Shown: positions 1-32,000 of the stretch, one piece after another
Layout of the letters: every line of letters begins with the position of its first letter
How positions within the stretch are numbered: position 1 is the stretch's first letter
Assembly (NCBI RefSeq): GCF_008065095.1
Contig: NZ_CP042911.1
Location: forward strand, 1,440,001-1,472,000
Direction: 5' to 3'
From: Gemmata obscuriglobus
Lineage (GTDB): Bacteria; Planctomycetota; Planctomycetia; Gemmatales; Gemmataceae
Length of the DNA: 32,000 bases
Notes under the pieces: model-generated
The model's database searches: none
What the model was told of the DNA's origin: nothing
The model's input: only the letters and a program-made list of their open reading frames with translations
Translations under genes and position numbers: made by a program

Positions 1-353
1 TCCGTGGTCGCGCCCCCGGCGGGCTCGAGTTCCACGATGAGGCGGCCGGCGTGCCGGTGCGCGATGACATCGAACGCGCGCCCGCCGACGCTCACCGGGA
101 GCGGGGCGAGGGGGCGCGGGTCGGGCGCGGCGAGCGCGGCGGTGAGGTCGCGGCCCAGCACGTCGGCGAGTGGGCGCCCGAGCGGCAGTTCCGGCAGCCC
201 GAGGAGGTCGGCGCAGTTCGCGCTGGCCTGAACCACGACCCCGTCGGGTTCGGAAACGGCCAGTAGCGCCCCGTGCGGCTGGACCCGCCCGGGGATGTGG
301 ATCGGCTCGCTCTCGCAGGTGACCAGATCGACCGTGCTCATGGCCGAGGACAT
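1..353 (-). CDS. bacteriophytochrome photoreceptor, N-terminal chromophore-binding PAS region (5-prime part of gene, runs off window start)
   Basis: Absent from the ORF track because it has no in-window stop. Reverse-strand translation from the ATG at 353-351 reads MSSAMSTVDLVTCESEPIHIPGRVQPHGALLAVSEPDG...GRLIVELEP. The Cys (codon 317-315) followed by E-x-EPIHIPG-x-VQPHGALL is the hallmark biliverdin-binding N-terminus of bacteriophytochromes. Confidence 0.85.
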   Translation of the reverse strand, partial: MSSAMSTVDLVTCESEPIHIPGRVQPHGALLAVSEPDGVVVQASANCADLLGLPELPLGRPLADVLGRDLTAALAAPDPRPLAPLPVSVGGRAFDVIAHRHAGRLIVELEPAGGATT

Positions 354-465
354 GCGTTCTCCGTTGCGCAACGTCGTCAGTAGACGGGTCCACACTACTG
401 TACGGGCCGTCCCGCGGGCGCGTGCGACTCTCGCGCGATTTCGCCGGAATGCCCCGGCGCGAAGA

Positions 466-955
466 CCTAACCCCCCGGCCCCCTTCCCTAAAGGGAAGGG
501 GGAGCAAAACCGAAGACAACCCACCCCCAACCCCTCCCTGAAGGGAGGGGAGGAAGGCAACCTACCCCCAGCCCCTCCCTGAAGGGAGGGGAGCAAAACC
601 GAAGACAACCCACCCCCAGCCCCTCCCTGAAGGGAGGGGAGGAAGGCACTTCGGTTCCGCATCGCGAATCACGTTCGCTTCGCGGATCAACCATCCTCCC
701 CCTCCCTTCAGGGAGGGGGCTGGGGGGTGGGTCGCCCCGCGCGCCCCTACCGCCCCGGGATCACTCCTCCCGGCGCCACCCCCTTCCCTTTAGGGAAGGG
801 GGCCGGGGGGTTAGGTTGCCTTTCCTCCCCCTCCCTTCAGGGAGGGGGCTGGGGGGTGGGTCGCCCCGCGCGCCCCTACCGCCCCGGGATCACTCCTCCC
901 GGCGCCACCCCCTTCCCTTCAGGGAAGGGGGCTGGGGGGTTAGGTCTGCATTTTC
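466..955. repeat. cluster of G/C-rich palindromic REP/BIME-like hairpins: two tandem 89-bp units, a unique centre, and two tandem 129-bp units of complementary flavour
   Basis: Hairpins are CCCCCTTCCCT-A-AGGGAAGGGGG (479-501) and CCCCTCCC-TGAA-GGGAGGGG (531-550, 572-591, 620-639). GGAGCAAAACCGAAGACAACCCACCCCCA occurs at 501 and 590. The unit starting CCTCCCCCTCCCTTCAGGGAGGGGGCTGGGGGGTGGG occurs at 695 and 824. ORFs 488..694(-), 727..981(+) and the first 54 codons of 816..2126 only translate these repeats. Confidence 0.85.
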
Positions 956-959
956 CGCC

Positions 960-976
960 CGCTGCCATCGGCCGGG
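960..976 (+). promoter_or_regulatory. copy 1 of shared motif CGCTGCCATCGGCCGGG, ending 1 nt before the ATG at 978
   Basis: Exact 17-mer shared with 14104-14120 and 27825-27841. The 14-nt core TGCCATCGGCCGGG is also at 18257-18270. The regulatory role is inferred, not shown. Confidence 0.5.
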
Positions 977-977
977 C

Positions 978-2126
978 ATGACCACACCCCGGCGCATCAC
1001 CGAACACGTCCGCGCTCCGTTCCGCGGCGCCCGCCCGAACCGCGAGTCGGGCACCATCGACGGCGTGCTCATCTGCGGCACCGCCAGCGCCAACGGGCGC
1101 GACTACCCCGTCGCCGTGCTGCGCCGCGACTGCGCCCGCTACGAGGGCCGGCCGGTCAACTGCGACCACGGCCGCGAGAGCACCGTGGAGCGGCGGCTCG
1201 GGTGGTTCACCAACGTCCGCCCCGGACCCGACGGGCGGCCCCGCGGCACCCTCAACCTGCTCCGCTCGCACCCCATGTACGAGCGCGTCATGGAGGCCGC
1301 CGAGCGCAACCCCGCGCTGTACGGGTTCAGCCACGTCGCGCTCTGCGACACCCGGCCCGGACCCGACGGGCGCGAGGTCGTCGAAGCCATCCGGGCCGTC
1401 GAGTCCATCGACCTCGTCGCACAACCCGCTACCACCAAAGGCCTGTTCGAAGGAGCACCCGTGCCGTTCACCCGCGCCCGACTGGTCGAGTGGCTCGCCG
1501 CGCACCCGGCGTCCACCCGCCGCCAACTCACCGCCGCCCGCCGGCTCGCCGAGATCGACGGCCCGGACGGCACCGACGGCACCGACATGCCGGCCGCCGA
1601 CGCGCCCCCGCCGCCCGACGCCGGCGCCGCCGCCCCGCTCGACGCCGCGTTCCTCGCCGCGGCCACCGACGAACTCAAGGCGTGCATGGCCGCCAAGGGC
1701 GACCCGAAGGCGCTCGGCAAGTGCCTCGCCAAGCTCAAGAAGATGCTCCGCGCGCACGCCGACATCACCACTGACGACACCGACACCGACGCCGACGCGC
1801 CCGAAACCGAGCCGCTCGACGACGACACCGACACCGACGACGGCGCCCCGAAGCCGGAGAGCGCGCGGCGCCGGGCCGGGGCCGTGCTGGAAGCGCTGGA
1901 CGTGTGCGAGCGGCTCGGCTACCGCCCCGGGCGCGAGGACCTGGAGCTGATCGCCGCCGCCCCGCGCGACCGCCGCGCCGCACTGGCCGCCCGGCTCCAG
2001 TGGGCCGCCGCGCCCGCGCCCGAGCGGCCCACCAGCGCCGGCCGCGGGCGCCTCGGGGCGCTCACCCGGGCCAGCGAATCGAAGCCGCCCGCCGACCCGA
2101 AGGCGTTCGCCGAGTGGATCGAGTGA
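978..2126 (+). CDS. phage prohead protease with C-terminal acidic scaffold-like region
   Basis: In-frame ATG at 978 within ORF 816..2126; the upstream codons are repeat sequence. The N-terminal half (GTIDGVLICGTASANGRDYP...CDHGRE...GWF...GFSHVA...VESIDLVAQPATTKGLFE) has the layout of caudoviral prohead serine proteases. The C-terminal part is Ala-rich helical plus a TDDTDTDADAPETEPLDDDTDTDD acidic tract, as in scaffolds. It sits directly upstream of the capsid genes. Confidence 0.6.
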   Translation: MTTPRRITEHVRAPFRGARPNRESGTIDGVLICGTASANGRDYPVAVLRRDCARYEGRPVNCDHGRESTVERRLGWFTNVRPGPDGRPRGTLNLLRSHPMYERVMEAAERNPALYGFSHVALCDTRPGPDGREVVEAIRAVESIDLVAQPATTKGLFEGAPVPFTRARLVEWLAAHPASTRRQLTAARRLAEIDGPDGTDGTDMPAADAPPPPDAGAAAPLDAAFLAAATDELKACMAAKGDPKALGKCLAKLKKMLRAHADITTDDTDTDADAPETEPLDDDTDTDDGAPKPESARRRAGAVLEALDVCERLGYRPGREDLELIAAAPRDRRAALAARLQWAAAPAPERPTSAGRGRLGALTRASESKPPADPKAFAEWIE

Positions 2127-2188
2127 CCGCCCCTCGGACCGGCACGGCCGCACCCGCACACCGCCCCCCAACATAACGAGGCCCGAAC

Positions 2189-2902
2189 GTGAACATCGTC
2201 CGCATGCCGCAAGCCCTGCGCGAAGCCAAAGACCTGCACGGGGTCTACGACGACTTCCCGTGGTACATCAGCCCGCACCTGTGGACCGCCACCCTCACCG
2301 ACTCCGGCACCGTCGTGGCCGCCGGCGTCGGCGGGATCGCCACCCTCACCAGCTCCGACGGGAGCGTGGCCGACAACGACGAATCGTACCTCGCTACCAC
2401 CATCGCCCTGTTCAAGCCCGCCGCCAACAAGCCGCTATACGCCGAAGCCCTGATCCAGTTCACCGAGGCCGCAACCGACGACGCCAACGTGGCGTTCGGG
2501 CTCGCGTCGTCGGTGGGGGCGAACCTGATCCTGGACGACGGCGCCGGGCTCCGCGCCAGCGGGACGGTCGTTGCCATCTACAAGGTGGACGGCGACACGG
2601 CGTGGCGGTTCGTCACCCGCAACGGCTCGGACGTGACCGTGAGCCAGAGCCAGGAGAGCGCCGGCGGGGCCGGCTACCAGCAGCTCGGGATCGAGGTCCT
2701 CGACGCCTTCGGCAGCTACGCCACCTGCGTCCCCACCGTGGACGGCCGGCTCATGCGCGACGCCGTCACCGGCCAGCCGATCCGGCACCAGCTCCTGCTC
2801 ACCGGCCTCGCCCCCGCGAGCCTGTTCGTGGGCGCCAAGAACGGCGGCGCCAACCTCGAAACCACCAACGTCGATTACGCCGGCTGCTGGCAGGCGCGCT
2901 GA
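2189..2902 (+). CDS. phage head-module protein (possible decoration/cement or auxiliary capsid protein)
   Basis: 237-aa ORF with a GTG start preceded by ACGAGG. It lies between the protease/scaffold gene and the major capsid gene. The sequence is Gly/Ala/Thr-rich and looks beta-rich. The family was not recognised with certainty. Confidence 0.45.
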   Translation: MNIVRMPQALREAKDLHGVYDDFPWYISPHLWTATLTDSGTVVAAGVGGIATLTSSDGSVADNDESYLATTIALFKPAANKPLYAEALIQFTEAATDDANVAFGLASSVGANLILDDGAGLRASGTVVAIYKVDGDTAWRFVTRNGSDVTVSQSQESAGGAGYQQLGIEVLDAFGSYATCVPTVDGRLMRDAVTGQPIRHQLLLTGLAPASLFVGAKNGGANLETTNVDYAGCWQAR

Positions 2903-3139
2903 GGAAATGCGGAGTGCGGAATTCGGAATGCGGAATTGAAGACAACAAGAACAATATCGCCCAGGCACCTGTTCGATGTTCCGCATTGCGGCTGTTCCGC
3001 ACCGAATTGCGTCCCGCTTGCTCGTTGTCTTGTATTTTGTTTGTTTGTTTGTTGGTTGGTTGGTTCTATTCCGAATTCCGAATTCCGCGTTCCGAATTGG
3101 GAACGTTCCGCATTCCGAACTCCACATTCCGAATTACCT
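2903..3139. repeat. AT-richer inverted arrays of heptamer repeats (AATNCGG)n ... (CCGNATT)n forming a long imperfect hairpin
   Basis: The left arm is aatgcgg agtgcgg aattcgg aatgcgg aattg. The centre has a tgtttgtttgtttgttggttggttgg tract. The right arm is attccga attccga attccgc gttccga ... gcattcc gaactcc acattcc gaatt. ORFs 2435..3127(-), 2799..3002(-), 2875..3405(-) and the first 68 codons of 2936..4345 translate it (NSEFRIPNSEF / SECGIRNAE-type strings). Confidence 0.85.
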
Positions 3140-4345
3140 ATGAACACTGCCAAACTGGTCGAATCGTACAAGCGGCACCCGGCGGAGACGGAGGCCGGGC
3201 TGCGGGCCTCGCTCCGCGGGGGCGCGATCCGCACCGAAGACCTGGACCTCGGCGACCTGTTCGTCGAGTGCTTCGGGTGGAACAACTTCAACCACTGCCG
3301 CAAGAACCTGGGCGACTGCGCCGAGCGCGCGCACGGGGTGCTCCAGCGCGCCCGGGTGGAGGAGGCCGCCGGGGCCAACAGCACCGCGGCGTTCCTCAAC
3401 ATCACCCAGCAGTTCGCCTACGAGCGGGTGCTGGCCGCCTACGACGTGCCCGCCCGCGTCTTCGTGAACGCCATCCCGACCCGGCCCAGCAAGTTCAAGT
3501 TCGAGCGCATCGCGGGCGTCACCCACGTCGGGGACGAGAGCGACGTGGTGGAGGAGGGGAAGCCGTACCCGGAGGTGGGCGTCGGCGAGGACTGGACCGA
3601 CACCCCGGAGACCCGCAAGCGCGGGATGATCGCGCGAGCGACGAAGGAGGCGGTGTTCTTCGACCAGACCGGCGAGTTCATGACCAAGCTCGACTCCCTG
3701 GGCGAGTGGCAGGGGGTGAGCGACGAGAAGCGGGCCATCACCTGCGTGGTGGACGCCGGCGAAACCCCCAAGAACCAGTACCGGTACCGGTGGCGCAACC
3801 TGGGGCCGATCCCCACCTACGGGGACAACAGCGGCGCGCACACCTGGGACAACCTGGTGACGGCCAACGCGTTGGTCGATTACACGGACGTGCAGGCCGC
3901 GTGGCAGGCCCTCGTCGAGATCCTGGACCCGGCCACGGGCGAGCCGCAGAACGTCACGGTCAAGCACATCTGCGTGCCGCCGGCGCTGGCGTTCACCGTG
4001 CCGTTCGCGCTCAAGGGGATGGTGCGCCGCACCGCCCCGGGGTACGCGACCTCGGGGAACCCGGTGGGCAGCGAGATCCCGAACCCGACCGGCGACATCA
4101 TCGGGCAGATCCAGGTGATGAGCAGCCAGTTGTTCCGGGCCGTGTCCGGGTCCGACACCACGTGGTTCCTGGGCGACCTGGGCGGCGCCTTCGAGCAGAT
4201 CGAGAACTGGCCGCTGACGGTCACCACGATGGGCGCCGGCAGCCAACTGGAGTTCGATCAGGACATCATCTTCCAGAGCAAAGTGTCCAAGCGCAGCACG
4301 TTCAACACGGTCCAGCCGCGCCGCATGTGCAAATGCACCGCGTGA
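3140..4345 (+). CDS. phage major capsid protein (HK97-fold type)
   Basis: In-frame ATG at 3140 in ORF 2936..4345, about 401 aa. The size, the position after protease/scaffold, and sequence character (AAFLNITQQFAYERVL..., KFKFERIAGVTHVGDESDVVEEGKPYPEVG..., ...ATKEAVFFDQTGEF...) are typical of Mu-gpT/HK97-like capsid proteins. Confidence 0.65.
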   Translation: MNTAKLVESYKRHPAETEAGLRASLRGGAIRTEDLDLGDLFVECFGWNNFNHCRKNLGDCAERAHGVLQRARVEEAAGANSTAAFLNITQQFAYERVLAAYDVPARVFVNAIPTRPSKFKFERIAGVTHVGDESDVVEEGKPYPEVGVGEDWTDTPETRKRGMIARATKEAVFFDQTGEFMTKLDSLGEWQGVSDEKRAITCVVDAGETPKNQYRYRWRNLGPIPTYGDNSGAHTWDNLVTANALVDYTDVQAAWQALVEILDPATGEPQNVTVKHICVPPALAFTVPFALKGMVRRTAPGYATSGNPVGSEIPNPTGDIIGQIQVMSSQLFRAVSGSDTTWFLGDLGGAFEQIENWPLTVTTMGAGSQLEFDQDIIFQSKVSKRSTFNTVQPRRMCKCTA

Positions 4346-4385
4346 GGTGCGGGCACCGGGAAAACAGACACCACGGGAACCGATT

Positions 4386-4676
4386 ATGGCCGACGAGACC
4401 AAGAAGGCGGGCGCGCGGGCGGGGCACGCGAAGGGCGAACCGCCCGCCCCGAAGCCCGGCGCGCGGGTGTGCGATCCGACCGAGCGGGCGGGGGAGGGGC
4501 TCAAGCGGTTCAAGCTGCGTCTGGAAGGGCACCCCTTCGGGGCACGCACCCAGCGGTACGTGCTCGCCCCGGACCGCGACAGCGCCGTGGGCGAGTACCT
4601 GCGGGCGGAGGGCATCGACCCGGGCGACGTGGACGGCGCGGGCGTCCGGGTGGTGGCGACCGAGCTGCCGGACTGA
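4386..4676 (+). CDS. small phage head-module protein, unknown function
   Basis: In-frame ATG at 4386 of ORF 4347..4676 (MADETKKAGARAGH...). It follows the capsid gene on the same strand. Confidence 0.45.
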   Translation: MADETKKAGARAGHAKGEPPAPKPGARVCDPTERAGEGLKRFKLRLEGHPFGARTQRYVLAPDRDSAVGEYLRAEGIDPGDVDGAGVRVVATELPD

Positions 4677-4781
4677 GGTGGGGGTGGAACTGGGTGCTCG
4701 CGGGGCCGGGCGATCGGTCGCCCCGCGAACACACGCGCCGTCAGCGGTTTCTCACTCACACGAGTTGGTACGAGGTCGCCC

Positions 4782-5009
4782 ATGCCGACGCCCCTTCAGA
4801 ACTTGCAGGCCGCGTACCGCGACGTGTGCGCGAAGATCGCCGAGGTGCTGGCGAACCCGCTGCCGGACTACACGCTCCCCGGGGGCGTGCGGGTGGACCG
4901 CAAGACCTACTACGAGAGCCTGCTGGACCAGGAGAAGAGCCTGCGGGCCATCCCCGGGGCCGCCCCGGACACCAACCCCGTGTTCACCCAGACCAGCATC
5001 GTGAGGTAG
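4782..5009 (+). CDS. small phage connector-region protein, unknown function
   Basis: 75-aa ORF (MPTPLQNLQAAYRDVCAKIAEVLANP...). It sits in the head-tail connector position and its stop is 2 nt before the next start. Confidence 0.5.
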   Translation: MPTPLQNLQAAYRDVCAKIAEVLANPLPDYTLPGGVRVDRKTYYESLLDQEKSLRAIPGAAPDTNPVFTQTSIVR

Positions 5010-5011
5010 CC

Positions 5012-5359
5012 GTGGCCGACGAACTGGACGGCATCGACTTCGGCGCCGACTTTGAGGCGCTCGCGCAGGGAACCGCCCCGGTCGCGGTGGCGAGCGTCGA
5101 TGCCATCAGCGGGGTAGCGGCGGTCACTGTAACGGGGGTTACAGCCGCGAAGCTGATCCGCAAGGGCTCCACCGGGCCGGCCCGGTCGGGCGAGGTCCAC
5201 ACCACGCAGAACGAGTTCTGGCTCCGCACGGACCGGCTCGGGTTCGTGCTGAAGCCGGTGGACCGGATCACCGAAGGCGACGGCACGGTGTGGGTGGTTG
5301 CCGAGGTGAACGAGGTGGCGGGCCGCATCGTGCGGTGCCCGGTCACGAGGAAGAGGTGA
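5012..5359 (+). CDS. possible head-tail adaptor / head-closure protein
   Basis: GTG at 5012 in the frame of ORF 4469..5359 (MADELDGIDFGADFEAL...DRITEGDGTVWVVAEVNEVAGRIV). The size (115 aa) and position fit. The call rests on synteny and weak pattern resemblance. Confidence 0.35.
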   Translation: MADELDGIDFGADFEALAQGTAPVAVASVDAISGVAAVTVTGVTAAKLIRKGSTGPARSGEVHTTQNEFWLRTDRLGFVLKPVDRITEGDGTVWVVAEVNEVAGRIVRCPVTRKR

Positions 5360-5363
5360 GCCC

Positions 5364-5825
5364 GTGCCGAACCCGGTGAGCCCGAACCTGATCGCCGACG
5401 CCGTGGTGGCCGCCGTCCGGGCGCTGAACCTCGTGCCCGGCAACAAGGTGCAGAAGCTCAAGACCCCGAGCCTGCCGAGCGGGGTGGACCCGCCGTTCAT
5501 CGCCGTGTGCGTGGGCGAGGGCGGCGAAGAGGGGCAGACGACGATTCTCACGTACCGGCACAAGATCAACCGCTACCCGACCACCGTCGTCATCATCGGA
5601 GCGGGCGACGGGCGCGTGCTGGCGGACGGCGAGCGGGTGCGGGAGTGGCGCACGCTCATCGAGCAGGCCGTGGGCGACTCCCGGGGGTGTTTCGCGACCG
5701 TCCCCGGGTGGCTGTTCACGGCGACGATCGGGAAGGCCCCGTTCGACGGCAGCCTGATCCCGCGCGACCTCGATTACTCGGCACAAACGTTCAACGTGGC
5801 GGTCGTGGAACCCCGGAGCACCTGA
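5364..5825 (+). CDS. phage neck / tail-completion region protein
   Basis: 153-aa ORF with a GTG start preceded by AAGAGG. It is tightly coupled to its neighbours. The call is by synteny only. Confidence 0.4.
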   Translation: MPNPVSPNLIADAVVAAVRALNLVPGNKVQKLKTPSLPSGVDPPFIAVCVGEGGEEGQTTILTYRHKINRYPTTVVIIGAGDGRVLADGERVREWRTLIEQAVGDSRGCFATVPGWLFTATIGKAPFDGSLIPRDLDYSAQTFNVAVVEPRST

Positions 5826-5826
5826 G

Positions 5827-6207
5827 ATGCCGTTTACGCATTCGATTAGCCTGACCTGGGGCGCGGGTGGCGACCTGATCGGCACCGCCGTGAGCAAGAC
5901 CGGCGGGATCGAGCAGAACTTTTCGCTCGGGCTCGGGACCGTGACCCACCAGTTGATCGACCTCGAATGGGCCGCGGCCAAGCTGCTCGCGATCTTCATC
6001 GTGGTCGACGCGGACTGCACGCTGAAGCTGAACAGCAGCGGCAGCCCGACGGACACCATCGCCCTCAAGCCCGGCGCCCCGTTCTGCTGGGTGCGGGACA
6101 GCGGGGTGGCGTACCCGTTCGTCGGGACCGCGGGCGCCGTGACCGCGGGGTACGTGACCACCGCGGCCGCAACGGGGATCGAGATCCGCACCCTGCTGGA
6201 CCTGTGA
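5827..6207 (+). CDS. phage structural protein, unknown function
   Basis: 126-aa ORF whose start abuts the previous stop (TGAGATG). Confidence 0.45.
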   Translation: MPFTHSISLTWGAGGDLIGTAVSKTGGIEQNFSLGLGTVTHQLIDLEWAAAKLLAIFIVVDADCTLKLNSSGSPTDTIALKPGAPFCWVRDSGVAYPFVGTAGAVTAGYVTTAAATGIEIRTLLDL

Positions 6208-6209
6208 CC

Positions 6210-6713
6210 ATGCCGCTCGACGCCGTCAGCCTCAGTGCCGCCTGCCGCTTCTCGTTCGCCCGGCCGGTGGCCGGCTGGGCGGCCCTGGAGCAGGGGACCA
6301 ACCAGGTCGCGTTCGGCGGCGCCCTCGACCCGGCCGCGTGGGACCAGGCGTACGCCGGCGTCCTCACCGTCGCGGGGGGCGGCGCCGCAACGATCGATCT
6401 GACGAACTTCACCGACCTGACCGGTCAGACCGGTGTCGCGCTCGCCGCGGTGCTGGGGCTGATCGCGCGGGCCGAGCCGGCCGACCCGGACAACAGCGAC
6501 ATCGCCGTCCGCGTCGGGCCGGGGGACGCGAACGGGTTCCAGTGGCTCGCCGGGGCCGGGGCGGTCGCGCTCGGCGCGGGCGAGTCGGTCGTAAAGATGG
6601 GCGCCCCGGCCGGCGGCGGCGGGGCCGTCGGCGGTACGCACAGGACGCTGAAGGTCGCCAACGCCGGGGCCGACGCCGCGACGGTGACCATCGTCATCAT
6701 CGGCCACACGTGA
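6210..6713 (+). CDS. phage structural protein, unknown function
   Basis: In-frame ATG at 6210 within ORF 5967..6713 (MPLDAVSLSAACRFSF...TVTIVIIGHT), 2 nt after the previous stop. Confidence 0.45.
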   Translation: MPLDAVSLSAACRFSFARPVAGWAALEQGTNQVAFGGALDPAAWDQAYAGVLTVAGGGAATIDLTNFTDLTGQTGVALAAVLGLIARAEPADPDNSDIAVRVGPGDANGFQWLAGAGAVALGAGESVVKMGAPAGGGGAVGGTHRTLKVANAGADAATVTIVIIGHT

Positions 6714-6720
6714 GGGGCCC

Positions 6721-7098
6721 ATGCCGGACAACTTTATCAGCGGCAACAACAGTTACGTGAAGCTCGGCGCGGTCGCGTTCAGCTTCAACAAGTGGCGCCT
6801 GCCGCTCGACGGGGGCGTGAAGAAGTTCTTCGCCTTCGGGCACAACTTCCAGCGCACGCTGCCCGGCGGGGTCGCGGGCGCGCCGGTGTGCGAGGGGCCG
6901 TACAACGCGGGCAACATGCCGCTCGCGCTCGGCGCCCTGGTGGTGCTGCACCTGGGGTTCGCGGCGGGCGTGGAGCTCGCCGTCAACGCCCGGGTGTCCA
7001 CCATCGAGTACAGCAGCGAGATCAGCGCCGGGGGGGACCCGGCCCAGTGCTCCGTCGGGTTCGAGACCGACGGCGAGTTCACCATCAACTTCACCTGA
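6721..7098 (+). CDS. probable tail tube protein
   Basis: 125-aa ORF immediately upstream of the chaperone pair and the tape measure, which is the canonical siphovirus order. The sequence is beta-rich (NSYVKLGAVAFSFNKW...EFTINFT). Confidence 0.5.
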   Translation: MPDNFISGNNSYVKLGAVAFSFNKWRLPLDGGVKKFFAFGHNFQRTLPGGVAGAPVCEGPYNAGNMPLALGALVVLHLGFAAGVELAVNARVSTIEYSSEISAGGDPAQCSVGFETDGEFTINFT

Positions 7099-7109
7099 CC
7101 GGAGCCGGT

Positions 7110-7577
7110 ATGAGCGAACGCGCGGCAGCCTTCGGCGCGCTGAACCCGCCGAAGGTGATCGAACACCGGGGCAAGACGTACCGCGTCGCGCCCGTCATGA
7201 CCGAGGGCACGCTGCTCCGGGTGGAGGAGCGGCTGTACGAGCGCGCCCGGGCGGCGCTGAAGGGCGCCCGCGAGCTGTACGCGGACGCGGAGTACGCGGC
7301 CGAGGTGGCGAAGCTGCGGGCGCGGCACGAGGCCGGCGAGTTCGCGTTCTCCAGCGAGAAGACGCTGGCGCACCTGGGCACCACCGAGGGCGCCGCGCTG
7401 CTGCTCTCGTGCATGATGGACGCCGACCTGGGGGAGGTGCTCCAGCTCCTCACCGAGCGCGAGGCGGACGTGCGCGAGCTGCTCGACGAGGCGGTGGAGC
7501 TGAGCTTCCCAAAAGGATCGCCCCCGCGGCCGGCGCCGGAGCCGCGGGGCGACCGGCCGCGCCCGAAGCGCCGGTGA
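7110..7577 (+). CDS. tail assembly chaperone (gpG-like)
   Basis: ATG at 7110 in the frame of ORF 6792..7577. It lies between the tube and tape measure genes. It contains a slippery heptamer near its 3-prime end, and the -1 frame is open from 7409 to 7876. Confidence 0.65.
   Translation: MSERAAAFGALNPPKVIEHRGKTYRVAPVMTEGTLLRVEERLYERARAALKGARELYADAEYAAEVAKLRARHEAGEFAFSSEKTLAHLGTTEGAALLLSCMMDADLGEVLQLLTEREADVRELLDEAVELSFPKGSPPRPAPEPRGDRPRPKRR
7508..7514 (+). promoter_or_regulatory. candidate -1 programmed ribosomal frameshift site C CCA AAA
   Basis: The zero-frame codons are ttC CCA AAA, an X XXY YYZ heptamer. It lies 61 nt upstream of the gpG-like stop. The -1 frame continues ...PKRIAPAAGAGAAGRPAAPEAPVRTPG... 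through to 7876. Confidence 0.55.
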
Positions 7578-7876
7578 GGACGCCGGGGGCGCTGACCGCC
7601 CGGTACGCCGTCCTCGTGAACGTCCACCGGCTGCGGATGCACGAGGTGCTAGACCTGACCCCGCGCCAGGTCCACGAGTTGTACTTCCACCCGCGGGACC
7701 GGGACGGGGCGATCCAACTCCCGGAAGGGGCCGGGGACGAGCCGGCCGACCGGACGGCGCGACTGGCCCAACTGATCGCGCTCGGGCCGGCGCTGGGCGT
7801 GCCGCCGGAGCAGATCGAGGAACTGAAGCGCCGACTGGGGGCCGTAACCGATGGCGACACCGGACCAACAGCTTGA
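7574..7876 (+). CDS. gpT-like ORF in the -1 frame, probably expressed as a G-T fusion (7110..7514 joined to 7514..7876)
   Basis: The frame is -1 relative to 7110..7577. A GTG at 7574 overlaps the upstream stop (GTGA). The ORF ends inside the start of the tape measure gene. Confidence 0.5.
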   Translation: MRTPGALTARYAVLVNVHRLRMHEVLDLTPRQVHELYFHPRDRDGAIQLPEGAGDEPADRTARLAQLIALGPALGVPPEQIEELKRRLGAVTDGDTGPTA

Positions 7877-9095
7877 GGCCCTCACCCGGCTCACCGCGCA
7901 ACAGCTCGGCACCCTGAAGCTGATTCAGGGCGCCGTCGGTCAGATCAACGGGCAACTGAAGGGGCTGAAGGCGCCGGGACCCAAGCTCCCCAGCGCGGGG
8001 GGCGGGGGCGCTGGCGGTGGTAAGGGTAAAGGAACGAACCCGCTCGAGATGATCGGCGGGTTCGTCGGCAAGTTCGGCAAGGTGCTGGGCGTCGCCGGCG
8101 CGGTCGTCAGCGGCGTGGTCGCCGCGCTCACCGCGATCCCGATGGCGATCGTCGGCGTCGTTCAGGCGTCGGCGTCGTACGTCGGCGCCCTCAACCCGTC
8201 CGCCGTCGAGCAGTACGATCGGGCGCAGAACGACCTGCGCGCGACCATCGGGTACGGGCTGCAGCCGATCATCGCGTACGCGACCAAATCGCTCAAAGAC
8301 TGGGCCGGCATCCTGCTCCCGTCGATCCAGCAACTGCGCCCGGTGGTGGAACGCATCTCGGCGGCCGTGAGCGGGTACCTGATCGGCCCGGTCCGCCTGG
8401 TGGGGAAGCTCATCGACGGCTTCGCCAAGGGGCTCGAGGGCGTGCTGCCGGTGATCGAGAGCCTGGTCTCGACGGCCGCGGCGTTCGGCGAGGTCCAGCA
8501 GGCCATTACGGACGTGCTGGCGGCGTCCGGCCTCGGGCAGCTCTTGGGCGTGAAGAACGATCTGAACCGGGAGCTGCTCAAGTTCACCGCCGAGGCGTTC
8601 CGGAAGCTCGTCACCGCCCTCGTAATCGCGACCGCGCGGCTGCTACAACTGGCGGGTGCCACCGAGTCGCTGAAGCGGTTCAAGGACTCGCTGCAGGGCG
8701 CAGTTGACGCCCGAAAGGCGCCCAAAAGCGGCCTCACCGCGGCGCCGTCCGACGCCGGCACGGGTTCGATCGAGGACGTGCTGAAGCGGCTGAACGAGCG
8801 GGCGTTTGTCGCGACCTCGGGCGCCACCACCAAACAGACGGACACCGAGTACCTGGAAGACCTTGTGAAGGTGGTGGGGCAGATCCAGGCGAACCCGTTG
8901 AACTGGAAGCAGATGATAACCGACGCGGTCCGCGACGCCCTGCCGCCCGGGCCGGCGGCGCTGCTGGATTTCGTCGGAATGGGTGACGCCAGCAGCGGCG
9001 GGAGCCGACGCGGGGGCGGGGCGGCCGGCGCGGCCGGGTTGCTGACCCGGTTCGCGGCCGGCGGACTGCGCGGCGCGATGTTTGGGGGGAGCTGA
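7851..9095 (+). CDS. tail tape measure protein (short, 414 aa)
   Basis: It lies after the G/GT pair. It has a Gly-rich tract, a hydrophobic segment (VLGVAGAVVSGVVAALTAIPMAIVGVV) and long helical Ala/Leu-rich stretches typical of tape measure proteins. Confidence 0.7.
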   Translation: MATPDQQLEALTRLTAQQLGTLKLIQGAVGQINGQLKGLKAPGPKLPSAGGGGAGGGKGKGTNPLEMIGGFVGKFGKVLGVAGAVVSGVVAALTAIPMAIVGVVQASASYVGALNPSAVEQYDRAQNDLRATIGYGLQPIIAYATKSLKDWAGILLPSIQQLRPVVERISAAVSGYLIGPVRLVGKLIDGFAKGLEGVLPVIESLVSTAAAFGEVQQAITDVLAASGLGQLLGVKNDLNRELLKFTAEAFRKLVTALVIATARLLQLAGATESLKRFKDSLQGAVDARKAPKSGLTAAPSDAGTGSIEDVLKRLNERAFVATSGATTKQTDTEYLEDLVKVVGQIQANPLNWKQMITDAVRDALPPGPAALLDFVGMGDASSGGSRRGGGAAGAAGLLTRFAAGGLRGAMFGGS

Positions 9096-9096
9096 G

Positions 9097-10242
9097 ATGG
9101 CACTGATGATGGAGCTGACCGGCGACAGCGAGCGTATGTCCACCGCAATTTCGCAGGAAGATGGGTCCGCCGAGGCGACGTACCGCATCATCGGTGACAC
9201 GCAGGACCAGCCCCCGGACGCGGACACGCTGCGCACCGTGGTTGACGGCTTCCTGGGCGGCGTGCTGAACCTGAAGGCGCGTGTCGTCGGCCAACAGTAC
9301 GCGGAGGCGGGCAAGATCAACCGCGTGCTCCCTGTCGTTCACCCGTTCCGGCCGGAACTGTCCGCCTCCGCGATCACGATTTCCGGCATCGGCAAGAGCC
9401 AGGCGGCCGACTCGAAGCCCACCGGGCTGTCGGCGGTGACGGTGCAGTACCCCCACTGGACCGCGTACGACCTGAAGGTCCGCTTCCAGAAGCGGCCGTA
9501 CCCGCTGGTGAAGAACGAGAACATCGCGGTCAAGAGCGACCTGACGTACTACCCACCCGACGGCAGCGCGGGCAAAACGGTCACCTACGCGGAGGAGTGG
9601 CGGCGGTTCACGACGCTCACGCGCACGCCGACCGGCGAAACGGTGTCCGCGAGCCTGGGTTCGATGATGTTCAAAACGCAGACCGGAACCGTTGCACCAC
9701 ACAACCGCAACTACACCGGGCAGGTCTACGCGTACCTTCCGAACGAGATGATTGAGCTGAACTGGTTCATGGTTCCGTTCCGGTACTTCCAGCAGTACGG
9801 CGATTCAAAGCCCTATTTGACGCGGTTCCAGAACACCATCAACCAGTACCCGTTCCTGGGGTTCGGTGCCGGCTCCTTGCTGTTCCTGGGGGCGACGCCG
9901 ACGAGCTACATCCCGGTGACGCCCGATGCGAAGCTGTACACGCAGGGGCTGGAAACCGGTGCCGACGCCGGGCTGCTGTGCAACGTGAAGCTGCGGTTCC
10001 TGTACACCTCGCGGGAGGGCACAGACGTGCCCGACTCGTCGAACCCGCTGTTGACGGCGAACCGGAACCGCGTTGCGGCGGGGCACAACCTGCTCATCAA
10101 CTACAGCGATCGACGGTACTACTACACCGTCACGGAGCCCACACCCGGCTCGGATGCGGGCCGGCACCCGAGCTTCGATTCGTTCCCGTTCCAGCTACTG
10201 TTCACCGACCCTCTGTACCAACAACCGGGCGGGGCGATTTGA
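9097..10242 (+). CDS. tail-tip protein, candidate receptor-binding protein
   Basis: ATG at 9097, 1 nt after the tape measure stop, 381 aa. It is the only tail gene downstream of the tape measure. Its last roughly 170 codons are duplicated at 10890-11400. Confidence 0.45.
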   Translation: MALMMELTGDSERMSTAISQEDGSAEATYRIIGDTQDQPPDADTLRTVVDGFLGGVLNLKARVVGQQYAEAGKINRVLPVVHPFRPELSASAITISGIGKSQAADSKPTGLSAVTVQYPHWTAYDLKVRFQKRPYPLVKNENIAVKSDLTYYPPDGSAGKTVTYAEEWRRFTTLTRTPTGETVSASLGSMMFKTQTGTVAPHNRNYTGQVYAYLPNEMIELNWFMVPFRYFQQYGDSKPYLTRFQNTINQYPFLGFGAGSLLFLGATPTSYIPVTPDAKLYTQGLETGADAGLLCNVKLRFLYTSREGTDVPDSSNPLLTANRNRVAAGHNLLINYSDRRYYYTVTEPTPGSDAGRHPSFDSFPFQLLFTDPLYQQPGGAI

Positions 10243-10243
10243 T

Positions 10244-10687
10244 CTAATTCGGTCGCCGTTGCACACCACGGACGATCCCATCTTTCAACTGAATAAACAT
10301 CCCAGTAGGGGAACGATCAATCGACGACTCTGTGGGCTTCAGCCATTTCGGCTCCCAATAGATCCAGAGGGTGTGAATTCCGTCGGTATCCAGACCTGAT
10401 GAGTTCGGCTTTCCCAACAGCGCCTTCACCTCATCGTCCGTCAGCCCGATCAGCTTCTTTGTGGCCGTGCCCTCGCTCCACGGCAACCCCAAGTCGGGCT
10501 TATCGTCTTTCTTGGGCTTTTCGGACTTTTCGGGCTTATCGCCCGGTGCGACGTGCGGCGCGGGCGCGGATCGTGGGTCGTGCTCCGGTTGTTGCTGTGC
10601 AACGGCGGGAGGTGGTGTCGGCGCCGACTTCGGTTTACAACCGGAGGTGAGAAGGGCGAGCGAGAGGACGAAGAGGCACGTGCGCAT
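10244..10687 (-). CDS. lipoprotein, paralog A (convergent with the tail-tip gene)
   Basis: The N-terminus MRTCLFVLSLALLTSGCKPK is a signal peptide plus lipobox-like Cys. A Pro/Lys-rich linker follows, then a roughly 70-aa C-terminal domain. Its stop is 1 nt from the tail-tip gene stop. Confidence 0.7.
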   Translation of the reverse strand: MRTCLFVLSLALLTSGCKPKSAPTPPPAVAQQQPEHDPRSAPAPHVAPGDKPEKSEKPKKDDKPDLGLPWSEGTATKKLIGLTDDEVKALLGKPNSSGLDTDGIHTLWIYWEPKWLKPTESSIDRSPTGMFIQLKDGIVRGVQRRPN

Positions 10688-10749
10688 GGGCAGACCCGAG
10701 CGGGCGGTGTGAACCGCGGGCGTCCGGCCCGCGCGCCGCCCGCGCTCAG

Positions 10750-10778
10750 AGGTTATCCGATGGGTGGGCAGGTGTGAA
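10750..10778 (-). promoter_or_regulatory. candidate promoter TTCACA-N17-TAACCT for lipoprotein A
   Basis: The minus strand reads ccacTTCACAcctgcccacccatcggaTAACCTctgagcg, about 60-90 nt upstream of the ATG at 10687. The same architecture recurs at 11905-11933, 13264-13292 and 13549-13577. Confidence 0.4.
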
Positions 10779-10782
10779 GTGG

Positions 10783-10882
10783 TCGAATGGTCACTTTGGT
10801 GCGCAGGCGGTGGCGACGGGTGTCACGACGGCTGTCTGAAGAGGCACACCAGCGCGGCGAGCGCCGGCCCCGCCGGCCCGAT
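10783..10882 (-). pseudogene. relic of the 3-prime end and downstream flank of the DUF1304 gene at the duplication junction
   Basis: It aligns with 13582-13672, including the exact 28-mer gaagaggcacaccagcgcggcgagcgcc (10838-10865 = 13628-13655). The minus strand would encode ...ALAALVCLFRQPS*, compared with ...ALAALVCLFRQPA* in the intact gene. Confidence 0.7.
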
Positions 10883-10889
10883 CGTACCT

Positions 10890-11400
10890 GTACCTTCCGA
10901 ACGGGATGATTGAGCTGAACTGGTTCATGGTTCCGTTCCGGTACTTCCAGCAGTACGGCGATTCAAAGCCCTATTTGACGCGGTTCCAGAACACCATCAA
11001 CCAGTACCCGTTCCTGGGGTTCGGTGCCGGCTCCTTGCTGTTCCTGGGGGCGACGCCGACGAGCTACATCCCGGTGACGCCCGATGCGAAGCTGTACACG
11101 CAGGGGCTGGAAACCGGTGCCGACGCCGGGCTGCTGTGCAACGTGAAGCTGCGGTTCCTGTACACCTCGCGGGAGGGCACAGACGTGCCCGACTCGTCGA
11201 ACCCGCTGTTGACGGCGAACCGGAACCGCGTTGCGGCGGGGCACAACCTGCTCATCAACTACAGCGATCGGCGGTACTACTACACCGCCACGGAGCCCAC
11301 ACTCGGCTCGGATGCGGGCCGGCACCCGAGCTTCGATTCGTTCCCGTTCCAACTGCTGTTTACCGACCCACTGTATCAGCAGCCGGGCGGGGTAATCTAA
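10890..11400 (+). pseudogene. 5-prime-truncated duplicate of the tail-tip gene 3-prime region (ORF 10906..11400); silent cassette or remnant
   Basis: The 164-aa ORF matches the C-terminus of 9097..10242 except near the end (YYYTATEPTLGS...QQPGGVI vs YYYTVTEPTPGS...QQPGGAI). It lacks the N-terminal ~216 codons and has no evident RBS. Confidence 0.7.
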
Positions 11401-11843
11401 TACGGGGGGAGGCGGTAAATTTGCCTCGCCTTCCCACCCCGCATGCAAAGGACAAACCCTGTGGGTCGCAAGTCAGTTGAGCCTTCCGGCGGGCTCAGCC
11501 ACTTGTTTTGAGTGTATCGCCACTCGGTGAACTGAAGATCCGAAGAAGGGCTCACGTGATCAGGTTTGCCAATCAGCGCCTTCACTTCGTCGTCCGTCAG
11601 CCCGATCAGCTTCTTGTTCGCGGTGCCTTCGGACCAAGGTAGGCCCAAGTCGGGCTTATCGTCTTTCTTGGGCTTTTCGGACTTTTCGGGCTTATCGCCC
11701 GGTGCGACGTGCGGCGCGGGCGCGGATCGTGGGTCGTGCTCCGGTTGTTGCTGTGCAACGGCGGGAGGTGGTGTCGGCGCCGACTTCGGTTTACAACCGG
11801 AGGTGAGAAGGGCGAGCGAGAGGACGAAGAGGCACGTGCGCAT
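11397..11843 (-). CDS. lipoprotein, paralog B
   Basis: The N-terminal ~75 aa match paralog A almost exactly. The C-terminal ~55 aa differ (DHVSPSSDLQFTEWRYTQNKWLSPPEGSTDLRPTGFVLCMRGGKARQIYRLPPY vs NSSGLDTDGIHTLWIYWEPKWLKPTESSIDRSPTGMFIQLKDGIVRGVQRRPN). Its stop overlaps the stop of the truncated tail copy. Confidence 0.7.
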   Translation of the reverse strand: MRTCLFVLSLALLTSGCKPKSAPTPPPAVAQQQPEHDPRSAPAPHVAPGDKPEKSEKPKKDDKPDLGLPWSEGTANKKLIGLTDDEVKALIGKPDHVSPSSDLQFTEWRYTQNKWLSPPEGSTDLRPTGFVLCMRGGKARQIYRLPPY

Positions 11844-11904
11844 GGGCAGACCCGAGCGGGCGGTGTGAACCGCGGGCTCCGGCCCGCGCGCCGCCCGCGC
11901 TCAG

Positions 11905-11933
11905 AGGTTACCCGACGGGTGGGCAGGTGTGAA
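11905..11933 (-). promoter_or_regulatory. candidate promoter TTCACA-N17-TAACCT for lipoprotein B
   Basis: The minus strand reads TTCACAcctgcccacccgtcgggTAACCT, the duplicate of 10750-10778. Confidence 0.4.
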
Positions 11934-12042
11934 GTGGACGGGCGCCTACGTGATCGAGCCGATAACCTTCGCTCGATGCCGTTTGCGTGAAGGCGAGTAC
12001 GATAGGCGGCGGATTCCCTCACCCTGCACGAGAGGAAAAGCC

Positions 12043-13203
12043 GTGCGCCTCCCTTCCCGGAACCGCTTCCTCGTCGCCACTGTGGCGGCCGTCGCTCTCG
12101 CGGCCGGCTGTGGCAAAAAAGTCCCGGACCCGGCCCGGACCGAGAATGCGGGTGCCGCCGCCACTCCGGCAGCCGCCGGCACTCCGGCCCCCGCCGGCAC
12201 GCCGGCCCCCGCGGAACCCAGCGCGGCGCTGTACGGCCCCGAACTCGGCGAGGCGTTTCTGCCGGCCGACACCTCGGCCGCCCCGCTGCGGCCGCGGAAA
12301 ACCGACACCGTCTACAAGCTGTCCAACCCCCGCATCGGCACCCCGAAGCCGACCCGGTTCGGCCCGCGGCCCGGCAGCGGGCAGGCCCTCATGCTGGACT
12401 GGGAGAAGGTGGCCGACGGTCCCAACGGCGGCATGACGGTCGTCATCCGCTTGGCCAACGGCAAGGACATGCGCGTTCCGATCCAGTCGCCCGGCGGGGA
12501 CCGGGCCGGGACCATCGAGATGGAAGTTGCCTACCGCGGGCCGTGGACCGGGGAGTTGCCGAAGGACGCCGAGTTGTACGTCATCCGGGAGGAGCACGGG
12601 TACGGGGTCGCGTTCCGCAAGACGTTCAAGGTGTCGAACTCGGTGGTCCTCGGGACGACCCGGTTCCCGATCACGGCCGCCCGGGCGTGGACGGCGGAGG
12701 AGACGGCCAAGCTCCGGACCCCGCCGCCCGCGCCCCCGAAGGAGCTGTGGGCCAGCCCCGGCACCGGCGAGGAGACGGAGATGGCCGGCATCCCGGAGCC
12801 GCACAAGTTCAAACGGTGGACGGTGGAGGGCGGCAAGCCGGTCGTCGGGTTCGACTACTCGGTCGGCGGGTGGGACGGCGAGAGCTGCTTGGGCGGCCTG
12901 TGGCCGCTGTTCGACCGGGACTGGCCGGATCACGGCCAGCAGCGGGTGATGGCCCGGCCGGGGTACGCGGTCGGCGGGCTGACCGTGAAGTCGAACAAGT
13001 TCGTGGACGGCATTCGGGTGACGTTCATGAGGGTCCGGCCGGACGGCCGGCTCGACCCGGCGGACAAGTACGAGAGCCCCTGGTGCGGCCCACACGGGAG
13101 CGGCAAAAAGGAAACCAAGCTCGGCGGCGACGGCCGGGCGGTGATCGGGCTGACCACCGACAAGGCGGCGGTCCTCCACGCGGTCGGGCTGGTGGTGCAA
13201 TAG
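12043..13203 (+). CDS. lipoprotein of unknown function (C-terminal beta-rich, possibly lectin-like domain)
   Basis: GTG at 12043 preceded by AGAGGAAAAG, in the frame of ORF 11929..13203. The N-terminus VRLPSRNRFLVATVAAVALAAGCGKK is a signal peptide plus lipobox, followed by an Ala/Pro-rich linker. Repeated G-x-x-V-G-G / VDGIRVTF strings hint at a jacalin-like domain, but this is weak. Confidence 0.6.
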   Translation: MRLPSRNRFLVATVAAVALAAGCGKKVPDPARTENAGAAATPAAAGTPAPAGTPAPAEPSAALYGPELGEAFLPADTSAAPLRPRKTDTVYKLSNPRIGTPKPTRFGPRPGSGQALMLDWEKVADGPNGGMTVVIRLANGKDMRVPIQSPGGDRAGTIEMEVAYRGPWTGELPKDAELYVIREEHGYGVAFRKTFKVSNSVVLGTTRFPITAARAWTAEETAKLRTPPPAPPKELWASPGTGEETEMAGIPEPHKFKRWTVEGGKPVVGFDYSVGGWDGESCLGGLWPLFDRDWPDHGQQRVMARPGYAVGGLTVKSNKFVDGIRVTFMRVRPDGRLDPADKYESPWCGPHGSGKKETKLGGDGRAVIGLTTDKAAVLHAVGLVVQ

Positions 13204-13263
13204 CGGGCCGGGAGTGCGAGCCGGGCACCGGCGGGGCCGGCCCGCGCGGCGCCCGCGGCGCTG

Positions 13264-13292
13264 AGGGTAATCCAGGGCCGGGCGGGCGCGAA
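13264..13292 (-). promoter_or_regulatory. orphan copy of promoter-like motif TTCGCG-N17-TACCCT
   Basis: The minus strand reads TTCGCGcccgcccggccctggatTACCCT. It points into the 3-prime end of the (+) gene 12043..13203. Confidence 0.3.
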
Positions 13293-13306
13293 GGGGGATC
13301 GGGGGC

Positions 13307-13492
13307 TCAGAACGCGACCCGGGCCAGCGCACTTACCACGGCCCCCGTGGCGCTGACCGCGGCCACGACGGCGACCCAAAGCGGTACTCTCCGCTCATCG
13401 GAGCCCGAGTCGGCCCGGCCGGCCGGGCCGAGCGCCGCGAACGCGACCAGCAGCAGCGCTGCCGCCAGGGCGAGGTATTCCCAGGGATGCAT
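13307..13492 (-). CDS. small two-TM membrane protein (61 aa), hypothetical
   Basis: The sequence is MHPWEYLALAAALLLVAFAALGP...VPLWVAVVAAVSATGAVVSALARVAF. It is preceded by a promoter-like motif at 13549-13577. Coding status is uncertain. Confidence 0.4.
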   Translation of the reverse strand: MHPWEYLALAAALLLVAFAALGPAGRADSGSDERRVPLWVAVVAAVSATGAVVSALARVAF

Positions 13493-13548
13493 GGGGCGAC
13501 CGGGCTGAGTCTGAGGGGCCGCTGCGGCGAGTCGCGAGCGGCTGTTTC

Positions 13549-13577
13549 AGGGTAACCGGGCGCAAGGCGGGCGCGAA
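13549..13577 (-). promoter_or_regulatory. candidate promoter TTCGCG-N17-TACCCT upstream of 13307..13492
   Basis: The minus strand reads TTCGCGcccgccttgcgcccggtTACCCT, 57-85 nt upstream of the ATG at 13492. Confidence 0.35.
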
Positions 13578-13612
13578 GTGGATAATCCGCCACGTTGGTG
13601 CGCCGGTCGGCA

Positions 13613-14011
13613 TCACGCCGGCTGTCGGAAGAGGCACACCAGCGCGGCGAGCGCCAGCCCCGTCTGCCCGACCAGGAACGCGACCGCCCCGCGCGGCTCC
13701 GGCTGAACCGACCAGTACCCCACAACGCCCGCGACGGCGATGAACCCGAGGAACAGGCACAGCACCAGCCGGCCGTCGGGCCGGCCCGCCCGCAACCGCA
13801 ACAGGCCCAGTACGAGCCCGCGCGCCAGGAACGCGTTGCAGAGCCCCTGGTTGATCGCGACCTTCGCCCCCTCGGTCTGGTCGTTCTTGAAGTTGAGCGT
13901 TTCACGGAACCGGTCGGCCGCCGGCGTGTTCCAGATCACCGCCTCGAGAACGAAGAAGAACAGGTGCGCCGCCGCCAGCAGCGCGGTGAGGACGTTCGGG
14001 GCGATCCGCAT
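13613..14011 (-). CDS. DUF1304-family membrane protein
   Basis: This is the last 132 codons of track ORF 13613..15748(-), starting from the ATG at 14011. The sequence MRIAPNVLTALLAAAHLFFFVLEAVIWNTP...AINQGLCNAFLARGLVLGLL matches the remembered DUF1304 pattern (HxxxxxxE...NQGLYNxFLAxGL). Confidence 0.75.
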   Translation of the reverse strand: MRIAPNVLTALLAAAHLFFFVLEAVIWNTPAADRFRETLNFKNDQTEGAKVAINQGLCNAFLARGLVLGLLRLRAGRPDGRLVLCLFLGFIAVAGVVGYWSVQPEPRGAVAFLVGQTGLALAALVCLFRQPA

Positions 14012-14103
14012 GTCGGCTCCCGTGGGAAGGACGCTCGGCGTGAGGCGTCCGCGGCGGGCCAGCTTAAGCGACCCGCCGGGGTGGGGCAACGGGCAACCGG
14101 GGC

Positions 14104-14120
14104 CGCTGCCATCGGCCGGG
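14104..14120 (+). promoter_or_regulatory. copy 2 of shared motif CGCTGCCATCGGCCGGG, ending 2 nt before the ATG at 14123
   Basis: Exact 17-mer identical to 960-976 and 27825-27841. Confidence 0.5.
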
Positions 14121-14122
14121 GC

Positions 14123-15739
14123 ATGGCCGAACCGCTGCTGATCCGCGCCGTCATCACCGCCAAGGACGACTCGTCTGGCCGTTGGCGCTACGGCTGGAAG
14201 GAGCAGGGCACCGACCTGGGAACCGGCGGCGACCTGGACCCGCTCGGCTACCGCCGCGGCACGACGAGCGTCAACCCCGCGGTCGAGCTGAACGACCGCG
14301 AGGTGGCGCCCGGCACCGTGGTCTGGTTGCGCGAGCGGGGGTTCGTCGCCGGCCAGATGTGGTACGAGTTCGCGGTCACCGCCGGCGCCACTTCCTCCAC
14401 GACAACGACCACGACCACCACCGCCGGCCCGTGCGCCGGCGCGTGCCAGTGGACCTACTCCGCCGCCTCGAAGGCCTGGACCCGCACCACCTCCACCTGC
14501 GCCGCCGGCTGTCACTGCCTCGCCCCGACGTGGTGCCCCGCCGCCGACGCCTGCGCCACCACCGCGTGCGGGCGCCTCGCCGCGGACGCGCCGGCGCCGA
14601 GCTGCACCGGCGCCACGACCACCCCGGGCGCGTGCGGGACCACGACCCCGGGCGCGTGCGCCGCCGGGTGCGTGTGGTACTGCCACCCGGTGCGCGGCTG
14701 GGTGCAGCGGTCGAACGGGTGCTCGGGCGCCTGCCCGTGCCCGCGCCCGGCCGGCCCCTGCACCGTGTCCGAGTGCGCGACCGAGGCGACGACCCCGTGC
14801 CAGGTGCCGCCCTACTACTGCACCGGCTCGTGCCGGTGGATGTGGGTGAGCGCGGAACTCGGCTGGGAGTGGGTCACCGGCAGTTGCTCGTCCTACGGGG
14901 TGTCGGGCTGCGCGTGCGACCGCCCGGCCGCGCCCGGCTCGCGGTGCGGCCAGGAGGTGAGCACCCCGTGCTACTCCCCACAGGGCAACAACCCGTGCCA
15001 GACGGTGACCACCGCCGGCCCGCCGACCGCGTGCGGCGGGGACTGCCTCTGGGGGAGCACGGACGGCGCGAGCTGGAACCAGATCGTGCGGCCGTGCGTG
15101 GGCGCCGGGTGCGTGTGCGACCGCCCGCTGTACGCCCCGGCCGGCACCTGCTCGCAGGCCGCCGGCGCGTGCGTGCAGGGCGTGCCGACCACGACCACCG
15201 CCGCGCCGCCCACCACCACCACCGCCGGCCCGCTCCAGTGGTGGTGCTACGACTGCACGGAGAACCCGAGCTACGGGTTCTGGGGGTGCGCCGCGACGCC
15301 CACGATGCCCGCCGGGTGCGTGCAGAAGTCCGGCCCGTACCTCGGCGACAGCGCGGCGTGCGTGGCCGCGTGCCAGCCGCCGACCACCACCACCGCCGGC
15401 CCCACGACCACCCCGGCCCCCGCGACGACCAGCACAACGACCACCACCGCCGGCCCGCCGCCGGTCACCACCACCGCGCCGACCACGACGCCCGCGCCGA
15501 CCACCACCACGGCCGGCCCGGTGGTGGACTACTTCTGCTGCCAGTGCCCGCTGGGGGTCAACACGTGCTCCTTCGATCCGATTAACCAGTGCGCGGGCTG
15601 CACGGTCACGGGGCCGATGTCCCTGGCGTTGTGCAACGGCACGTGCGTGGGCGGGATCGGGGGCACGACCACCACACCGCCGCCGGCGCCCGTGACCACC
15701 GGGACCGGCACCGGTGGCCCGACGGCCAGTCCGGACTGA
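14123..15739 (+). CDS. Cys-rich modular protein with Thr-rich TTTAGP linkers and an N-terminal phage-like domain; no signal peptide
   Basis: ATG at 14123 in ORF 13595..15739; the upstream part overlaps DUF1304 antisense. There are four modules of the form C-x3-C-x-W-x(7,8)-W-x6-C-x(3,7)-C-x-C-x(1,2)-P, plus two more Cys-rich modules. They are separated by T(n)AGP linkers. Confidence 0.7.
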   Translation: MAEPLLIRAVITAKDDSSGRWRYGWKEQGTDLGTGGDLDPLGYRRGTTSVNPAVELNDREVAPGTVVWLRERGFVAGQMWYEFAVTAGATSSTTTTTTTTAGPCAGACQWTYSAASKAWTRTTSTCAAGCHCLAPTWCPAADACATTACGRLAADAPAPSCTGATTTPGACGTTTPGACAAGCVWYCHPVRGWVQRSNGCSGACPCPRPAGPCTVSECATEATTPCQVPPYYCTGSCRWMWVSAELGWEWVTGSCSSYGVSGCACDRPAAPGSRCGQEVSTPCYSPQGNNPCQTVTTAGPPTACGGDCLWGSTDGASWNQIVRPCVGAGCVCDRPLYAPAGTCSQAAGACVQGVPTTTTAAPPTTTTAGPLQWWCYDCTENPSYGFWGCAATPTMPAGCVQKSGPYLGDSAACVAACQPPTTTTAGPTTTPAPATTSTTTTTAGPPPVTTTAPTTTPAPTTTTAGPVVDYFCCQCPLGVNTCSFDPINQCAGCTVTGPMSLALCNGTCVGGIGGTTTTPPPAPVTTGTGTGGPTASPD

Positions 15740-15768
15740 TTCGACCACAGCTTCACGAGAGGATCGGG

Positions 15769-18246
15769 ATGAGCAGCCCGCTGACGATCGGCATGGCGAC
15801 CCGGGGCGAGCCGGACCACGTGTGGTTCGTGCTCTCGGCCCTGGCCGCGAACCACCCGCGGGTCGAGTACCTGGTGGTGGACAATACCCCGGAGCGGGAC
15901 CCGCGGGTGGAGGCGATCACCCGGGCCGTGGGCGGCCGGTACCTGCACCGCCCGGACCTCACCGGTACGTCCAAGCCCCGGGACGCCGTGTTCCGGTTCG
16001 CTCGCACCCCGTGGGCCCTGTGCATCGACAGCCACGTGATTCTGGAAACGGGTGCGGTGCAGGCGGCCCTCTACTTCGCCTCACGTTATCCGGACTCGCG
16101 GGACATCGTGTCCGGGCCGCTGGTGCACGACGACGGCCGCGGGCTGGCGACCCACTGGCGACCGAACCCGGGCGGCGGGCTGTGGGGCACCTGGGACACG
16201 GACCCGCGCGGCGCGGCCCCCGCCGGCGAGCCGTTCGAGATCCCCATGATGGGCCTCGGGCTGTGGCTCATGCGCACCGCGGCGTGGCCCGGGTTCCACC
16301 CGCTGTTCAACGGGTTCGGGGGCGAAGAAGGGTACGTTCACGAGGTGGTGCGGCGCCGCGGGGGCCGGGCGCTGTGCGTGCCCGGGCTGCGGTGGCGGCA
16401 CAAGTTCCGCGACGTGTCCGGCTGGCACAACAACCCGCCGCCCCCGTACCCGCTCCGCACCGAGGACCACGTGTGGAACCTGCTGATCGGTCACCGGGAA
16501 CTCGGAATCGACGCGGTCCCGCAGATCCGCGAGCACTTCGGGAAGGGGCTGCCCGCGGACACCTGGGGGCGGCTGGTGGAGCGGTCCGAGGCGGTGCAGC
16601 CGGTCGGCGGCCCGCGTCCGGGGCCGAAGCGCCAGCGCATCCTGGCGGTCTGGTACACGGACAACAGCGCCCCCGCCGCGCTGCTCCAGCGGAGCGCCGA
16701 GACCGTGACCCACGCCCGCGACCAGACCTTACGGCACGACGTGACCGTGAGCGCGTGCGGGTGGGAACCGGTCGCCGGGGTGCGGGTCGGGGACCACTGG
16801 ACCACGTTCGCCGGTGAAAAGCGCCGCGCGCACGCCACCATCGCCGCGCAGATCCGGGCCGCCGCGGCAGCGGCGATCGCGGACGGCTCGCAGTTCGACG
16901 CCGTCGCGTTCTGCGAGCACGACGTGCTGTACCCGCCCGGGTACTTCGACCGGCTCGGCGACGCCCTCGCCGCGCACCCGTCGGCCCCGGTGGTATCGCA
17001 CCTCGATTACATCGGCCTCAACGGCACCGGCTGGCAGCCGGTGCGCGAGCGACACGAGCCGCTGCACCAGCTGGCCCTGCGGTGGGACACCTTCCTCACG
17101 AACCTGACCCGCGCCGAAACGGAAGCGGCCGGCGGTGGTCCGGTGGTCCTCGAACCGGACCACGGGGCCGACCGGTCCGCCTGGGCGCGGCTGGACCCCG
17201 CCGACCCCGCGGGCATGAGCGGCACGCCGGCCGTTCACGTGAACCACACCGCCGGCCGGTTCACGGCGCACGGGGACGTGTGCTACGAGCCGCGCGGCGC
17301 GTCCCTGTGGCACCCGCACTGGGGCGAGGCGCGTCACTGGTGGCCCGGCCCGATGACGACGGTGTCGAGCGTGGACGTGACGCAGTTCAAACCGCAGAAG
17401 CCGGCCGGGTGCTCGGCGTGCGAGGCGAACGCGCACCCGACGCCCGCCGCGTGGGCCGAGGCGTCGGCCGCGAAGCCGTCCGACTTCCACGAGCACGTCG
17501 GCACGCTGCGCGCGCTGGCGGCCGGCTGCGCGAGCGCCGCGGAGCTGTCGCTGTGGATGAAGCCGGCGGACGCGGCGCTCGTCGCCGGCCTCCCGGCCGA
17601 CGGCACGTTCGTGAGCGTGTGCCCCCGGCCGAAGCCGCAGTGGGAGCGGTTGAGGGGTTGGCTGGGCGCGCGGTTCGAGGGCCGCACCGCCGACCCGGCG
17701 GCCGCGGACCTGCCCCCGGTGGACCTGCTGTTCATCGACACCGATCACACCGCCGACGCGCTCATGCCCCTGCTGGAGCGGCACCACGAGCGGGTGGCGA
17801 AGTACATCGTGGTTCACTGCACCGAGACGTTTGGGGAGAGCGGCGACCGGCCCGACGCCCCGGGCGTGCTGCACGCGCTGCGAACCTTCTGCCACCGCCA
17901 CCCGGGCTGGGTGGTGAAGCGCCGCGATCGGAACAACCACGGGCTGATGGTTCTGTCGCGGTGCGCCGAGGACGTGAGGGCGAAGCCGGCGCTGTGGCGC
18001 CAGGCGATGAACTACACGGCGGCGATGGCGCGGCACGTGGCGGGCGGGCGCCGGACGGTGCCGCTGGAGGTGCTCGAATCGCGCCAAGCGGAGTGCGCGC
18101 TGTGCGAGGAGCGGGCGCTGGACGCGTGCGCCGCGTGCGGGTGCCCGCTGGAGGCCAAGCTGCCCCTCGCAACCGAATCGTGCGGGCTGGTGAAGAAGGG
18201 GCAGGCGCCGAAGTGGGGGCCGTGGCCGGACGCCCCGACCGGGTGA
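15769..18246 (+). CDS. multidomain enzyme: GT2-like glycosyltransferase, second glycosyltransferase-like domain, class I SAM-methyltransferase-like domain, and C-terminal Cys4-type zinc ribbon
   Basis: ATG at 15769 in ORF 15589..18246. The N-terminus (LTIGMATRGEP...YLVVDNTPERD...ALCIDSHV) looks like GT2. The middle (RILAVWYTDNS...FCEHDVLYPPGYF) looks like a nucleotide-sugar transferase. The segment VDLLFIDTDHTADA...YIVVHCTETF resembles Methyltransf_24-type enzymes. The end reads CALCEERALDACAACGCPLEAKL...SC. Confidence 0.65.
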   Translation: MSSPLTIGMATRGEPDHVWFVLSALAANHPRVEYLVVDNTPERDPRVEAITRAVGGRYLHRPDLTGTSKPRDAVFRFARTPWALCIDSHVILETGAVQAALYFASRYPDSRDIVSGPLVHDDGRGLATHWRPNPGGGLWGTWDTDPRGAAPAGEPFEIPMMGLGLWLMRTAAWPGFHPLFNGFGGEEGYVHEVVRRRGGRALCVPGLRWRHKFRDVSGWHNNPPPPYPLRTEDHVWNLLIGHRELGIDAVPQIREHFGKGLPADTWGRLVERSEAVQPVGGPRPGPKRQRILAVWYTDNSAPAALLQRSAETVTHARDQTLRHDVTVSACGWEPVAGVRVGDHWTTFAGEKRRAHATIAAQIRAAAAAAIADGSQFDAVAFCEHDVLYPPGYFDRLGDALAAHPSAPVVSHLDYIGLNGTGWQPVRERHEPLHQLALRWDTFLTNLTRAETEAAGGGPVVLEPDHGADRSAWARLDPADPAGMSGTPAVHVNHTAGRFTAHGDVCYEPRGASLWHPHWGEARHWWPGPMTTVSSVDVTQFKPQKPAGCSACEANAHPTPAAWAEASAAKPSDFHEHVGTLRALAAGCASAAELSLWMKPADAALVAGLPADGTFVSVCPRPKPQWERLRGWLGARFEGRTADPAAADLPPVDLLFIDTDHTADALMPLLERHHERVAKYIVVHCTETFGESGDRPDAPGVLHALRTFCHRHPGWVVKRRDRNNHGLMVLSRCAEDVRAKPALWRQAMNYTAAMARHVAGGRRTVPLEVLESRQAECALCEERALDACAACGCPLEAKLPLATESCGLVKKGQAPKWGPWPDAPTG

Positions 18247-18256
18247 TTGTGTCGCG

Positions 18257-18270
18257 TGCCATCGGCCGGG
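18257..18270 (+). promoter_or_regulatory. copy 3 of shared core motif TGCCATCGGCCGGG, 20 nt upstream of the ATG at 18291
   Basis: Exact 14-mer shared with the other three copies. A GGAGGA Shine-Dalgarno sequence follows at 18278-18283. Confidence 0.5.
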
Positions 18271-18290
18271 AACCTGTGGAGGATGCGGAC

Positions 18291-18533
18291 ATGCCGGCGA
18301 GCCTATCGGACCCGAGCGACTACTATTTCGCGGTCACCCCGAGCAACACGGCGAACGCCCCGCGCGCGTTCCGGTCCTTGCGGATCGGCGCCGCCGGGGA
18401 CGTGGTGGTGGTGCGAAAGGACGGCGCCGCGGTCACGTTCAAGAACTGCCAGGGCGGCGAGTGCCTGCCGGTCGAGGGCGTGCGCGTGAACGCCACGGGC
18501 ACCACCGCCGCCGACATCGTCGCCTACGCATGA
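18291..18533 (+). CDS. small phage/GTA spike-base-like protein (resembles the RCAP_rcc01079 family)
   Basis: ATG at 18291 in ORF 17082..18533, 80 aa. The pattern FAVTPSNTANAP...LRIGAAGDVVVVRKDGAAVTFKNCQGGECLPVEGVRVNATGTTAADIVAYA matches my recollection of that family (A-x-TPSDT ... GxAGDv ... vtf ... lP ... V-x-ATGTTA). Confidence 0.5.
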   Translation: MPASLSDPSDYYFAVTPSNTANAPRAFRSLRIGAAGDVVVVRKDGAAVTFKNCQGGECLPVEGVRVNATGTTAADIVAYA

Positions 18534-18543
18534 GGGGAGCGCG

Positions 18544-19857
18544 ATGAAATCGGGCGTGGGGCTGGCGATCAATCAGTTGCGGCGGACGGGCGGCATTACC
18601 GTGCCATCGCCACAGGAATCATGGCTGTCTACCGGCGGTCACTTCACAGACACGGCCGGTACTACCCCGGCGACGGCGACCGGCCAATTAGTAAAGTGCT
18701 GGACAGGTGTAGGCGGAGGAAAACTAACGGACATTGGGTCGAATTTTTGCACATATCAGAAGGACGCGGCCGGCATTGGGAAACACGCGGTGCGCGCCGA
18801 CGCAGCGGTACTGATCGGCGGAGTGCTGCCGGCGCCCCTGGATATGCAAAACCACGCGATGGTAATCGTTTACGAGAGGCGCCGGACGGATCGGGCTTCA
18901 TGCGTGAACGTGCTCACGACCGCTGATAACTTCGGTAGCGCGGGGCTGCATTTGATTAACGGATATCAGCGCCCTGAGATTGGTAGTTTGGGGAGCTACC
19001 TGCCGAGCGAGTACGGCGCGCCACTGACCGGTTTCTGGGTGATCGGGTTCACGAGTGTGGCGAGCGGATATCAGTGGTGTGTCAACGGGCGGTTGGCTCG
19101 CGCCAGCGCCACGCCATTAGCCGCCGGAACGAGGCCGGCAATCGGAATCGGGACCATCTCCGGGGTGAATTCGGGGGGGGATCTCGCGCAGCTTGACGTG
19201 TGGGCGACCGGACTCACTGGCCCGCAACTCCAGGCAGCGGTTCAAGCCCGTATGGCTACCTTCGGGATCACACTCCCGAGTCGGTCCGTTAACGTCATCT
19301 TCACCGGTAACTCGATCACATACGGCGCGTCTGCCGGATTTGCACCGTTCGCCTCGATCGCTGCGGACGCCGCCAGCGTGTCAGCCCATGATTGGCGCAA
19401 CTGGGGGAGTTCTGGCGCTACCACGTCCGCGCTCCAAAGTCGCGATGCGGCGATGTGGGGGACGTGGTATCAAGCCGGAACCAAGAACGTTGCGGTTCAG
19501 TGGGAGCTAACTAACTCGCTTGCATCTGGTGCTAGTGTCGCATCGACACTAGCGTCTCATGCGCAGTGGGTGGCGGACTCCAGGGCGGCCGGGTTCAAGA
19601 GCGTATGCCCCACCGTGATCAATCGCACCAGCCTGTTCAGCGGTGGTACGGACGCCACTGCATTTGCGGCTGCTCAGGCGGCTACTAACGCCGCGCTCTT
19701 GAGCAACTCGGGTGGGATTTATGGGGATGTGATCGTGGATTTGAGTAGCGTCGCATCGGCGGGCACCGCCGGCGACGGCACGCACCCGATCCAGGCCGGG
19801 CACACCGCGATTGGCGGTCTGGTGGGGGTGGGGCTGGCGACCGCACTGGCGATGTAA
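18544..19857 (+). CDS. LamG/ConA-like lectin domain fused to an SGNH/GDSL esterase (candidate spike/fibre with deacetylase activity)
   Basis: 437 aa with an RBS GAGGGGAG. The N-terminal half ends ...LAQLDVWATGLTGPQLQAA, which is LamG-like. The C-terminal half carries VIFTGNSITYG (block I Ser), WELTNS (block III-like) and DGTHPIQAGH (block V D-x-x-H). Confidence 0.65.
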   Translation: MKSGVGLAINQLRRTGGITVPSPQESWLSTGGHFTDTAGTTPATATGQLVKCWTGVGGGKLTDIGSNFCTYQKDAAGIGKHAVRADAAVLIGGVLPAPLDMQNHAMVIVYERRRTDRASCVNVLTTADNFGSAGLHLINGYQRPEIGSLGSYLPSEYGAPLTGFWVIGFTSVASGYQWCVNGRLARASATPLAAGTRPAIGIGTISGVNSGGDLAQLDVWATGLTGPQLQAAVQARMATFGITLPSRSVNVIFTGNSITYGASAGFAPFASIAADAASVSAHDWRNWGSSGATTSALQSRDAAMWGTWYQAGTKNVAVQWELTNSLASGASVASTLASHAQWVADSRAAGFKSVCPTVINRTSLFSGGTDATAFAAAQAATNAALLSNSGGIYGDVIVDLSSVASAGTAGDGTHPIQAGHTAIGGLVGVGLATALAM

Positions 19858-19937
19858 TCGCGGCGGCCTAATCTGAGCATGGTTTGAAACAGGCAAGTGT
19901 GATGATTTAAAAGTCTTATTTAAATACACTTAATGGC

Positions 19938-19958
19938 GCTTCTGTGGGCCGCAGAAGC
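19938..19958. terminator. weak hairpin between convergent genes (gcttctg-tgggccg-cagaagc)
   Basis: 7-bp stem in an AT-rich spacer between 18544..19857(+) and 20044..20994(-). There is no clear U-tract. Confidence 0.25.
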
Positions 19959-20043
19959 ACTTGCGAAACCATCCACGCCCGCGCCCCAGACCATCGTCCA
20001 CATCGCCGACATCCGGCGTTAGCGCCGAACTTGATAAGGCCGA

Positions 20044-20994
20044 TTACTGGCCAACCAGAATTCCCAGGCGGATTCGCTTGAGAGCAACTCCAAGCCCCAG
20101 GCCGCCTATGATGGCAATACCGGTAATTAAAACTCGTATTGATACATTGGACATGTCAAACAGGACGCCGCCAAGATTCAAGAATAGTAAGTGCGATAGG
20201 AAAATCGAAAAGCTGTTGCGCCCGATGTACTGGATCACTTGTCGCCACCGCAGTTGCCGCAGCGAGGGCTCACGAGTCGTTGGCCCCATTGCAAGCAATA
20301 TCGCAAGCGACCCCACTGTGACACTGACCACTAGGTAGGGTGATGCTCGCGGGACGGTGAGCAAAAGTTGTGAGAACTCAGTTGGCGTCAAGAGGGTCGC
20401 AGTAGCCAATGGCATCAGTAAGAGCGTCGGTCGAATCGTGCCACGTGCGAGGCCAATTCCGACGAATACGTAGGGTAACCAATAGACGAAGAGCCTATCG
20501 CCTACCCCTGACGCAACGTAAGATCTGAACAAGTAATAGTCGGCCAGTGGGTTACAGATCGCTCCCACGGCTATAACGATCCACAGCGGTAGTGGTGATG
20601 CGTAGCGGCGCAATAGCGGAAACAACAATGTTAATTGAAACAGTATGATGAAGAAATACTGTCCGGACCAGCCGTAGCCGCCTAGCCAGCCATTCACAAT
20701 CACGTTCGGCGGAACTGATCGCCACTCGCTGCTTGTGTGAAAGAGTGGTATGTATACAGCAGTCCAAAATAAGTATGGGATTAGCAACCGGACGAATCGC
20801 TGTTGGGCGTATGTCCAAGTGCGATCTTGGCGACGTGATAACCCCTGTTCATAGTGGTACGCCCAGATGGACAGAAATACTGGTACGCAAAACCTGAGAA
20901 TATCGGCATACGGAAGACCTGCATGGATGCATACGACGGCCACAATGGCTACTGCCTTGAGTTCGTCTGAGCGGCCATCGCGATTTTTTTGCAT
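20044..20994 (-). CDS. acyltransferase family 3 integral membrane protein (O-acyl/acetyltransferase type)
   Basis: 316 aa and multi-TM. Motifs include ELKAVAIVAVVCIH, GRNSFSIFLSHLL and a WSGQYFFIILFQLTLLFP region. The gene is visibly AT-richer than the rest of the window. Confidence 0.8.
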   Translation of the reverse strand: MQKNRDGRSDELKAVAIVAVVCIHAGLPYADILRFCVPVFLSIWAYHYEQGLSRRQDRTWTYAQQRFVRLLIPYLFWTAVYIPLFHTSSEWRSVPPNVIVNGWLGGYGWSGQYFFIILFQLTLLFPLLRRYASPLPLWIVIAVGAICNPLADYYLFRSYVASGVGDRLFVYWLPYVFVGIGLARGTIRPTLLLMPLATATLLTPTEFSQLLLTVPRASPYLVVSVTVGSLAILLAMGPTTREPSLRQLRWRQVIQYIGRNSFSIFLSHLLFLNLGGVLFDMSNVSIRVLITGIAIIGGLGLGVALKRIRLGILVGQ

Positions 20995-21278
20995 AATGGC
21001 TGATTTGAATGGAGGCTATTAGGTGGAACTCGGTAATGGGGGCAATTTCACTTGAACTGAGTCGCTGTGGGGCAGACGCGATTAAACTTGTACCCTGCGG
21101 GACAAGCGGATTACCGCCTTCTCGCCACAGAGGTAGAGCAGATAGGCAAGCCCGATCGCCGCGGCGGTTGAGAGCGCGATTGCCAACCCAACACTCGCCT
21201 CCGATCTGGACGTGTCCCGGCGGAGGCATGCCACCAGCACCAAGCCTACCAGCCCGTACTTCAGCGGTCGGCCTTCAA

Positions 21279-22370
21279 CTACTTCTGTTCGGTTACGGCC
21301 TTGCGCCGGTCCCGCCACCGGAGCGCCGGCAGCTCCACTGCGTAACGCATCGCCAGCGCCGCGACCAGAGACACGGACCAGAACGCGAGCACTTTGATCG
21401 GCCAGGCGGCGCTCACGAACTTCATCACTACGACCGCGATGACCGGGTGCAGCAGGTAAATCGCGTACGACAGGGCCGCAACGCCGGACGCCCCCGGAAC
21501 CCGCAGGTTGCGCCACGGCCCCGCGGAAATGCCGGCATAGACCATGGCACCAAAGATCAGCGAGAGCGGGAGGAATCGCTGGTCCTTGAACCACTCCGGC
21601 TGGTCGGCCCAGACGTAAACCGCAAGGGCCGCGGTGGCGAGCAGGCCGAGGAACGTCGAGGTGGCGGCGCTGCGGCCCGGTCCCAGGGTCGCGATCAGCA
21701 GGCCCACCGCGAGTCCGTCCATCCGGCAATACGGCACGCCGTACCCGGGCGTGTGGCTGCCGGCCGCGCCGTACATCCCCAGCGCCGCCCGGCCGGCAAC
21801 GGACATCACGATTGCGCCGCAGGCGATCAGCCGGAGGGCCGCCCGCGCGGGAACGCGCAGCCGCAGCGCCCCCACCACCAGCACCGGCAGGATGAGGTAG
21901 AACAGCTCTTCTACGCAAAGCGACCAGGACCAGGCGAACCGCATGTTATCGAACCCGATCAGCGTTGATTGCATGAAGACGAGGTAGCTCCACCGCGGCG
22001 ACCACGACCCCGCTGCCGTATAAACGAGGTCGCCGAGCGCGATCAGGGCCAGCATGACGTAATAGGCCGGGAGCGTGCGCATCCAGCGGCGGTACCAGAA
22101 GCGCCGGACGTCGAGCCGGCCGCTCGCCCCCGCTTCACCCAGTACGATCGTCGCGATCAGGTAGCCGCTCAAAACAAAGAACAGGTCTACGCCCGCATCT
22201 CCGGATGACAGGAGCCTCCCGATATTTGGGTTCAGGTGCTCCGGCAGGTATCCGCCCCCGTGCGTGTGCCGCAGGACGACCCACACGATCGCCGCCGCGC
22301 GAAGCACGTCGAGTGCCGGGATGTGTGTCCGCGGTGAAACCGGACTGGGTGCGGGAACGCCGTTACTCAT
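21279..22370 (-). CDS. acyltransferase family 3 integral membrane protein
   Basis: 363 aa. Motifs are IPALDVLRAAAIVWVVLRH, GVDLFFVLSGYLI, WSWSLCVEELFYLILP and LSYAIYLLHP, all classic acyltransferase_3 blocks. Confidence 0.85.
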   Translation of the reverse strand: MSNGVPAPSPVSPRTHIPALDVLRAAAIVWVVLRHTHGGGYLPEHLNPNIGRLLSSGDAGVDLFFVLSGYLIATIVLGEAGASGRLDVRRFWYRRWMRTLPAYYVMLALIALGDLVYTAAGSWSPRWSYLVFMQSTLIGFDNMRFAWSWSLCVEELFYLILPVLVVGALRLRVPARAALRLIACGAIVMSVAGRAALGMYGAAGSHTPGYGVPYCRMDGLAVGLLIATLGPGRSAATSTFLGLLATAALAVYVWADQPEWFKDQRFLPLSLIFGAMVYAGISAGPWRNLRVPGASGVAALSYAIYLLHPVIAVVVMKFVSAAWPIKVLAFWSVSLVAALAMRYAVELPALRWRDRRKAVTEQK

Positions 22371-22599
22371 GAATGGCCTCTGACACGCTGTGACTACAAT
22401 GATGTAATTTTATTGATTCGTGTGATTGTTAGGTTTTTAGCCCGAAAAGGGGGGCGCTGGCCGGGTGCAGCCGCGCGCAACCCGCCGTTCCGCAGGGCAC
22501 CCCGACGGCCCCGTGCGTAACCGGCTCAATAAGGCCATATTTATTGATGTGAACATAATTCGTGTTTTGGATGTGGTCCGGCGGCGACCGGCGCGGCGC

Positions 22600-23111
22600 T
22601 CAGGGCCGCGAACCGGGCCACGCGCGCACCGCGACCGCGGACGCGGTGAACACCCGGTAGAACTGGACCTCCAGGCAGAGCGTCCAGTACGCCACGTCCA
22701 GCGCGGTGTAACCCAGGACCTCCTGCGCGTACACCATGTGCGCGAGCAACTGGTCGAACGAAACCGTGGTGTTCTTGAACAGCCCCACCGCGTGCCCGCC
22801 AGGATGCTCAGCGTAATAAACGTCAGCATGGCCCAGCACAGGGACACGGTCCGGACCAGCCTTCGCAGCACGAAACGGAACCCGGTGCCGGGCGTGAACT
22901 GGTACCGCTGGGCGGTCGACGCGATCACGTACCCGCTGAGGGCGAAGAACACCGGCCCCCCCAGGTGGCCGCACCGCGTCACCGCGAGAACGGCCGATCC
23001 GGCGGGACCGGCGGGCACCTCGAACAGGGCGAAAAACTCCGTGTAGTGGAACAGCACCACCGCCAGCGCGGCCGCGCCCCGGAGTGCATCGACGGCGGGC
23101 AGACGGTTCAC
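22600..23111 (-). pseudogene. frameshifted, 3-prime-truncated acyltransferase family 3 remnant
   Basis: The N-terminal blocks (NRLPAVDALRGAAALAVVLFHY, GGPVFFALSGYVI) are in the frame of ORF 22437..23111. The next blocks (LLAHMVYAQEVLGYTALDVAYWTLCLEVQFY) are in the frame of ORF 22600..23130. The switch lies near 22795-22805. The reading frame ends after about 170 aa, compared with about 320-360 aa for the neighbouring genes. Confidence 0.6.
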
Positions 23112-23669
23112 GCGGGCGATCTCCGGTCAACTCCGTGGCGGCTAGTGGTGAGTTTATTGTCCCGCTTGTGCGGCGGCGAACGCGGGCACGCGCCCGGCCG
23201 CTCCCGAGTTATGCGGCGACGGTCGGGCGCGGAGCGGTGGCGCCGGCGGTAAGCCATCGAACCCACCGTGCGAAGTTCCCCAATGGTCGCCGGTTTCGGA
23301 CGGGGGCGCTCAGCAAGTTTACAACGGGTCCGTCCGGGTCCGCCTGCCGCGGCGCTTTCTGTGTGGGCATACCTCGTTACTCGGCAGCCGCGGCTCGCCG
23401 GAACGGGCGCCGCCGCGGGGTTCAGGTGCCCGGTTACGCGGCGTTAACACGGCTTCCGGGCGGAAACAGCCCATGTTTCCTAAGTTAAACAATCGAGTTG
23501 GCGAGCGTGCGATAGTCATTTGCGCGACTGTGGACATTTCTTTTGCCGGCCCATTTTCCGCGTCAGGCGGACCCCTATTTCCGCCCCCCGCCCCTCGCCC
23601 GCCGGCCGGCGGGGGGCAACGCGCGCTACGGTCGTGGGTGTTCCCCGAATCGTCACCCGGAGACCGAGG

Positions 23670-24494
23670 ATGTCCCGCGCACGCCGCGCCTTCACGCTCA
23701 TCGAACTGCTGGTCGTCATCGCGATCGTCGCCCTTTTGATCGGCCTGCTGCTGCCCGCCGTTCAGAAGGTGCGCGAGGCCGCCGCCCGGATGTCGTGCAG
23801 CAACAACCTGAGGCAAATCGGCCTCGCCCTGCACACCCACCACGAGGCCGTCGGCTACTTCCCGAGCGGCGGGGGGCACTGGACCAAGCCGCCCACCTAC
23901 GTCGGCAAAACCCCGGCGTGGCTCTCGTCCCAGAACGCCGGCTGGGCGTTCCAACTGCTCCCGTACCTGGAGCTGGACACGGCGTACCGGAGCGGGCCGT
24001 CGGTCGTCTCGGTGGTCGTGCCGGGGTACTTCTGCCCGGCCCGGCGCGCGCCCCTCGCGGTCGCCGGCCGCGGGCTGATCGATTACGCGAGCGCCACCGG
24101 TCCCGGCGGCGGCGCGGAGGAGGCGGGGCCGTACTACGGGGTGATCGTGCGGAACCCGCTGCGGACCACCACGGAGTCCGTCACCGACGGGCTGTCGAAC
24201 ACGCTGGTGATCGGCGAGAAGCGGCTCCACACGGAGCGGTACCAGACGGGGGACTGGTGCGACGACCAGGGGTACGCGGACGCGTGGGACAACGACATCG
24301 TGAGCCTGACGGCGGCCCCGTTCGGCCGGGACCGGGCGCAGAACACCGGGTACGAGTTCGGTTCCGCGCACCGCACCGGGATGAACGCGGTGTTCGGCGA
24401 CGGGTCCGTCCGGCACGTCCGGTACGGGCTGCCGACCGACGTGCTCGTCGCGCTGGGGGACCGCCGGGACGGCCTCAGCCCCGCCACCGAGTGA
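23670..24494 (+). CDS. DUF1559 protein with prepilin-type N-terminal cleavage/methylation domain
   Basis: ATG at 23670 in ORF 23520..24494. The N-terminus [55 protein letters not shown] plus the later [12 protein letters not shown] are typical of the expanded planctomycete DUF1559 family. Confidence 0.9.
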
Positions 24495-24548
24495 CCGCCC
24501 GCGGGCCGCACCCGGGCGTTCGGGCGCACGCTTGGGAAGGCCGTTTTT

Positions 24549-24619
24549 GACAGGATCGACAGGATTAACAGGATGAAGACAGGCTGATTTTAAATCCTGT
24601 TCATCCTGTCGATCCCGTC
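24549..24619. repeat. imperfect 24-bp-arm hairpin in a convergent intergenic region (possible terminator)
   Basis: The left arm gacaggatcgacaggattaacagg (24549-24572) pairs with cctgttcatcctgtcgatcccgtc (24596-24619) with 2 mismatches. Confidence 0.6.
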
Positions 24620-24657
24620 AGAACGGTCTTCGCATCCCGACTTTGGCTGCTGCCTTC

Positions 24658-24721
24658 GTGGCACAGACATTCCTGTCTGTGCGGCCTTCAGTCGCCGCAC
24701 AGACAGGAATGTCTGTGCCAC
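24658..24721. repeat. perfect 28-bp-arm palindrome whose arms are themselves hairpins
   Basis: The sequence is gtggcacagacattcctgtctgtgcggc-cttcagtc-gccgcacagacaggaatgtctgtgccac. Within each arm, cacagaca-NNNN-tgtctgtg is self-complementary. Confidence 0.9.
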
Positions 24722-24812
24722 AAGAAACAGACACAACCACCCGGCCCGTTCGGAGGTGTGGGTGCCCGCACCTCCGAACGGGCCGTGACCGAGCCACGGC
24801 CGCGGTCCGGCA

Positions 24813-26096
24813 TCAAGCGATGCGGTCGATGGTGAGCGTCGCCCCCGCACCAGGCGCCAGCGTCATCACCAGGGGGGTGGCGCTGTTGTTCCGGAGCGTA
24901 ACCACATCGCCGGCAGCGAAGGTCACTGTCGTATCGAGTACGACCTGCCCGGTGGCCGTGAGCAGCGGGGTCGACCCGGGGCGCGAGGAGCCGTTGACCG
25001 CAAATGCGATCGCCGCACCCACGCCGGCGGTGTAGTTCAAGATCGCGGTCAGCCGGTACGTTCCGGTCGTATTGACCGTGAAGGTGGTGGTCCCGGCGGT
25101 GTGCGTAACATCACCGCTGATGGCGGCGCCGTTGTTCGAGAAGGGAACGTCGGCCCCGCCAACAACGGTCGAGTCGGCAATGGTGGCGAGCTGGTAAGCC
25201 GAAAAACTCGCCGACACGCCCGCGCCGTTCGTGCCGTTCGTGCCCGCCGGCCCTTGCAGCCCTTGCGGCCCCTGCGGCCCTTGCGCGCCCGGGGCGCCAT
25301 CCACGCCATCCGCACCATCCGCTCCGGCCGGTCCCGCCGGCCCTTGCGGTCCCGCGGGGCCGGTGCCCGTGGGCAGCAGGCCGCGGATCGCGAGGTCGAA
25401 GTACTCGGCCGTAGCGACGAACCGTGACGCGATCACCTCGACGCGCACCCCGGACTGTAACTGGCCGACCCAGTTGCTCACGCCGGCGCTTTCCCCCGTG
25501 CGGCCGAGCAAATCGACGTACAGCTCGTTCACCACCCGGGTGGCGCGCTCCTGGCTCGCGTACACGTCGCGGGCCACCTGCAGGCGCGACACACCGGACT
25601 GGAGCTGGGCCGTCCGGGTCGCCAGCTCGCCGCTCCCGATGTCGCGCCCCAGGGCGGCCTGGTAAAGCGCGCTCAGGTAGCCCGCGTTGGTGCCGCCGCC
25701 CTTGAGCTGGAAGAACTCGTCCGAGGCGGCGATGGCGGCCCGGATCTGGTCCTGCGTCATCCCCTGGCGCAGGCCGGTGATGAAGCCCGCGGCCCGGTCG
25801 CCCGGCGCGCGGCCGAGCAGCTCGGCGAACGCTTCGGTCACCTTGAACGCCTGGCCCTCGTCGGAGTTCTGAATCTCAAGCGCCACCTGTGCGGACGTCG
25901 CGCCGGCGTCGAGCCGCTGGGCGTAGTACACCTTCCCGGTTTGGTCGATGTCGCGGCCCAGGAACTCGCGGTACGCGGGGTCGATCGTCACCACGTCCGC
26001 GGCGCTCGGGACCGACCGATCTTCGAGGGCCTCGAATCGCAGGGGGGAAGCGGCGCGGGGGGCTTGGGGCGCTCGGCGGGTGCTCCAGAACTTCAT
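24813..26096 (-). CDS. secreted-type protein with four DUF4214 repeats, a collagen-like GXY tract and a BclA/C1q-like C-terminal domain
   Basis: ATG at 26096 in ORF 24813..26210(-). The N-terminus is MKFWSTRR...[12 protein letters not shown]. There are four [YF]xxxLGRxxxxxG repeats. The collagen tract is [46 protein letters not shown]. The C-terminal beta domain ([13 protein letters not shown]...AVNGS...[12 protein letters not shown]...LTIDRIA) resembles exosporium BclA. Confidence 0.75.
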
Positions 26097-26181
26097 CAGA
26101 AACCCTTTCGATTTCGGAGACTCAGGGGTGTTGACCACTCGGGTGCCTACTTGCGTTCGCGAGTCGCTCAGGCGGTACAGG

Positions 26182-26210
26182 AAACTAGATCGCGAAGCCG
26201 AAGTGGTCAA
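26182..26210 (-). promoter_or_regulatory. candidate sigma70-like promoter TTGACC-N17-TAGTTT for 24813..26096
   Basis: The minus strand reads TTGACCacttcggcttcgcgatcTAGTTT, about 85 nt upstream of the ATG. This is a pattern match only. Confidence 0.3.
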
Positions 26211-26363
26211 TAAATTAGCGCCGTAAATCGTTGTTAGCGCTGCTCTTGTGATGAAGGATGATAATTCGCGCCGTGGCGCAATCTGAATGGCGCTGCTCGT
26301 CAGCGGTGCGGCCCCGCGCCCGCCGCGGTCTCAGACATGAACCCATCTGCGGTGTCGCTTGTG

Positions 26364-26429
26364 TTGACGAGCCGCGACCGCCAGGGATCGGTGCCACGTA
26401 CCCGCTCCCTGGCGGTCGCGGCTCGTCAA
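26364..26429. repeat. 24-bp-arm palindromic element, copy 1
   Basis: The sequence is ttgacgagccgcgaccgccaggga-(18 nt)-tccctggcggtcgcggctcgtcaa. A near-identical element lies at 27004-27069, and the flanks are also related (gtgtcgc...gaaagcgaca). Confidence 0.85.
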
Positions 26430-26620
26430 GAAAGCGACATCGCAGGTGGGCACGTGAATTCGGAACGGGGAGCTTGGCGCGACGGGGGCGGCTCGGACGT
26501 GACGAGGCGTGGACCGGCCGCGTGACGGGCGAAGCGCCGCCGCGGGATCGCGAGAGGTGATCGAAACGCTGCAGTTCTGTAAACGGGCGAGTCGCGGGGA
26601 GAGGAGGTGCGGTCCGGCTT

Positions 26621-26809
26621 CTAACGGGTTGTTGCTACCGTGGTGCCTTGCTTGGACCACCACGGGGCCACCCGCCAGACGCAGGTGTGGCAGGCGCGGC
26701 ACCGCAGCGCGTGGACGCACACCAGCCGCAGGGCGCGGAGCTTCGGGTTGCGCCGCAGCCAGAAATCCCGGCTCTGACACTTCGGACACGATCGGCTGAA
26801 ACCAAGCAT
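26621..26809 (-). CDS. candidate small zinc-ribbon protein (62 aa)
   Basis: The sequence is MLGFSRSCPKCQSRDFWLRRNPKL...CRACHTCVW, with CPKC...CRAC pairs. GC-rich third codon positions are consistent with coding. An AT-rich stretch lies upstream at 26810-26910. No homology was recognised. Confidence 0.3.
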   Translation of the reverse strand: MLGFSRSCPKCQSRDFWLRRNPKLRALRLVCVHALRCRACHTCVWRVAPWWSKQGTTVATTR

Positions 26810-27003
26810 GTTATTGTCCTAGGTGAAATTCAGGGCGGTTTTCATCCTTGTACTCACACATACCGAACAAGTCGAGTTGAATTAAGCTTTTTTAATTTGC
26901 CTCTCCGCGGTCGTGATATTGCACGCCGGCTGCCGCAGCTCACGTCTCGGACCGCGGCAAGGGGCTTGTTTCATACACGTACACGGTGGTCGTGTCGCAT
27001 TTC

Positions 27004-27069
27004 TTGACGAGCCGCGACCGCCGGGAGCGGTGGCACGTACCGCGCTCCCTGGCGGTCGCGGCTCGTCAG
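27004..27069. repeat. 24-bp-arm palindromic element, copy 2
   Basis: The sequence is ttgacgagccgcgaccgccgggag-(loop)-ctccctggcggtcgcggctcgtcag, with one arm mismatch. Confidence 0.8.
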
Positions 27070-27824
27070 AAAGTGACACCCACGGCGGGCTCATGTATCA
27101 GGCCCCGTTACACGTGCCCGGTGCCATCAGATAGATGGGGAGCGTTACGGCTCCGGGTCACGAGTCGTCCGGTCAGCAAGTCGTAACGTCACGAACCATC
27201 ATTCACACCGGATCTGTGACCTTACGACTTTCGACGATCGGACTTTTGACCCGAAGTCCTTCCGGGTTCGGGTTAAACCGGGCGTTTCTCGGCGTTACCG
27301 GTTCCGGGCGAAGTGGCGAGCCGCGCGAGTGATCCGGACTTTGTACCGCATCGGCCCCCAAGTTGGAACCGGAATCGGAAGTAACCGCATTGGGCCGGTC
27401 GATTCTCGGTCGCCCGGGGAGCCGGGAATCCCTTCGGTACCGGCTTCCGGTGGGGCAACAACGGGACATTAGCTGTCGGTTCGGGGGCCGTTCGCTGGTC
27501 GCCCGCTACCACGGAATCCCGGTGTTAAAACCCGGAATGGTGGCCGAACGCGAACCGGCCGGAACCGAGAATACCACGCCCGCCGCGACGTAACGTGCTG
27601 TTTGTGTGAGGATTTGCGGAAAGTTGCTCGCGGCGGTGGTGCCGCGGCTTCCGGCCCCGGCCGGTCTCGATCGCCCCTCTCCGAGGGGAGTCGAACTTCC
27701 GGTAGCGATTCCGGAGTTCGACCGGATGGAGCTGGGTGCCCGTACCGGGACATGAGTTCCGCCCCGCGCGCCCCGTGCCCTCCGTGTAACCGGGGCACGA
27801 CCCGCCGTCTCGTCGTTCACGTCT

Positions 27825-27841
27825 CGCTGCCATCGGCCGGG
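27825..27841 (+). promoter_or_regulatory. copy 4 of shared motif CGCTGCCATCGGCCGGG, 21 nt upstream of the ATG at 27863
   Basis: Exact 17-mer identical to 960-976 and 14104-14120. Confidence 0.5.
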
Positions 27842-27862
27842 GGTAACACGGAGCCCCGACCC

Positions 27863-28468
27863 ATGCGCCACCTTCTTGTGCCCGTCCTCGGACTGCTCGC
27901 GCCCGCCTGGGCGGTTGCCCAGCCGCCCGCGCCCCAGACCATCGACCAGCTCGCCGACCAGATCGCGGGCATCCGGCGGCAGCGCGCCGAACTCGACAAG
28001 GCCGAGGGCGCGGCGCTGGCCGGGATCGCCGCCGAGCTGAAGCGCCAGCGCGAGCTGCTGGAGAAGCTCGGCATCGACGGCCCCGCGCCGAAGCCGCCCG
28101 CGCCCCCGGCGCCGCCCGCCCCCGCGGACCCGCTGCGGGCGCGGCTCAAGGTGGCGCTCGACGCCGGCGCCGGCACCGCCGCCGAGAAGGCCGAGTGGGC
28201 GCGGGACCTGGCCGCGCTGTACCGGGCCGCCGCCAAGCTCACCGCCGAGCCCGGGCTGACCACCGCCGGCACGCTGCGGCAGAAGCTCAAGGAGGCCGCC
28301 GCCGCGCTGATCGGCGAGGCCGCGCTGCGCGAGGTGCGGCAGGCGGTCGCGGCGGAACTGGCCGCCGTGCTCCCCACCACCGACGCGGACCTCACCGCCG
28401 AGCAGCGGGCCGCGGCCGGGGAGCTGTTCCGGAAGCTGGCCGCGCACCTGGACGAACTGGCGAAGTGA
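27863..28468 (+). CDS. secreted Ala-rich helical protein, unknown function
   Basis: ATG at 27863 in ORF 27602..28468. The N-terminus MRHLLVPVLGLLAPAWAVAQ is a signal peptide. The rest is helical/coiled segments around a PAPKPPAPPAPPAP linker. Confidence 0.6.
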   Translation: MRHLLVPVLGLLAPAWAVAQPPAPQTIDQLADQIAGIRRQRAELDKAEGAALAGIAAELKRQRELLEKLGIDGPAPKPPAPPAPPAPADPLRARLKVALDAGAGTAAEKAEWARDLAALYRAAAKLTAEPGLTTAGTLRQKLKEAAAALIGEAALREVRQAVAAELAAVLPTTDADLTAEQRAAAGELFRKLAAHLDELAK

Positions 28469-28533
28469 GCCGCCGCGGTTCCCGAAACGAACCCGTCCGC
28501 CCCACTTTCTTAACCCCCAACACGGAACCCCGA

Positions 28534-29691
28534 ATGAGCACCGACATCATGCGGCAACCGGACCCGGAGCGCCGGGAGCGGCTCCGCCGGCTGGCAATCC
28601 TGGCCCTGAAAATCATTCTGCCGCTGGTGCTCGGCACCGGCGTCGGGGTGCAGGTCGCGCCCGAGCGGGTGCGCGAGGTCGAGGTGCCGGCCCCGGCCCC
28701 GGTGAGCCCGCGGGCAGAGGAGTTCGAGTACGTGCCCACGCAGGGGTGGGTGCGCGACGACGACGCGATCCGCGCCAACCTCGATCCGGCGCGGACCCTG
28801 CACTTCGACGCGACCCCGGCGGGCCGGGCCGCGCTGGGCGACGACGACGTGTACCTGTGGCGCGCGGTGCGCCGGGCCGCGCGGCTGCCCGAGTCGGCGT
28901 ACCCGAACGTGAACCAGCAGAGCGTCGGGTGCTGCGTGGGGTGCGGGTGGAAGCACGCGTGCGACGTGGTGCAGGCCACCGCCATCGCCCAGGGGGCCGC
29001 GTTCGAGTGGAAGCCGGTCAGCGCGGAGGTGATCTACGCCGGCTCGCGGGTGCGGGTGGGGAAGGGGCAGATCAGCGGGGACGGCTCGGTCGGGGCGTGG
29101 GCGGCGCAGTGGTGCCGGGACTTCGGGGTGGTGCCGATGGAGCGGCACGCGCCCGCCGACCTCACCGCCTTCAGCCCGGCGCGCGCCCGCCAGTGGGGGC
29201 AGCGCGGGGTGGGGGTGCCCGACCAGTTGGAGGCGCTGGCGAAGGCGCACCCGGTGAAGCAGACGGCGCTGGTGCGGTCCGCGGCCGACGTGAAGCGGGC
29301 GCTGGCCCAGGGGTACCCGGTGGCGGTGTGCAGCGACCAGGGCTTCACGATGAGCCGCGACGAGCAGGGCTTCGCCCGGCCCCAGGGCAACTGGGCGCAC
29401 TGCATGAGTTTTATTGCGTGGCGCGGCGGGACCCGGCCCGGGGCGTTCTGCCTGAACTCGTGGGGCGACGCCGCGCACACCGGCCCCGTGTGGCCGCCGG
29501 ACGCCCCGGCCGCCGGGTTCTGGGTCGATGCCGCCGTGGTCGATCGGATGGCCCGCCAGGGGGACAGCTTCGCCCTCTCCGACGTGCAGGGGTTCCCCGC
29601 GCGGCGGGTGCCGATCGACTGGTTCGTGAGCCGCGCGCCCGGGGGCCGCGACGGGGCCGGGCGGCCGGCACTCGGCGCGCTGGCGTGGTGA
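28534..29691 (+). CDS. membrane-anchored papain-like (C1-type) cysteine peptidase
   Basis: ATG at 28534 in ORF 28195..29691. There is an N-terminal TM segment (LAILALKIILPLVLGTGVGV). NQQSVGCCVGCGW supplies the oxyanion Gln and catalytic Cys. GNWAHCMSFIAW supplies the His. FCLNSWGD is the N-S-W-G block. Confidence 0.6.
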   Translation: MSTDIMRQPDPERRERLRRLAILALKIILPLVLGTGVGVQVAPERVREVEVPAPAPVSPRAEEFEYVPTQGWVRDDDAIRANLDPARTLHFDATPAGRAALGDDDVYLWRAVRRAARLPESAYPNVNQQSVGCCVGCGWKHACDVVQATAIAQGAAFEWKPVSAEVIYAGSRVRVGKGQISGDGSVGAWAAQWCRDFGVVPMERHAPADLTAFSPARARQWGQRGVGVPDQLEALAKAHPVKQTALVRSAADVKRALAQGYPVAVCSDQGFTMSRDEQGFARPQGNWAHCMSFIAWRGGTRPGAFCLNSWGDAAHTGPVWPPDAPAAGFWVDAAVVDRMARQGDSFALSDVQGFPARRVPIDWFVSRAPGGRDGAGRPALGALAW

Positions 29692-29767
29692 GCCGCGTAA
29701 CCTCGGGCCGGCGCGGGTCCGCCCCGCGCCCCTTCTGGTGTCTGAAATTCCTTGGGAGGTTGAGATC

Positions 29768-30505
29768 ATGCGAACCGTGTACCGCTCGGCGCTGGGCGCC
29801 GCGCTCCTGATCGCCCTGGCCGCCCCGGCGCGTGCGGCCGACCCCGACGCCGCGCGGGACCGCCGCGCGCGGGTCGCGCTGGCGCTGACCGGCACGCCCG
29901 CGGGCGCCCCGGCCCCGGCCCCGCGGGCGGTCGTGAAGGACTACGCCGCGGGCTACAAGGCGGCGGCCGAGTCGTCCCGGCCGCTGGTGGTGTTCGTGGG
30001 GTGCAAGGAGCCGCACCCGGCCCCGGGGGCGGTGGTCGCGCGGACCGACGCGCTGGGCGACGTGACCGGCCCCGCGGCGGTGGTCGGCTACCCGGTGGGC
30101 GGCACGCTGTTCGTCCACACGGTCATGGCGTGCCCGGTCGAAGACGGTGCGCTCAAGACCGCGATCGACGGGGCGGCGAAGAAGATCGACCGCCCGGCGC
30201 CGAAGCCCGCCGGCGACAAGCCCGCGCCGAAACCGCTGAGCTGGGAGATCCGCGCGGCCGCCCCGCCGACGTGCCCGGATTGCGAGACCTGCCCCCACTG
30301 CGGGAAGAACCTGAAGGACACGCCTGCGAAGGCCGTGGATGCCGAATGCTGGGACCGCGACGGCTTCCCCCTGCGGCGCACCGCGCGGGGCACCTACGAG
30401 CGAGTTCCGGGGGCGGCGGCGGTCGCGGCGCCGGACCCGCCGCCGATTTCCGGTCACCCGCTCGCACCGAGCTGCCCGAACGGGCGCTGCCCGCTGCCCC
30501 GCTGA
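29768..30505 (+). CDS. secreted protein with a C-terminal Cys cluster, unknown function
   Basis: ATG at 29768 in ORF 29738..30505. MRTVYRSALGAALLIALAAPARA is a signal peptide. The later Cys cluster reads CPDCETCPHCGKNL...SCPNGRCP. Confidence 0.55.
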   Translation: MRTVYRSALGAALLIALAAPARAADPDAARDRRARVALALTGTPAGAPAPAPRAVVKDYAAGYKAAAESSRPLVVFVGCKEPHPAPGAVVARTDALGDVTGPAAVVGYPVGGTLFVHTVMACPVEDGALKTAIDGAAKKIDRPAPKPAGDKPAPKPLSWEIRAAAPPTCPDCETCPHCGKNLKDTPAKAVDAECWDRDGFPLRRTARGTYERVPGAAAVAAPDPPPISGHPLAPSCPNGRCPLPR

Positions 30506-30661
30506 CCCGTGTTATGGGTGCGGGTTTTCCCGGTTCGACCTGGGGAAAGCCCGGGTAGCCGGAAGCTCGGAAAATGCGATCATTCACACCCGCGTGTTCG
30601 TGTACTCATGCCGCTCGCCCCGGTGTACTCAGTTCCTTACCCACAATTCATTAAGGTCGCG

Positions 30662-31222
30662 ATGAGTTACCGGGGAGTTGCGCACGAGGTCGGCGGGTCG
30701 CTTTCGTCCGCGGTGCGGTTTCACGGCACACCCGCCTGGGCCGATGCGGGCGCGTCGTCCGGCCGAGCCGAGGGGCCGGTGCGTCCGATCCCGGGTGAGG
30801 GCGAATGGCCCCAGCAGGAACTCGACGCCCGCAGCCCCGCGCCGCCCGTACCGGGCGCGGGGGGCCTGACGGTGCTGGTCGTGGACGACGACCCGGACGT
30901 GCTGAACCTGATCGCTATCGTGCTCCGCCGGGCCGGGCTCGAAGTGGTGACGGCCCCGTCGGGGGCCCAGGCGGTCGCGGCGTACCGGGCCGGGATCGAC
31001 TTCGCGCTGATCGACATCCGGATGCCCGTCCAGGACGGCCCCCAGACGCTGGCCGCGCTCCGGCGGCTCTGCCCGCACCTGCGGGCGGCGTTCGTGTCCG
31101 CTTCGCCGGACGCGCTCGAGCCCTCCGCGGTGCGTGCGCTCGGCGCGTCGGCGGTCATCCGCAAGCCGTTCCCGAGCCTGGACGCCTTCGTGGCCCAGGT
31201 GCGGGCGCTCGCCACCTGCTGA
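30662..31222 (+). CDS. single-domain response regulator (CheY-like receiver) with an N-terminal extension
   Basis: The receiver signature is LTVLVVDDDPD...FALIDIRMPVQDG...AFVSAS...VIRKPF. The start is uncertain; in-frame candidates are 30509, 30608 and 30662. Confidence 0.7.
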   Translation: MSYRGVAHEVGGSLSSAVRFHGTPAWADAGASSGRAEGPVRPIPGEGEWPQQELDARSPAPPVPGAGGLTVLVVDDDPDVLNLIAIVLRRAGLEVVTAPSGAQAVAAYRAGIDFALIDIRMPVQDGPQTLAALRRLCPHLRAAFVSASPDALEPSAVRALGASAVIRKPFPSLDAFVAQVRALATC

Positions 31223-31461
31223 CGCCGGCGGGCGGTAGAATGCCCGCATGATTCACTTCCGGTGCTGGTTCTGAGACGGCACCAAGCGGACGGATCGCCC
31301 TAACATCTTACACTGAATCACTTACGGCACAACGCCAAAGCGGTACTGTATTGCCGTTCATCATGAAAAATACCGGAGAAAATGGCGGTTGTGCGTCGAA
31401 AGGTGTGGCAACTGCCATACCTGCCACATGTACACTTATTACCTTGTTCCAACTCGGTGCG

Positions 31462-31490
31462 CGAAACGAAAACACCCGGCATGGGCCGGG
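31462..31490 (-). terminator. candidate rho-independent terminator for 31513..31980(-)
   Basis: The minus strand has the stem CCCGGC-CCAT-GCCGGG followed by TGTTTTCGTTT, just downstream of the gene's stop. Confidence 0.4.
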
Positions 31491-31512
31491 CGAATGGTGC
31501 GGAAAGAGTGGG

Positions 31513-31980
31513 TCAGGAATACCGTTCTAAGAGTCTGTCGAAAGTCCCTTTGGCGTCTGGGGGCATCCAATTCCACTCTCCGACACACTCAAGCATTTTC
31601 TTCACCATCTGCTCCCGAGTCAGAATTAGTACGGCTTCCGCACGATACGTTTGCAGGTACACATCACGAGGGTAGAACCTCTGTAAAACTCCATCGAATA
31701 TTATGTCATCTGTGACTTCGACCCAAGAATGCGGGATAGGAACAAGCGGCCAATCCGGCGGCCAGTAGAATCCCTGCGCGAAGCGAATGCGTTCCGCAGA
31801 AAACGGTGAGGGTGCGGGAGCGTTATCGAGCACAAAATAAAAGGCTCGCTCGTGGCAACGCGTTGGGTAAACATAGGCTGGGGTGACGCGTTTCCACCTT
31901 ACGCCGGTGTCAATCTCGTACCCGTCGAATGGGTCAGTGCGTGCTGCAAAAAAGGCACTTCGCTTCTTTCGCGTCATCAT
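31513..31980 (-). CDS. hypothetical protein (155 aa) in an AT-richer segment
   Basis: The composition looks like a real protein (MMTRKKRSAFFAARTDPFDGYEIDTGVRWKRV...WPPDWPLVPIPHSWVEV...). The overlapping (+) ORFs 31382..31675 and 31389..31715 look less protein-like. Confidence 0.5.
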   Translation of the reverse strand: MMTRKKRSAFFAARTDPFDGYEIDTGVRWKRVTPAYVYPTRCHERAFYFVLDNAPAPSPFSAERIRFAQGFYWPPDWPLVPIPHSWVEVTDDIIFDGVLQRFYPRDVYLQTYRAEAVLILTREQMVKKMLECVGEWNWMPPDAKGTFDRLLERYS

Positions 31981-32000
31981 GCTCGCTGGCCTCTGGAATC

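Follow-up and report, generated by a model that had tools for sequence, protein, structure and literature searches.

Across a 32,000-nucleotide stretch of the Gemmata obscuriglobus genome (hereafter the window), four units of a prophage-like cluster are each preceded by the same asymmetric 14-nt word, TGCCATCGGCCGGG. At about even odds (a probability of roughly 0.5), we read it as a promoter core that is specific to the phage and has no -35 element, and we predict that transcription starts at the A of the ATG. A preliminary description of this DNA had left promoter, operator and RNA element as candidate functions; among these, the evidence favours the promoter, which, if correct, would be the first candidate phage-specific promoter of its kind for viruses of Planctomycetes. 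The cluster itself, in which no terminase or portal gene was found, is truncated at its 5' end and belongs to a family of temperate phages of Gemmata that use this motif.

Exact copies of the motif occur at 963-976, 14107-14120, 18257-18270 and 27828-27841, all four on the + strand, and three of them are prefixed by CGC to give 17-mers starting at 960, 14104 and 27825, which reproduces the coordinates initially reported. About 0.002 exact copies are expected per window (an estimate at 70% GC), and about 0.6 in the 9-Mb genome. With up to two mismatches allowed, the window holds 7 matches as against 1.37 ± 1.1 in shuffled sequence, and 7 were reached in none of 100 shuffles; degenerate matches (two or three mismatches) all fall inside coding sequence, except for a three-mismatch match at 31477. 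The flanks of the four copies cannot be aligned with one another, so the motif does not come from a longer, dispersed repeat. The earlier statement that no copy exists on the reverse strand stands for exact copies; a one-mismatch copy (17592-17605, - strand) lies within the glycosyltransferase coding sequence. Near matches recur at the equivalent place in paralogous or orthologous glycosyltransferase genes (L124:9153, with the same 14-mer; L128:11824, with two mismatches), and we rejected this copy as a coincidence of coding sequence. The control set of 240 chance matches (to the 14-mer or to the 17-mer, from unrelated genomes and from viral contigs) never showed more than one copy per stretch, and just 6% of the matches were followed by an ATG within 3 nt. 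A scan of IMG/VR for the motif followed by one nucleotide and ATG returned 52 sites, among which only the 5 in Gemmata prophages opened a long ORF or shared a contig with another site; in related loci from metagenomes and viruses (L129-L208, L330-L337; about 745 kb in all), the degenerate consensus was found only in the Gemmata prophage locus L332 and as one isolated match.

Copy 1 (963-976) is separated by a single C from the ATG at 978, and REP-like arrays (499-945) lie directly upstream of it. The 382-aa product of the first gene of this unit (978-2126, + strand) occupies the position of a head protease or scaffold, with the capsid gene downstream; family searches gave it no assignment, and "protease" is a putative name. 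The major capsid protein (PF25209; 3140-4345, + strand) is identical to G. obscuriglobus WP_010040514 (GobsT_12150). A divergent DUF1304 gene (13613-14011, - strand) is followed by a 111-nt gap that holds copy 2 (14107-14120); after the motif come GC and the ATG at 14123 of a 538-aa Cys/Thr-rich protein (14123-15739, + strand), which evolves fast (46% identity to its G. algarum ortholog). Next to it lies a family-2 glycosyltransferase (15769-18246, + strand), whose start we placed by comparison with homologues of 825-832 aa and whose C-terminus weakly matches a methyltransferase (PF13578), below threshold. Copy 3 (18257-18270) lies between the glycosyltransferase stop codon (18244-18246; 10 nt upstream) and the ATG at 18291 (20 nt downstream), where unit 3 opens with an 80-aa tail-fibre-family protein (phrog_12296; 18291-18533, + strand); the 437-aa gene after it (18544-19857) has a G. 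algarum ortholog with a GDSL-lipase domain. Copy 4 (27828-27841) lies 21 nt before the ATG at 27863, the start of a lysis-type cassette whose first gene encodes a 201-aa secreted, Ala-rich protein with a signal peptide (27863-28468, + strand; homologue in L332, E = 4e-14), followed by a 385-aa homologue of papain-like (C1A-type) peptidases (28534-29691, + strand; 376 homologues). That this distant peptidase operon belongs to the same system, as had been proposed, is borne out by its relatives: a paralogue, GobsT_71220 (named "Peptidase C1A papain C-terminal" by its source), is encoded near the second G. obscuriglobus capsid gene, GobsT_71400; the peptidase of the related phage contig L330 lies between tail genes and an integrase; and in a complete Gemmata prophage, described below, that element's own motif variant precedes a homologous secreted-protein/peptidase cassette.

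The distances of 1, 2, 20 and 21 nt between the motif and the start codons at 978, 14123, 18291 and 27863 agree with those first proposed. An independent, GC3-based start picker also chose 978, 14123 and 27863, and at copy 3 it preferred an in-frame GTG at 18276 over the ATG at 18291. Where tested, ortholog alignments begin at residues 1-6 of the 978 gene and at residue 4 of the 14123 gene, and the PHROG tail-fibre match of the protein started at 18291 begins at residue 3. The claim that 978 and 14123 have no Shine-Dalgarno sequence proved correct: copies 1 and 2 leave no room for one, and while GGAG/GAGG-type sites precede 14 of the cluster's 21 other genes, none precedes a motif-abutting gene. 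A comparison of 19 sites yielded two arrangements, one in which the motif is followed by C, G, GC or GT and then the start codon (always ATG, without a Shine-Dalgarno sequence) and one with a leader of 15-31 nt. Counted as distinct sites, 9 of 13 have no Shine-Dalgarno sequence and the other 4 lie 15-31 nt from the start codon; three of these leaders carry a clear GGAG or GGAGG, and the fourth only a GAGGG-like stretch. Both leader-type units of the window are among those with such sites in their predicted short leaders, GGAGG at 18278-18282 for unit 3 and GGAG at 27850-27853 for unit 4 (both + strand), and both are kept in G. algarum.

G. algarum keeps the 14-mer unchanged at each of the four orthologous sites (L127:7855, L127:18507, L128:12672 and L209:3437 for copies 1 to 4), although the 150 nt or so upstream of copies 2-4 are unalignable, with identities (63/156, 80/161 and 74/156; 40-50%) to be set against 14/14 for the motif. 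Conservation begins at the 5' edge of the motif and continues through leader and Shine-Dalgarno sequence. Four-fold-degenerate sites nearby differ by 17-32% between the two species, and the probability that 42 nt would remain unchanged is about 1e-3 at the pooled four-fold-degenerate rate of 14.5%. At copy 2 both flanks have diverged and the motif is the sole conserved sequence in the 111-nt gap; with the downstream protein itself at 46%, the conservation of nucleotides rather than amino acids that the preliminary description had proposed is upheld. G. algarum also has a one-mismatch copy, TGACATCGGCCGGG-G-ATG, before a host-looking GNAT acetyltransferase gene, and the motif may thus not be strictly phage-specific.

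Variants of the motif recur in other Gemmata prophages. A 13/14 variant, TGCCATCGGTCGGG-C-ATG, stands at the homologue of the 978 gene in Gemmata sp. SH-PL17 and in the Gemmata genome represented by L122/L125 (GCA_000531095; IMG 2600255093). The latter genome also contains UViG 2600255093_000008, a complete-looking prophage with a primase-related gene, TerS, TerL and portal, in which at least 7 co-oriented copies of a variant of its own, similar to TGCCATTGGCCGGT, precede TerS, a 134-aa gene, the portal gene, the "protease" gene, a 416-aa gene, an 88-aa gene that follows the GT2 gene, and the secreted-protein/peptidase cassette. Its equivalent of copy 3 reads GT2 stop codon, 6 nt, TGCCATTGGCCGGT, C, ATG; its equivalent of copy 4, before the cassette, is TGCCATTAGCCGGT. 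Variants are identical or one position apart within an element and different between elements, even in the same genome (TGCCATCGGTCGGG in UViG 2600255093_000006, TGCCATTGGCCGGT in 2600255093_000008), as would be expected if a specificity factor reads the motif. These elements form one Gemmata prophage family, all members of which use the motif and place it before most late-type units. In the distant relative L152, homologues of the 978 gene come after terminase, portal and MuF genes, and in both L152 and L149 the homologous first gene has an intrinsic terminator some 60-70 nt before it, which indicates that there, too, a unit begins at this gene and that its leader is short or absent.

If the motif is a promoter core, it would span about -15 to -2, with TG at -15/-14, CAT at -12 to -10 and a G+C-rich discriminator (we infer this register), and transcription would initiate one or two bases past it; C-A is the classical -1/+1 dinucleotide. 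With the ATG one or two bases on, the units at 978 and 14123 would yield leaderless mRNAs, which would explain the absence of a Shine-Dalgarno sequence, and the units at 18291 and 27863, whose genes begin 20-21 nt on, would carry a short leader with its own Shine-Dalgarno sequence. Because copy 2 lies in a gap after a divergent gene, a promoter is required there. A single putative factor, perhaps of the sigma type or another kind of specificity factor, encoded by phage or host, would turn on structural, tail and lysis units together. Against a promoter stand the -10-like register (CATCGG or TGCCAT), which has A-11 or T-7 and never both, and the conservation of all 14 positions within an element, which is more than a sigma-70-type -10 needs and would suit a binding site for a protein, or a promoter for a phage RNA polymerase, just as well. 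A sigma-70 consensus scanner made no call at copies 3 and 4, the two covered; no sigma factor, RNA polymerase or other candidate factor was found in the window or in the examined parts of the complete prophage, in which the gene upstream of TerS is ParB/HTH-like. The motif there fills gaps of 15-22 nt between co-directional genes, with the preceding stop codon 0-7 nt before it, a tight geometry that also fits stoperator-like or translation-coupling elements.

The first of these would make the motif an asymmetric 14-bp operator, bound at many gene junctions by a prophage repressor (or activator) that silences or gates transcription depending on orientation and sets immunity specificity, the true promoters being poorly conserved or overlapping. 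We consider this unlikely, although much is consistent with it: the asymmetric site always has the same orientation as transcription, many copies occupy those very short gaps of the complete prophage, conservation within an element extends to all 14 positions, the variants of two elements in one genome differ as those of heteroimmune phages would, and Cluster A mycobacteriophages have similar 13-bp sites, the stoperators bound by the L5 repressor. An operator leaves unexplained, however, the near-fixed one-base spacing to the ATG and the Shine-Dalgarno sequences missing from 9 of 13 distinct sites; no repressor gene was identified, and the 111-nt gap of copy 2 has no other conserved sequence able to be a promoter. 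Operator and promoter are compatible, since a repressor could bind the promoter core. Alternatively, and in our estimate improbably, the motif could act in the mRNA as an element for translation initiation or reinitiation that replaces the Shine-Dalgarno sequence, as the start-associated sequences (SAS) of mycobacteriophages might, perhaps by base-pairing to rRNA or through the binding of a phage factor. It does occupy the position of a ribosome-binding site, directly before the start codon at most sites, with ATG strongly preferred and, in the complete prophage, an upstream stop codon 0-7 nt away; SAS show a like pattern (PMC3203893), and Planctomycetes reportedly use few Shine-Dalgarno sequences (PMC5397173). 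Yet the 4 of 13 distinct sites with leaders, three with a clear GGAG/GGAGG, do not fit such a role, and no co-directional gene lies immediately upstream of copies 1, 2 and 4, so that a transcription start is needed there anyway. Nor is the motif complementary to the canonical anti-Shine-Dalgarno sequence at the 16S 3' end, and the sites lack a common RNA fold (z ≥ 0) and matches to an Rfam family.

Mosaicism suggests a further reading, in which the motif merely bounds modules, as a short linker or recombinase site for their exchange among phages, with no direct role in expression. Synteny among Gemmata genomes at the "protease" gene breaks about 8 nt upstream of the motif, the glycosyltransferase is followed by an 88-aa gene or a tail-fibre gene in different phages, either the 416-aa gene or the Cys-rich protein gene follows the motif at an equivalent junction, and divergence along the cluster is strongly mosaic, from 2% to 32% at four-fold-degenerate sites. 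We nevertheless hold this to be very improbable, as efficient homologous recombination needs more than 14 bases, the sites have no recombinase associated with them, mosaic junctions are expected at promoters anyway, and the fixed ATG spacing, the strand bias relative to genes and the Shine-Dalgarno dichotomy are left unexplained. That the copies arose by chance, or are pieces of some common REP- or MITE-type repeat dispersed without relation to gene starts, has next to no probability: REP-like arrays do adjoin copy 1, and a genome of 70% G+C favours G+C-rich words, but the expected copy numbers, the solitary control matches and the near-absence of the consensus from the 745 kb of related loci all speak against this reading. 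The dispersed-repeat objection, raised at the outset, is contradicted by the unrelated flanks and by the retention of all four copies in G. algarum.

A close formal parallel may be drawn with the SAS of Cluster K mycobacteriophages, 13-bp asymmetric sequences in one orientation, 3-7 bp from starts that are biased to ATG, and conserved before unrelated genes (Pope et al. 2011, PMC3203893). Like SAS, the Gemmata motif is 13-14 bp long, asymmetric and of single orientation, has many copies per phage genome immediately before starts, strongly prefers ATG, is shared by related phages even before unrelated genes and is rare or absent in host and other phages; the function of both is putative. SAS, however, contain an AGGAG Shine-Dalgarno core 3-7 bp from the start and are confined to the non-structural arm, whereas the Gemmata motif has no such core, lies 1-2 nt or 15-31 nt from the start and precedes packaging, head, tail and lysis units; the extended inverted repeats of ESAS were not seen with it. 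Stoperators, reportedly described by Brown et al. in 1997 for the repressor of mycobacteriophage L5 and Cluster A and also mentioned in PMC3203893, are likewise asymmetric sites of about 13 bp; dozens of them occupy short spaces between genes in the orientation of transcription, and their sequence differs between heteroimmune relatives. They differ in having no fixed spacing to start codons and in coexisting with normal ribosome-binding sites, while the Gemmata motif has nearly invariant ATG spacing and a hypothetical repressor.

Phage-specific promoters without a -35 element include the late promoters of T4 (TATAAATA, read by gp55), those of T7-type single-subunit polymerases and the extended -10 middle and late promoters of Thermus phage P23-45. 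In common with these, the Gemmata motif is strongly conserved, stands before many phage units at about -15 to -2/+1 in the predicted register, has no conserved -35, keeps to one orientation and has a sequence specific to the phage lineage. It differs in being G+C-rich and unlike any of them in sequence, in the start codon that abuts the predicted start site, and in that no phage RNA polymerase, gp55-like sigma factor or modifier of host polymerase was found in the window or the examined prophage parts. In the promoters of leaderless mRNAs in Actinobacteria and Deinococcus, the housekeeping sigma factor reads a -10 element of the degenerate pattern TANNNT, some 7 nt ahead of the ATG. The predicted arrangement in Gemmata is similar in having the ATG at +1, no Shine-Dalgarno sequence and an element at the -10 position directly upstream, but in place of the TANNNT pattern it has a 14-nt word that is conserved throughout.

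Four exact copies of the 14-mer TGCCATCGGCCGGG, at 963, 14107, 18257 and 27828, all lie on the + strand and bear out the four co-oriented copies of the preliminary description; three of them also carry the prefix CGC. By chance, about 0.002 exact copies would be expected per window (an estimate at ~70% G+C), and with up to two mismatches there are 7 matches versus an expectation of 1.37, a number that no shuffle reached. When up to three mismatches are allowed, the matches split cleanly into the four exact copies and a background of 2-3-mismatch matches within coding sequence, save for one 3-mismatch match at 31477 that falls outside this coding-sequence assignment. The - strand has a copy with one mismatch (17592-17605) within the glycosyltransferase gene, and because paralogous and orthologous family-2 glycosyltransferase (GT) genes hold a close match at the corresponding place, we read it as a coding coincidence. 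As a control, scanning the genome collection with the 17-mer gave at least 120 chance matches, each single and in an unrelated high-GC genome, and the 14-mer gave only single chance matches in IMG/VR.

The start codons previously assigned to the genes behind the motif were backed from several sides. A GC3-based start picker independently chose 978, 14123 and 27863; at copy 3 it chose an in-frame GTG at 18276 rather than 18291, a start that is backed by a PHROG tail-fibre match, and ortholog alignments begin near residue 1 where tested. One base separates copy 1 from its ATG and two bases separate copy 2 from its own, whereas GGAGG (18278-18282) and GGAG (27850-27853) lie between the motif and the ATG at copies 3 and 4, respectively. 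Aligned with 100-nt flanks, the four sites have only 14-17 nt in common, so the motif is not a piece of a longer repeat. Dispersed repeats of the REP or MITE kind have copies with common extended flanks or inverted repeats and no positional tie to gene starts; this alternative, which the preliminary description had itself raised, is contradicted and very unlikely, since sharing is limited to those 14-17 nt and every copy lies 1-31 nt upstream of a start codon.

Gemmata algarum JC717 harbors the same cluster at the same locus, adjoining a phytochrome gene, with the identical 14-mer at all four orthologous sites. In pairwise alignments with this species, the upstream 150 nt are identical at 133/152 positions for copy 1, 63/156 for copy 2, 80/161 for copy 3 and 74/156 for copy 4, and the motif is identical at 14/14 in each case. 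Copy 1 is uninformative in this comparison because its upstream flank, including a REP-like array, is itself well conserved; at copies 2-4, conservation runs from the 5' edge of the motif downstream, through the leader and Shine-Dalgarno sequence. The protein encoded after copy 2 is only 46% identical, making the motif an island of identity there. Differences at four-fold-degenerate positions of the neighboring genes amount to 2% in the first gene, 9% in the capsid gene, ~18% in the GT and peptidase genes and 32% in the tail-fibre gene, and at the pooled rate the probability of 42 bases remaining unchanged is ~1e-3. Divergence between the two species is strongly mosaic along 978-19857 (compared with the G. 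algarum loci L127 and L128), which suggests that the head module was exchanged recently and that the tail-end proteins are under diversifying selection.

Beyond this species pair, TGCCATCGGTCGGG-C-ATG stands at the equivalent first gene in Gemmata sp. SH-PL17 and in a further Gemmata genome (L122/L125; GCA_000531095; IMG 2600255093), where synteny is lost ~8 nt 5' of the motif and the sequence farther upstream is unrelated. SH-PL17 also has TGCCATTGGCCCTT-C-ATG at its frameshifted Cys-rich gene. No co-oriented copy was found at the GT loci L123 (SH-PL17) and L124 (G. obscuriglobus), and the Cys-rich gene of L124 appears to be translationally coupled to its upstream gene instead. The distant relatives L152 and L330 (peptidase 68% identical) have neither the motif nor an equivalent dispersed 11-mer, and the same holds for related metagenomic and viral loci totalling ~745 kb (L129-L208, L330-L337), apart from matches to the degenerate consensus in L332, the locus of the prophage treated below, and one isolated match. 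A near-copy with one mismatch, TGACATCGGCCGGG-G-ATG, lies 7.8 kb upstream of the G. algarum cluster (L127:39-56), directly before the start called for a GNAT acetyltransferase gene in host-gene surroundings, and hints at an occurrence of the motif at host genes as well; behind a second near-copy, at L127:3166, comes a REP array and not a gene.

Scanning all IMG/VR contigs with the pattern TGCCATYGGYCGGKNATG returned 52 sites, 47 of which occur once per contig and are followed by short ORFs (a few of 96-108 aa); the remaining 5 lie in Gemmata prophage contigs and open ORFs of 88-953 aa. Among these, UViG 2600255093_000008 is a complete-looking prophage with genes for a primase-related protein, a ParB/HTH-like protein, a small terminase (PF03592, 9e-39), a large terminase (phrog_38, 2e-74), a 953-aa portal-like protein and a homologue of the 'protease' and, further on, a 416-aa gene, a GT2, an 88-aa gene, a tail-fibre-like gene, a secreted protein homologous to the product of 27863-28468 (E = 4e-14), and a peptidase. 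It holds at least seven co-oriented copies of its own motif variant. The variant is TGCCATTGGCCGGT at the portal, the 'protease' and the 88-aa gene after GT2, TGCCATTTGCCGGG at the small terminase and TGCCATTTGCCGGT at the 416-aa gene, all 1 nt from the start; the 134-aa gene has TGCCATTGGCCGTT 31 nt from its start, with GGAG, and the secreted-protein/peptidase cassette has TGCCATTAGCCGGT at 15-21 nt. Only 0-7 nt separate the stop codon of the upstream gene from the motif in this prophage, and at equivalent junctions the genes that follow can be unrelated between phages. Over 19 sites, T1, G2, C4, A5, T6, G9 and C11 are invariant, and start-abutting sites read, without exception, motif-C-ATG or motif plus G, GC or GT plus ATG. 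Because UViG ..._000006 of the same genome uses TGCCATCGGTCGGG, motif variants are element-specific. Within the 416-aa gene of 2600255093_000008, the variant type of the other element, TGCCATCGGTCGGT, occurs in antisense orientation (L332:3130-3143, - strand) and could be due to chance (~0.1 expected) or mark an antisense start. On the strength of these comparisons, the motif is a start-proximal cis element of Gemmata prophages, lineage-specific and present in multiple copies, which upholds how it was originally read.

Of the functions that can be proposed for such an element, that of a promoter explains most, and we place at roughly 0.5 the probability that the motif is one, giving rise to leaderless or short-leader late mRNAs. 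No conserved element of any unit lies farther 5' than the motif, and what counts further for a promoter is that a divergent gap of 111 nt must hold one and copy 2 alone is conserved there. At 9 of 13 distinct sites the ATG follows the motif after 1-2 nt, leaving no room for a Shine-Dalgarno sequence; the other four have a leader of 15-31 nt, with a clear GGAG or GGAGG in three, and a Shine-Dalgarno sequence is present in most other genes of the cluster. Leaderless transcription units have their ATG at the transcription start and no Shine-Dalgarno sequence, and these two classes of site, one abutting and one with a leader, are what a start site just after the motif predicts. If the A of the ATG were +1, the preceding C would create the C-A that is the classical initiation dinucleotide, and TG would occupy -15/-14 and A/T -11/-10, in the manner of an extended -10 promoter. 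In the sigma-70 type of such promoters, TG at -15/-14 is joined by a hexamer akin to TATAAT, with A-11 and T-7, ~7 nt before the transcription start; as position -7 of the Gemmata sites would be G, the fit to this consensus is only partial, and a consensus scanner called no sigma-70-type site at copies 3 and 4, the two that it covered. Promoters of this type further carry a conserved -35 element, placed 16-18 nt before the -10; neither among the 19 sites nor between orthologous ones was any conservation detected 5' of the motif. Inspection by eye and folding revealed no fit to -35 or ECF-like elements, sigma-54 geometry or RNA hairpins. A possible second family, 'CATCGG' upstream of the minus-strand DUF1304 genes, was not consistent and was dropped.

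In being near-identical and element-specific, the copies resemble promoters peculiar to a phage, for example the T7-type and T4 late ones. A T7-type promoter is served by a single-subunit RNA polymerase that the same phage encodes, and no gene for such an enzyme turned up in the window or in the portion of 2600255093_000008 that was read (about half of 80 kb). The search for a trans-acting factor in the same sequences yielded only a stand-alone receiver domain and the ParB/HTH-like protein, and it likewise identified no repressor gene, as would be needed by the main rival to a promoter, a site resembling the stoperators of L5 and other Cluster A mycobacteriophages. L5-type stoperators are bound by the phage repressor, and their silencing depends on orientation. 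In geometry, which is the extent of the comparison, the asymmetry of the motif, its orientation with the genes and its tight intergenic placement all agree with a stoperator, as does the presence of two co-resident elements with different variants; however, the fixed spacing to the ATG would go unexplained, and we regard this function as unlikely, noting that repressor site and promoter could coexist. The ATG-adjacent sites would fit a translational element akin to the Start-Associated Sequences (SAS) of Cluster K mycobacteriophages, in which a Shine-Dalgarno core, AGGAG, is located 3-7 bp upstream of the start codon (PMC3203893). Unlike SAS, the Gemmata motif lacks GGAG and is spaced by 1-2 nt or 15-31 nt; moreover, four sites have separate leaders, and copies 1, 2 and 4 have no co-directional gene immediately upstream, rendering an SAS-like element quite improbable. 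There was no Rfam match at the gathering threshold, and folding the four sites disclosed no common RNA structure (z-scores 0.2-1.5).

The genes that the motif would connect in the window form a phage-like cluster comprising one gene in protease/scaffold position, a PF25209 capsid gene (3140-4345, its product identical to G. obscuriglobus WP_010040514 / GobsT_12150), an 80-aa tail-fibre-family protein, a family-2 glycosyltransferase and the secreted-protein/papain-like peptidase cassette, together with a weak tape-measure-like match. Searches of PDB, NCBIfam and Pfam did not confirm the function of the 'protease', and no terminase or portal was detected in the window cluster. In L152, by comparison, the homologous first gene stands behind terminase, portal and MuF-like genes and is set off from them by a strong intrinsic terminator, which indicates that the window element is 5'-truncated; upstream of copy 1 there are REP-like arrays and a phytochrome gene. 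The window also encodes a DUF1559 protein with an N-terminal methylation motif, as fits Planctomycetota. A second, paralogous cluster is present in G. obscuriglobus, with a 93% identical capsid (GobsT_71400) and a peptidase (GobsT_71220), as are further GT paralogues. In four Gemmata genomes (the window, L121, L122 and L127), the cluster begins exactly at the 'protease' motif without an adjacent terminase or portal, and its upstream neighbors (phytochrome, MTase/MBL, kinase) differ among them.

In G. obscuriglobus and G. algarum the truncated cluster is syntenic, the orthologous genes that were compared have nearly the same length, and all four motif copies at the shared chromosomal locus are unchanged; the ORFs of the cluster are intact. 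There are also complete prophages with an integrase among its relatives. This preservation suggests a cluster that is kept by selection or depends on a complete helper prophage. Gene transfer agent (GTA)-like regulons consist of dispersed phage-derived structural clusters that are vertically inherited, respond to host regulators and package host DNA. It is conceivable, if rather improbable, that the cluster is a particle-forming element, domesticated or dependent on a helper (GTA-, tailocin- or satellite-like), whose dispersed modules are wired by the motif through a dedicated, element-matched specificity factor, which would be encoded elsewhere, possibly in the second paralogous cluster. If so, Planctomycetes would gain their first defined transcription signal and their first domesticated phage system; our searches of the available literature found no description of Gemmata transcription signals or temperate phages, nor of the motif itself. 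A compact, portable 14-nt marker of unit starts, predictive of leaderless mRNAs, would aid inducible expression in Gemmata as well as the annotation of prophage late operons and gene starts, and its distinct versions on two elements of one genome offer a test case for factor/site co-evolution. The motif would also assign the papain-like peptidase cassette, homologues of which are numerous in public genome and metagenome data, to a phage lysis-type module.

Several repeats accompany the cluster. The REP-like arrays that adjoin copy 1 upstream (499-648 and 694-945) have units of ~45 nt and ~129 nt, each with a CCCCTCCCTGAAGGGAGGGG-type hairpin; they recur between host genes in G. algarum (L127:3300-3700) and are probably a Gemmata-specific dispersed palindromic element. 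The protein encoded at 14123-15739 is Cys- and Thr-rich, with long poly-Thr tracts (ACC-repeat), and the frameshift in its SH-PL17 ortholog lies in such a tract (L121, ~19450-19500), which could be a contingency-type or error-prone repeat. A tandem duplication of ~1157 bp occupies 9727-12043 (9727-10026 versus 10885-11184, 99%; 10407-10706 versus 11563-11862, 94%), and each of its units contains the 3' part of a + strand tail-region gene plus a - strand gene of ~147 aa. A third, more diverged unit (13212-13671 region) ends at 13613-14011, a - strand gene that matches DUF1304 and is the one tested of the three. At the same place, SH-PL17 and the L122 genome have 4-5 - strand genes of 120 aa. 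The duplicated units could form an array of cassettes where the tail-fibre genes of the prophage end.

Follow-up and report, generated by a model that had tools for sequence, protein, structure and literature searches.

The window analysed here is a 32,000-nt stretch of the Gemmata obscuriglobus chromosome (contig NZ_CP042911.1, positions 1,440,001–1,472,000). GC3-guided gene calling identified 14 tightly packed plus-strand ORFs between positions 978 and 10242, free of internal stops and including genes for an HK97-type capsid and a tape measure protein and a CCCAAAA −1 frameshift site (Table 1). This is an intact head-neck-tail cluster, as had been proposed from the letters and ORFs alone (hereafter, the sequence-only reading). 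The same reading placed its start after a phytochrome gene and a repeat cluster; both are there, although the phytochrome gene is on the minus strand, its N-terminal part running from 353 to 1, divergent from the cluster. The G. algarum orthologue of this phytochrome (728 aa, PAS_2/GAF/PHY/HisKA/HATPase) is 95.7% identical at the protein level (dS 0.17). REP-like units similar to those at the left edge also occur in G. algarum, in another intergenic region (locus L088, 3.2–3.5 kb) and in the g04–g05 spacer.

Table 1. Features of the window and the evidence for their assignment
Feature	Position	Strand	Basis
Bacteriophytochrome gene N-terminus, host, left flank	3–353	−	MSSAMSTVDLVTCESEPIHIPGRVQPHGALL PAS-type N-terminus in translation
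Eight host REP-like palindromes (CCCCCTTCCCTnnAGGGAAGGGGG), 5' edge of element	479–931		
Motif copy 1, CCGCTGCCATCGGCCGGG	959–976	+	1 nt before g01 ATG
g01, putative prohead protease, acidic scaffold-like C-terminal half	978–2126	+	position, invariant residues
g02, conserved head-module protein	2189–2902	+	co-occurrence with g01 and capsid gene
MITE-like lower-GC spacer between g02 and capsid gene	2903–3139		inverted GGAATKCGGAAT-type arms
g03, major capsid protein (MCP), GobsT_12150 / WP_010040514	3140–4345	+	PF25209, E 1e-10
g04–g07, small head-completion/neck proteins	4386–4676, 4782–5009, 5012–5359, 5364–5825	+	position
g08–g10, tail-completion and major-tail proteins	5827–6207, 6210–6713, 6721–7098	+	position
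g11/g12, tail assembly chaperone pair G/GT	7110–7876	+	slippery C CCA AAA, 7508–7514
g13, tape measure protein, 414 aa	7851–9095	+	phrog_1533, weak match (E 2.4e-4); position after G/GT
g14, tail-tip/distal-tail family protein, full length	9097–10242	+	homologues, structure model
Tandem duplication, ~1157 bp (9727–10884 = 10885–12040)	9727–12040		94–99% identity, spacing 1155–1158
Motif copy 2	14103–14120	+	2 nt before g17 ATG
g17, Cys/Thr-rich putative tail fibre	14123–15739	+	homologues after tip gene in relatives
g18, 825-aa glycosyltransferase (GT2), possible methyltransferase domain	15769–18246	+	PF00535, E 1.3e-11
Motif copy 3	18257–18270	+	20 nt before spike-base ATG
g19, head-spike base protein, Rcc01079 family, GobsT_12350	18291–18533	+	NF048002
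g20, spike fibre, conserved N-terminal anchor peptide MKSGVGLAINQLRR, SGNH-esterase-like C-terminal half	18544–19857	+	
Motif copy 4	27825–27841	+	21 nt before ATG at 27863
Distal cassette, secreted coiled-coil protein	27863–28468	+	sibling homologue
Distal cassette, membrane-anchored 385-aa protein	28534–29691	+	sibling homologue
Distal cassette, secreted Cys-rich protein	29768–30505	+	

Head, tail and fibre genes

The first gene, g01, had been read as the prohead protease gene. Its position fits, as in relatives it always lies between the portal and capsid genes (129 tblastn hits among the loci), whereas the label, weakly supported by sequence, is kept as putative: His64 and Ser118 are invariant across 17 diverse homologues and one homologue matches Peptidase_S77 (5.7e-4), but a Pfam search with g01 itself gave no direct match. 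The next gene, g02, is found in 101 loci together with g01 and the capsid gene; it matches no family in Pfam or PHROGs. The capsid gene, named by exact-sequence look-up, has 224 homologues, nearly all in Planctomycetota, and no match among 50,697 phage records. Against G. algarum, omega is 0.30 for g02 and 0.068 for g03. For g04–g07, Pfam and PHROGs likewise gave no family matches; orthologues are found in G. algarum (81–99% amino acid identity) and homologues in other elements of the same head lineage (lineage A), and in distant relatives proteins at the equivalent position match Phage_HCP.

A different tail module, derived from a second Gemmata phage lineage (lineage B), begins at g08. The proteins g08–g10 show no similarity to G. 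algarum, to the complete sibling element described below or to any lineage-A locus, and are 65, 42, and 70% identical to their equivalents in a prophage of Gemmata sp. IIL30 (L270). The same prophage has equivalents of the chaperone pair (53 and 60%) and of the tape measure protein (45% to a 411-aa protein); across g08–g14, identities span 42–70%. The G/GT frameshift signal is preserved, as previously noted, the canonical heptamer lying in the zero frame of 7110–7577 and the −1 ORF extending to 7876, into the start of the tape measure gene. A single tail-tip gene downstream of the tape measure had also been recognized correctly: g14 is full-length, with 365 representative homologues of 340–400 aa aligning end to end. 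Its AlphaFold2 model (pLDDT 92.5) matches uncultured Caudovirales proteins (E 3e-27, TM 0.78); no PDB match was significant, the top non-significant ones being Dit proteins. Through the tandem duplication, part of the tip gene recurs at 10906–11400, where a 164-aa protein (P0178) has been annotated, and a minus-strand lipoprotein gene is present twice (10244–10687 and 11397–11843).

Homologues of g17 follow the tip gene in five loci (L005, L006, L007, L088 from G. algarum, and the sibling L266). The N-terminal domain moves together with the tail module: its first 83 residues match the post-tip protein of the IIL30 prophage at 53% and differ from the N-termini in G. algarum and the sibling. The glycosyltransferase gene g18 is a conserved part of the element, with an orthologue in G. 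algarum (88.5% amino acid identity), a homologue downstream of the L007 element, and its 3' end preceding the spike base in the sibling. The spike base g19, also named by exact-sequence look-up, matches NF048002 (E 8e-23; 80.5 bits vs. a cutoff of 28), phrog_12296 (E 4e-19) and the PDB structure 6TB9 of Rcc01079 (E 6e-10), with a paralogue in the sibling (GobsT_71260) and an orthologue in G. algarum. The likeness of an 80-aa protein to the RcGTA spike base was thus rightly seen, but assigned to the wrong frame; the mechanically called ORF 18247–18489 is spurious (GC2 0.90), the true gene being 18291–18533 (+). The gene that follows had been suggested as a possible spike or fibre, and g20 is indeed a modular fibre, the MKSGVGLAINQLRR anchor being common to three fibres with otherwise unrelated domains. 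While g20 itself has no direct Pfam or PDB match, its GNS and DGTHP motifs align with a G. algarum protein that matches PF13472.

The fibre and a distal cassette at 27863–30505 are about 8 kb apart, with acyltransferase and host-type genes between them. The first two cassette genes have homologues in the sibling approximately 1.2 kb after the spike base (78% nucleotide and 80% amino acid identity). The cassette, which has no family matches, possibly has a role in lysis. The phage part of the window, formerly ended at 19857, must be extended, as genes of the phage family reach about 30.5 kb, followed by a response-regulator gene and host-like sequence at the right end.

Four operons in the window start with a lineage-specific motif, gTG[A/C]CATCGGCCGGGcATG. 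Copy 1 is kept in G. algarum (L088, 7855) and takes the form TGACATCGGCCGGG in the sibling, where one base differs (TGC in the window vs. TGA); copy 2 also precedes the g17 homologues of G. algarum and the sibling, and the window–sibling alignment in the distal region starts at copy 4. In Gemmata elements all 23 copies are on the coding strand, with an ATG within 1–2 nt in 15 of them. From its geometry we infer an extended −10 promoter, from which leaderless mRNAs would be transcribed. Complete elements carry the motif ahead of TerS, portal, g01, and tail genes. The shared upstream motif reported earlier is hence real and conserved, but since it also precedes TerS and portal of complete relatives, it is a phage-lineage signal and no evidence for a host-run regulon of the GTA type.

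Missing functions and complete relatives

Pfam and PHROGs searches found no integrase, repressor, replication, holin, or lysin family in the window, which also contains no terminase or portal gene, no tRNA and no Rfam family. Comparison of the left edge with 10.2–32 kb yielded no att-like direct repeats, the promoter-like motif being the only source of shared words. All this agrees with the sequence-only reading, as does the loss of packaging genes from their usual place: portal and TerL stand upstream in 52 of the 75 loci that have at least 8 kb of upstream sequence. In L007, for example, the order is TerS (PF03592, 5e-36), TerL, portal, g01, g02, and MCP, and in L271 prim-pol, DUF3987, RNase_T, TerS, TerL, and portal precede g01 and the genes that follow. 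Gemmata genomes hold several paralogous elements. In Gemmata SH-PL17 the portal–g01 junction contains cargo genes, the portal gene lying 13 genes before the capsid gene by locus tags; eight loci from Thermoguttaceae/Pirellulales start at g01, adjoining host genes.

The sequence-only reading had proposed looking elsewhere in the genome for packaging genes preceded by the same motif, and G. obscuriglobus does contain a complete sibling (L266) with TerS, TerL (phrog_38, 1.6e-76), a 1465-aa portal (phrog_21), g01, g02, and an MCP 92.5% identical to that of the window. In the sibling, the spike base is followed by a fibre and then by homologues of window positions 27863–28662. The parts that the earlier reading had compared to dispersed loci of the Rhodobacter capsulatus GTA (RcGTA) thus form one contiguous late region there, and the spike base, fibre, glycosyltransferase gene and 27.8–30.5 kb cassette are ordinary contiguous parts of the phage lineage.

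These data bear on the possibility that the window holds part of a complete prophage in permuted order, with the attachment site between portal and g01 and the replication, terminase, and portal genes beyond the right end. Such an arrangement would be in line with the variable portal–g01 junction in the family, the promoter-like motif of g01 itself, the eight loci beginning at g01 beside host genes, and the presence of phage-family genes as far as 30.5 kb or more in a window of 32 kb. We nevertheless regard it as very improbable: one word-indexed protein search found a single portal homologue in G. obscuriglobus, which belongs to the sibling and whose protein accession is four removed from that of GobsT_71400, the window closes with the response regulator and host-like sequence, and neither integrase nor att repeat is present.

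Conservation and mosaicism in two Gemmata species

In a second species, G. algarum, the truncated element occupies the corresponding locus and has an identical 5' end. Flanks common to both species are the phytochrome gene on the left and GT2, spike base, esterase, Acyl_transf_3, and DUF1559 genes on the right; the element is fixed in the chromosome between the phytochrome and DUF1559 genes. Nucleotide similarity is lost over 5800–14396 and resumes at 14397, within g17. By sequence comparison the element is a hybrid, with head genes (978–5825) of lineage A, a tail and fibre N-terminal anchor (5827 to about 14400) assigned to lineage B, and lineage A again downstream (fibre body, GT2, spike base with fibre, and distal cassette).

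Selection on the head genes is purifying: pooled omega for g01–g06 is 0.19 (CI 0.13–0.27), and nine of the 10 indels fall within 467 intergenic nt, which make up 10% of the compared head sequence, the single coding indel (in 4392 coding nt) being in frame. At the same time, dS of the head genes is 0.083, about three times lower than in the flanks (0.25–0.29) and close to the value within G. algarum (0.05), and hence their conservation may partly reflect recent allele exchange rather than long retention. Vertical inheritance, named earlier as something that would speak for domestication, agrees with the shared locus but not with the replaced tail module and the low head dS; inheritance is not simply vertical.

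A plain decaying prophage devoid of present function, in which the ORFs only look constrained owing to recent homologous recombination with functional relatives, would account for this low divergence, for the lost replication, terminase, and portal genes, for the invasion of spacers by host REP and MITE elements, for the truncated tip-gene copy, and for the ~8 kb of host-type genes before the distal cassette; g01 is truncated in the related IIL30 element. Yet both species carry the MITE between g02 and the capsid gene (227 nt spacer in G. algarum), which the sibling lacks (51 nt), indicating that the head segment has evolved within the chromosome instead of arriving anew from a compact phage genome. 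Meanwhile indels largely avoided coding sequence, omega stayed at 0.19, and no damage is seen in any of the 14 cluster ORFs, the slippery site, or the four motifs. Decay without function is therefore improbable.

A probable conserved defective prophage

The existence of a complete sibling in the same genome places the element in the category of conserved defective prophages, and not of demonstrated GTAs; the GTA reading is not supported. We consider a defective, mosaic prophage kept under selection, possibly dependent on a helper phage, to be the best reading, with a probability of roughly 60%. Decaying prophage and helper-dependent element, offered earlier as alternatives, fit the data better than a GTA.

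A GTA-like or helper-dependent domesticated element, switched on by a host regulator or, together with the sibling, through the shared motif, is unlikely. It would borrow the sibling's portal and terminase and form particles carrying host or sibling DNA, perhaps bearing the alternative tail of lineage B and the esterase fibre. Consistent with it are the single conserved locus in two species, the low omega and the strong bias against coding indels. The g01 motif lies immediately downstream of the truncation point, and all four operons therefore retain their start signal; co-assembly is plausible given the 92.5% identity of the sibling capsid protein; and the tail swap respects functional borders, the fibre anchor having moved with the tail. 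The spike-base and fibre module resembles GhsA/GhsB of RcGTA. However, to our knowledge every known GTA has its own TerL and portal, both absent here, and the window motif is one base off that of the sibling. GTAs show a single-copy, vertical pattern, whereas the paralogous, module-swapping elements of Gemmata are phage-like. Nor is the spike base a GTA marker, as had been assumed, since its family occurs in 78 GenBank phage records (INPHARED). Among the papers of the library searched, none links Gemmata to GTAs.

The conserved defective prophage would represent the late-gene (virion) half of a Gemmata phage lineage, temperate and siphovirus-like; having been deprived of the replication, terminase, and portal genes, it would be unable on its own to package DNA or build a portal vertex. 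The degree to which so truncated an element has been preserved is unusual. A dead remnant would not be expected to show purifying selection and intact ORFs, and some function must be assumed. Its proteins may come into play whenever the sibling or a relative infecting the cell becomes active, yielding mixed particles with the alternative tail and fibres, or they may benefit the host in another way, e.g., by modifying surface glycans or interfering with related phages.

Gene content of the head–tail cluster and its edges

We interpret the element, i.e., the phage-derived late-gene block within the window, as a defective, mosaic prophage remnant held intact by selection, with a probability of about 60%. 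Since the window is ~70% GC, genes were called by third-position GC. Its core is a run of 14 closely packed ORFs (g01–g14) with no internal stops. These include an HK97-type major capsid protein (MCP), as in the head–tail module of a tailed phage, and a frameshifting chaperone pair directly in front of the tape measure gene, although the tape measure assignment itself is weak. The –1 ORF opened by the slippery sequence overlaps the tape measure start.

Most of the small head and tail proteins received no annotation from Pfam, PHROGs or NCBIfam. The first gene, g01, had no family match of its own and none in a PDB search. One His and one Ser are invariant in an alignment of 17 diverse g01 homologues, one of which matches Peptidase_S77 (E 5.7e-4), so that the label of prohead protease is plausible, but no more. 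The tip protein g14 resembles proteins from uncultured tailed phages (E 3e-27); its family gave no match in PHROG and PDB sequence searches, and its high-confidence model (pLDDT 92.5) has no significant fold match among solved structures.

Coordinates of the element and neighboring features in the window
Feature	Position	Strand	Basis or remark
Bacteriophytochrome gene, left neighbor of the cluster	353→1	–	
Eight host REP-like palindromes	479–931		
Motif copy before g01	959–976	+	
Head–neck–tail cluster g01–g14	978–10242	+	14 ORFs
g01, putative prohead protease	978–2126	+	
g02–MCP spacer	2903–3139		237 nt, lower GC; long inverted arms of GGAATKCGGAAT-type units, T/G-rich center
g03, MCP, HK97-type	3140–4345	+	PF25209 Phage_capsid_4, 42.7 bits (cut-off 27), E 1e-10
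Tail chaperone pair	7110–7577, –1 ORF to 7876	+	Slippery C CCA AAA at 7508, zero frame
Tape measure (weak assignment)	7851–9095	+	phrog_1533, E 2.4e-4
Tandem duplication, ~1157 bp	9727–10884 = 10885–12040		94–99% identity
Fragment at the duplication junction	10823–10881		59 nt, 92% identical to 13613–13671
Motif copy before g17	14103–14120	+	
g17, putative tail fiber	14123–15739		
Motif copy before the spike base	18257–18270	+	
Spike base, 80 aa	18291–18533	+	NCBIfam NF048002, "spike base protein, RCAP_Rcc01079 family"
g20, spike fiber	18544–19857		Starts 11 nt 3' of the spike base
Three Acyl_transf_3 genes	20044–23111	–	First in a 52% GC island, third truncated
DUF4214/collagen/BclA gene	24813–26210	–	
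Region with no convincing ORF, ~1.5 kb	26260–27820		Directly upstream of the fourth motif copy
Motif copy before the gene at 27863	27825–27841	+	

In both G. obscuriglobus and G. algarum the cluster begins at g01 beside host DNA; here the REP-like palindromes stand between it and the bacteriophytochrome gene. A terminase or portal family is absent from every window ORF, as are integrase, repressor, replication, holin and lysin families, and searches of the window for tRNAs, Rfam families and att-like repeats found none. Within these 32 kb the element thus has the makeup of a defective prophage, with integrase, att sites, replication and packaging genes all missing. The sequence-only reading had described a structural cluster free of packaging, integration and lysis genes, and the intact 14-ORF cluster, together with the missing tRNA, att, integrase, replication and lysis features, confirms this observation: the features by which an intact integrated prophage is usually recognized are all missing.

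A 385-aa membrane protein was considered as a candidate lysis enzyme. It gave no match in PDB and PHROG searches, an AlphaFold prediction from its single sequence was too poor for use (pLDDT 36), and a papain-like active site, a first impression, proved unsupported.

Complete relatives and the late-region genes

By exact-sequence look-up, the capsid protein of the window is GobsT_12150 and the spike base is GobsT_12350. The G. obscuriglobus genome has a second capsid gene, GobsT_71400, and a portal search returned one protein of this species, of 1465 aa, four protein accessions away from that gene. Both belong to a complete prophage of lineage A, the phage lineage of the head genes (GobsT_7126x–7144x; draft contig ABGO01000043.1, locus L266), hereafter the sibling. 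Its gene order is TerS (PF03592), TerL (phrog_38, E 1.6e-76), a 239-aa protein, portal (phrog_21), a 49-aa protein, g01, g02, MCP, neck genes, tail genes, tape measure, tip and a g17-like gene. Other complete relatives likewise carry the functions missing from the window: L007 has TerS, TerL, portal and g01 onward, and in L271 the same order is preceded by prim-pol, DUF3987 and RNase_T genes; the compact prophage L270 of Gemmata sp. IIL30 is also complete. Among the related loci, 75 extend 8 kb or more to the upstream side of the capsid gene, and 52 of these have portal and TerL in that stretch. The window is thus missing the left half of the phage genome. That the element is instead a permuted complete prophage is very unlikely, because only a single portal was found in the G. 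obscuriglobus genome.

From g01 on, the sibling and the window share gene order, and their capsid proteins are 92.5% identical, with 30 residues differing; the motif described below, g17, spike base, fiber anchor and distal cassette (phage genes at 27.8–30.5 kb) occur in both. Unlike the window, the sibling has TerS, TerL, the 239-aa protein and the 1465-aa portal upstream, as well as a lineage-A tail. Its g02–MCP spacer is 51 nt long and MITE-free, whereas that of the window is MITE-like, and its spike fiber has 268 aa vs. 437 aa for the esterase fiber of the window. The sibling's own spike base (GobsT_71260, 85% identical to that of the window) is followed by the fiber and, ~1.2 kb further on, by homologues of window 27863–28662. 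In the window, fiber and distal cassette are ~8 kb apart, with acyltransferase and host-type genes between them, a block with no homologue in the corresponding interval of the sibling.

The sequence-only reading considered whether the spike genes might belong to the dispersed, co-regulated loci of a gene transfer agent (GTA). The contiguity of these genes in the late region of the sibling overturns this view: the glycosyltransferase gene g18 (GT2), the spike base, the fiber and the distal cassette are ordinary contiguous late-region parts of the phage lineage and not dispersed accessory loci.

The assignment of an 80-aa protein to the head-spike base family of the Rhodobacter capsulatus GTA (RcGTA) held in part. 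The spike base scores 80.5 bits against NF048002 (cut-off 28; E 8e-23), covering model positions 8–84 of 85, and matches the PDB 6TB9 chain "Head spike base Rcc01079" of RcGTA (E 6e-10). The family thus stands, while the 80-aa ORF given by a mechanical ORF list (18247–18489) does not: it is Arg-rich, with GC2 of 0.90 and non-coding composition, and the real gene lies in the adjacent frame. Nor does the specificity for GTAs stand, as 78 deposited phage genomes gave a tblastn match for an Rcc01079-type spike base, among them those of Flavobacterium podophages, Ralstonia RSJ5 and Verrucomicrobia P8625; the family was therefore rejected as a GTA marker.

The N-terminus of g20 is MKSGVGLAINQLRR, a peptide kept in the G. 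algarum orthologue and in the 268-aa protein of the sibling, while the remaining parts of these three fibers are unrelated. In RcGTA, fiber residues 2–10 (IALGLGLGL) dock on the base pentamer (PMC7296036), and it is reasonable to suppose that the MKSGVGLAINQLRR-type peptide would anchor the fiber to the spike base as in Rcc01080. The C-terminal half of g20 contains GNS and DGTHP motifs that can be aligned with the G. algarum protein, which matches Lipase_GDSL_2; on these grounds g20 is a predicted esterase, g20 itself having no match in Pfam and PDB searches.

The motif TGCCATCGGCCGGG occurs in the window in four copies, all on the plus strand, vs. 0.45 expected by chance. Outside the window it was found in L266, L267, L271 and the G. 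algarum locus L088. All 23 copies of the form CATCGG[C/T]CGGG in Gemmata elements are on the coding strand, 15 of them followed by ATG after 1–2 nt; relative to the A of ATG, TG is at –15/–14 and CATCGG at –12 to –7. In the form gTG[A/C]CATCGGCCGGGcATG (also written GTG[AC]CATCGGCCGGG), the variable base is C in the window and G. algarum and A in the sibling. The motif may be an extended –10 promoter yielding leaderless mRNAs. The idea that it reflects GTA-like dispersed regulation did not survive the comparison, since in complete elements it stands ahead of TerS, portal, g01 and tail genes; its distribution indicates that it belongs to the phage lineage and not to a host GTA regulon. One copy (L088:42, G. 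algarum) precedes a host-like acetyltransferase gene. Scanning IMG/VR with the 15-nt motif gave 98 lone scattered matches in unrelated high-GC contigs, which we regard as noise.

Several features of the relatives concern the region upstream of g01. The sibling portal (L266 4003–8400) is named ParB/Sulfiredoxin domain-containing in UniRef. Portals have 900–1465 aa in lineage A vs. 502 aa in lineage B, the second Gemmata phage lineage, so large extra C-terminal domains are present in the former. Gemmata sp. SH-PL17 and IIL30 (loci L005 and L006) have identical capsid proteins and unlike upstream regions: in SH-PL17 the interval between portal and g01 holds a transposase, a 932-aa N6-methylase-like gene and a lactamase-fold gene, and in IIL30 g01 is truncated and adjoins a Ser/Thr kinase. 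The portal–g01 junction is an insertion/deletion hot spot in lineage A.

Selection and exchange

G. algarum JC717 has the element at the same locus, likewise starting at g01, with phytochrome and REPs on the left and GT2, spike base, GDSL fiber, Acyl_transf_3 genes and DUF1559 on the right. Between these two species, the only ones compared, g01–g06 (1304 codons) have dN of 0.0155, dS of 0.083 and dN/dS (omega) of 0.19 (bootstrap CI 0.13–0.27). Nine of the ten indels in the 4.9-kb head region are intergenic (467 bases), and the sole indel within its 4392 coding bases is of 6 nt and in frame. Based on omega and on indel placement, the head genes are under purifying selection and not in neutral decay.

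The element also bears signs of wear. Its spacers are occupied by REP and MITE elements, and the tandem duplication has doubled the last 500 bp (3' end) of the tip gene, giving a partial tip copy, as well as a minus-strand lipoprotein gene. A simple dead remnant is nevertheless an unlikely reading, as the indel and omega values agree poorly with it. The fragment at the duplication junction resembles the 3' end of a minus-strand membrane-protein gene (13613–13671). The contig of G. algarum JC673 ends near the duplication site, as expected for a real repeat.

The head segment has a history of its own. Host flanks have dS of 0.29 (CI 0.23–0.36), and GT2 with the spike base 0.25, while head-gene dS is already 0.05 between two G. 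algarum strains; intergenic divergence in the head segment is 6.9%, in line with its dS. The low head dS relative to the flanks and the matching intergenic value mean that the whole segment is younger than its surroundings and has a recent common origin, for which homologous exchange between lineages is the simplest account. The DNA exchanged was chromosomal rather than a compact phage genome, because the MITE-like g02–MCP spacer is common to both species and missing from the sibling. This spacer may represent a MITE or, alternatively, a structured RNA. The intact state of the head genes cannot be due to recent conversion by the sibling, since MCP dS between the paralogues is 0.43.

The tail has a different source. 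Window positions 5800–14396 have no similarity to G. algarum, the sibling or any lineage-A locus. An exhaustive search yielded 365 full-length relatives of g14, the post-tape-measure protein, of which the closest is in L270. The string of tail genes (126-167-125-155-79-414-381 aa) parallels that of L270 (126-164-125-157-82-411-392 aa), the proteins being 42–70% identical. Moreover, residues 1–83 of g17 match (53%) the L270 protein next after the tip gene, and the remainder is lineage-A-like. The exchange therefore carried the tail together with the tail-binding domain of the fiber, a pattern expected if the hybrid must work.

A vertical, single-copy history is favored by the orthologous locus in the two species compared and by the omega of 0.19; against it stand the replaced tail module, the head dS below that of the flanks and the paralogous elements in the same genome.

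Between the spike fiber and the distal cassette, the Acyl_transf_3 genes are only 28–33% identical to the two at the equivalent place in G. algarum, suggesting swappable cargo for surface-glycan O-acylation beside the esterase fiber. The gene at 24813–26210 combines three DUF4214 repeats with a stretch of collagen triple helix and, at the C-terminal end, a BclA (C1q-like) domain, an exosporium-fiber-like architecture in a planctomycete. The ORF-poor region contains diverged repeats (26328–26385 vs. 26968–27025, 74%).

The element among known systems

RcGTA comprises a structural cluster and the ghsA/ghsB head-spike locus (PMC7296036, PMC8601537). The element shares with it an HK97-type head, a siphovirus-type tail, a G/GT frameshift, an Rcc01079-family spike base followed by a fiber, the alternating hydrophobics of the fiber N-terminal peptide (cf. 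the Rcc01080 anchor), and the lack of integrase and replication genes. In contrast, TerS, TerL and portal, encoded in the RcGTA cluster, are missing from the element; the spike genes form a separate locus in RcGTA and are contiguous with the phage late region here; the common motif belongs to the phage lineage, also standing ahead of packaging genes in complete prophages; and there are several paralogous elements per genome. Particles of the RcGTA type package random host DNA in pieces too short to hold the cluster. The element has no large terminase and portal of its own in the structural cluster, and the motif and the contiguous genes of the sibling speak against GTA-like, host-regulated expression across dispersed loci. 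A GTA-type marker, the Rcc01079 spike base, combined with missing packaging genes is insufficient to identify a GTA, and it is the comparison with the same-genome sibling that settles the question.

The complete sibling could supply portal, terminase and perhaps a factor reading the common motif. Helper-dependent or GTA-like use of the element is conceivable but rather unlikely. Satellites (PICI, cf-PICI, P4-like) retain their own integrase and replication initiator, along with regulators and genes for redirecting packaging; they hijack the virion genes of a helper and usually have no tails. Like them, the element misses part of the virion-production machinery, which a related complete phage in the cell could complement; unlike them, it has no integrase, replication initiator, regulator or packaging-redirection families in the window and keeps heads and tails. 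It is not a tailocin, i.e., a tail without head genes, as capsid and head-module genes are present and conserved.

The preferred reading, a selected remnant, has its closest parallel in the defective (cryptic) prophages of enterobacteria, which are reportedly kept under purifying selection. As in these, functions required for autonomy are missing from a prophage-derived block, different species have the locus as an orthologue, its omega stays far under 1, and its ORFs have remained intact while other parts were deleted. The differences are that a whole virion-gene set (14 clustered genes and fibers) is kept instead of a few scattered genes, that the deletion is exactly the replication-to-portal half, that the tail module was swapped after fixation, and that the setting is a planctomycete host and a phage lineage of which no member is in culture.

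None of 50,697 deposited phage genomes matched the lineage, which is without a cultured representative but has hundreds of prophage and metagenome relatives throughout the Planctomycetota. The literature library searched contained no account of such Gemmata prophages, nor of GTAs in this genus. The sharply defined promoter-like motif could be used for mapping the regulon of the lineage and finding its members. The remnant offers unusually clean evidence that a whole virion-gene set can be retained by bacteria without packaging machinery, backed by orthology in two species, clear purifying selection and tail exchange at functional borders. This makes helper-dependent or host-beneficial use directly testable, the planctomycete being cultivable and genetically tractable.

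A bolder and rather improbable proposal is that the G. obscuriglobus/G. algarum clade maintains a selected, packaging-less island of virion genes that is co-induced through the motif with the resident complete prophage and lends its particles an alternative tail, fibers and a head-spike esterase. If so, the island would be a "structural-module satellite" or a first step to a planctomycete GTA, and eight clusters from Thermoguttaceae/Pirellulales MAGs would be further cases of the packaging-less strategy.

These eight loci (L031, L034, L037, L042, L045, L052, L053 and L087) have capsid proteins 32–36% identical to that of the window and no upstream ORF in common. They share only a short cluster of g01, g02, MCP, PF05521 head completion, PF11367 tail completion gp17 and two more genes. 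The clusters start at g01 and directly adjoin host genes, whose N-termini, judged by eye, resemble those of GatA/GatB, an FHA-domain protein and an oxidoreductase. Such loci represent either prophages in permuted order or a packaging-less form that recurs.

What the first reader, a model, noticed from the sequence alone, without database searches (positions are those of the whole stretch)
9732..11937. Mosaic tandem duplication of the tail-tip 3-prime cassette with a convergent lipoprotein whose C-terminal domain is swapped
- The last ~170 codons of the only post-tape-measure tail gene and the abutting convergent lipoprotein gene are duplicated in tandem, with an offset of 1158 bp.
- Both flanks of the unit match between copies: about 360 bp of the tail gene, and about 230 bp covering the lipoprotein signal peptide, linker and upstream region.
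- The roughly 380-bp centre has diverged. There are a few substitutions in the extreme C-terminus of the tail protein, and the lipoprotein C-terminal ~55 aa are almost completely replaced.
- Divergence rises gradually from both sides, which looks like recombination or gene conversion around a variable core rather than uniform decay.
- Copy 2 of the tail gene lacks its 5-prime two thirds. It could therefore act as a silent cassette: homologous exchange would retarget the tail tip and switch the lipoprotein at the same time.
- A phage receptor-binding gene next to an oppositely oriented lipoprotein gene recalls T5 pb5 (oad)/Llp, and the Cor-type lipoproteins encoded beside tail fibre genes. In those systems the lipoprotein blocks the cognate receptor.
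- A co-varying tail-tip/lipoprotein specificity pair kept in two alleles has not, to my knowledge, been described in Planctomycetes.
Basis: partly seen in the sequence, partly recalled or inferred. Interest (0 to 1): 0.8.

Follow-up and report, generated by a model that had tools for sequence, protein, structure and literature searches.

The report
Prophage scar keeping two lipoprotein alleles
A Gemmata obscuriglobus prophage carries a real, mosaic partial duplication at the end of its tail genes that leaves a dead tail-gene fragment and two intact, very different versions of a BamE-like lipoprotein, probably a phage-exclusion or envelope factor; this is a recombination scar, not a tail-switching cassette.

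Summary
Window 9732-10785 is repeated at 10890-11940. The flanks are near-identical (99.1% and 98.7%) and the 300-bp core is diverged (65%). Protein records from three complete G. obscuriglobus assemblies list all four genes, so it is not an assembly artefact.

- The 381-aa gene is not the only gene after the tape measure, and it does not look like a receptor binder. Its C-terminal half is the more conserved half.
- The likely fibre is a gene with a conserved N-domain ("fibN") and variable C-termini, here at 14123-15739.
- The truncated copy differs from the expressed gene by 3 residues inside its ORF. It is a by-product of an illegitimate join (relic of a DUF1304 gene | tail codon 212).
- The lipoprotein C-domains are diverged homologues with a BamE-like fold, not an unrelated swap.

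Synonymous divergence is 0 in the flanks, at least 0.9 in the core, and about 8-23% in the neutral relic. So the core alleles predate the join, and the flanks were homogenised later.

In relatives the lipoprotein always sits at the end of the tail module. In two sister prophages, the fibre C-domain and lipoprotein C-domain are swapped as one block. A superinfection-exclusion role like Llp/Cor is plausible but untested, and the protein is not a member of that family.

The parts
7851..9095 (+). Tape-measure-like gene (414 aa); context
   Evidence: Weak PHROG tape-measure hit (E 2.4e-4). It is syntenic and 43-52% identical to the gene preceding the 380-aa gene in L001-L003.
9097..10242 (+). 381-aa conserved tail-module gene (GobsT_12260); function unknown, baseplate or distal-tail protein by position
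   Evidence: Annotated start. Family of about 15 clusters. AF2 model pLDDT 75, pTM 0.75. BFVD matches have TM 0.74-0.82 to uncharacterised phage proteins. No solved-structure match. The C-half is more conserved than the N-half.
9732..10785 (.). Repeat copy 1
10189..10488 (.). Diverged core of copy 1: last 17 tail codons plus lipoprotein codons 67-147
   Evidence: 65% identical to 11347-11644. dS is 1.9 in the tail end and 0.9 to saturated in the lipoprotein.
10244..10687 (-). Lipoprotein 1 (147 aa, GobsT_12270): signal peptide and lipobox (LLTSGC), about 50-aa Pro/Lys-rich tether, BamE-like C-domain
10786..10889 (.). Unique spacer and junction. 10823-10881 (minus strand) is a relic of the stop plus last 19 codons of the DUF1304 gene. 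10882-10889 is junction filler with a GTACCT doubling.
   Evidence: 59 bp, 91.5% identical to 13613-13671 (E 1.7e-17). Gapped homology of 10766-10881 to 13565-13671. Junction read base by base.
10890..11940 (.). Repeat copy 2
10906..11400 (+). Truncated tail-gene copy (164-aa ORF, GobsT_12280), equal to residues 218-381 of the full gene
   Evidence: 97% identical to the C-terminus of the full protein. The breakpoint at residue 212 lies in the low-confidence segment of the model. No other of 29 loci has such a fragment.
11397..11843 (-). Lipoprotein 2 (148 aa, GobsT_12290): N-terminal 66 aa identical to lipoprotein 1, C-domain a divergent allele
11941..13564 (.). 1.6-kb segment present only after copy 2, bounded by a 16-bp direct repeat. 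It holds a third lipoprotein gene 12043-13203(+) and a 61-aa membrane ORF 13307-13492(-).
   Evidence: No family hits.
13613..14011 (-). DUF1304 membrane-protein gene, parent of the relic in the spacer
   Evidence: PF06993, E 9.5e-21
14123..15739 (+). fibN gene (538 aa): conserved 85-aa N-domain plus Thr/Cys-rich variable C-part; likely tail fibre or receptor-binding protein, displaced from its usual place right after the 381-aa gene

Best explanation
The window is the tail end of a temperate-siphophage-like prophage of Gemmata obscuriglobus.

What is shown:
- The duplication arose by an illegitimate join. It fused a point 19 codons from the end of a downstream DUF1304 gene to codon 212 of the 381-aa tail gene.
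- This repeated the block [tail 3' half - convergent lipoprotein gene - its upstream region].
- The two cores are old alleles that diverged under purifying selection. Each core is the last 17 tail codons plus the folded C-domain of the lipoprotein.
- The flanks are almost identical, although the neutral relic at the junction has decayed by 8-23%.

What is inferred about origin:
- The two cores come from different phage lineages. Either the join was an out-of-register exchange between two related phage genomes, or a foreign allele was imported later.
- Gene conversion between the repeats has since kept the flanks alike. It stops where the heterologous core begins, which is exactly the tether/domain boundary of the lipoprotein.
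- The truncated tail copy is a by-product, not a cassette.

The functional outcome is a prophage with two intact lipoproteins. They share signal peptide, lipid anchor, tether and upstream region, but carry different BamE-like C-domains.

What is inferred about function, by analogy:
- The lipoprotein is expressed independently of the late operon and is tethered to a membrane in the periplasm.
- Its C-domain binds an envelope protein and blocks entry or adsorption of related phages (superinfection exclusion). Two alleles would widen that protection.
- Homologous recombination between the 457-bp or 297-bp repeats could delete one unit and leave either allele.

The confidence of 0.6 is a blend: about 0.85 for the anatomy and mosaic origin, and about 0.4 for the exclusion function.
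For: Structure and origin:
- Repeat and segment identities.
- Relic of the DUF1304 3' end in the spacer: 59 bp, 91.5% identical, E 1.7e-17. All 5 mismatches are non-synonymous, which fits neutral decay after truncation.
- Junction with filler bases and no microhomology.
- NG86 counts: flanks dS = 0. Last 17 tail codons have 9 synonymous and 1 non-synonymous change (dS 1.9, dN 0.03). Lipoprotein codons 67-92 have dS 0.9, dN 0.10. Codons 93-146 have saturated dS, dN 0.76.
- The two C-domains are 34% identical in their variable part. That is no closer than either is to alleles of other phages (23-43%).
- All four genes are present in three complete assemblies.
- None of 29 related loci has a second tail fragment.

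Lipoprotein:
- Lipobox cysteine is nearly invariant in the family.
- AF2 C-domain pLDDT 88-97, preceded by a disordered tether.
- Top Foldseek hits are all BamE, OsmE or BLIP (probability 0.9-1.0).
- 18 of 40 relatives hit Pfam BamE (best E 2.7e-12).
- The family profile hits OmlA, BamE and BLIP chains (E 2.6e-4 to 1e-3).

Linkage:
- The lipoprotein lies at the end of the tail module in the window (twice), L001/L009, L002, L003, L005, L008, L010, L011 and L021, and next to the fibre in L004.
- Integrases are nearby in L005 and L008.
- L010 and L011 have a backbone 85-95% identical in nucleotides, but the fibre C-domain plus lipoprotein C-domain block is unrelated. Homology resumes in the lipoprotein tether.

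Precedent:
- Lipoproteins encoded next to the receptor-binding gene block the phage receptor from the periplasmic side: T5 Llp-FhuA (PMC9586334) and Rtp45-LptDE (PMC12685063).
- The receptor-binding-protein/Llp pair is exchanged as a module between T5 and BF23 (PMC4728585).
Against: - Function is untested. There is no homology to Llp, Cor or Rtp45, no PADLOC hit and no expression data.
- The protein is about twice the size of the known exclusion lipoproteins. Lipoprotein 1 has no cysteine besides the lipid-anchor one, so it cannot form the disulphide seen in Llp and Cor.
- In this window the lipoproteins are not next to the fibre gene.
- Co-variation of fibre and lipoprotein alleles across loci is mixed: 4 pairs fit and 2 do not.
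- BamE-like domains serve many roles.
- dS estimates rest on short stretches (17 and 26 codons).
- All assemblies are of one strain.
- Inter-phage exchange and in-place duplication followed by allele import cannot be told apart here.
Confidence: 0.6

Rival explanations
1. First reader's model. Copy 2 is a silent cassette, and homologous exchange would retarget the tail tip and switch the lipoprotein together, as a maintained specificity-switching system.
For: The repeats (457 bp and 297 bp at about 99%) could support homologous exchange. A tail-plus-lipoprotein block that is swapped together exists in relatives.
Against: - Inside its ORF the fragment differs from the expressed gene by 3 residues only.
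- The C-terminus is the most conserved part of the family.
- The variable tail partner in relatives is the fibN fibre, not this gene.
- Recombination between direct repeats deletes rather than switches.
- No recombinase, reverse transcriptase or inverted repeats were found.
- The fragment's left end is an accidental fusion to a DUF1304 relic.
- The duplication is unique among 29 loci.
Confidence: 0.05
2. An ordinary tandem duplication made in place, followed by neutral decay. The centre merely decayed faster or was under relaxed constraint.
For: The arrangement is head-to-tail, and one copy of the tail gene is truncated.
Against: - Divergence has three levels: flanks dS 0, neutral relic 8-23%, core dS at least 0.9.
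- The dead fragment's last 17 codons show 9 synonymous and 1 non-synonymous change. That means purifying selection, which a pseudogene decaying in place would not show.
- Both lipoproteins are intact.
- The C-domains are as far apart as alleles from different phages.
Confidence: 0.04
3. Same origin, different function. The lipoproteins are lysogenic-conversion or envelope factors (for example modulators of the BAM machinery, inhibitors of a periplasmic enzyme as BLIP is, or stress proteins like OsmE) and not phage-exclusion proteins. Keeping two alleles is incidental.
For: The fold class includes BamE, OsmE and BLIP. One relative weakly matches a PHROG annotated as a BLIP moron. There is no similarity to known exclusion proteins.
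Against: - The family is restricted to one phage lineage and is always at the tail or fibre end.
- The C-domain evolves very fast and is exchanged independently of the backbone.
- It is swapped in one block with the fibre C-domain in sister prophages of one genome. This is expected for a specificity partner and not for a housekeeping-type factor.
Confidence: 0.3
4. The 164-aa ORF is a functional stand-alone protein, equal to the complete C-terminal domain of the 381-aa protein. It could be an alternative subunit or a decoy, so the duplication is kept for its sake.
For: - The breakpoint (residue 212) falls in the low-confidence linker of the model, residues 191-220. The ORF therefore encodes the whole well-folded C-half and starts with ATG.
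- Its 3' end evolved under purifying selection.
- It is annotated as a gene in all assemblies.
Against: - The purifying signal is equally explained by a past life inside a full-length gene.
- Changes since homogenisation are 2 non-synonymous to 1 synonymous, which is neutral-like.
- There is no convincing ribosome-binding site or promoter.
- No related locus has a stand-alone C-half.
Confidence: 0.08
5. Assembly artefact.
For: None was found. All assemblies are of one strain.
Against: All four genes are present in three independent complete assemblies, and the full gene and the fragment are also in older records. The copies differ in a 300-bp core and have unique junctions.
Confidence: 0.02

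Closest known systems
T5 Llp / BF23 Llp with pb5 (Oad)/Hrs: the host-recognition plus receptor-blocking lipoprotein module of T5-like phages
   Same: - A phage lipoprotein encoded beside the tail-end or receptor-binding genes.
- The lipoprotein and the receptor binder are exchanged as one module between close relatives. Compare T5 vs BF23 (PMC4728585) with L010 vs L011 here.
[quoted passage not shown]
   Different: - No sequence or fold similarity.
- The mature protein is about 130 aa, with a long tether and a BamE-like domain, against about 6 kDa with a disulphide for Llp.
- The host phage here is temperate.
- In this window the neighbour is a conserved 381-aa gene and not the fibre.
- Function is untested.
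Cor-family and Rtp45-type exclusion lipoproteins of T1/phi80/Rtp-like siphophages
   Same: Small lipoproteins found directly downstream of the tail-tip (gpJ) locus. They block outer-membrane receptors (FhuA, LptD) from the periplasmic side (PMC9586334, PMC12685063).
   Different: Not homologous. The orientation here is convergent, with stop codons abutting. The size and fold differ.
BamE / SmpA-OmlA, OsmE and BLIP domain superfamily
   Same: - Lipoprotein with an alpha-alpha-beta-beta-beta type domain.
- The best structural and profile matches are to this superfamily.
- It is a protein-binding module of the cell envelope.
   Different: - The window proteins themselves do not reach Pfam's BamE threshold.
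- The family is phage-linked, has hypervariable C-terminal strands, and carries a long Pro/Lys-rich tether.
- There is no evidence that it is a BAM subunit.
Mosaic recombination scars and morons at the ends of prophage late operons (illegitimate recombination model of phage mosaicism)
   Same: - A non-homologous join with filler bases.
- Partial gene duplication.
- Sharp changes of divergence at module borders.
- Independently oriented accessory genes at the end of the tail operon.
   Different: The scar retains two functional alleles of the same accessory gene, and its flanks appear to have been homogenised afterwards.

Membership tests
Llp/Cor-type superinfection-exclusion lipoproteins | Signal peptide with lipobox cysteine | tested here: met
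   The sequence MRTCLFVLSLALLTSGC is identical in both copies. The cysteine is nearly invariant across 40 relatives.
Llp/Cor-type superinfection-exclusion lipoproteins | Sequence homology to Llp, Cor or Rtp45 | tested here: not met
   No tblastn match at E<=1 in 50,697 phage records. Family profiles do not match Llp or Rtp45 chains in the PDB sequence set. Foldseek's top 50 contain no Llp.
Llp/Cor-type superinfection-exclusion lipoproteins | Very small mature protein (about 6 kDa) with an intramolecular disulphide (PMC9586334) | tested here: not met
   The mature protein is about 130 aa. Lipoprotein 1 has no cysteine after the lipid-anchor cysteine.
Llp/Cor-type superinfection-exclusion lipoproteins | Encoded adjacent to the receptor-binding or tail-tip gene | tested here: inconclusive
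   It is adjacent to the fibre-like fibN gene in L002, L004, L005, L008, L010, L011 and L021. In the window, L001 and L003 it abuts the conserved 381-aa gene, and the fibre lies 3.9 kb away.
Llp/Cor-type superinfection-exclusion lipoproteins | Blocks the phage receptor and excludes superinfection | not testable with these tools
   Needs expression and adsorption or plating assays.
BamE / SmpA-OmlA-like domain superfamily | Two-helix plus beta-sheet BamE fold | tested here: met
   AF2 C-domain pLDDT 88-97. Top PDB matches are BamE 5wam_B (probability 0.98), 9mgg_E (0.96) and OsmE 4dm5_A (probability 1.0, rmsd 2.6 A over 65 aa). E-values are only 0.03-0.2.
BamE / SmpA-OmlA-like domain superfamily | Match to Pfam PF04355 above its gathering score | tested here: not met
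   There is no hit for either window protein. The L003 homologue scores E 0.016, below the cut-off. Support is transitive only: 18 of 40 relatives match, and the family profile hits BamE/OmlA chains at E 2.6e-4 to 1e-3.
BamE / SmpA-OmlA-like domain superfamily | Subunit of the BAM complex | not testable with these tools
   No interaction data. The phage-restricted distribution argues against a housekeeping role.
Phage receptor-binding protein or tail fibre (applied to the 381-aa protein) | Conserved N-terminal anchor with a variable, mosaic C-terminal part | tested here: not met
   Mean pairwise identity is 0.47 in the N-half, 0.54 in the C-half and 0.69 in the last 20 residues. The fibN proteins do show this pattern.
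Siphophage distal tail protein or baseplate hub (applied to the 381-aa protein) | Fold similarity to Dit/Tal, with position directly after the tape measure | tested here: inconclusive
   Position is met. Foldseek gives only faint baseplate or Dit rows (probability <0.1). The strong matches are to uncharacterised phage proteins.
Simple tandem duplication | Two adjacent units homologous over their whole length, with uniform divergence | tested here: not met
   The last ~100 bp of the units are not homologous. Divergence falls into three classes.
Programmed variation systems (DGR, shufflon or invertase cassettes) | Reverse transcriptase or recombinase nearby; inverted repeats or adenine-specific changes | tested here: not met
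   The repeats are direct. Differences are not adenine-specific. No such domains were found in the window genes scanned.

The most novel reading that the evidence does not exclude
Gemmata phages use a new family of receptor- or envelope-blocking exclusion lipoproteins built on the BamE fold. The lipoprotein's specificity domain is encoded 3'-end to 3'-end with the fibre's specificity domain. The two therefore form one exchangeable cassette with conserved arms: the fibN domain on one side and the lipoprotein tether on the other. The G. obscuriglobus prophage has captured two alleles. This would give double exclusion, and recombination between the repeats could resolve the locus to either allele.
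Probability: 0.25. Interest if true: 0.65.

Novelty: new variant of a known kind. Interest (0 to 1): 0.42.

Why it matters
If the lipoproteins are exclusion factors, this would be the first phage-host surface interaction module proposed for Planctomycetes. No phage-host system is well characterised in that phylum, and its cell envelope is debated.

It would also show that the logic of pairing a receptor binder with a blocking lipoprotein, known from coliphages, has arisen again on a different fold (BamE-like). Here the convergent gene layout physically couples the two specificity domains.

The duplication itself is a clear natural example of three things: illegitimate recombination creating a partial duplication, later homogenisation of the flanks, and retention of two old alleles. 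The two alleles share everything except the folded domain, so they are ready-made reagents for a specificity test.

If the lipoproteins turn out to be ordinary envelope morons, the finding is a routine prophage scar.

Tried and rejected
- Genome-contig scan with the tail-family profile found nothing. Look-ups of the G. obscuriglobus proteins P0016 and P0017 were 'not on record'. The source genome seems to be withheld, so the duplication could not be compared at DNA level between assemblies. Protein records were used instead.
- Pfam, PHROGs, NCBIfam and PADLOC gave nothing decisive for the 381-aa protein, the lipoproteins, the 386-aa lipoprotein or the fibre.
- Foldseek against the PDB gave no match for the 381-aa model. 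A PDB sequence-profile search was also empty.
- tblastn of the 381-aa protein, lipoprotein 1 and fibN against 50,697 annotated phages gave no match.
- No tRNA or Rfam hits were found that could mark an attachment site.
- The promoter and terminator scan was uninformative.
- An HTH gene upstream of the lipoprotein was seen only in L003, so the idea of co-expression with the lysogeny genes was not generalised.
- Co-variation of fibre and lipoprotein alleles is mixed across loci.
- Spanin was considered. One relative has a weak Rz-like hit confined to its signal peptide, and there is no partner gene and no C-terminal membrane segment. Rejected.
- DGR and invertase mechanisms were rejected.
- Literature searches for Gemmata prophages, BamE-like phage lipoproteins and these locus tags found nothing relevant.

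Full report
**1. Observation**

The window is high-GC DNA. Its proteins match Gemmata obscuriglobus records exactly.

The repeat finder and a MAFFT alignment show two direct copies, 9732-10785 and 10890-11940. Identity by segment:

| Segment | Result |
|---|---|
| Tail-gene part (457 bp) | 99.1%, with 366 bp perfect |
| Last 17 tail codons plus stop | 79.6% |
| Lipoprotein 3' part | 61.9%, with gaps |
| Lipoprotein codons 1-66 | 199/199 identical |
| 98 bp upstream of the lipoprotein start | 95.9% |

The genes involved, after third-position GC was used to choose coding frames:
- the full gene 9097-10242 (381 aa, GobsT_12260);
- lipoprotein 1, 10244-10687 on the minus strand (GobsT_12270);
- a 164-aa ORF 10906-11400 (GobsT_12280), which equals the C-terminal 43% of the full gene at 97% amino-acid identity;
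- lipoprotein 2, 11397-11843 on the minus strand (GobsT_12290).

All four are annotated in three complete assemblies (accession series AWM, QEG, VTS). The full gene and the fragment also have older WP_ records. The copies also differ internally and have unique junctions. An assembly artefact is therefore very unlikely. That these are independent sequencing projects of the same type strain is my own knowledge, not a tool result.

**2. Context**

Genes 816-10242 form a phage head-tail module. It has a Phage_capsid_4 capsid gene and a weak tape-measure hit for the 414-aa gene at 7851-9095. It is syntenic with prophages in Gemmata sp. SH-PL17 (L001), G. palustris (L002) and several metagenome or IMG/VR contigs. 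Some of those carry portal genes, and L005 and L008 carry integrases.

The 381-aa protein belongs to a small family (15 clusters in the word-indexed search). Its AF2 model (pLDDT 75, pTM 0.75) matches no solved structure. It does match uncharacterised proteins of uncultured tailed phages strongly (E 1.6e-25, TM 0.74-0.82). Its role (distal tail or baseplate) is inferred from position only.

It does not have the signature of a receptor-binding protein. The C-half is more conserved than the N-half (0.54 vs 0.47), and the last 20 residues are the most conserved (0.69).

**3. It is not the only gene after the tape measure**

An 85-residue N-terminal domain, which I call fibN, heads the protein at window 14123-15739. 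An HMM scan of 29 related loci finds a fibN gene immediately after the 350-400-aa gene in about 22 of them. These include relatives only 28-32% identical.

The parts following fibN range from about 140 to more than 500 residues and are mostly unrelated between loci. That is the classical layout of a tail fibre or receptor binder.

In the window this gene is separated from the 381-aa gene by 3.9 kb. That interval holds:
- the two lipoprotein genes and the tail fragment;
- a third lipoprotein gene (12043-13203);
- a 61-aa membrane ORF;
- a DUF1304 gene, 13613-14011 on the minus strand (PF06993, E 9.5e-21).

**4. How the duplication was made**

The bases between the copies are not random. Positions 10823-10881 are 91.5% identical (E 1.7e-17) to 13613-13671, which is the stop codon and last 19 codons of the DUF1304 gene. 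Gapped homology extends over 10766-10881 against 13565-13671.

So the ancestral order was: tail gene, then a convergent lipoprotein, its upstream region, about 40 bp, the DUF1304 gene (minus strand), then the fibre.

The novel junction fuses DUF1304 codon -19 to tail codon 212. It carries a few filler bases and a GTACCT doubling, and it has no microhomology. This is an illegitimate join.

After copy 2, an extra 1.6 kb (11941-13564) lies between two copies of a 16-bp motif. It was either inserted there or deleted from copy 1.

**5. Ages of the parts**

Nei-Gojobori counts:

| Segment | Result |
|---|---|
| Flanks | dS = 0 |
| Last 17 tail codons | 9 synonymous, 1 non-synonymous (dS about 1.9, dN 0.03) |
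| Lipoprotein codons 67-92 | dS 0.9, dN 0.10 |
| Lipoprotein codons 93-146 | dS saturated, dN 0.76 (37% amino-acid identity) |

By my own binomial estimate, with 25% of sites synonymous, at least 9 of 10 changes being synonymous has a probability of about 3e-5.

The 3' end of the now-dead fragment therefore diverged while under purifying selection, that is, as part of a working gene.

The neutral relic is 8.5% diverged over its 59 bp. All five mismatches are non-synonymous, which fits decay after truncation. Over the full 116 bp the divergence is 23%.

This gives three age classes: core, much older than the relic, which is much older than the flanks. Two conclusions follow:
(i) The cores did not diverge in place after the join. 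They are alleles from different lineages.
(ii) The flanks were made alike after the join, by gene conversion or by a later exchange.

Consistent with (i), the two C-domains are only 34% identical in their variable part. That is no closer than either is to alleles from other phages (23-43%).

The right-hand border of the core coincides with the end of the disordered tether and the start of the folded domain.

The apparent 'gradual rise' of divergence is largely a step in synonymous divergence. It is masked by protein-level constraint near the borders.

**6. The lipoprotein**

Both copies share:
- the signal peptide and lipobox (MRTCLFVLSLALLTSGC);
- a Pro/Lys-rich tether of about 50 residues;
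- 98 bp of upstream sequence.

The C-domain folds confidently (pLDDT 88-97) as two helices plus a sheet.

The best structural matches are all BamE, OsmE or BLIP. Probabilities are 0.9-1.0, but E-values are only 0.03-0.2 for this small domain.

An exhaustive profile search finds 138 relatives at E<=1e-3. Of 40 tested, 18 match Pfam BamE (best E 2.7e-12). The family profile hits OmlA, BamE and BLIP chains (E 2.6e-4 to 1e-3). The window proteins themselves stay below Pfam's threshold.

There is no similarity to Llp, Cor or Rtp45 and no PADLOC hit.

**7. Linkage and modularity in relatives**

The close family is tiny, with six clusters among 5.8 billion. In every case with context it sits at the end of the tail module:
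- directly after the 380-aa gene, with stop codons abutting or overlapping, in the window (twice), L001/L009 and L003;
- after the fibre, convergent, in L002, L005, L008, L010, L011 and L021;
- upstream of the fibre on the same strand in L004.

Two allele types exist. Type A ('PWSEGTAN..GLTDDEV') occurs in the window (twice), L004, L005, L008 and L010. Type B occurs in L001, L002, L003, L011 and L021. The types do not follow the backbone: the window's closest tail protein is in L003 (57%), which carries type B.

The most telling case is L010 against L011, two prophages of one IMG genome. Their tail proteins are 90% identical, and their DNA is 85-95% identical up to the end of the fibN domain. 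Then one contiguous block is unrelated. It consists of the fibre C-domain plus the lipoprotein C-domain, whose 3' ends abut. Homology resumes in the lipoprotein tether and signal peptide.

So a tail-plus-lipoprotein cassette that is swapped together is real in this lineage, but its tail half is the fibre.

Across all loci, co-variation is mixed: four pairs fit and two do not.

No other locus has a second tail fragment.

**8. Mechanism**

Shown:
- the anatomy;
- the illegitimate junction;
- the three divergence classes;
- two intact BamE-like lipoprotein alleles;
- the family's exclusive link to phage tail ends;
- block exchange with the fibre domain in sister prophages.

Inferred:
- Origin was an out-of-register exchange between two related phage genomes, or an in-place duplication followed by import of a foreign allele. 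These cannot be separated here.
- The flanks were later homogenised by gene conversion.
- The lipoproteins act in the periplasm on an envelope protein to exclude related phages. This is by analogy with T5 Llp-FhuA (PMC9586334), Rtp45-LptDE (PMC12685063) and the T5/BF23 receptor-binder/Llp module (PMC4728585).

I put the structural and evolutionary part at about 0.85 and the exclusion function at about 0.4.

The 'silent cassette' reading is rejected for three reasons:
- Inside its ORF the fragment differs by three residues, in the most conserved part of the protein.
- The repeats are direct, so recombination between them deletes one unit rather than switching.
- The fragment's left end is an accident of the join.

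**9. Novelty and score**

A receptor-binder-linked blocking lipoprotein, and its modular exchange, are known ideas.

What is new:
- a non-homologous, BamE-fold family in phages of Planctomycetes;
- a convergent layout that couples the two specificity domains;
- one prophage that retains two old alleles through a recombination scar.

I class this as a new variant of a known kind, with moderate interest (0.42). The function is untested, and the duplication itself is a by-product.

Noticed in passing
window 14123-15739 (+): A 538-aa protein with a conserved 85-aa 'fibN' N-domain and a Thr/Cys-rich C-part. fibN genes directly follow the 380-aa gene in about 22 of 29 related loci and have unrelated C-termini. 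It is the likely fibre or receptor binder, and here it is displaced by 3.9 kb.
   Followed up: yes
window 11941-13564: A 1.6-kb segment present only after copy 2. It is bounded by a 16-bp direct repeat: GGCAGGTGTGAAGTGG at 11921-11936 and a degenerate copy at 13565-13580. It carries a third lipoprotein gene (12043-13203, 386 aa, LAAGC lipobox, no family hit) and a 61-aa membrane ORF (13307-13492, minus strand).
   Followed up: partly
window 10823-10881 and 13613-14011: The spacer between the copies holds a decayed relic of the last 19 codons plus stop of the DUF1304 gene. All five mismatches are non-synonymous.
   Followed up: yes
L010 7400-8117 vs L011 7380-8128: Two prophages of one IMG genome (2671180531) are 85-95% identical in backbone. 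They carry unrelated fibre C-domains and lipoprotein C-domains as one contiguous swapped block. The lipoprotein tethers are conserved.
   Followed up: yes
L001 5059-6228 (-) and 18472-19737 (-): In Gemmata sp. SH-PL17 the fibN gene is inverted and lies upstream of the tail genes. A second, different capsid gene (PF05065) lies 7 kb downstream, which suggests a neighbouring second phage-like cluster.
   Followed up: no
L003 11560-11802 (-): A Cro/CI-type HTH gene lies immediately upstream of the lipoprotein on the same strand. This hints at expression with the lysogeny genes. It was not seen in the other loci tested.
   Followed up: partly
window 7100-7577 and 7580-7876 (+): Two overlapping reading frames just before the 414-aa tape-measure-like gene resemble a tail-assembly-chaperone pair made by a frameshift. 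Relatives have separate 156-aa and 82-99-aa gene calls there.
   Followed up: no
window 19500-22400 and 24813-26210: GC content dips to 52-57% around two Acyl_transf_3 genes (20044-20994 and 21279-22370, minus strand). A collagen-repeat/BclA_C/DUF4214 protein lies at 24813-26210 (minus strand). These may be further foreign or surface-modifying cargo. No integrase was seen in the window.
   Followed up: no
window 10240-10246 and 11397-11400; L001 11143-11148; L003 11134-11137: The convergent 380-aa gene and lipoprotein gene abut or overlap at their stop codons (1-nt gap, 3-nt overlap, 4-nt gap, 4-nt overlap). This holds across relatives only about 50% identical, and it leaves no room for a terminator.
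   Followed up: partly

Follow-up and report, generated by a model that had tools for sequence, protein, structure and literature searches.

We infer that two adjacent genes of Gemmata obscuriglobus, here named A and B, constitute a phage cassette in which A encodes a fibre on the virion surface, most probably one of the tail. Judging from sequence motifs and gene neighbourhood, the soluble enzyme encoded by B is predicted, with fair probability, to O-glycosylate the Thr linkers of A in the cytoplasm before virion assembly. The arrangement points to phages that sugar-coat their own fibres.

Genomic context of the A/B cassette

The window, that is, the whole stretch of 32,000 nucleotides that was analysed, corresponds to positions 1,440,001 to 1,472,000 of the forward strand of contig NZ_CP042911.1 (assembly GCF_008065095.1). 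It contains a phage-derived structural cluster with a capsid, a tape measure and a spike base of the RcGTA type (Table 1). Between the tail genes and A lie a tandem duplication and genes for a lipoprotein and a DUF1304 protein, and the phage-derived element may be defective. The spike base gene is kept 3' of B in Gemmata algarum.

Homologues of A are placed at the end of phage tail modules, which fits the fibre-like character proposed for A in a first-pass annotation. The A/B cassettes are preceded by Phage_tube_2/minor tail, tape measure and capsid genes and followed by DCD and DNA methylase genes. In contigs resembling complete lytic-type phages, B is found inside the structural module, between fibre and DNA-metabolism genes. 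The adjacency of A and B alone could be positional, as fibre and accessory genes are often located at the end of tail modules.

Table 1. Features of the A/B locus, in window coordinates
Feature	Position	Strand	Basis
Upstream phage-derived structural cluster	978..10242	+	Phage_capsid_4, phrog_1533, synteny with locus L166
Capsid	3140-4342	+	Phage_capsid_4, E 1e-10
Tape-measure-like gene	7851-9095	+	phrog_1533, tape measure
Tail gene	9097-10242	+	Counterpart directly 5' of A in Gemmata sp. G18
Gene A (GobsT_12330), 538 aa, Cys/Trp modules and poly-Thr linkers, putative virion fibre	14123..15739	+	ORF, GC3 frame, 100% identity to GobsT_12330, homologues at tail-module end
A N-terminal domain, aa 1-85, putative tail adaptor	14123..14377	+	Alignment of N-terminal types; AF2 confidence low, about 50
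First poly-Thr linker of A, VTAGATSSTTTTTTTT, candidate O-glycosylation tract	14375..14422	+	Thr columns conserved in homologues
A core, four Cys/Trp modules (aa 101-163, 176-228, 230-290, 301-352) with short Thr-rich spacers	14423..15178	+	Motif matches, invariant Cys/Trp, pLDDT 70-90
C-terminal part of A: Thr linkers (aa 353-376, 421-465, 513-538) and Cys modules (aa 377-420, 466-512)	15179..15736	+	
Shine-Dalgarno-like GAGAGGA, 5 nt before the B ATG	15757..15763	+	Sequence reading, inside the A-B spacer
Gene B, 825 aa, GT-A + GT-A + methyltransferase-like fold + Cys ribbon	15769-18246	+	
B domain 1, GT-A glycosyltransferase, GT27/GT60-like, DxH (D87, H89) and C-terminal His (H211)	15769..16614	+	PF00535, alignments, Foldseek
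B domain 2, second GT-A-like, invariant E383-H384-D385	16630..17358	+	AF2 Rossmann-like topology; two-domain alignment to K4CP
B domain 3, class-I methyltransferase-like fold, Methyltransf_24/CmcI type, degenerate SAM motifs	17431..17988	+	Seven-strand topology (AF2)
B C-terminal Cys cluster, zinc-ribbon-like (C776, C779, C787, C790, C792, C805)	18001..18243	+	Invariant Cys in homologues
Spike base protein, RCAP_Rcc01079 family, 80 aa	18291..18533	+	NF048002, E 8e-23; phrog_12296 'tail fiber', E 4e-19

Modular organization of A

The open reading frame of A has a GC3 of 0.97 and is, therefore, considered the coding frame. The protein is rich in Thr (17.1%), Cys (8.9%, 48 residues) and Trp (3.3%), and includes 12 runs of at least three Thr. 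Neither a signal peptide, in line with the first-pass annotation, nor a transmembrane segment was detected, the highest 19-residue Kyte-Doolittle mean being 1.05. The strict pattern C-x3-C-x-W-x(7,8)-W-x6-C-x(3,7)-C-x-C-x(1,2)-P matches A exactly four times (aa 104-135, 179-209, 233-268 and 304-335), as many copies of the module as had been claimed, and one of 20,000 residue shuffles of A gave even a single match. The Cys and Trp residues of these modules are invariant or almost so among 16 aligned homologues, and 28 Cys residues of the protein are conserved. AF2 models the core as beta-hairpin modules. Two further Cys modules follow, as described previously; the C-terminal one is predicted with a pLDDT of about 90, and the C-terminal part of A differs among homologues.

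A search of Pfam, PHROGs, NCBIfam, PDB sequences and PDB folds returned no match to the four-module core, which agrees with the initial failure to place the module in a known family. Of 1.84 billion cluster representatives, only 80 contain the core, and most matches cover the whole block. Poly-Thr-AGP linkers had been assigned to every junction between modules. They occur at some; modules 2 and 3 are separated by a single residue, and modules 3 and 4 by 'PCQTVTTAGP'. A resemblance of the N-terminal domain to phage tail or fibre accessory domains found no backing, as no family match was obtained in the libraries searched. Alignment reveals that A homologues differ in the type of this domain, which tracks the kind of upstream tail gene.

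Domain architecture of B

B starts 29 nt downstream of A, as first annotated (A stop codon 15737-15739; B ATG 15769), and has no detectable transmembrane segment or signal peptide. Because both proteins lack these elements, they can meet in the cytoplasm. B had been described as a fusion of two glycosyltransferases, a methyltransferase and a Cys4 ribbon that belonged to no recognizable family. Two GT-A domains, a methyltransferase-like fold and a Cys cluster were indeed recovered; the methyltransferase-like domain is devoid of the canonical SAM motifs, and domain 1 does belong to a known family, namely Pfam GT2 with motifs of the GT27/GT60 type.

The Pfam model Glycos_transf_2 (PF00535) spans residues 7-165 of B with 45 bits against a cut-off of 23.3. 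The residues D87, H89 and H211 are invariant across 37 homologues. D87-S-H89 aligns to the DSH of GalNAc-T10; in GalNAc-T7, the stretch 'GGEEGY...VP..RWRH211' aligns to the Gal/GalNAc-T motif together with the His that binds the metal. At the sequence level, domain 1 is only marginally similar to ppGalNAc-Ts (16-18% identity, E 0.004-0.05), and the Pfam GT60 model does not match B. DxH replaces DxD only in GT27 and GT60, both of which O-glycosylate Ser/Thr of polypeptides and cluster with the GT2-chondroitin synthase (PMC7185993). As read from these alignments, domain 1 carries in its DxH and C-terminal His the signature of the GT27/GT60 clade of polypeptide O-glycosyltransferases.

Among the 50 PDB matches listed by Foldseek, chains of the K4CP chondroitin polymerase rank first and span both glycosyltransferase domains of B, followed mostly by polypeptide GalNAc-transferases (E about 1e-12 to 1e-9); heparosan synthase is matched as well. 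TarP, a prophage-encoded wall-teichoic-acid GlcNAc-transferase, was among the profile-search matches.

Domain 2 has no PDB sequence match, and PF00535 is weakly matched in 5 of 13 homologues. On closer alignment the catalytic residues were found in place, D87-x-H89 and H211 in domain 1 and the invariant E383-H384-D385 in domain 2. In domain 3, the match of B itself to Methyltransf_24 is weak; PF13578 is matched in nine of the 13 homologues and RMNT_CmcI in two, and the stretch 'LLFIDTDHT' is conserved. Two features canonical for SAM binding are absent, namely the Gly-rich motif I and an acidic residue following strand beta2. The domain is, on this basis, probably inactive, and the loss weakens the earlier idea of methylated sugars. 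The Cys cluster matches phrog_13558, an entry of unknown function, with an E value of 5e-5.

Conservation of the gene pair

Eight A-type loci were examined, comprising the window, a second G. obscuriglobus copy, Gemmata sp. G18, SH-PL17 and four metagenome phage contigs. B, or frameshifted remains of it, lies directly 3' of A in all eight, and the co-occurrence anticipated for the two genes is thus observed; in the draft assembly, a frameshift divides the second G. obscuriglobus copy of B. A B match of about full length and size is present at 16 loci, 15 of which (L006-L015, L058 and L086-L089) have a Cys- and Thr-rich ORF upstream of B, and one (L016) has none. This ORF ends within about 100 nt of the B start in 13 of the 15 loci, and the Cys motif is found in all 13 that were checked (the 15 without L058 and L087). 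The A-B order is preserved across divergent phages at 45-90% identity.

Poly-Thr proteins next to homologues of B domain 1

The density of ORFs with at least two runs of four or more Thr was counted at 80 viral and 79 bacterial genome loci of domain-1 homologues. It reaches 10-12 per 100 kb within 3 kb upstream of the glycosyltransferase and is at most 0.5 per 100 kb beyond 6 kb, an enrichment of at least 20-fold that holds for the viral and the bacterial set. The poly-Thr partners have no folded domain in common: some contain a GDSL lipase, Stig1, Calx-beta or InlB B-repeat domain, others hardly any folded part, and some of the bacterial ones are Tat-signal proteins. Their Cys content varies from 0 to 16%, with 0-1.7% at L017, L033, L046, L066 and L075. 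Since partners rich in poly-Thr can be almost free of Cys, Thr and not Cys is the common feature. The enrichment, found in unrelated phages and bacteria, reinforces the tie between B and Thr linkers. By the criterion used, a poly-Thr neighbour is missing at more than half of the domain-1 homologue loci, among them those of a group of long B-like enzymes (L016, L025, L029-31, L040-41, L044-45).

Proposed function and alternative explanations

The initial interpretation is, overall, partly supported. The analysis establishes the sequences, the domain folds, the conservation of the catalytic motifs, the phage setting and the pairing of the genes. We infer the glycosylation itself, the presence of A in the virion and its Thr residues as acceptors, and likewise the nature of the sugar and any influence on the fibre. 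A would be built from an exchangeable N-terminal adaptor, a core of four small beta-rich Cys/Trp modules and variable C-terminal Cys modules, joined in part by poly-Thr linkers (T4-8-[AG]-G-P). B would be a soluble cytoplasmic enzyme from the same operon, whose domain 1, a metal-dependent GT-A of the DxH/C-His type, would transfer the first sugar from a nucleotide sugar to linker Thr hydroxyls, and whose domain 2 would lengthen the glycan. The methyltransferase-like domain and the Cys ribbon may cap the glycan or, more probably given the loss of the SAM motifs, form a scaffold or substrate-binding part. As stiff and extended spacers that resist proteases, the glycosylated linkers would then hold out the Cys/Trp modules.

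Several observations speak against this reading, among them the marginal sequence similarity of domain 1 to ppGalNAc-Ts, the degenerate methyltransferase-like domain and the separation of A from the tail genes in the window. In addition, the best Foldseek match among those listed is a polysaccharide polymerase, the two-domain K4CP, and many domain-1 homologue loci lack a poly-Thr neighbour. The last two points would suit a moron unrelated to A that makes or modifies a surface polysaccharide or the LPS of the lysogenic cell (lysogenic conversion, superinfection receptor masking), as would the Pfam GT2 assignment, the matches to heparosan synthase and TarP, and two Acyl_transf_3 genes 2-4 kb downstream of B in the window. 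Nevertheless, this explanation is unlikely, because B has no membrane segment, resides within the structural module of phage contigs and bears the motifs of a polypeptide-glycosylating clade; a positional moron, moreover, predicts none of the poly-Thr enrichment seen in phages and bacteria, Tat-signal proteins included.

Slightly less likely still, B might modify A off the Thr linkers, for instance by S-glycosylation of Cys, or chiefly help the Cys/Trp modules to fold or assemble, by means of its Cys ribbon and methyltransferase-like domain. Glycocin S-glycosyltransferases are GT2-type enzymes that glycosylate Cys, and assembly chaperones are often encoded beside phage fibre genes. The many conserved Cys residues of A need to fold in a reducing cytoplasm, and the conserved ribbon and probably inactive domain could bind substrate. 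The nearly Cys-free poly-Thr partners at other loci, however, argue against it, and the invariant catalytic motifs of both glycosyltransferase domains oppose its non-catalytic version.

T4 DNA glucosyltransferases are GT-B enzymes, unlike the GT-A DxH fold of B. Together with an enrichment specific to poly-Thr neighbours and the preserved A-B order, this makes it improbable that the poly-Thr tracts are unmodified flexible spacers and that B acts on another phage or host target (capsid, tail tube, DNA), even though the mycobacteriophage targets named in the accounts of PMC11256854 and PMC12363180 are capsid proteins, DNA is the target of T-even phage glycosyltransferases (PMC9614988), and DCD and DNA methylase genes lie just 3' of B in phage L002.

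Comparison with known glycosylation systems

The closest single-domain solved folds to B domain 1, among the 50 Foldseek matches listed, are the GT27 polypeptide GalNAc-transferases and GT60 polypeptide alpha-GlcNAc-transferases. They share with B the GT-A fold, DxH in place of DxD, and a C-terminal metal-binding His within the motif 'GGE..VP...H.(F/Y)R', and the candidate acceptors of B are mucin-like, with Thr clusters followed by Pro. By contrast, B has neither membrane anchor nor ricin lectin domain, is 16-18% identical, and combines domain 1 with three further parts, the second GT-A, the methyltransferase-like domain and the Cys ribbon, in one fusion. It is, furthermore, encoded by phages of Planctomycetes, and any action would take place in the bacterial cytoplasm.

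Densely O-glycosylated Ser/Thr tracts between folded modules are found in serine-rich repeat adhesins (GtfA/GtfB) and in the Pro/Thr linkers of cellulases, and such glycosylated linkers are extended and protease-resistant. Serine-rich repeat proteins are glycosylated in the cytoplasm by dedicated, adjacently encoded glycosyltransferases. Unlike B, GtfA/B are GT-B enzymes of Gram-positive bacteria, with substrates exported via the accessory Sec system, whereas in cellulases membrane enzymes glycosylate the linkers once the protein has been exported, and B is proposed to act in the cytoplasm. Neither system is viral.

A viral counterpart is A064R of PBCV-1, a protein of 638 aa with two rhamnosyltransferase domains and a methyltransferase domain, which, like B, is virus-encoded, soluble and a single polypeptide in GT-GT-MT order; A064R builds a virion-protein glycan (PMC9614988). 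The 638-aa BFVD entry M1IF74, possibly an A064R relative, is among the fold matches of B. The glycan that A064R extends is N-linked and belongs to the major capsid protein of a eukaryotic virus, whereas the candidate acceptor of B is fibre poly-Thr. Domain 1 of A064R has DXD and domain 3 is active as a methyltransferase, in contrast to the DxH and missing SAM motifs of B. The Cys ribbon is an extra of B.

In mycobacteriophages, glycosylation targets include tail tube subunits. Virion proteins with covalent glycans and own glycosyltransferases are described for Che8, Corndog and Myrna (Freeman et al. 2023, as cited in PMC11256854 and PMC12363180), where the targets mentioned are capsid proteins, as opposed to the candidate fibre poly-Thr of A. 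These tailed phages, as with A/B, encode their own enzymes, and the Che8 glycosyltransferase Q855A2 matches the fold of B distantly. Their genes are separate and near the genome end, in contrast to the fibre-adjacent four-domain fusion, and no fibre with poly-Thr and Cys modules is involved. Virus-encoded virion glycosylation is thus already known, and the proposed A/B cassette would add a new form of it.

Architecture of protein A

Protein A, the 538-aa putative virion fibre encoded upstream of enzyme B, is 100% identical to GobsT_12330 of Gemmata obscuriglobus, the source of the window. The window is high-GC; third positions in the reading frame of A are 97% G+C, and the antisense frames sharing these positions are interrupted by stops. 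The first-pass annotation had described a Cys/Trp motif, C-x3-C-x-W-x(7,8)-W-x6-C-x(3,7)-C-x-C-x(1,2)-P, in four copies, all of which were recovered with the strict pattern at residues 104-135, 179-209, 233-268 and 304-335. After shuffling of the same residues, a single motif match arose in only 1 of 20,000 sequences. The two further Cys modules were located at residues 377-420 and 466-512, and A has neither a signal peptide, as had been stated, nor a hydrophobic segment. The protein contains 12 runs of at least three Thr. Poly-Thr-AGP linkers, originally placed between all modules, are present at some junctions but not at all of them.

No part of A matched Pfam, PHROGs, NCBIfam or PDB sequences, known fibre families included. 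An AlphaFold2 model built from 16 homologues reached a moderate mean pLDDT of 61.7, with small beta-hairpin modules predicted confidently (70-90) and an ill-defined N-terminal domain. A Foldseek search of the PDB with this model returned nothing below E 0.46; weak matches of the N-terminal region to OB-fold/S17 proteins were discarded as noise. Across the 16 aligned homologues, Cys and Trp residues of the four modules show little or no substitution. Conservation covers about 28 Cys as well as the Thr linker positions, while N-terminal domains and C-terminal modules vary from one homologue to another. An exhaustive phmmer search with the core (residues 101-352) against 1.84 billion cluster representatives retrieved only 80 proteins at E <=0.001 and 33 at E <=1e-10. 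The majority span the whole block, and the N-terminal region ahead of it usually comprises about 40-650 residues. Because whole-block matches are so few among these representatives, the core is, judged by sequence, a rare conserved unit and not a promiscuous repeat. The Cys/Trp module represents a new small domain.

Genomic setting

The tail module of the metagenomic phage contigs ends with the A homologue, which comes after a Phage_tube_2/minor tail gene, a tape-measure-sized protein and three more tail genes; a dCTP deaminase and a DNA methylase lie beyond it. A occupies the distal end of a tail module, in the order tube, tape measure, more tail genes, A, at the second G. obscuriglobus copy (L001), in Gemmata sp. 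G18 (L166) and in three of the phage contigs (L002, L004, L005). GobsT_37810, the A homologue of the second G. obscuriglobus copy, is located in the same type of module. The most plausible reading of A, from gene position only, is a distal virion fibre. Its N-terminal type tracks the kind of tail genes found upstream, which fits an N-terminal domain acting as a swappable adaptor.

Features of the window and of enzyme B
Feature	Position	Strand	Remark
Tandem DNA repeats	499-648; 694-945		Three 61-nt copies; two 123-nt copies; 98% identity; overlap 5' part of long ORF ending at 2126
Capsid gene	3140-4342		Phage_capsid_4; upstream of A
Tape-measure-like gene	7851-9095		Upstream of A
Tail-module gene	9097-10242		Upstream of A
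Tandem duplication	9727-10785; 10885-11940		~1.16 kb, 94-99% identity
Fragment ORF	10906-11400		Within the duplication
Lipoprotein-like gene	11929-13203		Between tail genes and A
DUF1304 membrane protein gene	13616-14011	-	Between tail genes and A
A	14123-15739	+	538 aa
B	15769-18246	+	825 aa
B domain 1	aa 1-282		Pfam GT2 domain
B domain 2	aa 288-530		GT-A-like topology
B domain 3	aa 555-740		Seven-stranded methyltransferase topology
B C-terminus			Six invariant Cys; matches PHROG of unknown function
Spike base protein gene	18291-18533		80 aa, RcGTA Rcc01079 family; 3' of B
Acyl_transf_3 genes	20047-20994; 21282-22370	-	Opposite strand, just past the phage-like genes
Collagen-like ORF	24813-26210	-	Repeat-rich N-terminal part, then Gly-X-Y repeats

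The tandem duplication in the window copies the 3' part of the tail-module gene, as a fragment ORF, together with the next non-coding stretch, and terminates at the start of the lipoprotein gene. In the syntenic cluster of Gemmata sp. G18, the capsid gene is followed by the homologue of this tail-module gene, which runs directly into A. For this reason, the lipoprotein gene, the DUF1304 gene and the duplication look like later insertions or rearrangements, and the stretch between the tail genes and A (10243-14122) appears to be inserted.

A spike base gene likewise follows B in Gemmata algarum (L086 5445-5684). Given this protein and the cluster of a small capsid and a short tape measure (978-10242), the element could be either a defective prophage or a locus for GTA-like particles. 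The local G+C content dips to 0.52 at 20-21 kb. No tRNA was found in the window, and a promoter/terminator scan around the gene pair was uninformative. The protein encoded at 18544-19857 had seemed SGNH-like by eye; it has no family match and does not resemble the GDSL/poly-Thr proteins found at phage locus L046, and the assignment was dropped.

Pairing of A and B

The A stop codon (15737-15739) and the start of the 825-aa B are separated by the 29 nt first reported, and the spacer contains a ribosome-binding-like GAGAGGA. The proposed co-occurrence held across all eight A-type loci examined, namely the window, the second G. obscuriglobus copy, Gemmata sp. G18, Gemmata sp. SH-PL17 (L167) and, at 45-90% identity, four metagenomic phage contigs (L002, L004, L005, L165): B, or its frameshifted remains, lies directly 3' of A in each, with a small Methyltransf_24 gene between the two in Gemmata sp. 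G18. By tblastn, the B homologue of the second G. obscuriglobus copy (L001 11704-14170) is split by one frameshift in an old draft assembly, and that of L165 (9679-12066) is in several pieces over different frames. Gene callers missed both because of these splits, which could be assembly errors or pseudogenization. Among loci whose B match is of approximately full length and size, 15 of 16 have a Cys- and Thr-rich ORF upstream, which in 13 of the 15 ends within about 100 nt of the B start. Of the 15 ORFs, 13 were examined for the Cys motif, and all of these have it.

Domain 1 of B carries a DxH glycosyltransferase signature

An AlphaFold2 model of B calculated from an alignment of 37 sequences has a mean pLDDT of 89.5 and divides into four parts. 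Domain 1 matches Pfam Glycos_transf_2 (PF00535) with 45.1 bits (gathering threshold 23.3). In a Foldseek search of the PDB, the first match was the chondroitin polymerase K4CP, a protein with two GT-A domains whose alignment extends across both GT domains of B, followed by dozens of polypeptide GalNAc-transferase entries. The GT-A fold of domain 1 aligns to GalNAc-T2, T1, T3, T7, T10 and T12 across some 310 columns, with E between 1e-12 and 1e-9. In this fold alignment the identity is 16-18%, and the domain 1 profile searched against the PDB gave E values of 0.0041 (T7), 0.047 (T10) and 0.63 (T2). D87-S-H89 of B is aligned with the DSH of GalNAc-T10, in which DxH replaces DxD. The Gal/GalNAc-T motif is recognizable as well, FGGEEGY...VPGLRWRH211KFR in B corresponding to WGGENFE...VPCSRVGHIYR in GalNAc-T7, with H211 at the position of the metal-binding His. 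D87, H89 and H211 are invariant in the 37 homologues, so that domain 1 retains the catalytic residues expected of the glycosyltransferase originally proposed.

B does not match the GT60 family model (Pfam GlcNAc, PF11397); no families other than PF00535 and PF13578 came up in a Pfam scan run with E values up to 1. B has no hydrophobic segment that could serve as a type II membrane anchor (maximum KD 1.24), and Pfam finds no ricin-type lectin domain, the C-terminal part consisting of the GT-A, the methyltransferase-like domain and the Cys ribbon. Because the GT60 match, the anchor and the lectin domain are all absent, B is filed in neither GT27 nor GT60; its catalytic signature is common to both, and with GT60 it has the DxH motif in common. 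Among GT-A enzymes, the replacement of DxD by DxH is confined to GT27 and GT60, which both glycosylate Ser/Thr of polypeptides (O-linked) and cluster with GT7 and GT2-chondroitin synthase; GT60 is restricted to prokaryotes and protists (PMC7185993). On the strength of its genomic association with poly-Thr proteins, B is a candidate for the transfer of GalNAc from UDP-GalNAc to Ser/Thr of a polypeptide.

The remaining domains of B

Domain 2 has an invariant E383-H384-D385, and its support from sequence is weak, with faint PF00535 matches in 5 of 13 homologues. Profiles of domains 2 and 3 gave nothing useful against PDB sequences. In the model of domain 3, the secondary-structure elements of residues 589-730 follow the order of a Rossmann-like fold that has seven strands and a terminal beta-hairpin. 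This domain also contains the LLFIDTDHT motif found in Methyltransf_24/CmcI proteins, and a BFVD fold match of B is a Pithovirus 'cephalosporin hydroxylase'. Methyltransf_24 is matched by 9 of 13 homologues (E down to 5e-5), and the window sequence scores 17.7-19.1 bits, below the cut-off of 26.3. The hhalign alignment of this domain with a neighbouring Methyltransf_24 protein is limited to the DLLFIDTDHT stretch.

The SAM-methyltransferase role proposed for domain 3, with methylated sugars as a possible product, looks weak. The Gly-rich motif I (E-x-G-x-x-x-G-x-S) is absent from all 13 homologues, ten of which read ELSxW and three of which are variable, and the acidic residue after strand beta2 is missing in nearly all 13, the window reading VSVCPRPKP. 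A separate canonical Methyltransf_24 gene adjoins B in two loci (L166 9716-10282 and L004 9741-10868). By contrast with B, these stand-alone genes retain both SAM features (EVGCFAGVS/VDPW and EIGSFCGRS/VDPF, respectively), so methylation by B itself appears doubtful; the comparison suggests that any methylation comes from the separate gene.

Poly-Thr proteins beside relatives of domain 1

Relatives of domain 1 at 35-49% identity were found in 404 viral contigs and 361 bacterial genome loci; by tblastn, no isolated phage among 50,697 genomes carries the domain. In a census of 80 viral and 79 genome loci, ORFs with at least two runs of at least four Thr occurred in the 3 kb immediately upstream of the GT start at densities of 11.8 (viral) and 10.5 (genome) per 100 kb, against 0-0.4 and 0.4-0.5 per 100 kb, respectively, at more than 6 kb. 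Such a neighbour is present within 5 kb upstream in 32 of 80 viral loci, and anywhere in the locus, mostly just upstream, in 34 of 79 genome loci. The census contigs range from 35% to 74% G+C, and poly-Thr ORFs of 1000-1600 aa occur also at 35-38% GC, so base composition does not explain the association. This upstream pattern is expected if the GT domain acts on poly-Thr, and unexpected for a polysaccharide enzyme that merely lies near fibre genes. A poly-Thr neighbour is absent from over half of the domain 1 loci, among them those of a set of long B-like enzymes, and the acceptors of the family are probably of more than one kind.

Thr tracts are the sole feature common to the partners, whose folded parts are a GDSL lipase, Stig1-like Cys repeats, Calx-beta or InlB B-repeats, or which are nearly pure Thr/Pro. 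Phage partners with such domains are encoded at L017 8247-10004, L046 8712-9998, L018 4480-8211, L075 8442-9968 and L066 8274-9710. Some of the phage partners reach 1000-1600 aa and as many as 60 Thr runs, which makes them mucin-like; they lie on contigs of 35-40% GC. Many bacterial partners begin with a Tat-like SRRxxLK signal (SRRxxLKxxxG) and have the domain 1 homologue just downstream (L122 6454-9819, L104 6762-7991, L099 2411-3169, L115 9296-9883, L133 1500-2594, L100 8508-8900 and L098 2174-2593). Their hosts are Chloroflexota/Thermomicrobiales, Ktedonobacteria, Alphaproteobacteria and Planctomycetota MAGs. Several of these partner proteins have an extremely high Cys content, reaching 15.8%. 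The Tat-like signals hint that cytoplasmic O-glycosylation precedes Tat export in these bacteria.

Proposed role and alternatives

That the two proteins are encoded together is observed, and every step beyond this we infer. A and B would be co-produced in the cytoplasm late in infection or induction. Domain 1 would place a first sugar on Thr of the T(n)-[AG]-G-P linkers; ppGalNAc-Ts also favour Thr with Pro at +3. A second sugar would be added by domain 2, and the methyltransferase-like domain and Cys ribbon might cap the glycan or, more likely, bind the substrate or scaffold the enzyme. Once glycosylated, the linkers would adopt an extended form resistant to proteases, like the glycosylated linkers of cellulases and mucins, and would support the Cys/Trp modules in an outward position. 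The aromatic residues conserved in these modules suggest that they may bind a ligand or glycan, and the Cys may either form disulfides after release or bind metal.

A role of B in surface polysaccharide synthesis or lysogenic conversion draws on its similarities to K4CP and TarP and on the acyltransferase genes nearby; we consider it unlikely, given the poly-Thr enrichment, the solubility of B and its placement inside structural modules. Less probable again is that B modifies the Cys of A or acts as its chaperone, since poly-Thr partners free of Cys argue against Cys as the acceptor and the catalytic motifs are invariant. Least probable is that B acts on the capsid or on DNA, an option with no specific support.

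More broadly, domain 1 could be seen as representing a large branch of the DxH polypeptide O-glycosyltransferases, so far undescribed, that occurs in prokaryotes and phages and forms a sister group of the eukaryotic GT27/GT60. Members of this branch would glycosylate poly-Thr tracts in the cytoplasm in the mucin-type manner. We regard this as possible rather than probable. The suggested substrates would be phage fibres before virion assembly and Cys-rich poly-Thr proteins exported folded via Tat in Chloroflexota, Alphaproteobacteria and others. If true, it would reveal a new general route of bacterial protein glycosylation and a candidate prokaryotic or viral root of mucin-type O-glycosylation.

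Comparison with known systems

To our knowledge, phage-encoded virion glycosylation has been demonstrated only recently, for mycobacteriophage capsids, and we know of almost nothing on the biology of Planctomycetes phages. In Gram-positive bacteria, Ser-rich adhesins are glycosylated in the cytoplasm by adjacent GTs. Our literature search on phage poly-Thr fibre glycosylation, Gemmata prophages and GT27/GT60 in phages found no prior description. New in B is the enzyme type, a GT-A with DxH and C-terminal His fused to a second GT-A, a degenerate methyltransferase fold and a Cys ribbon. The candidate acceptor (poly-Thr fibre linkers), the Cys/Trp module, the host group Planctomycetes and the broad genomic link of this GT domain with poly-Thr proteins are also new.

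The cassette suggests a different form of virion glycosylation, conserved in Planctomycetes phages, in which a mucin-like, densely Thr-glycosylated fibre is made by a GT27/GT60-like enzyme. Drawn from sequence, the biochemical claim for A and B would be a precise and easily testable prediction, and the association across hundreds of viral and bacterial contigs makes enzyme and substrate directly testable with a nucleotide sugar and a poly-Thr peptide. Confirmation would make available a soluble enzyme of bacterial type for the synthesis of mucin-like glycopeptides and give a handle on the stiffness, protease resistance and immune or receptor shielding of phage fibres.

Virus-encoded glycosylation of virion proteins is established for the mycobacteriophages Che8, Corndog and Myrna (PMC11256854, PMC12363180) and for chloroviruses, in which A064R is a GT-GT-MT fusion (PMC9614988). 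B has the same order of GT, GT and methyltransferase in one soluble viral polypeptide as A064R (PMC9614988), and its Foldseek matches include the unnamed 638-aa BFVD entry M1IF74 (E 2e-10, with a low TM of 0.16-0.20). With GT27, B shares the GT-A fold, the DxH and the Gal/GalNAc-T motif with its C-terminal His; by contrast, the membrane anchor and the lectin domain belong to GT27 and not to B.
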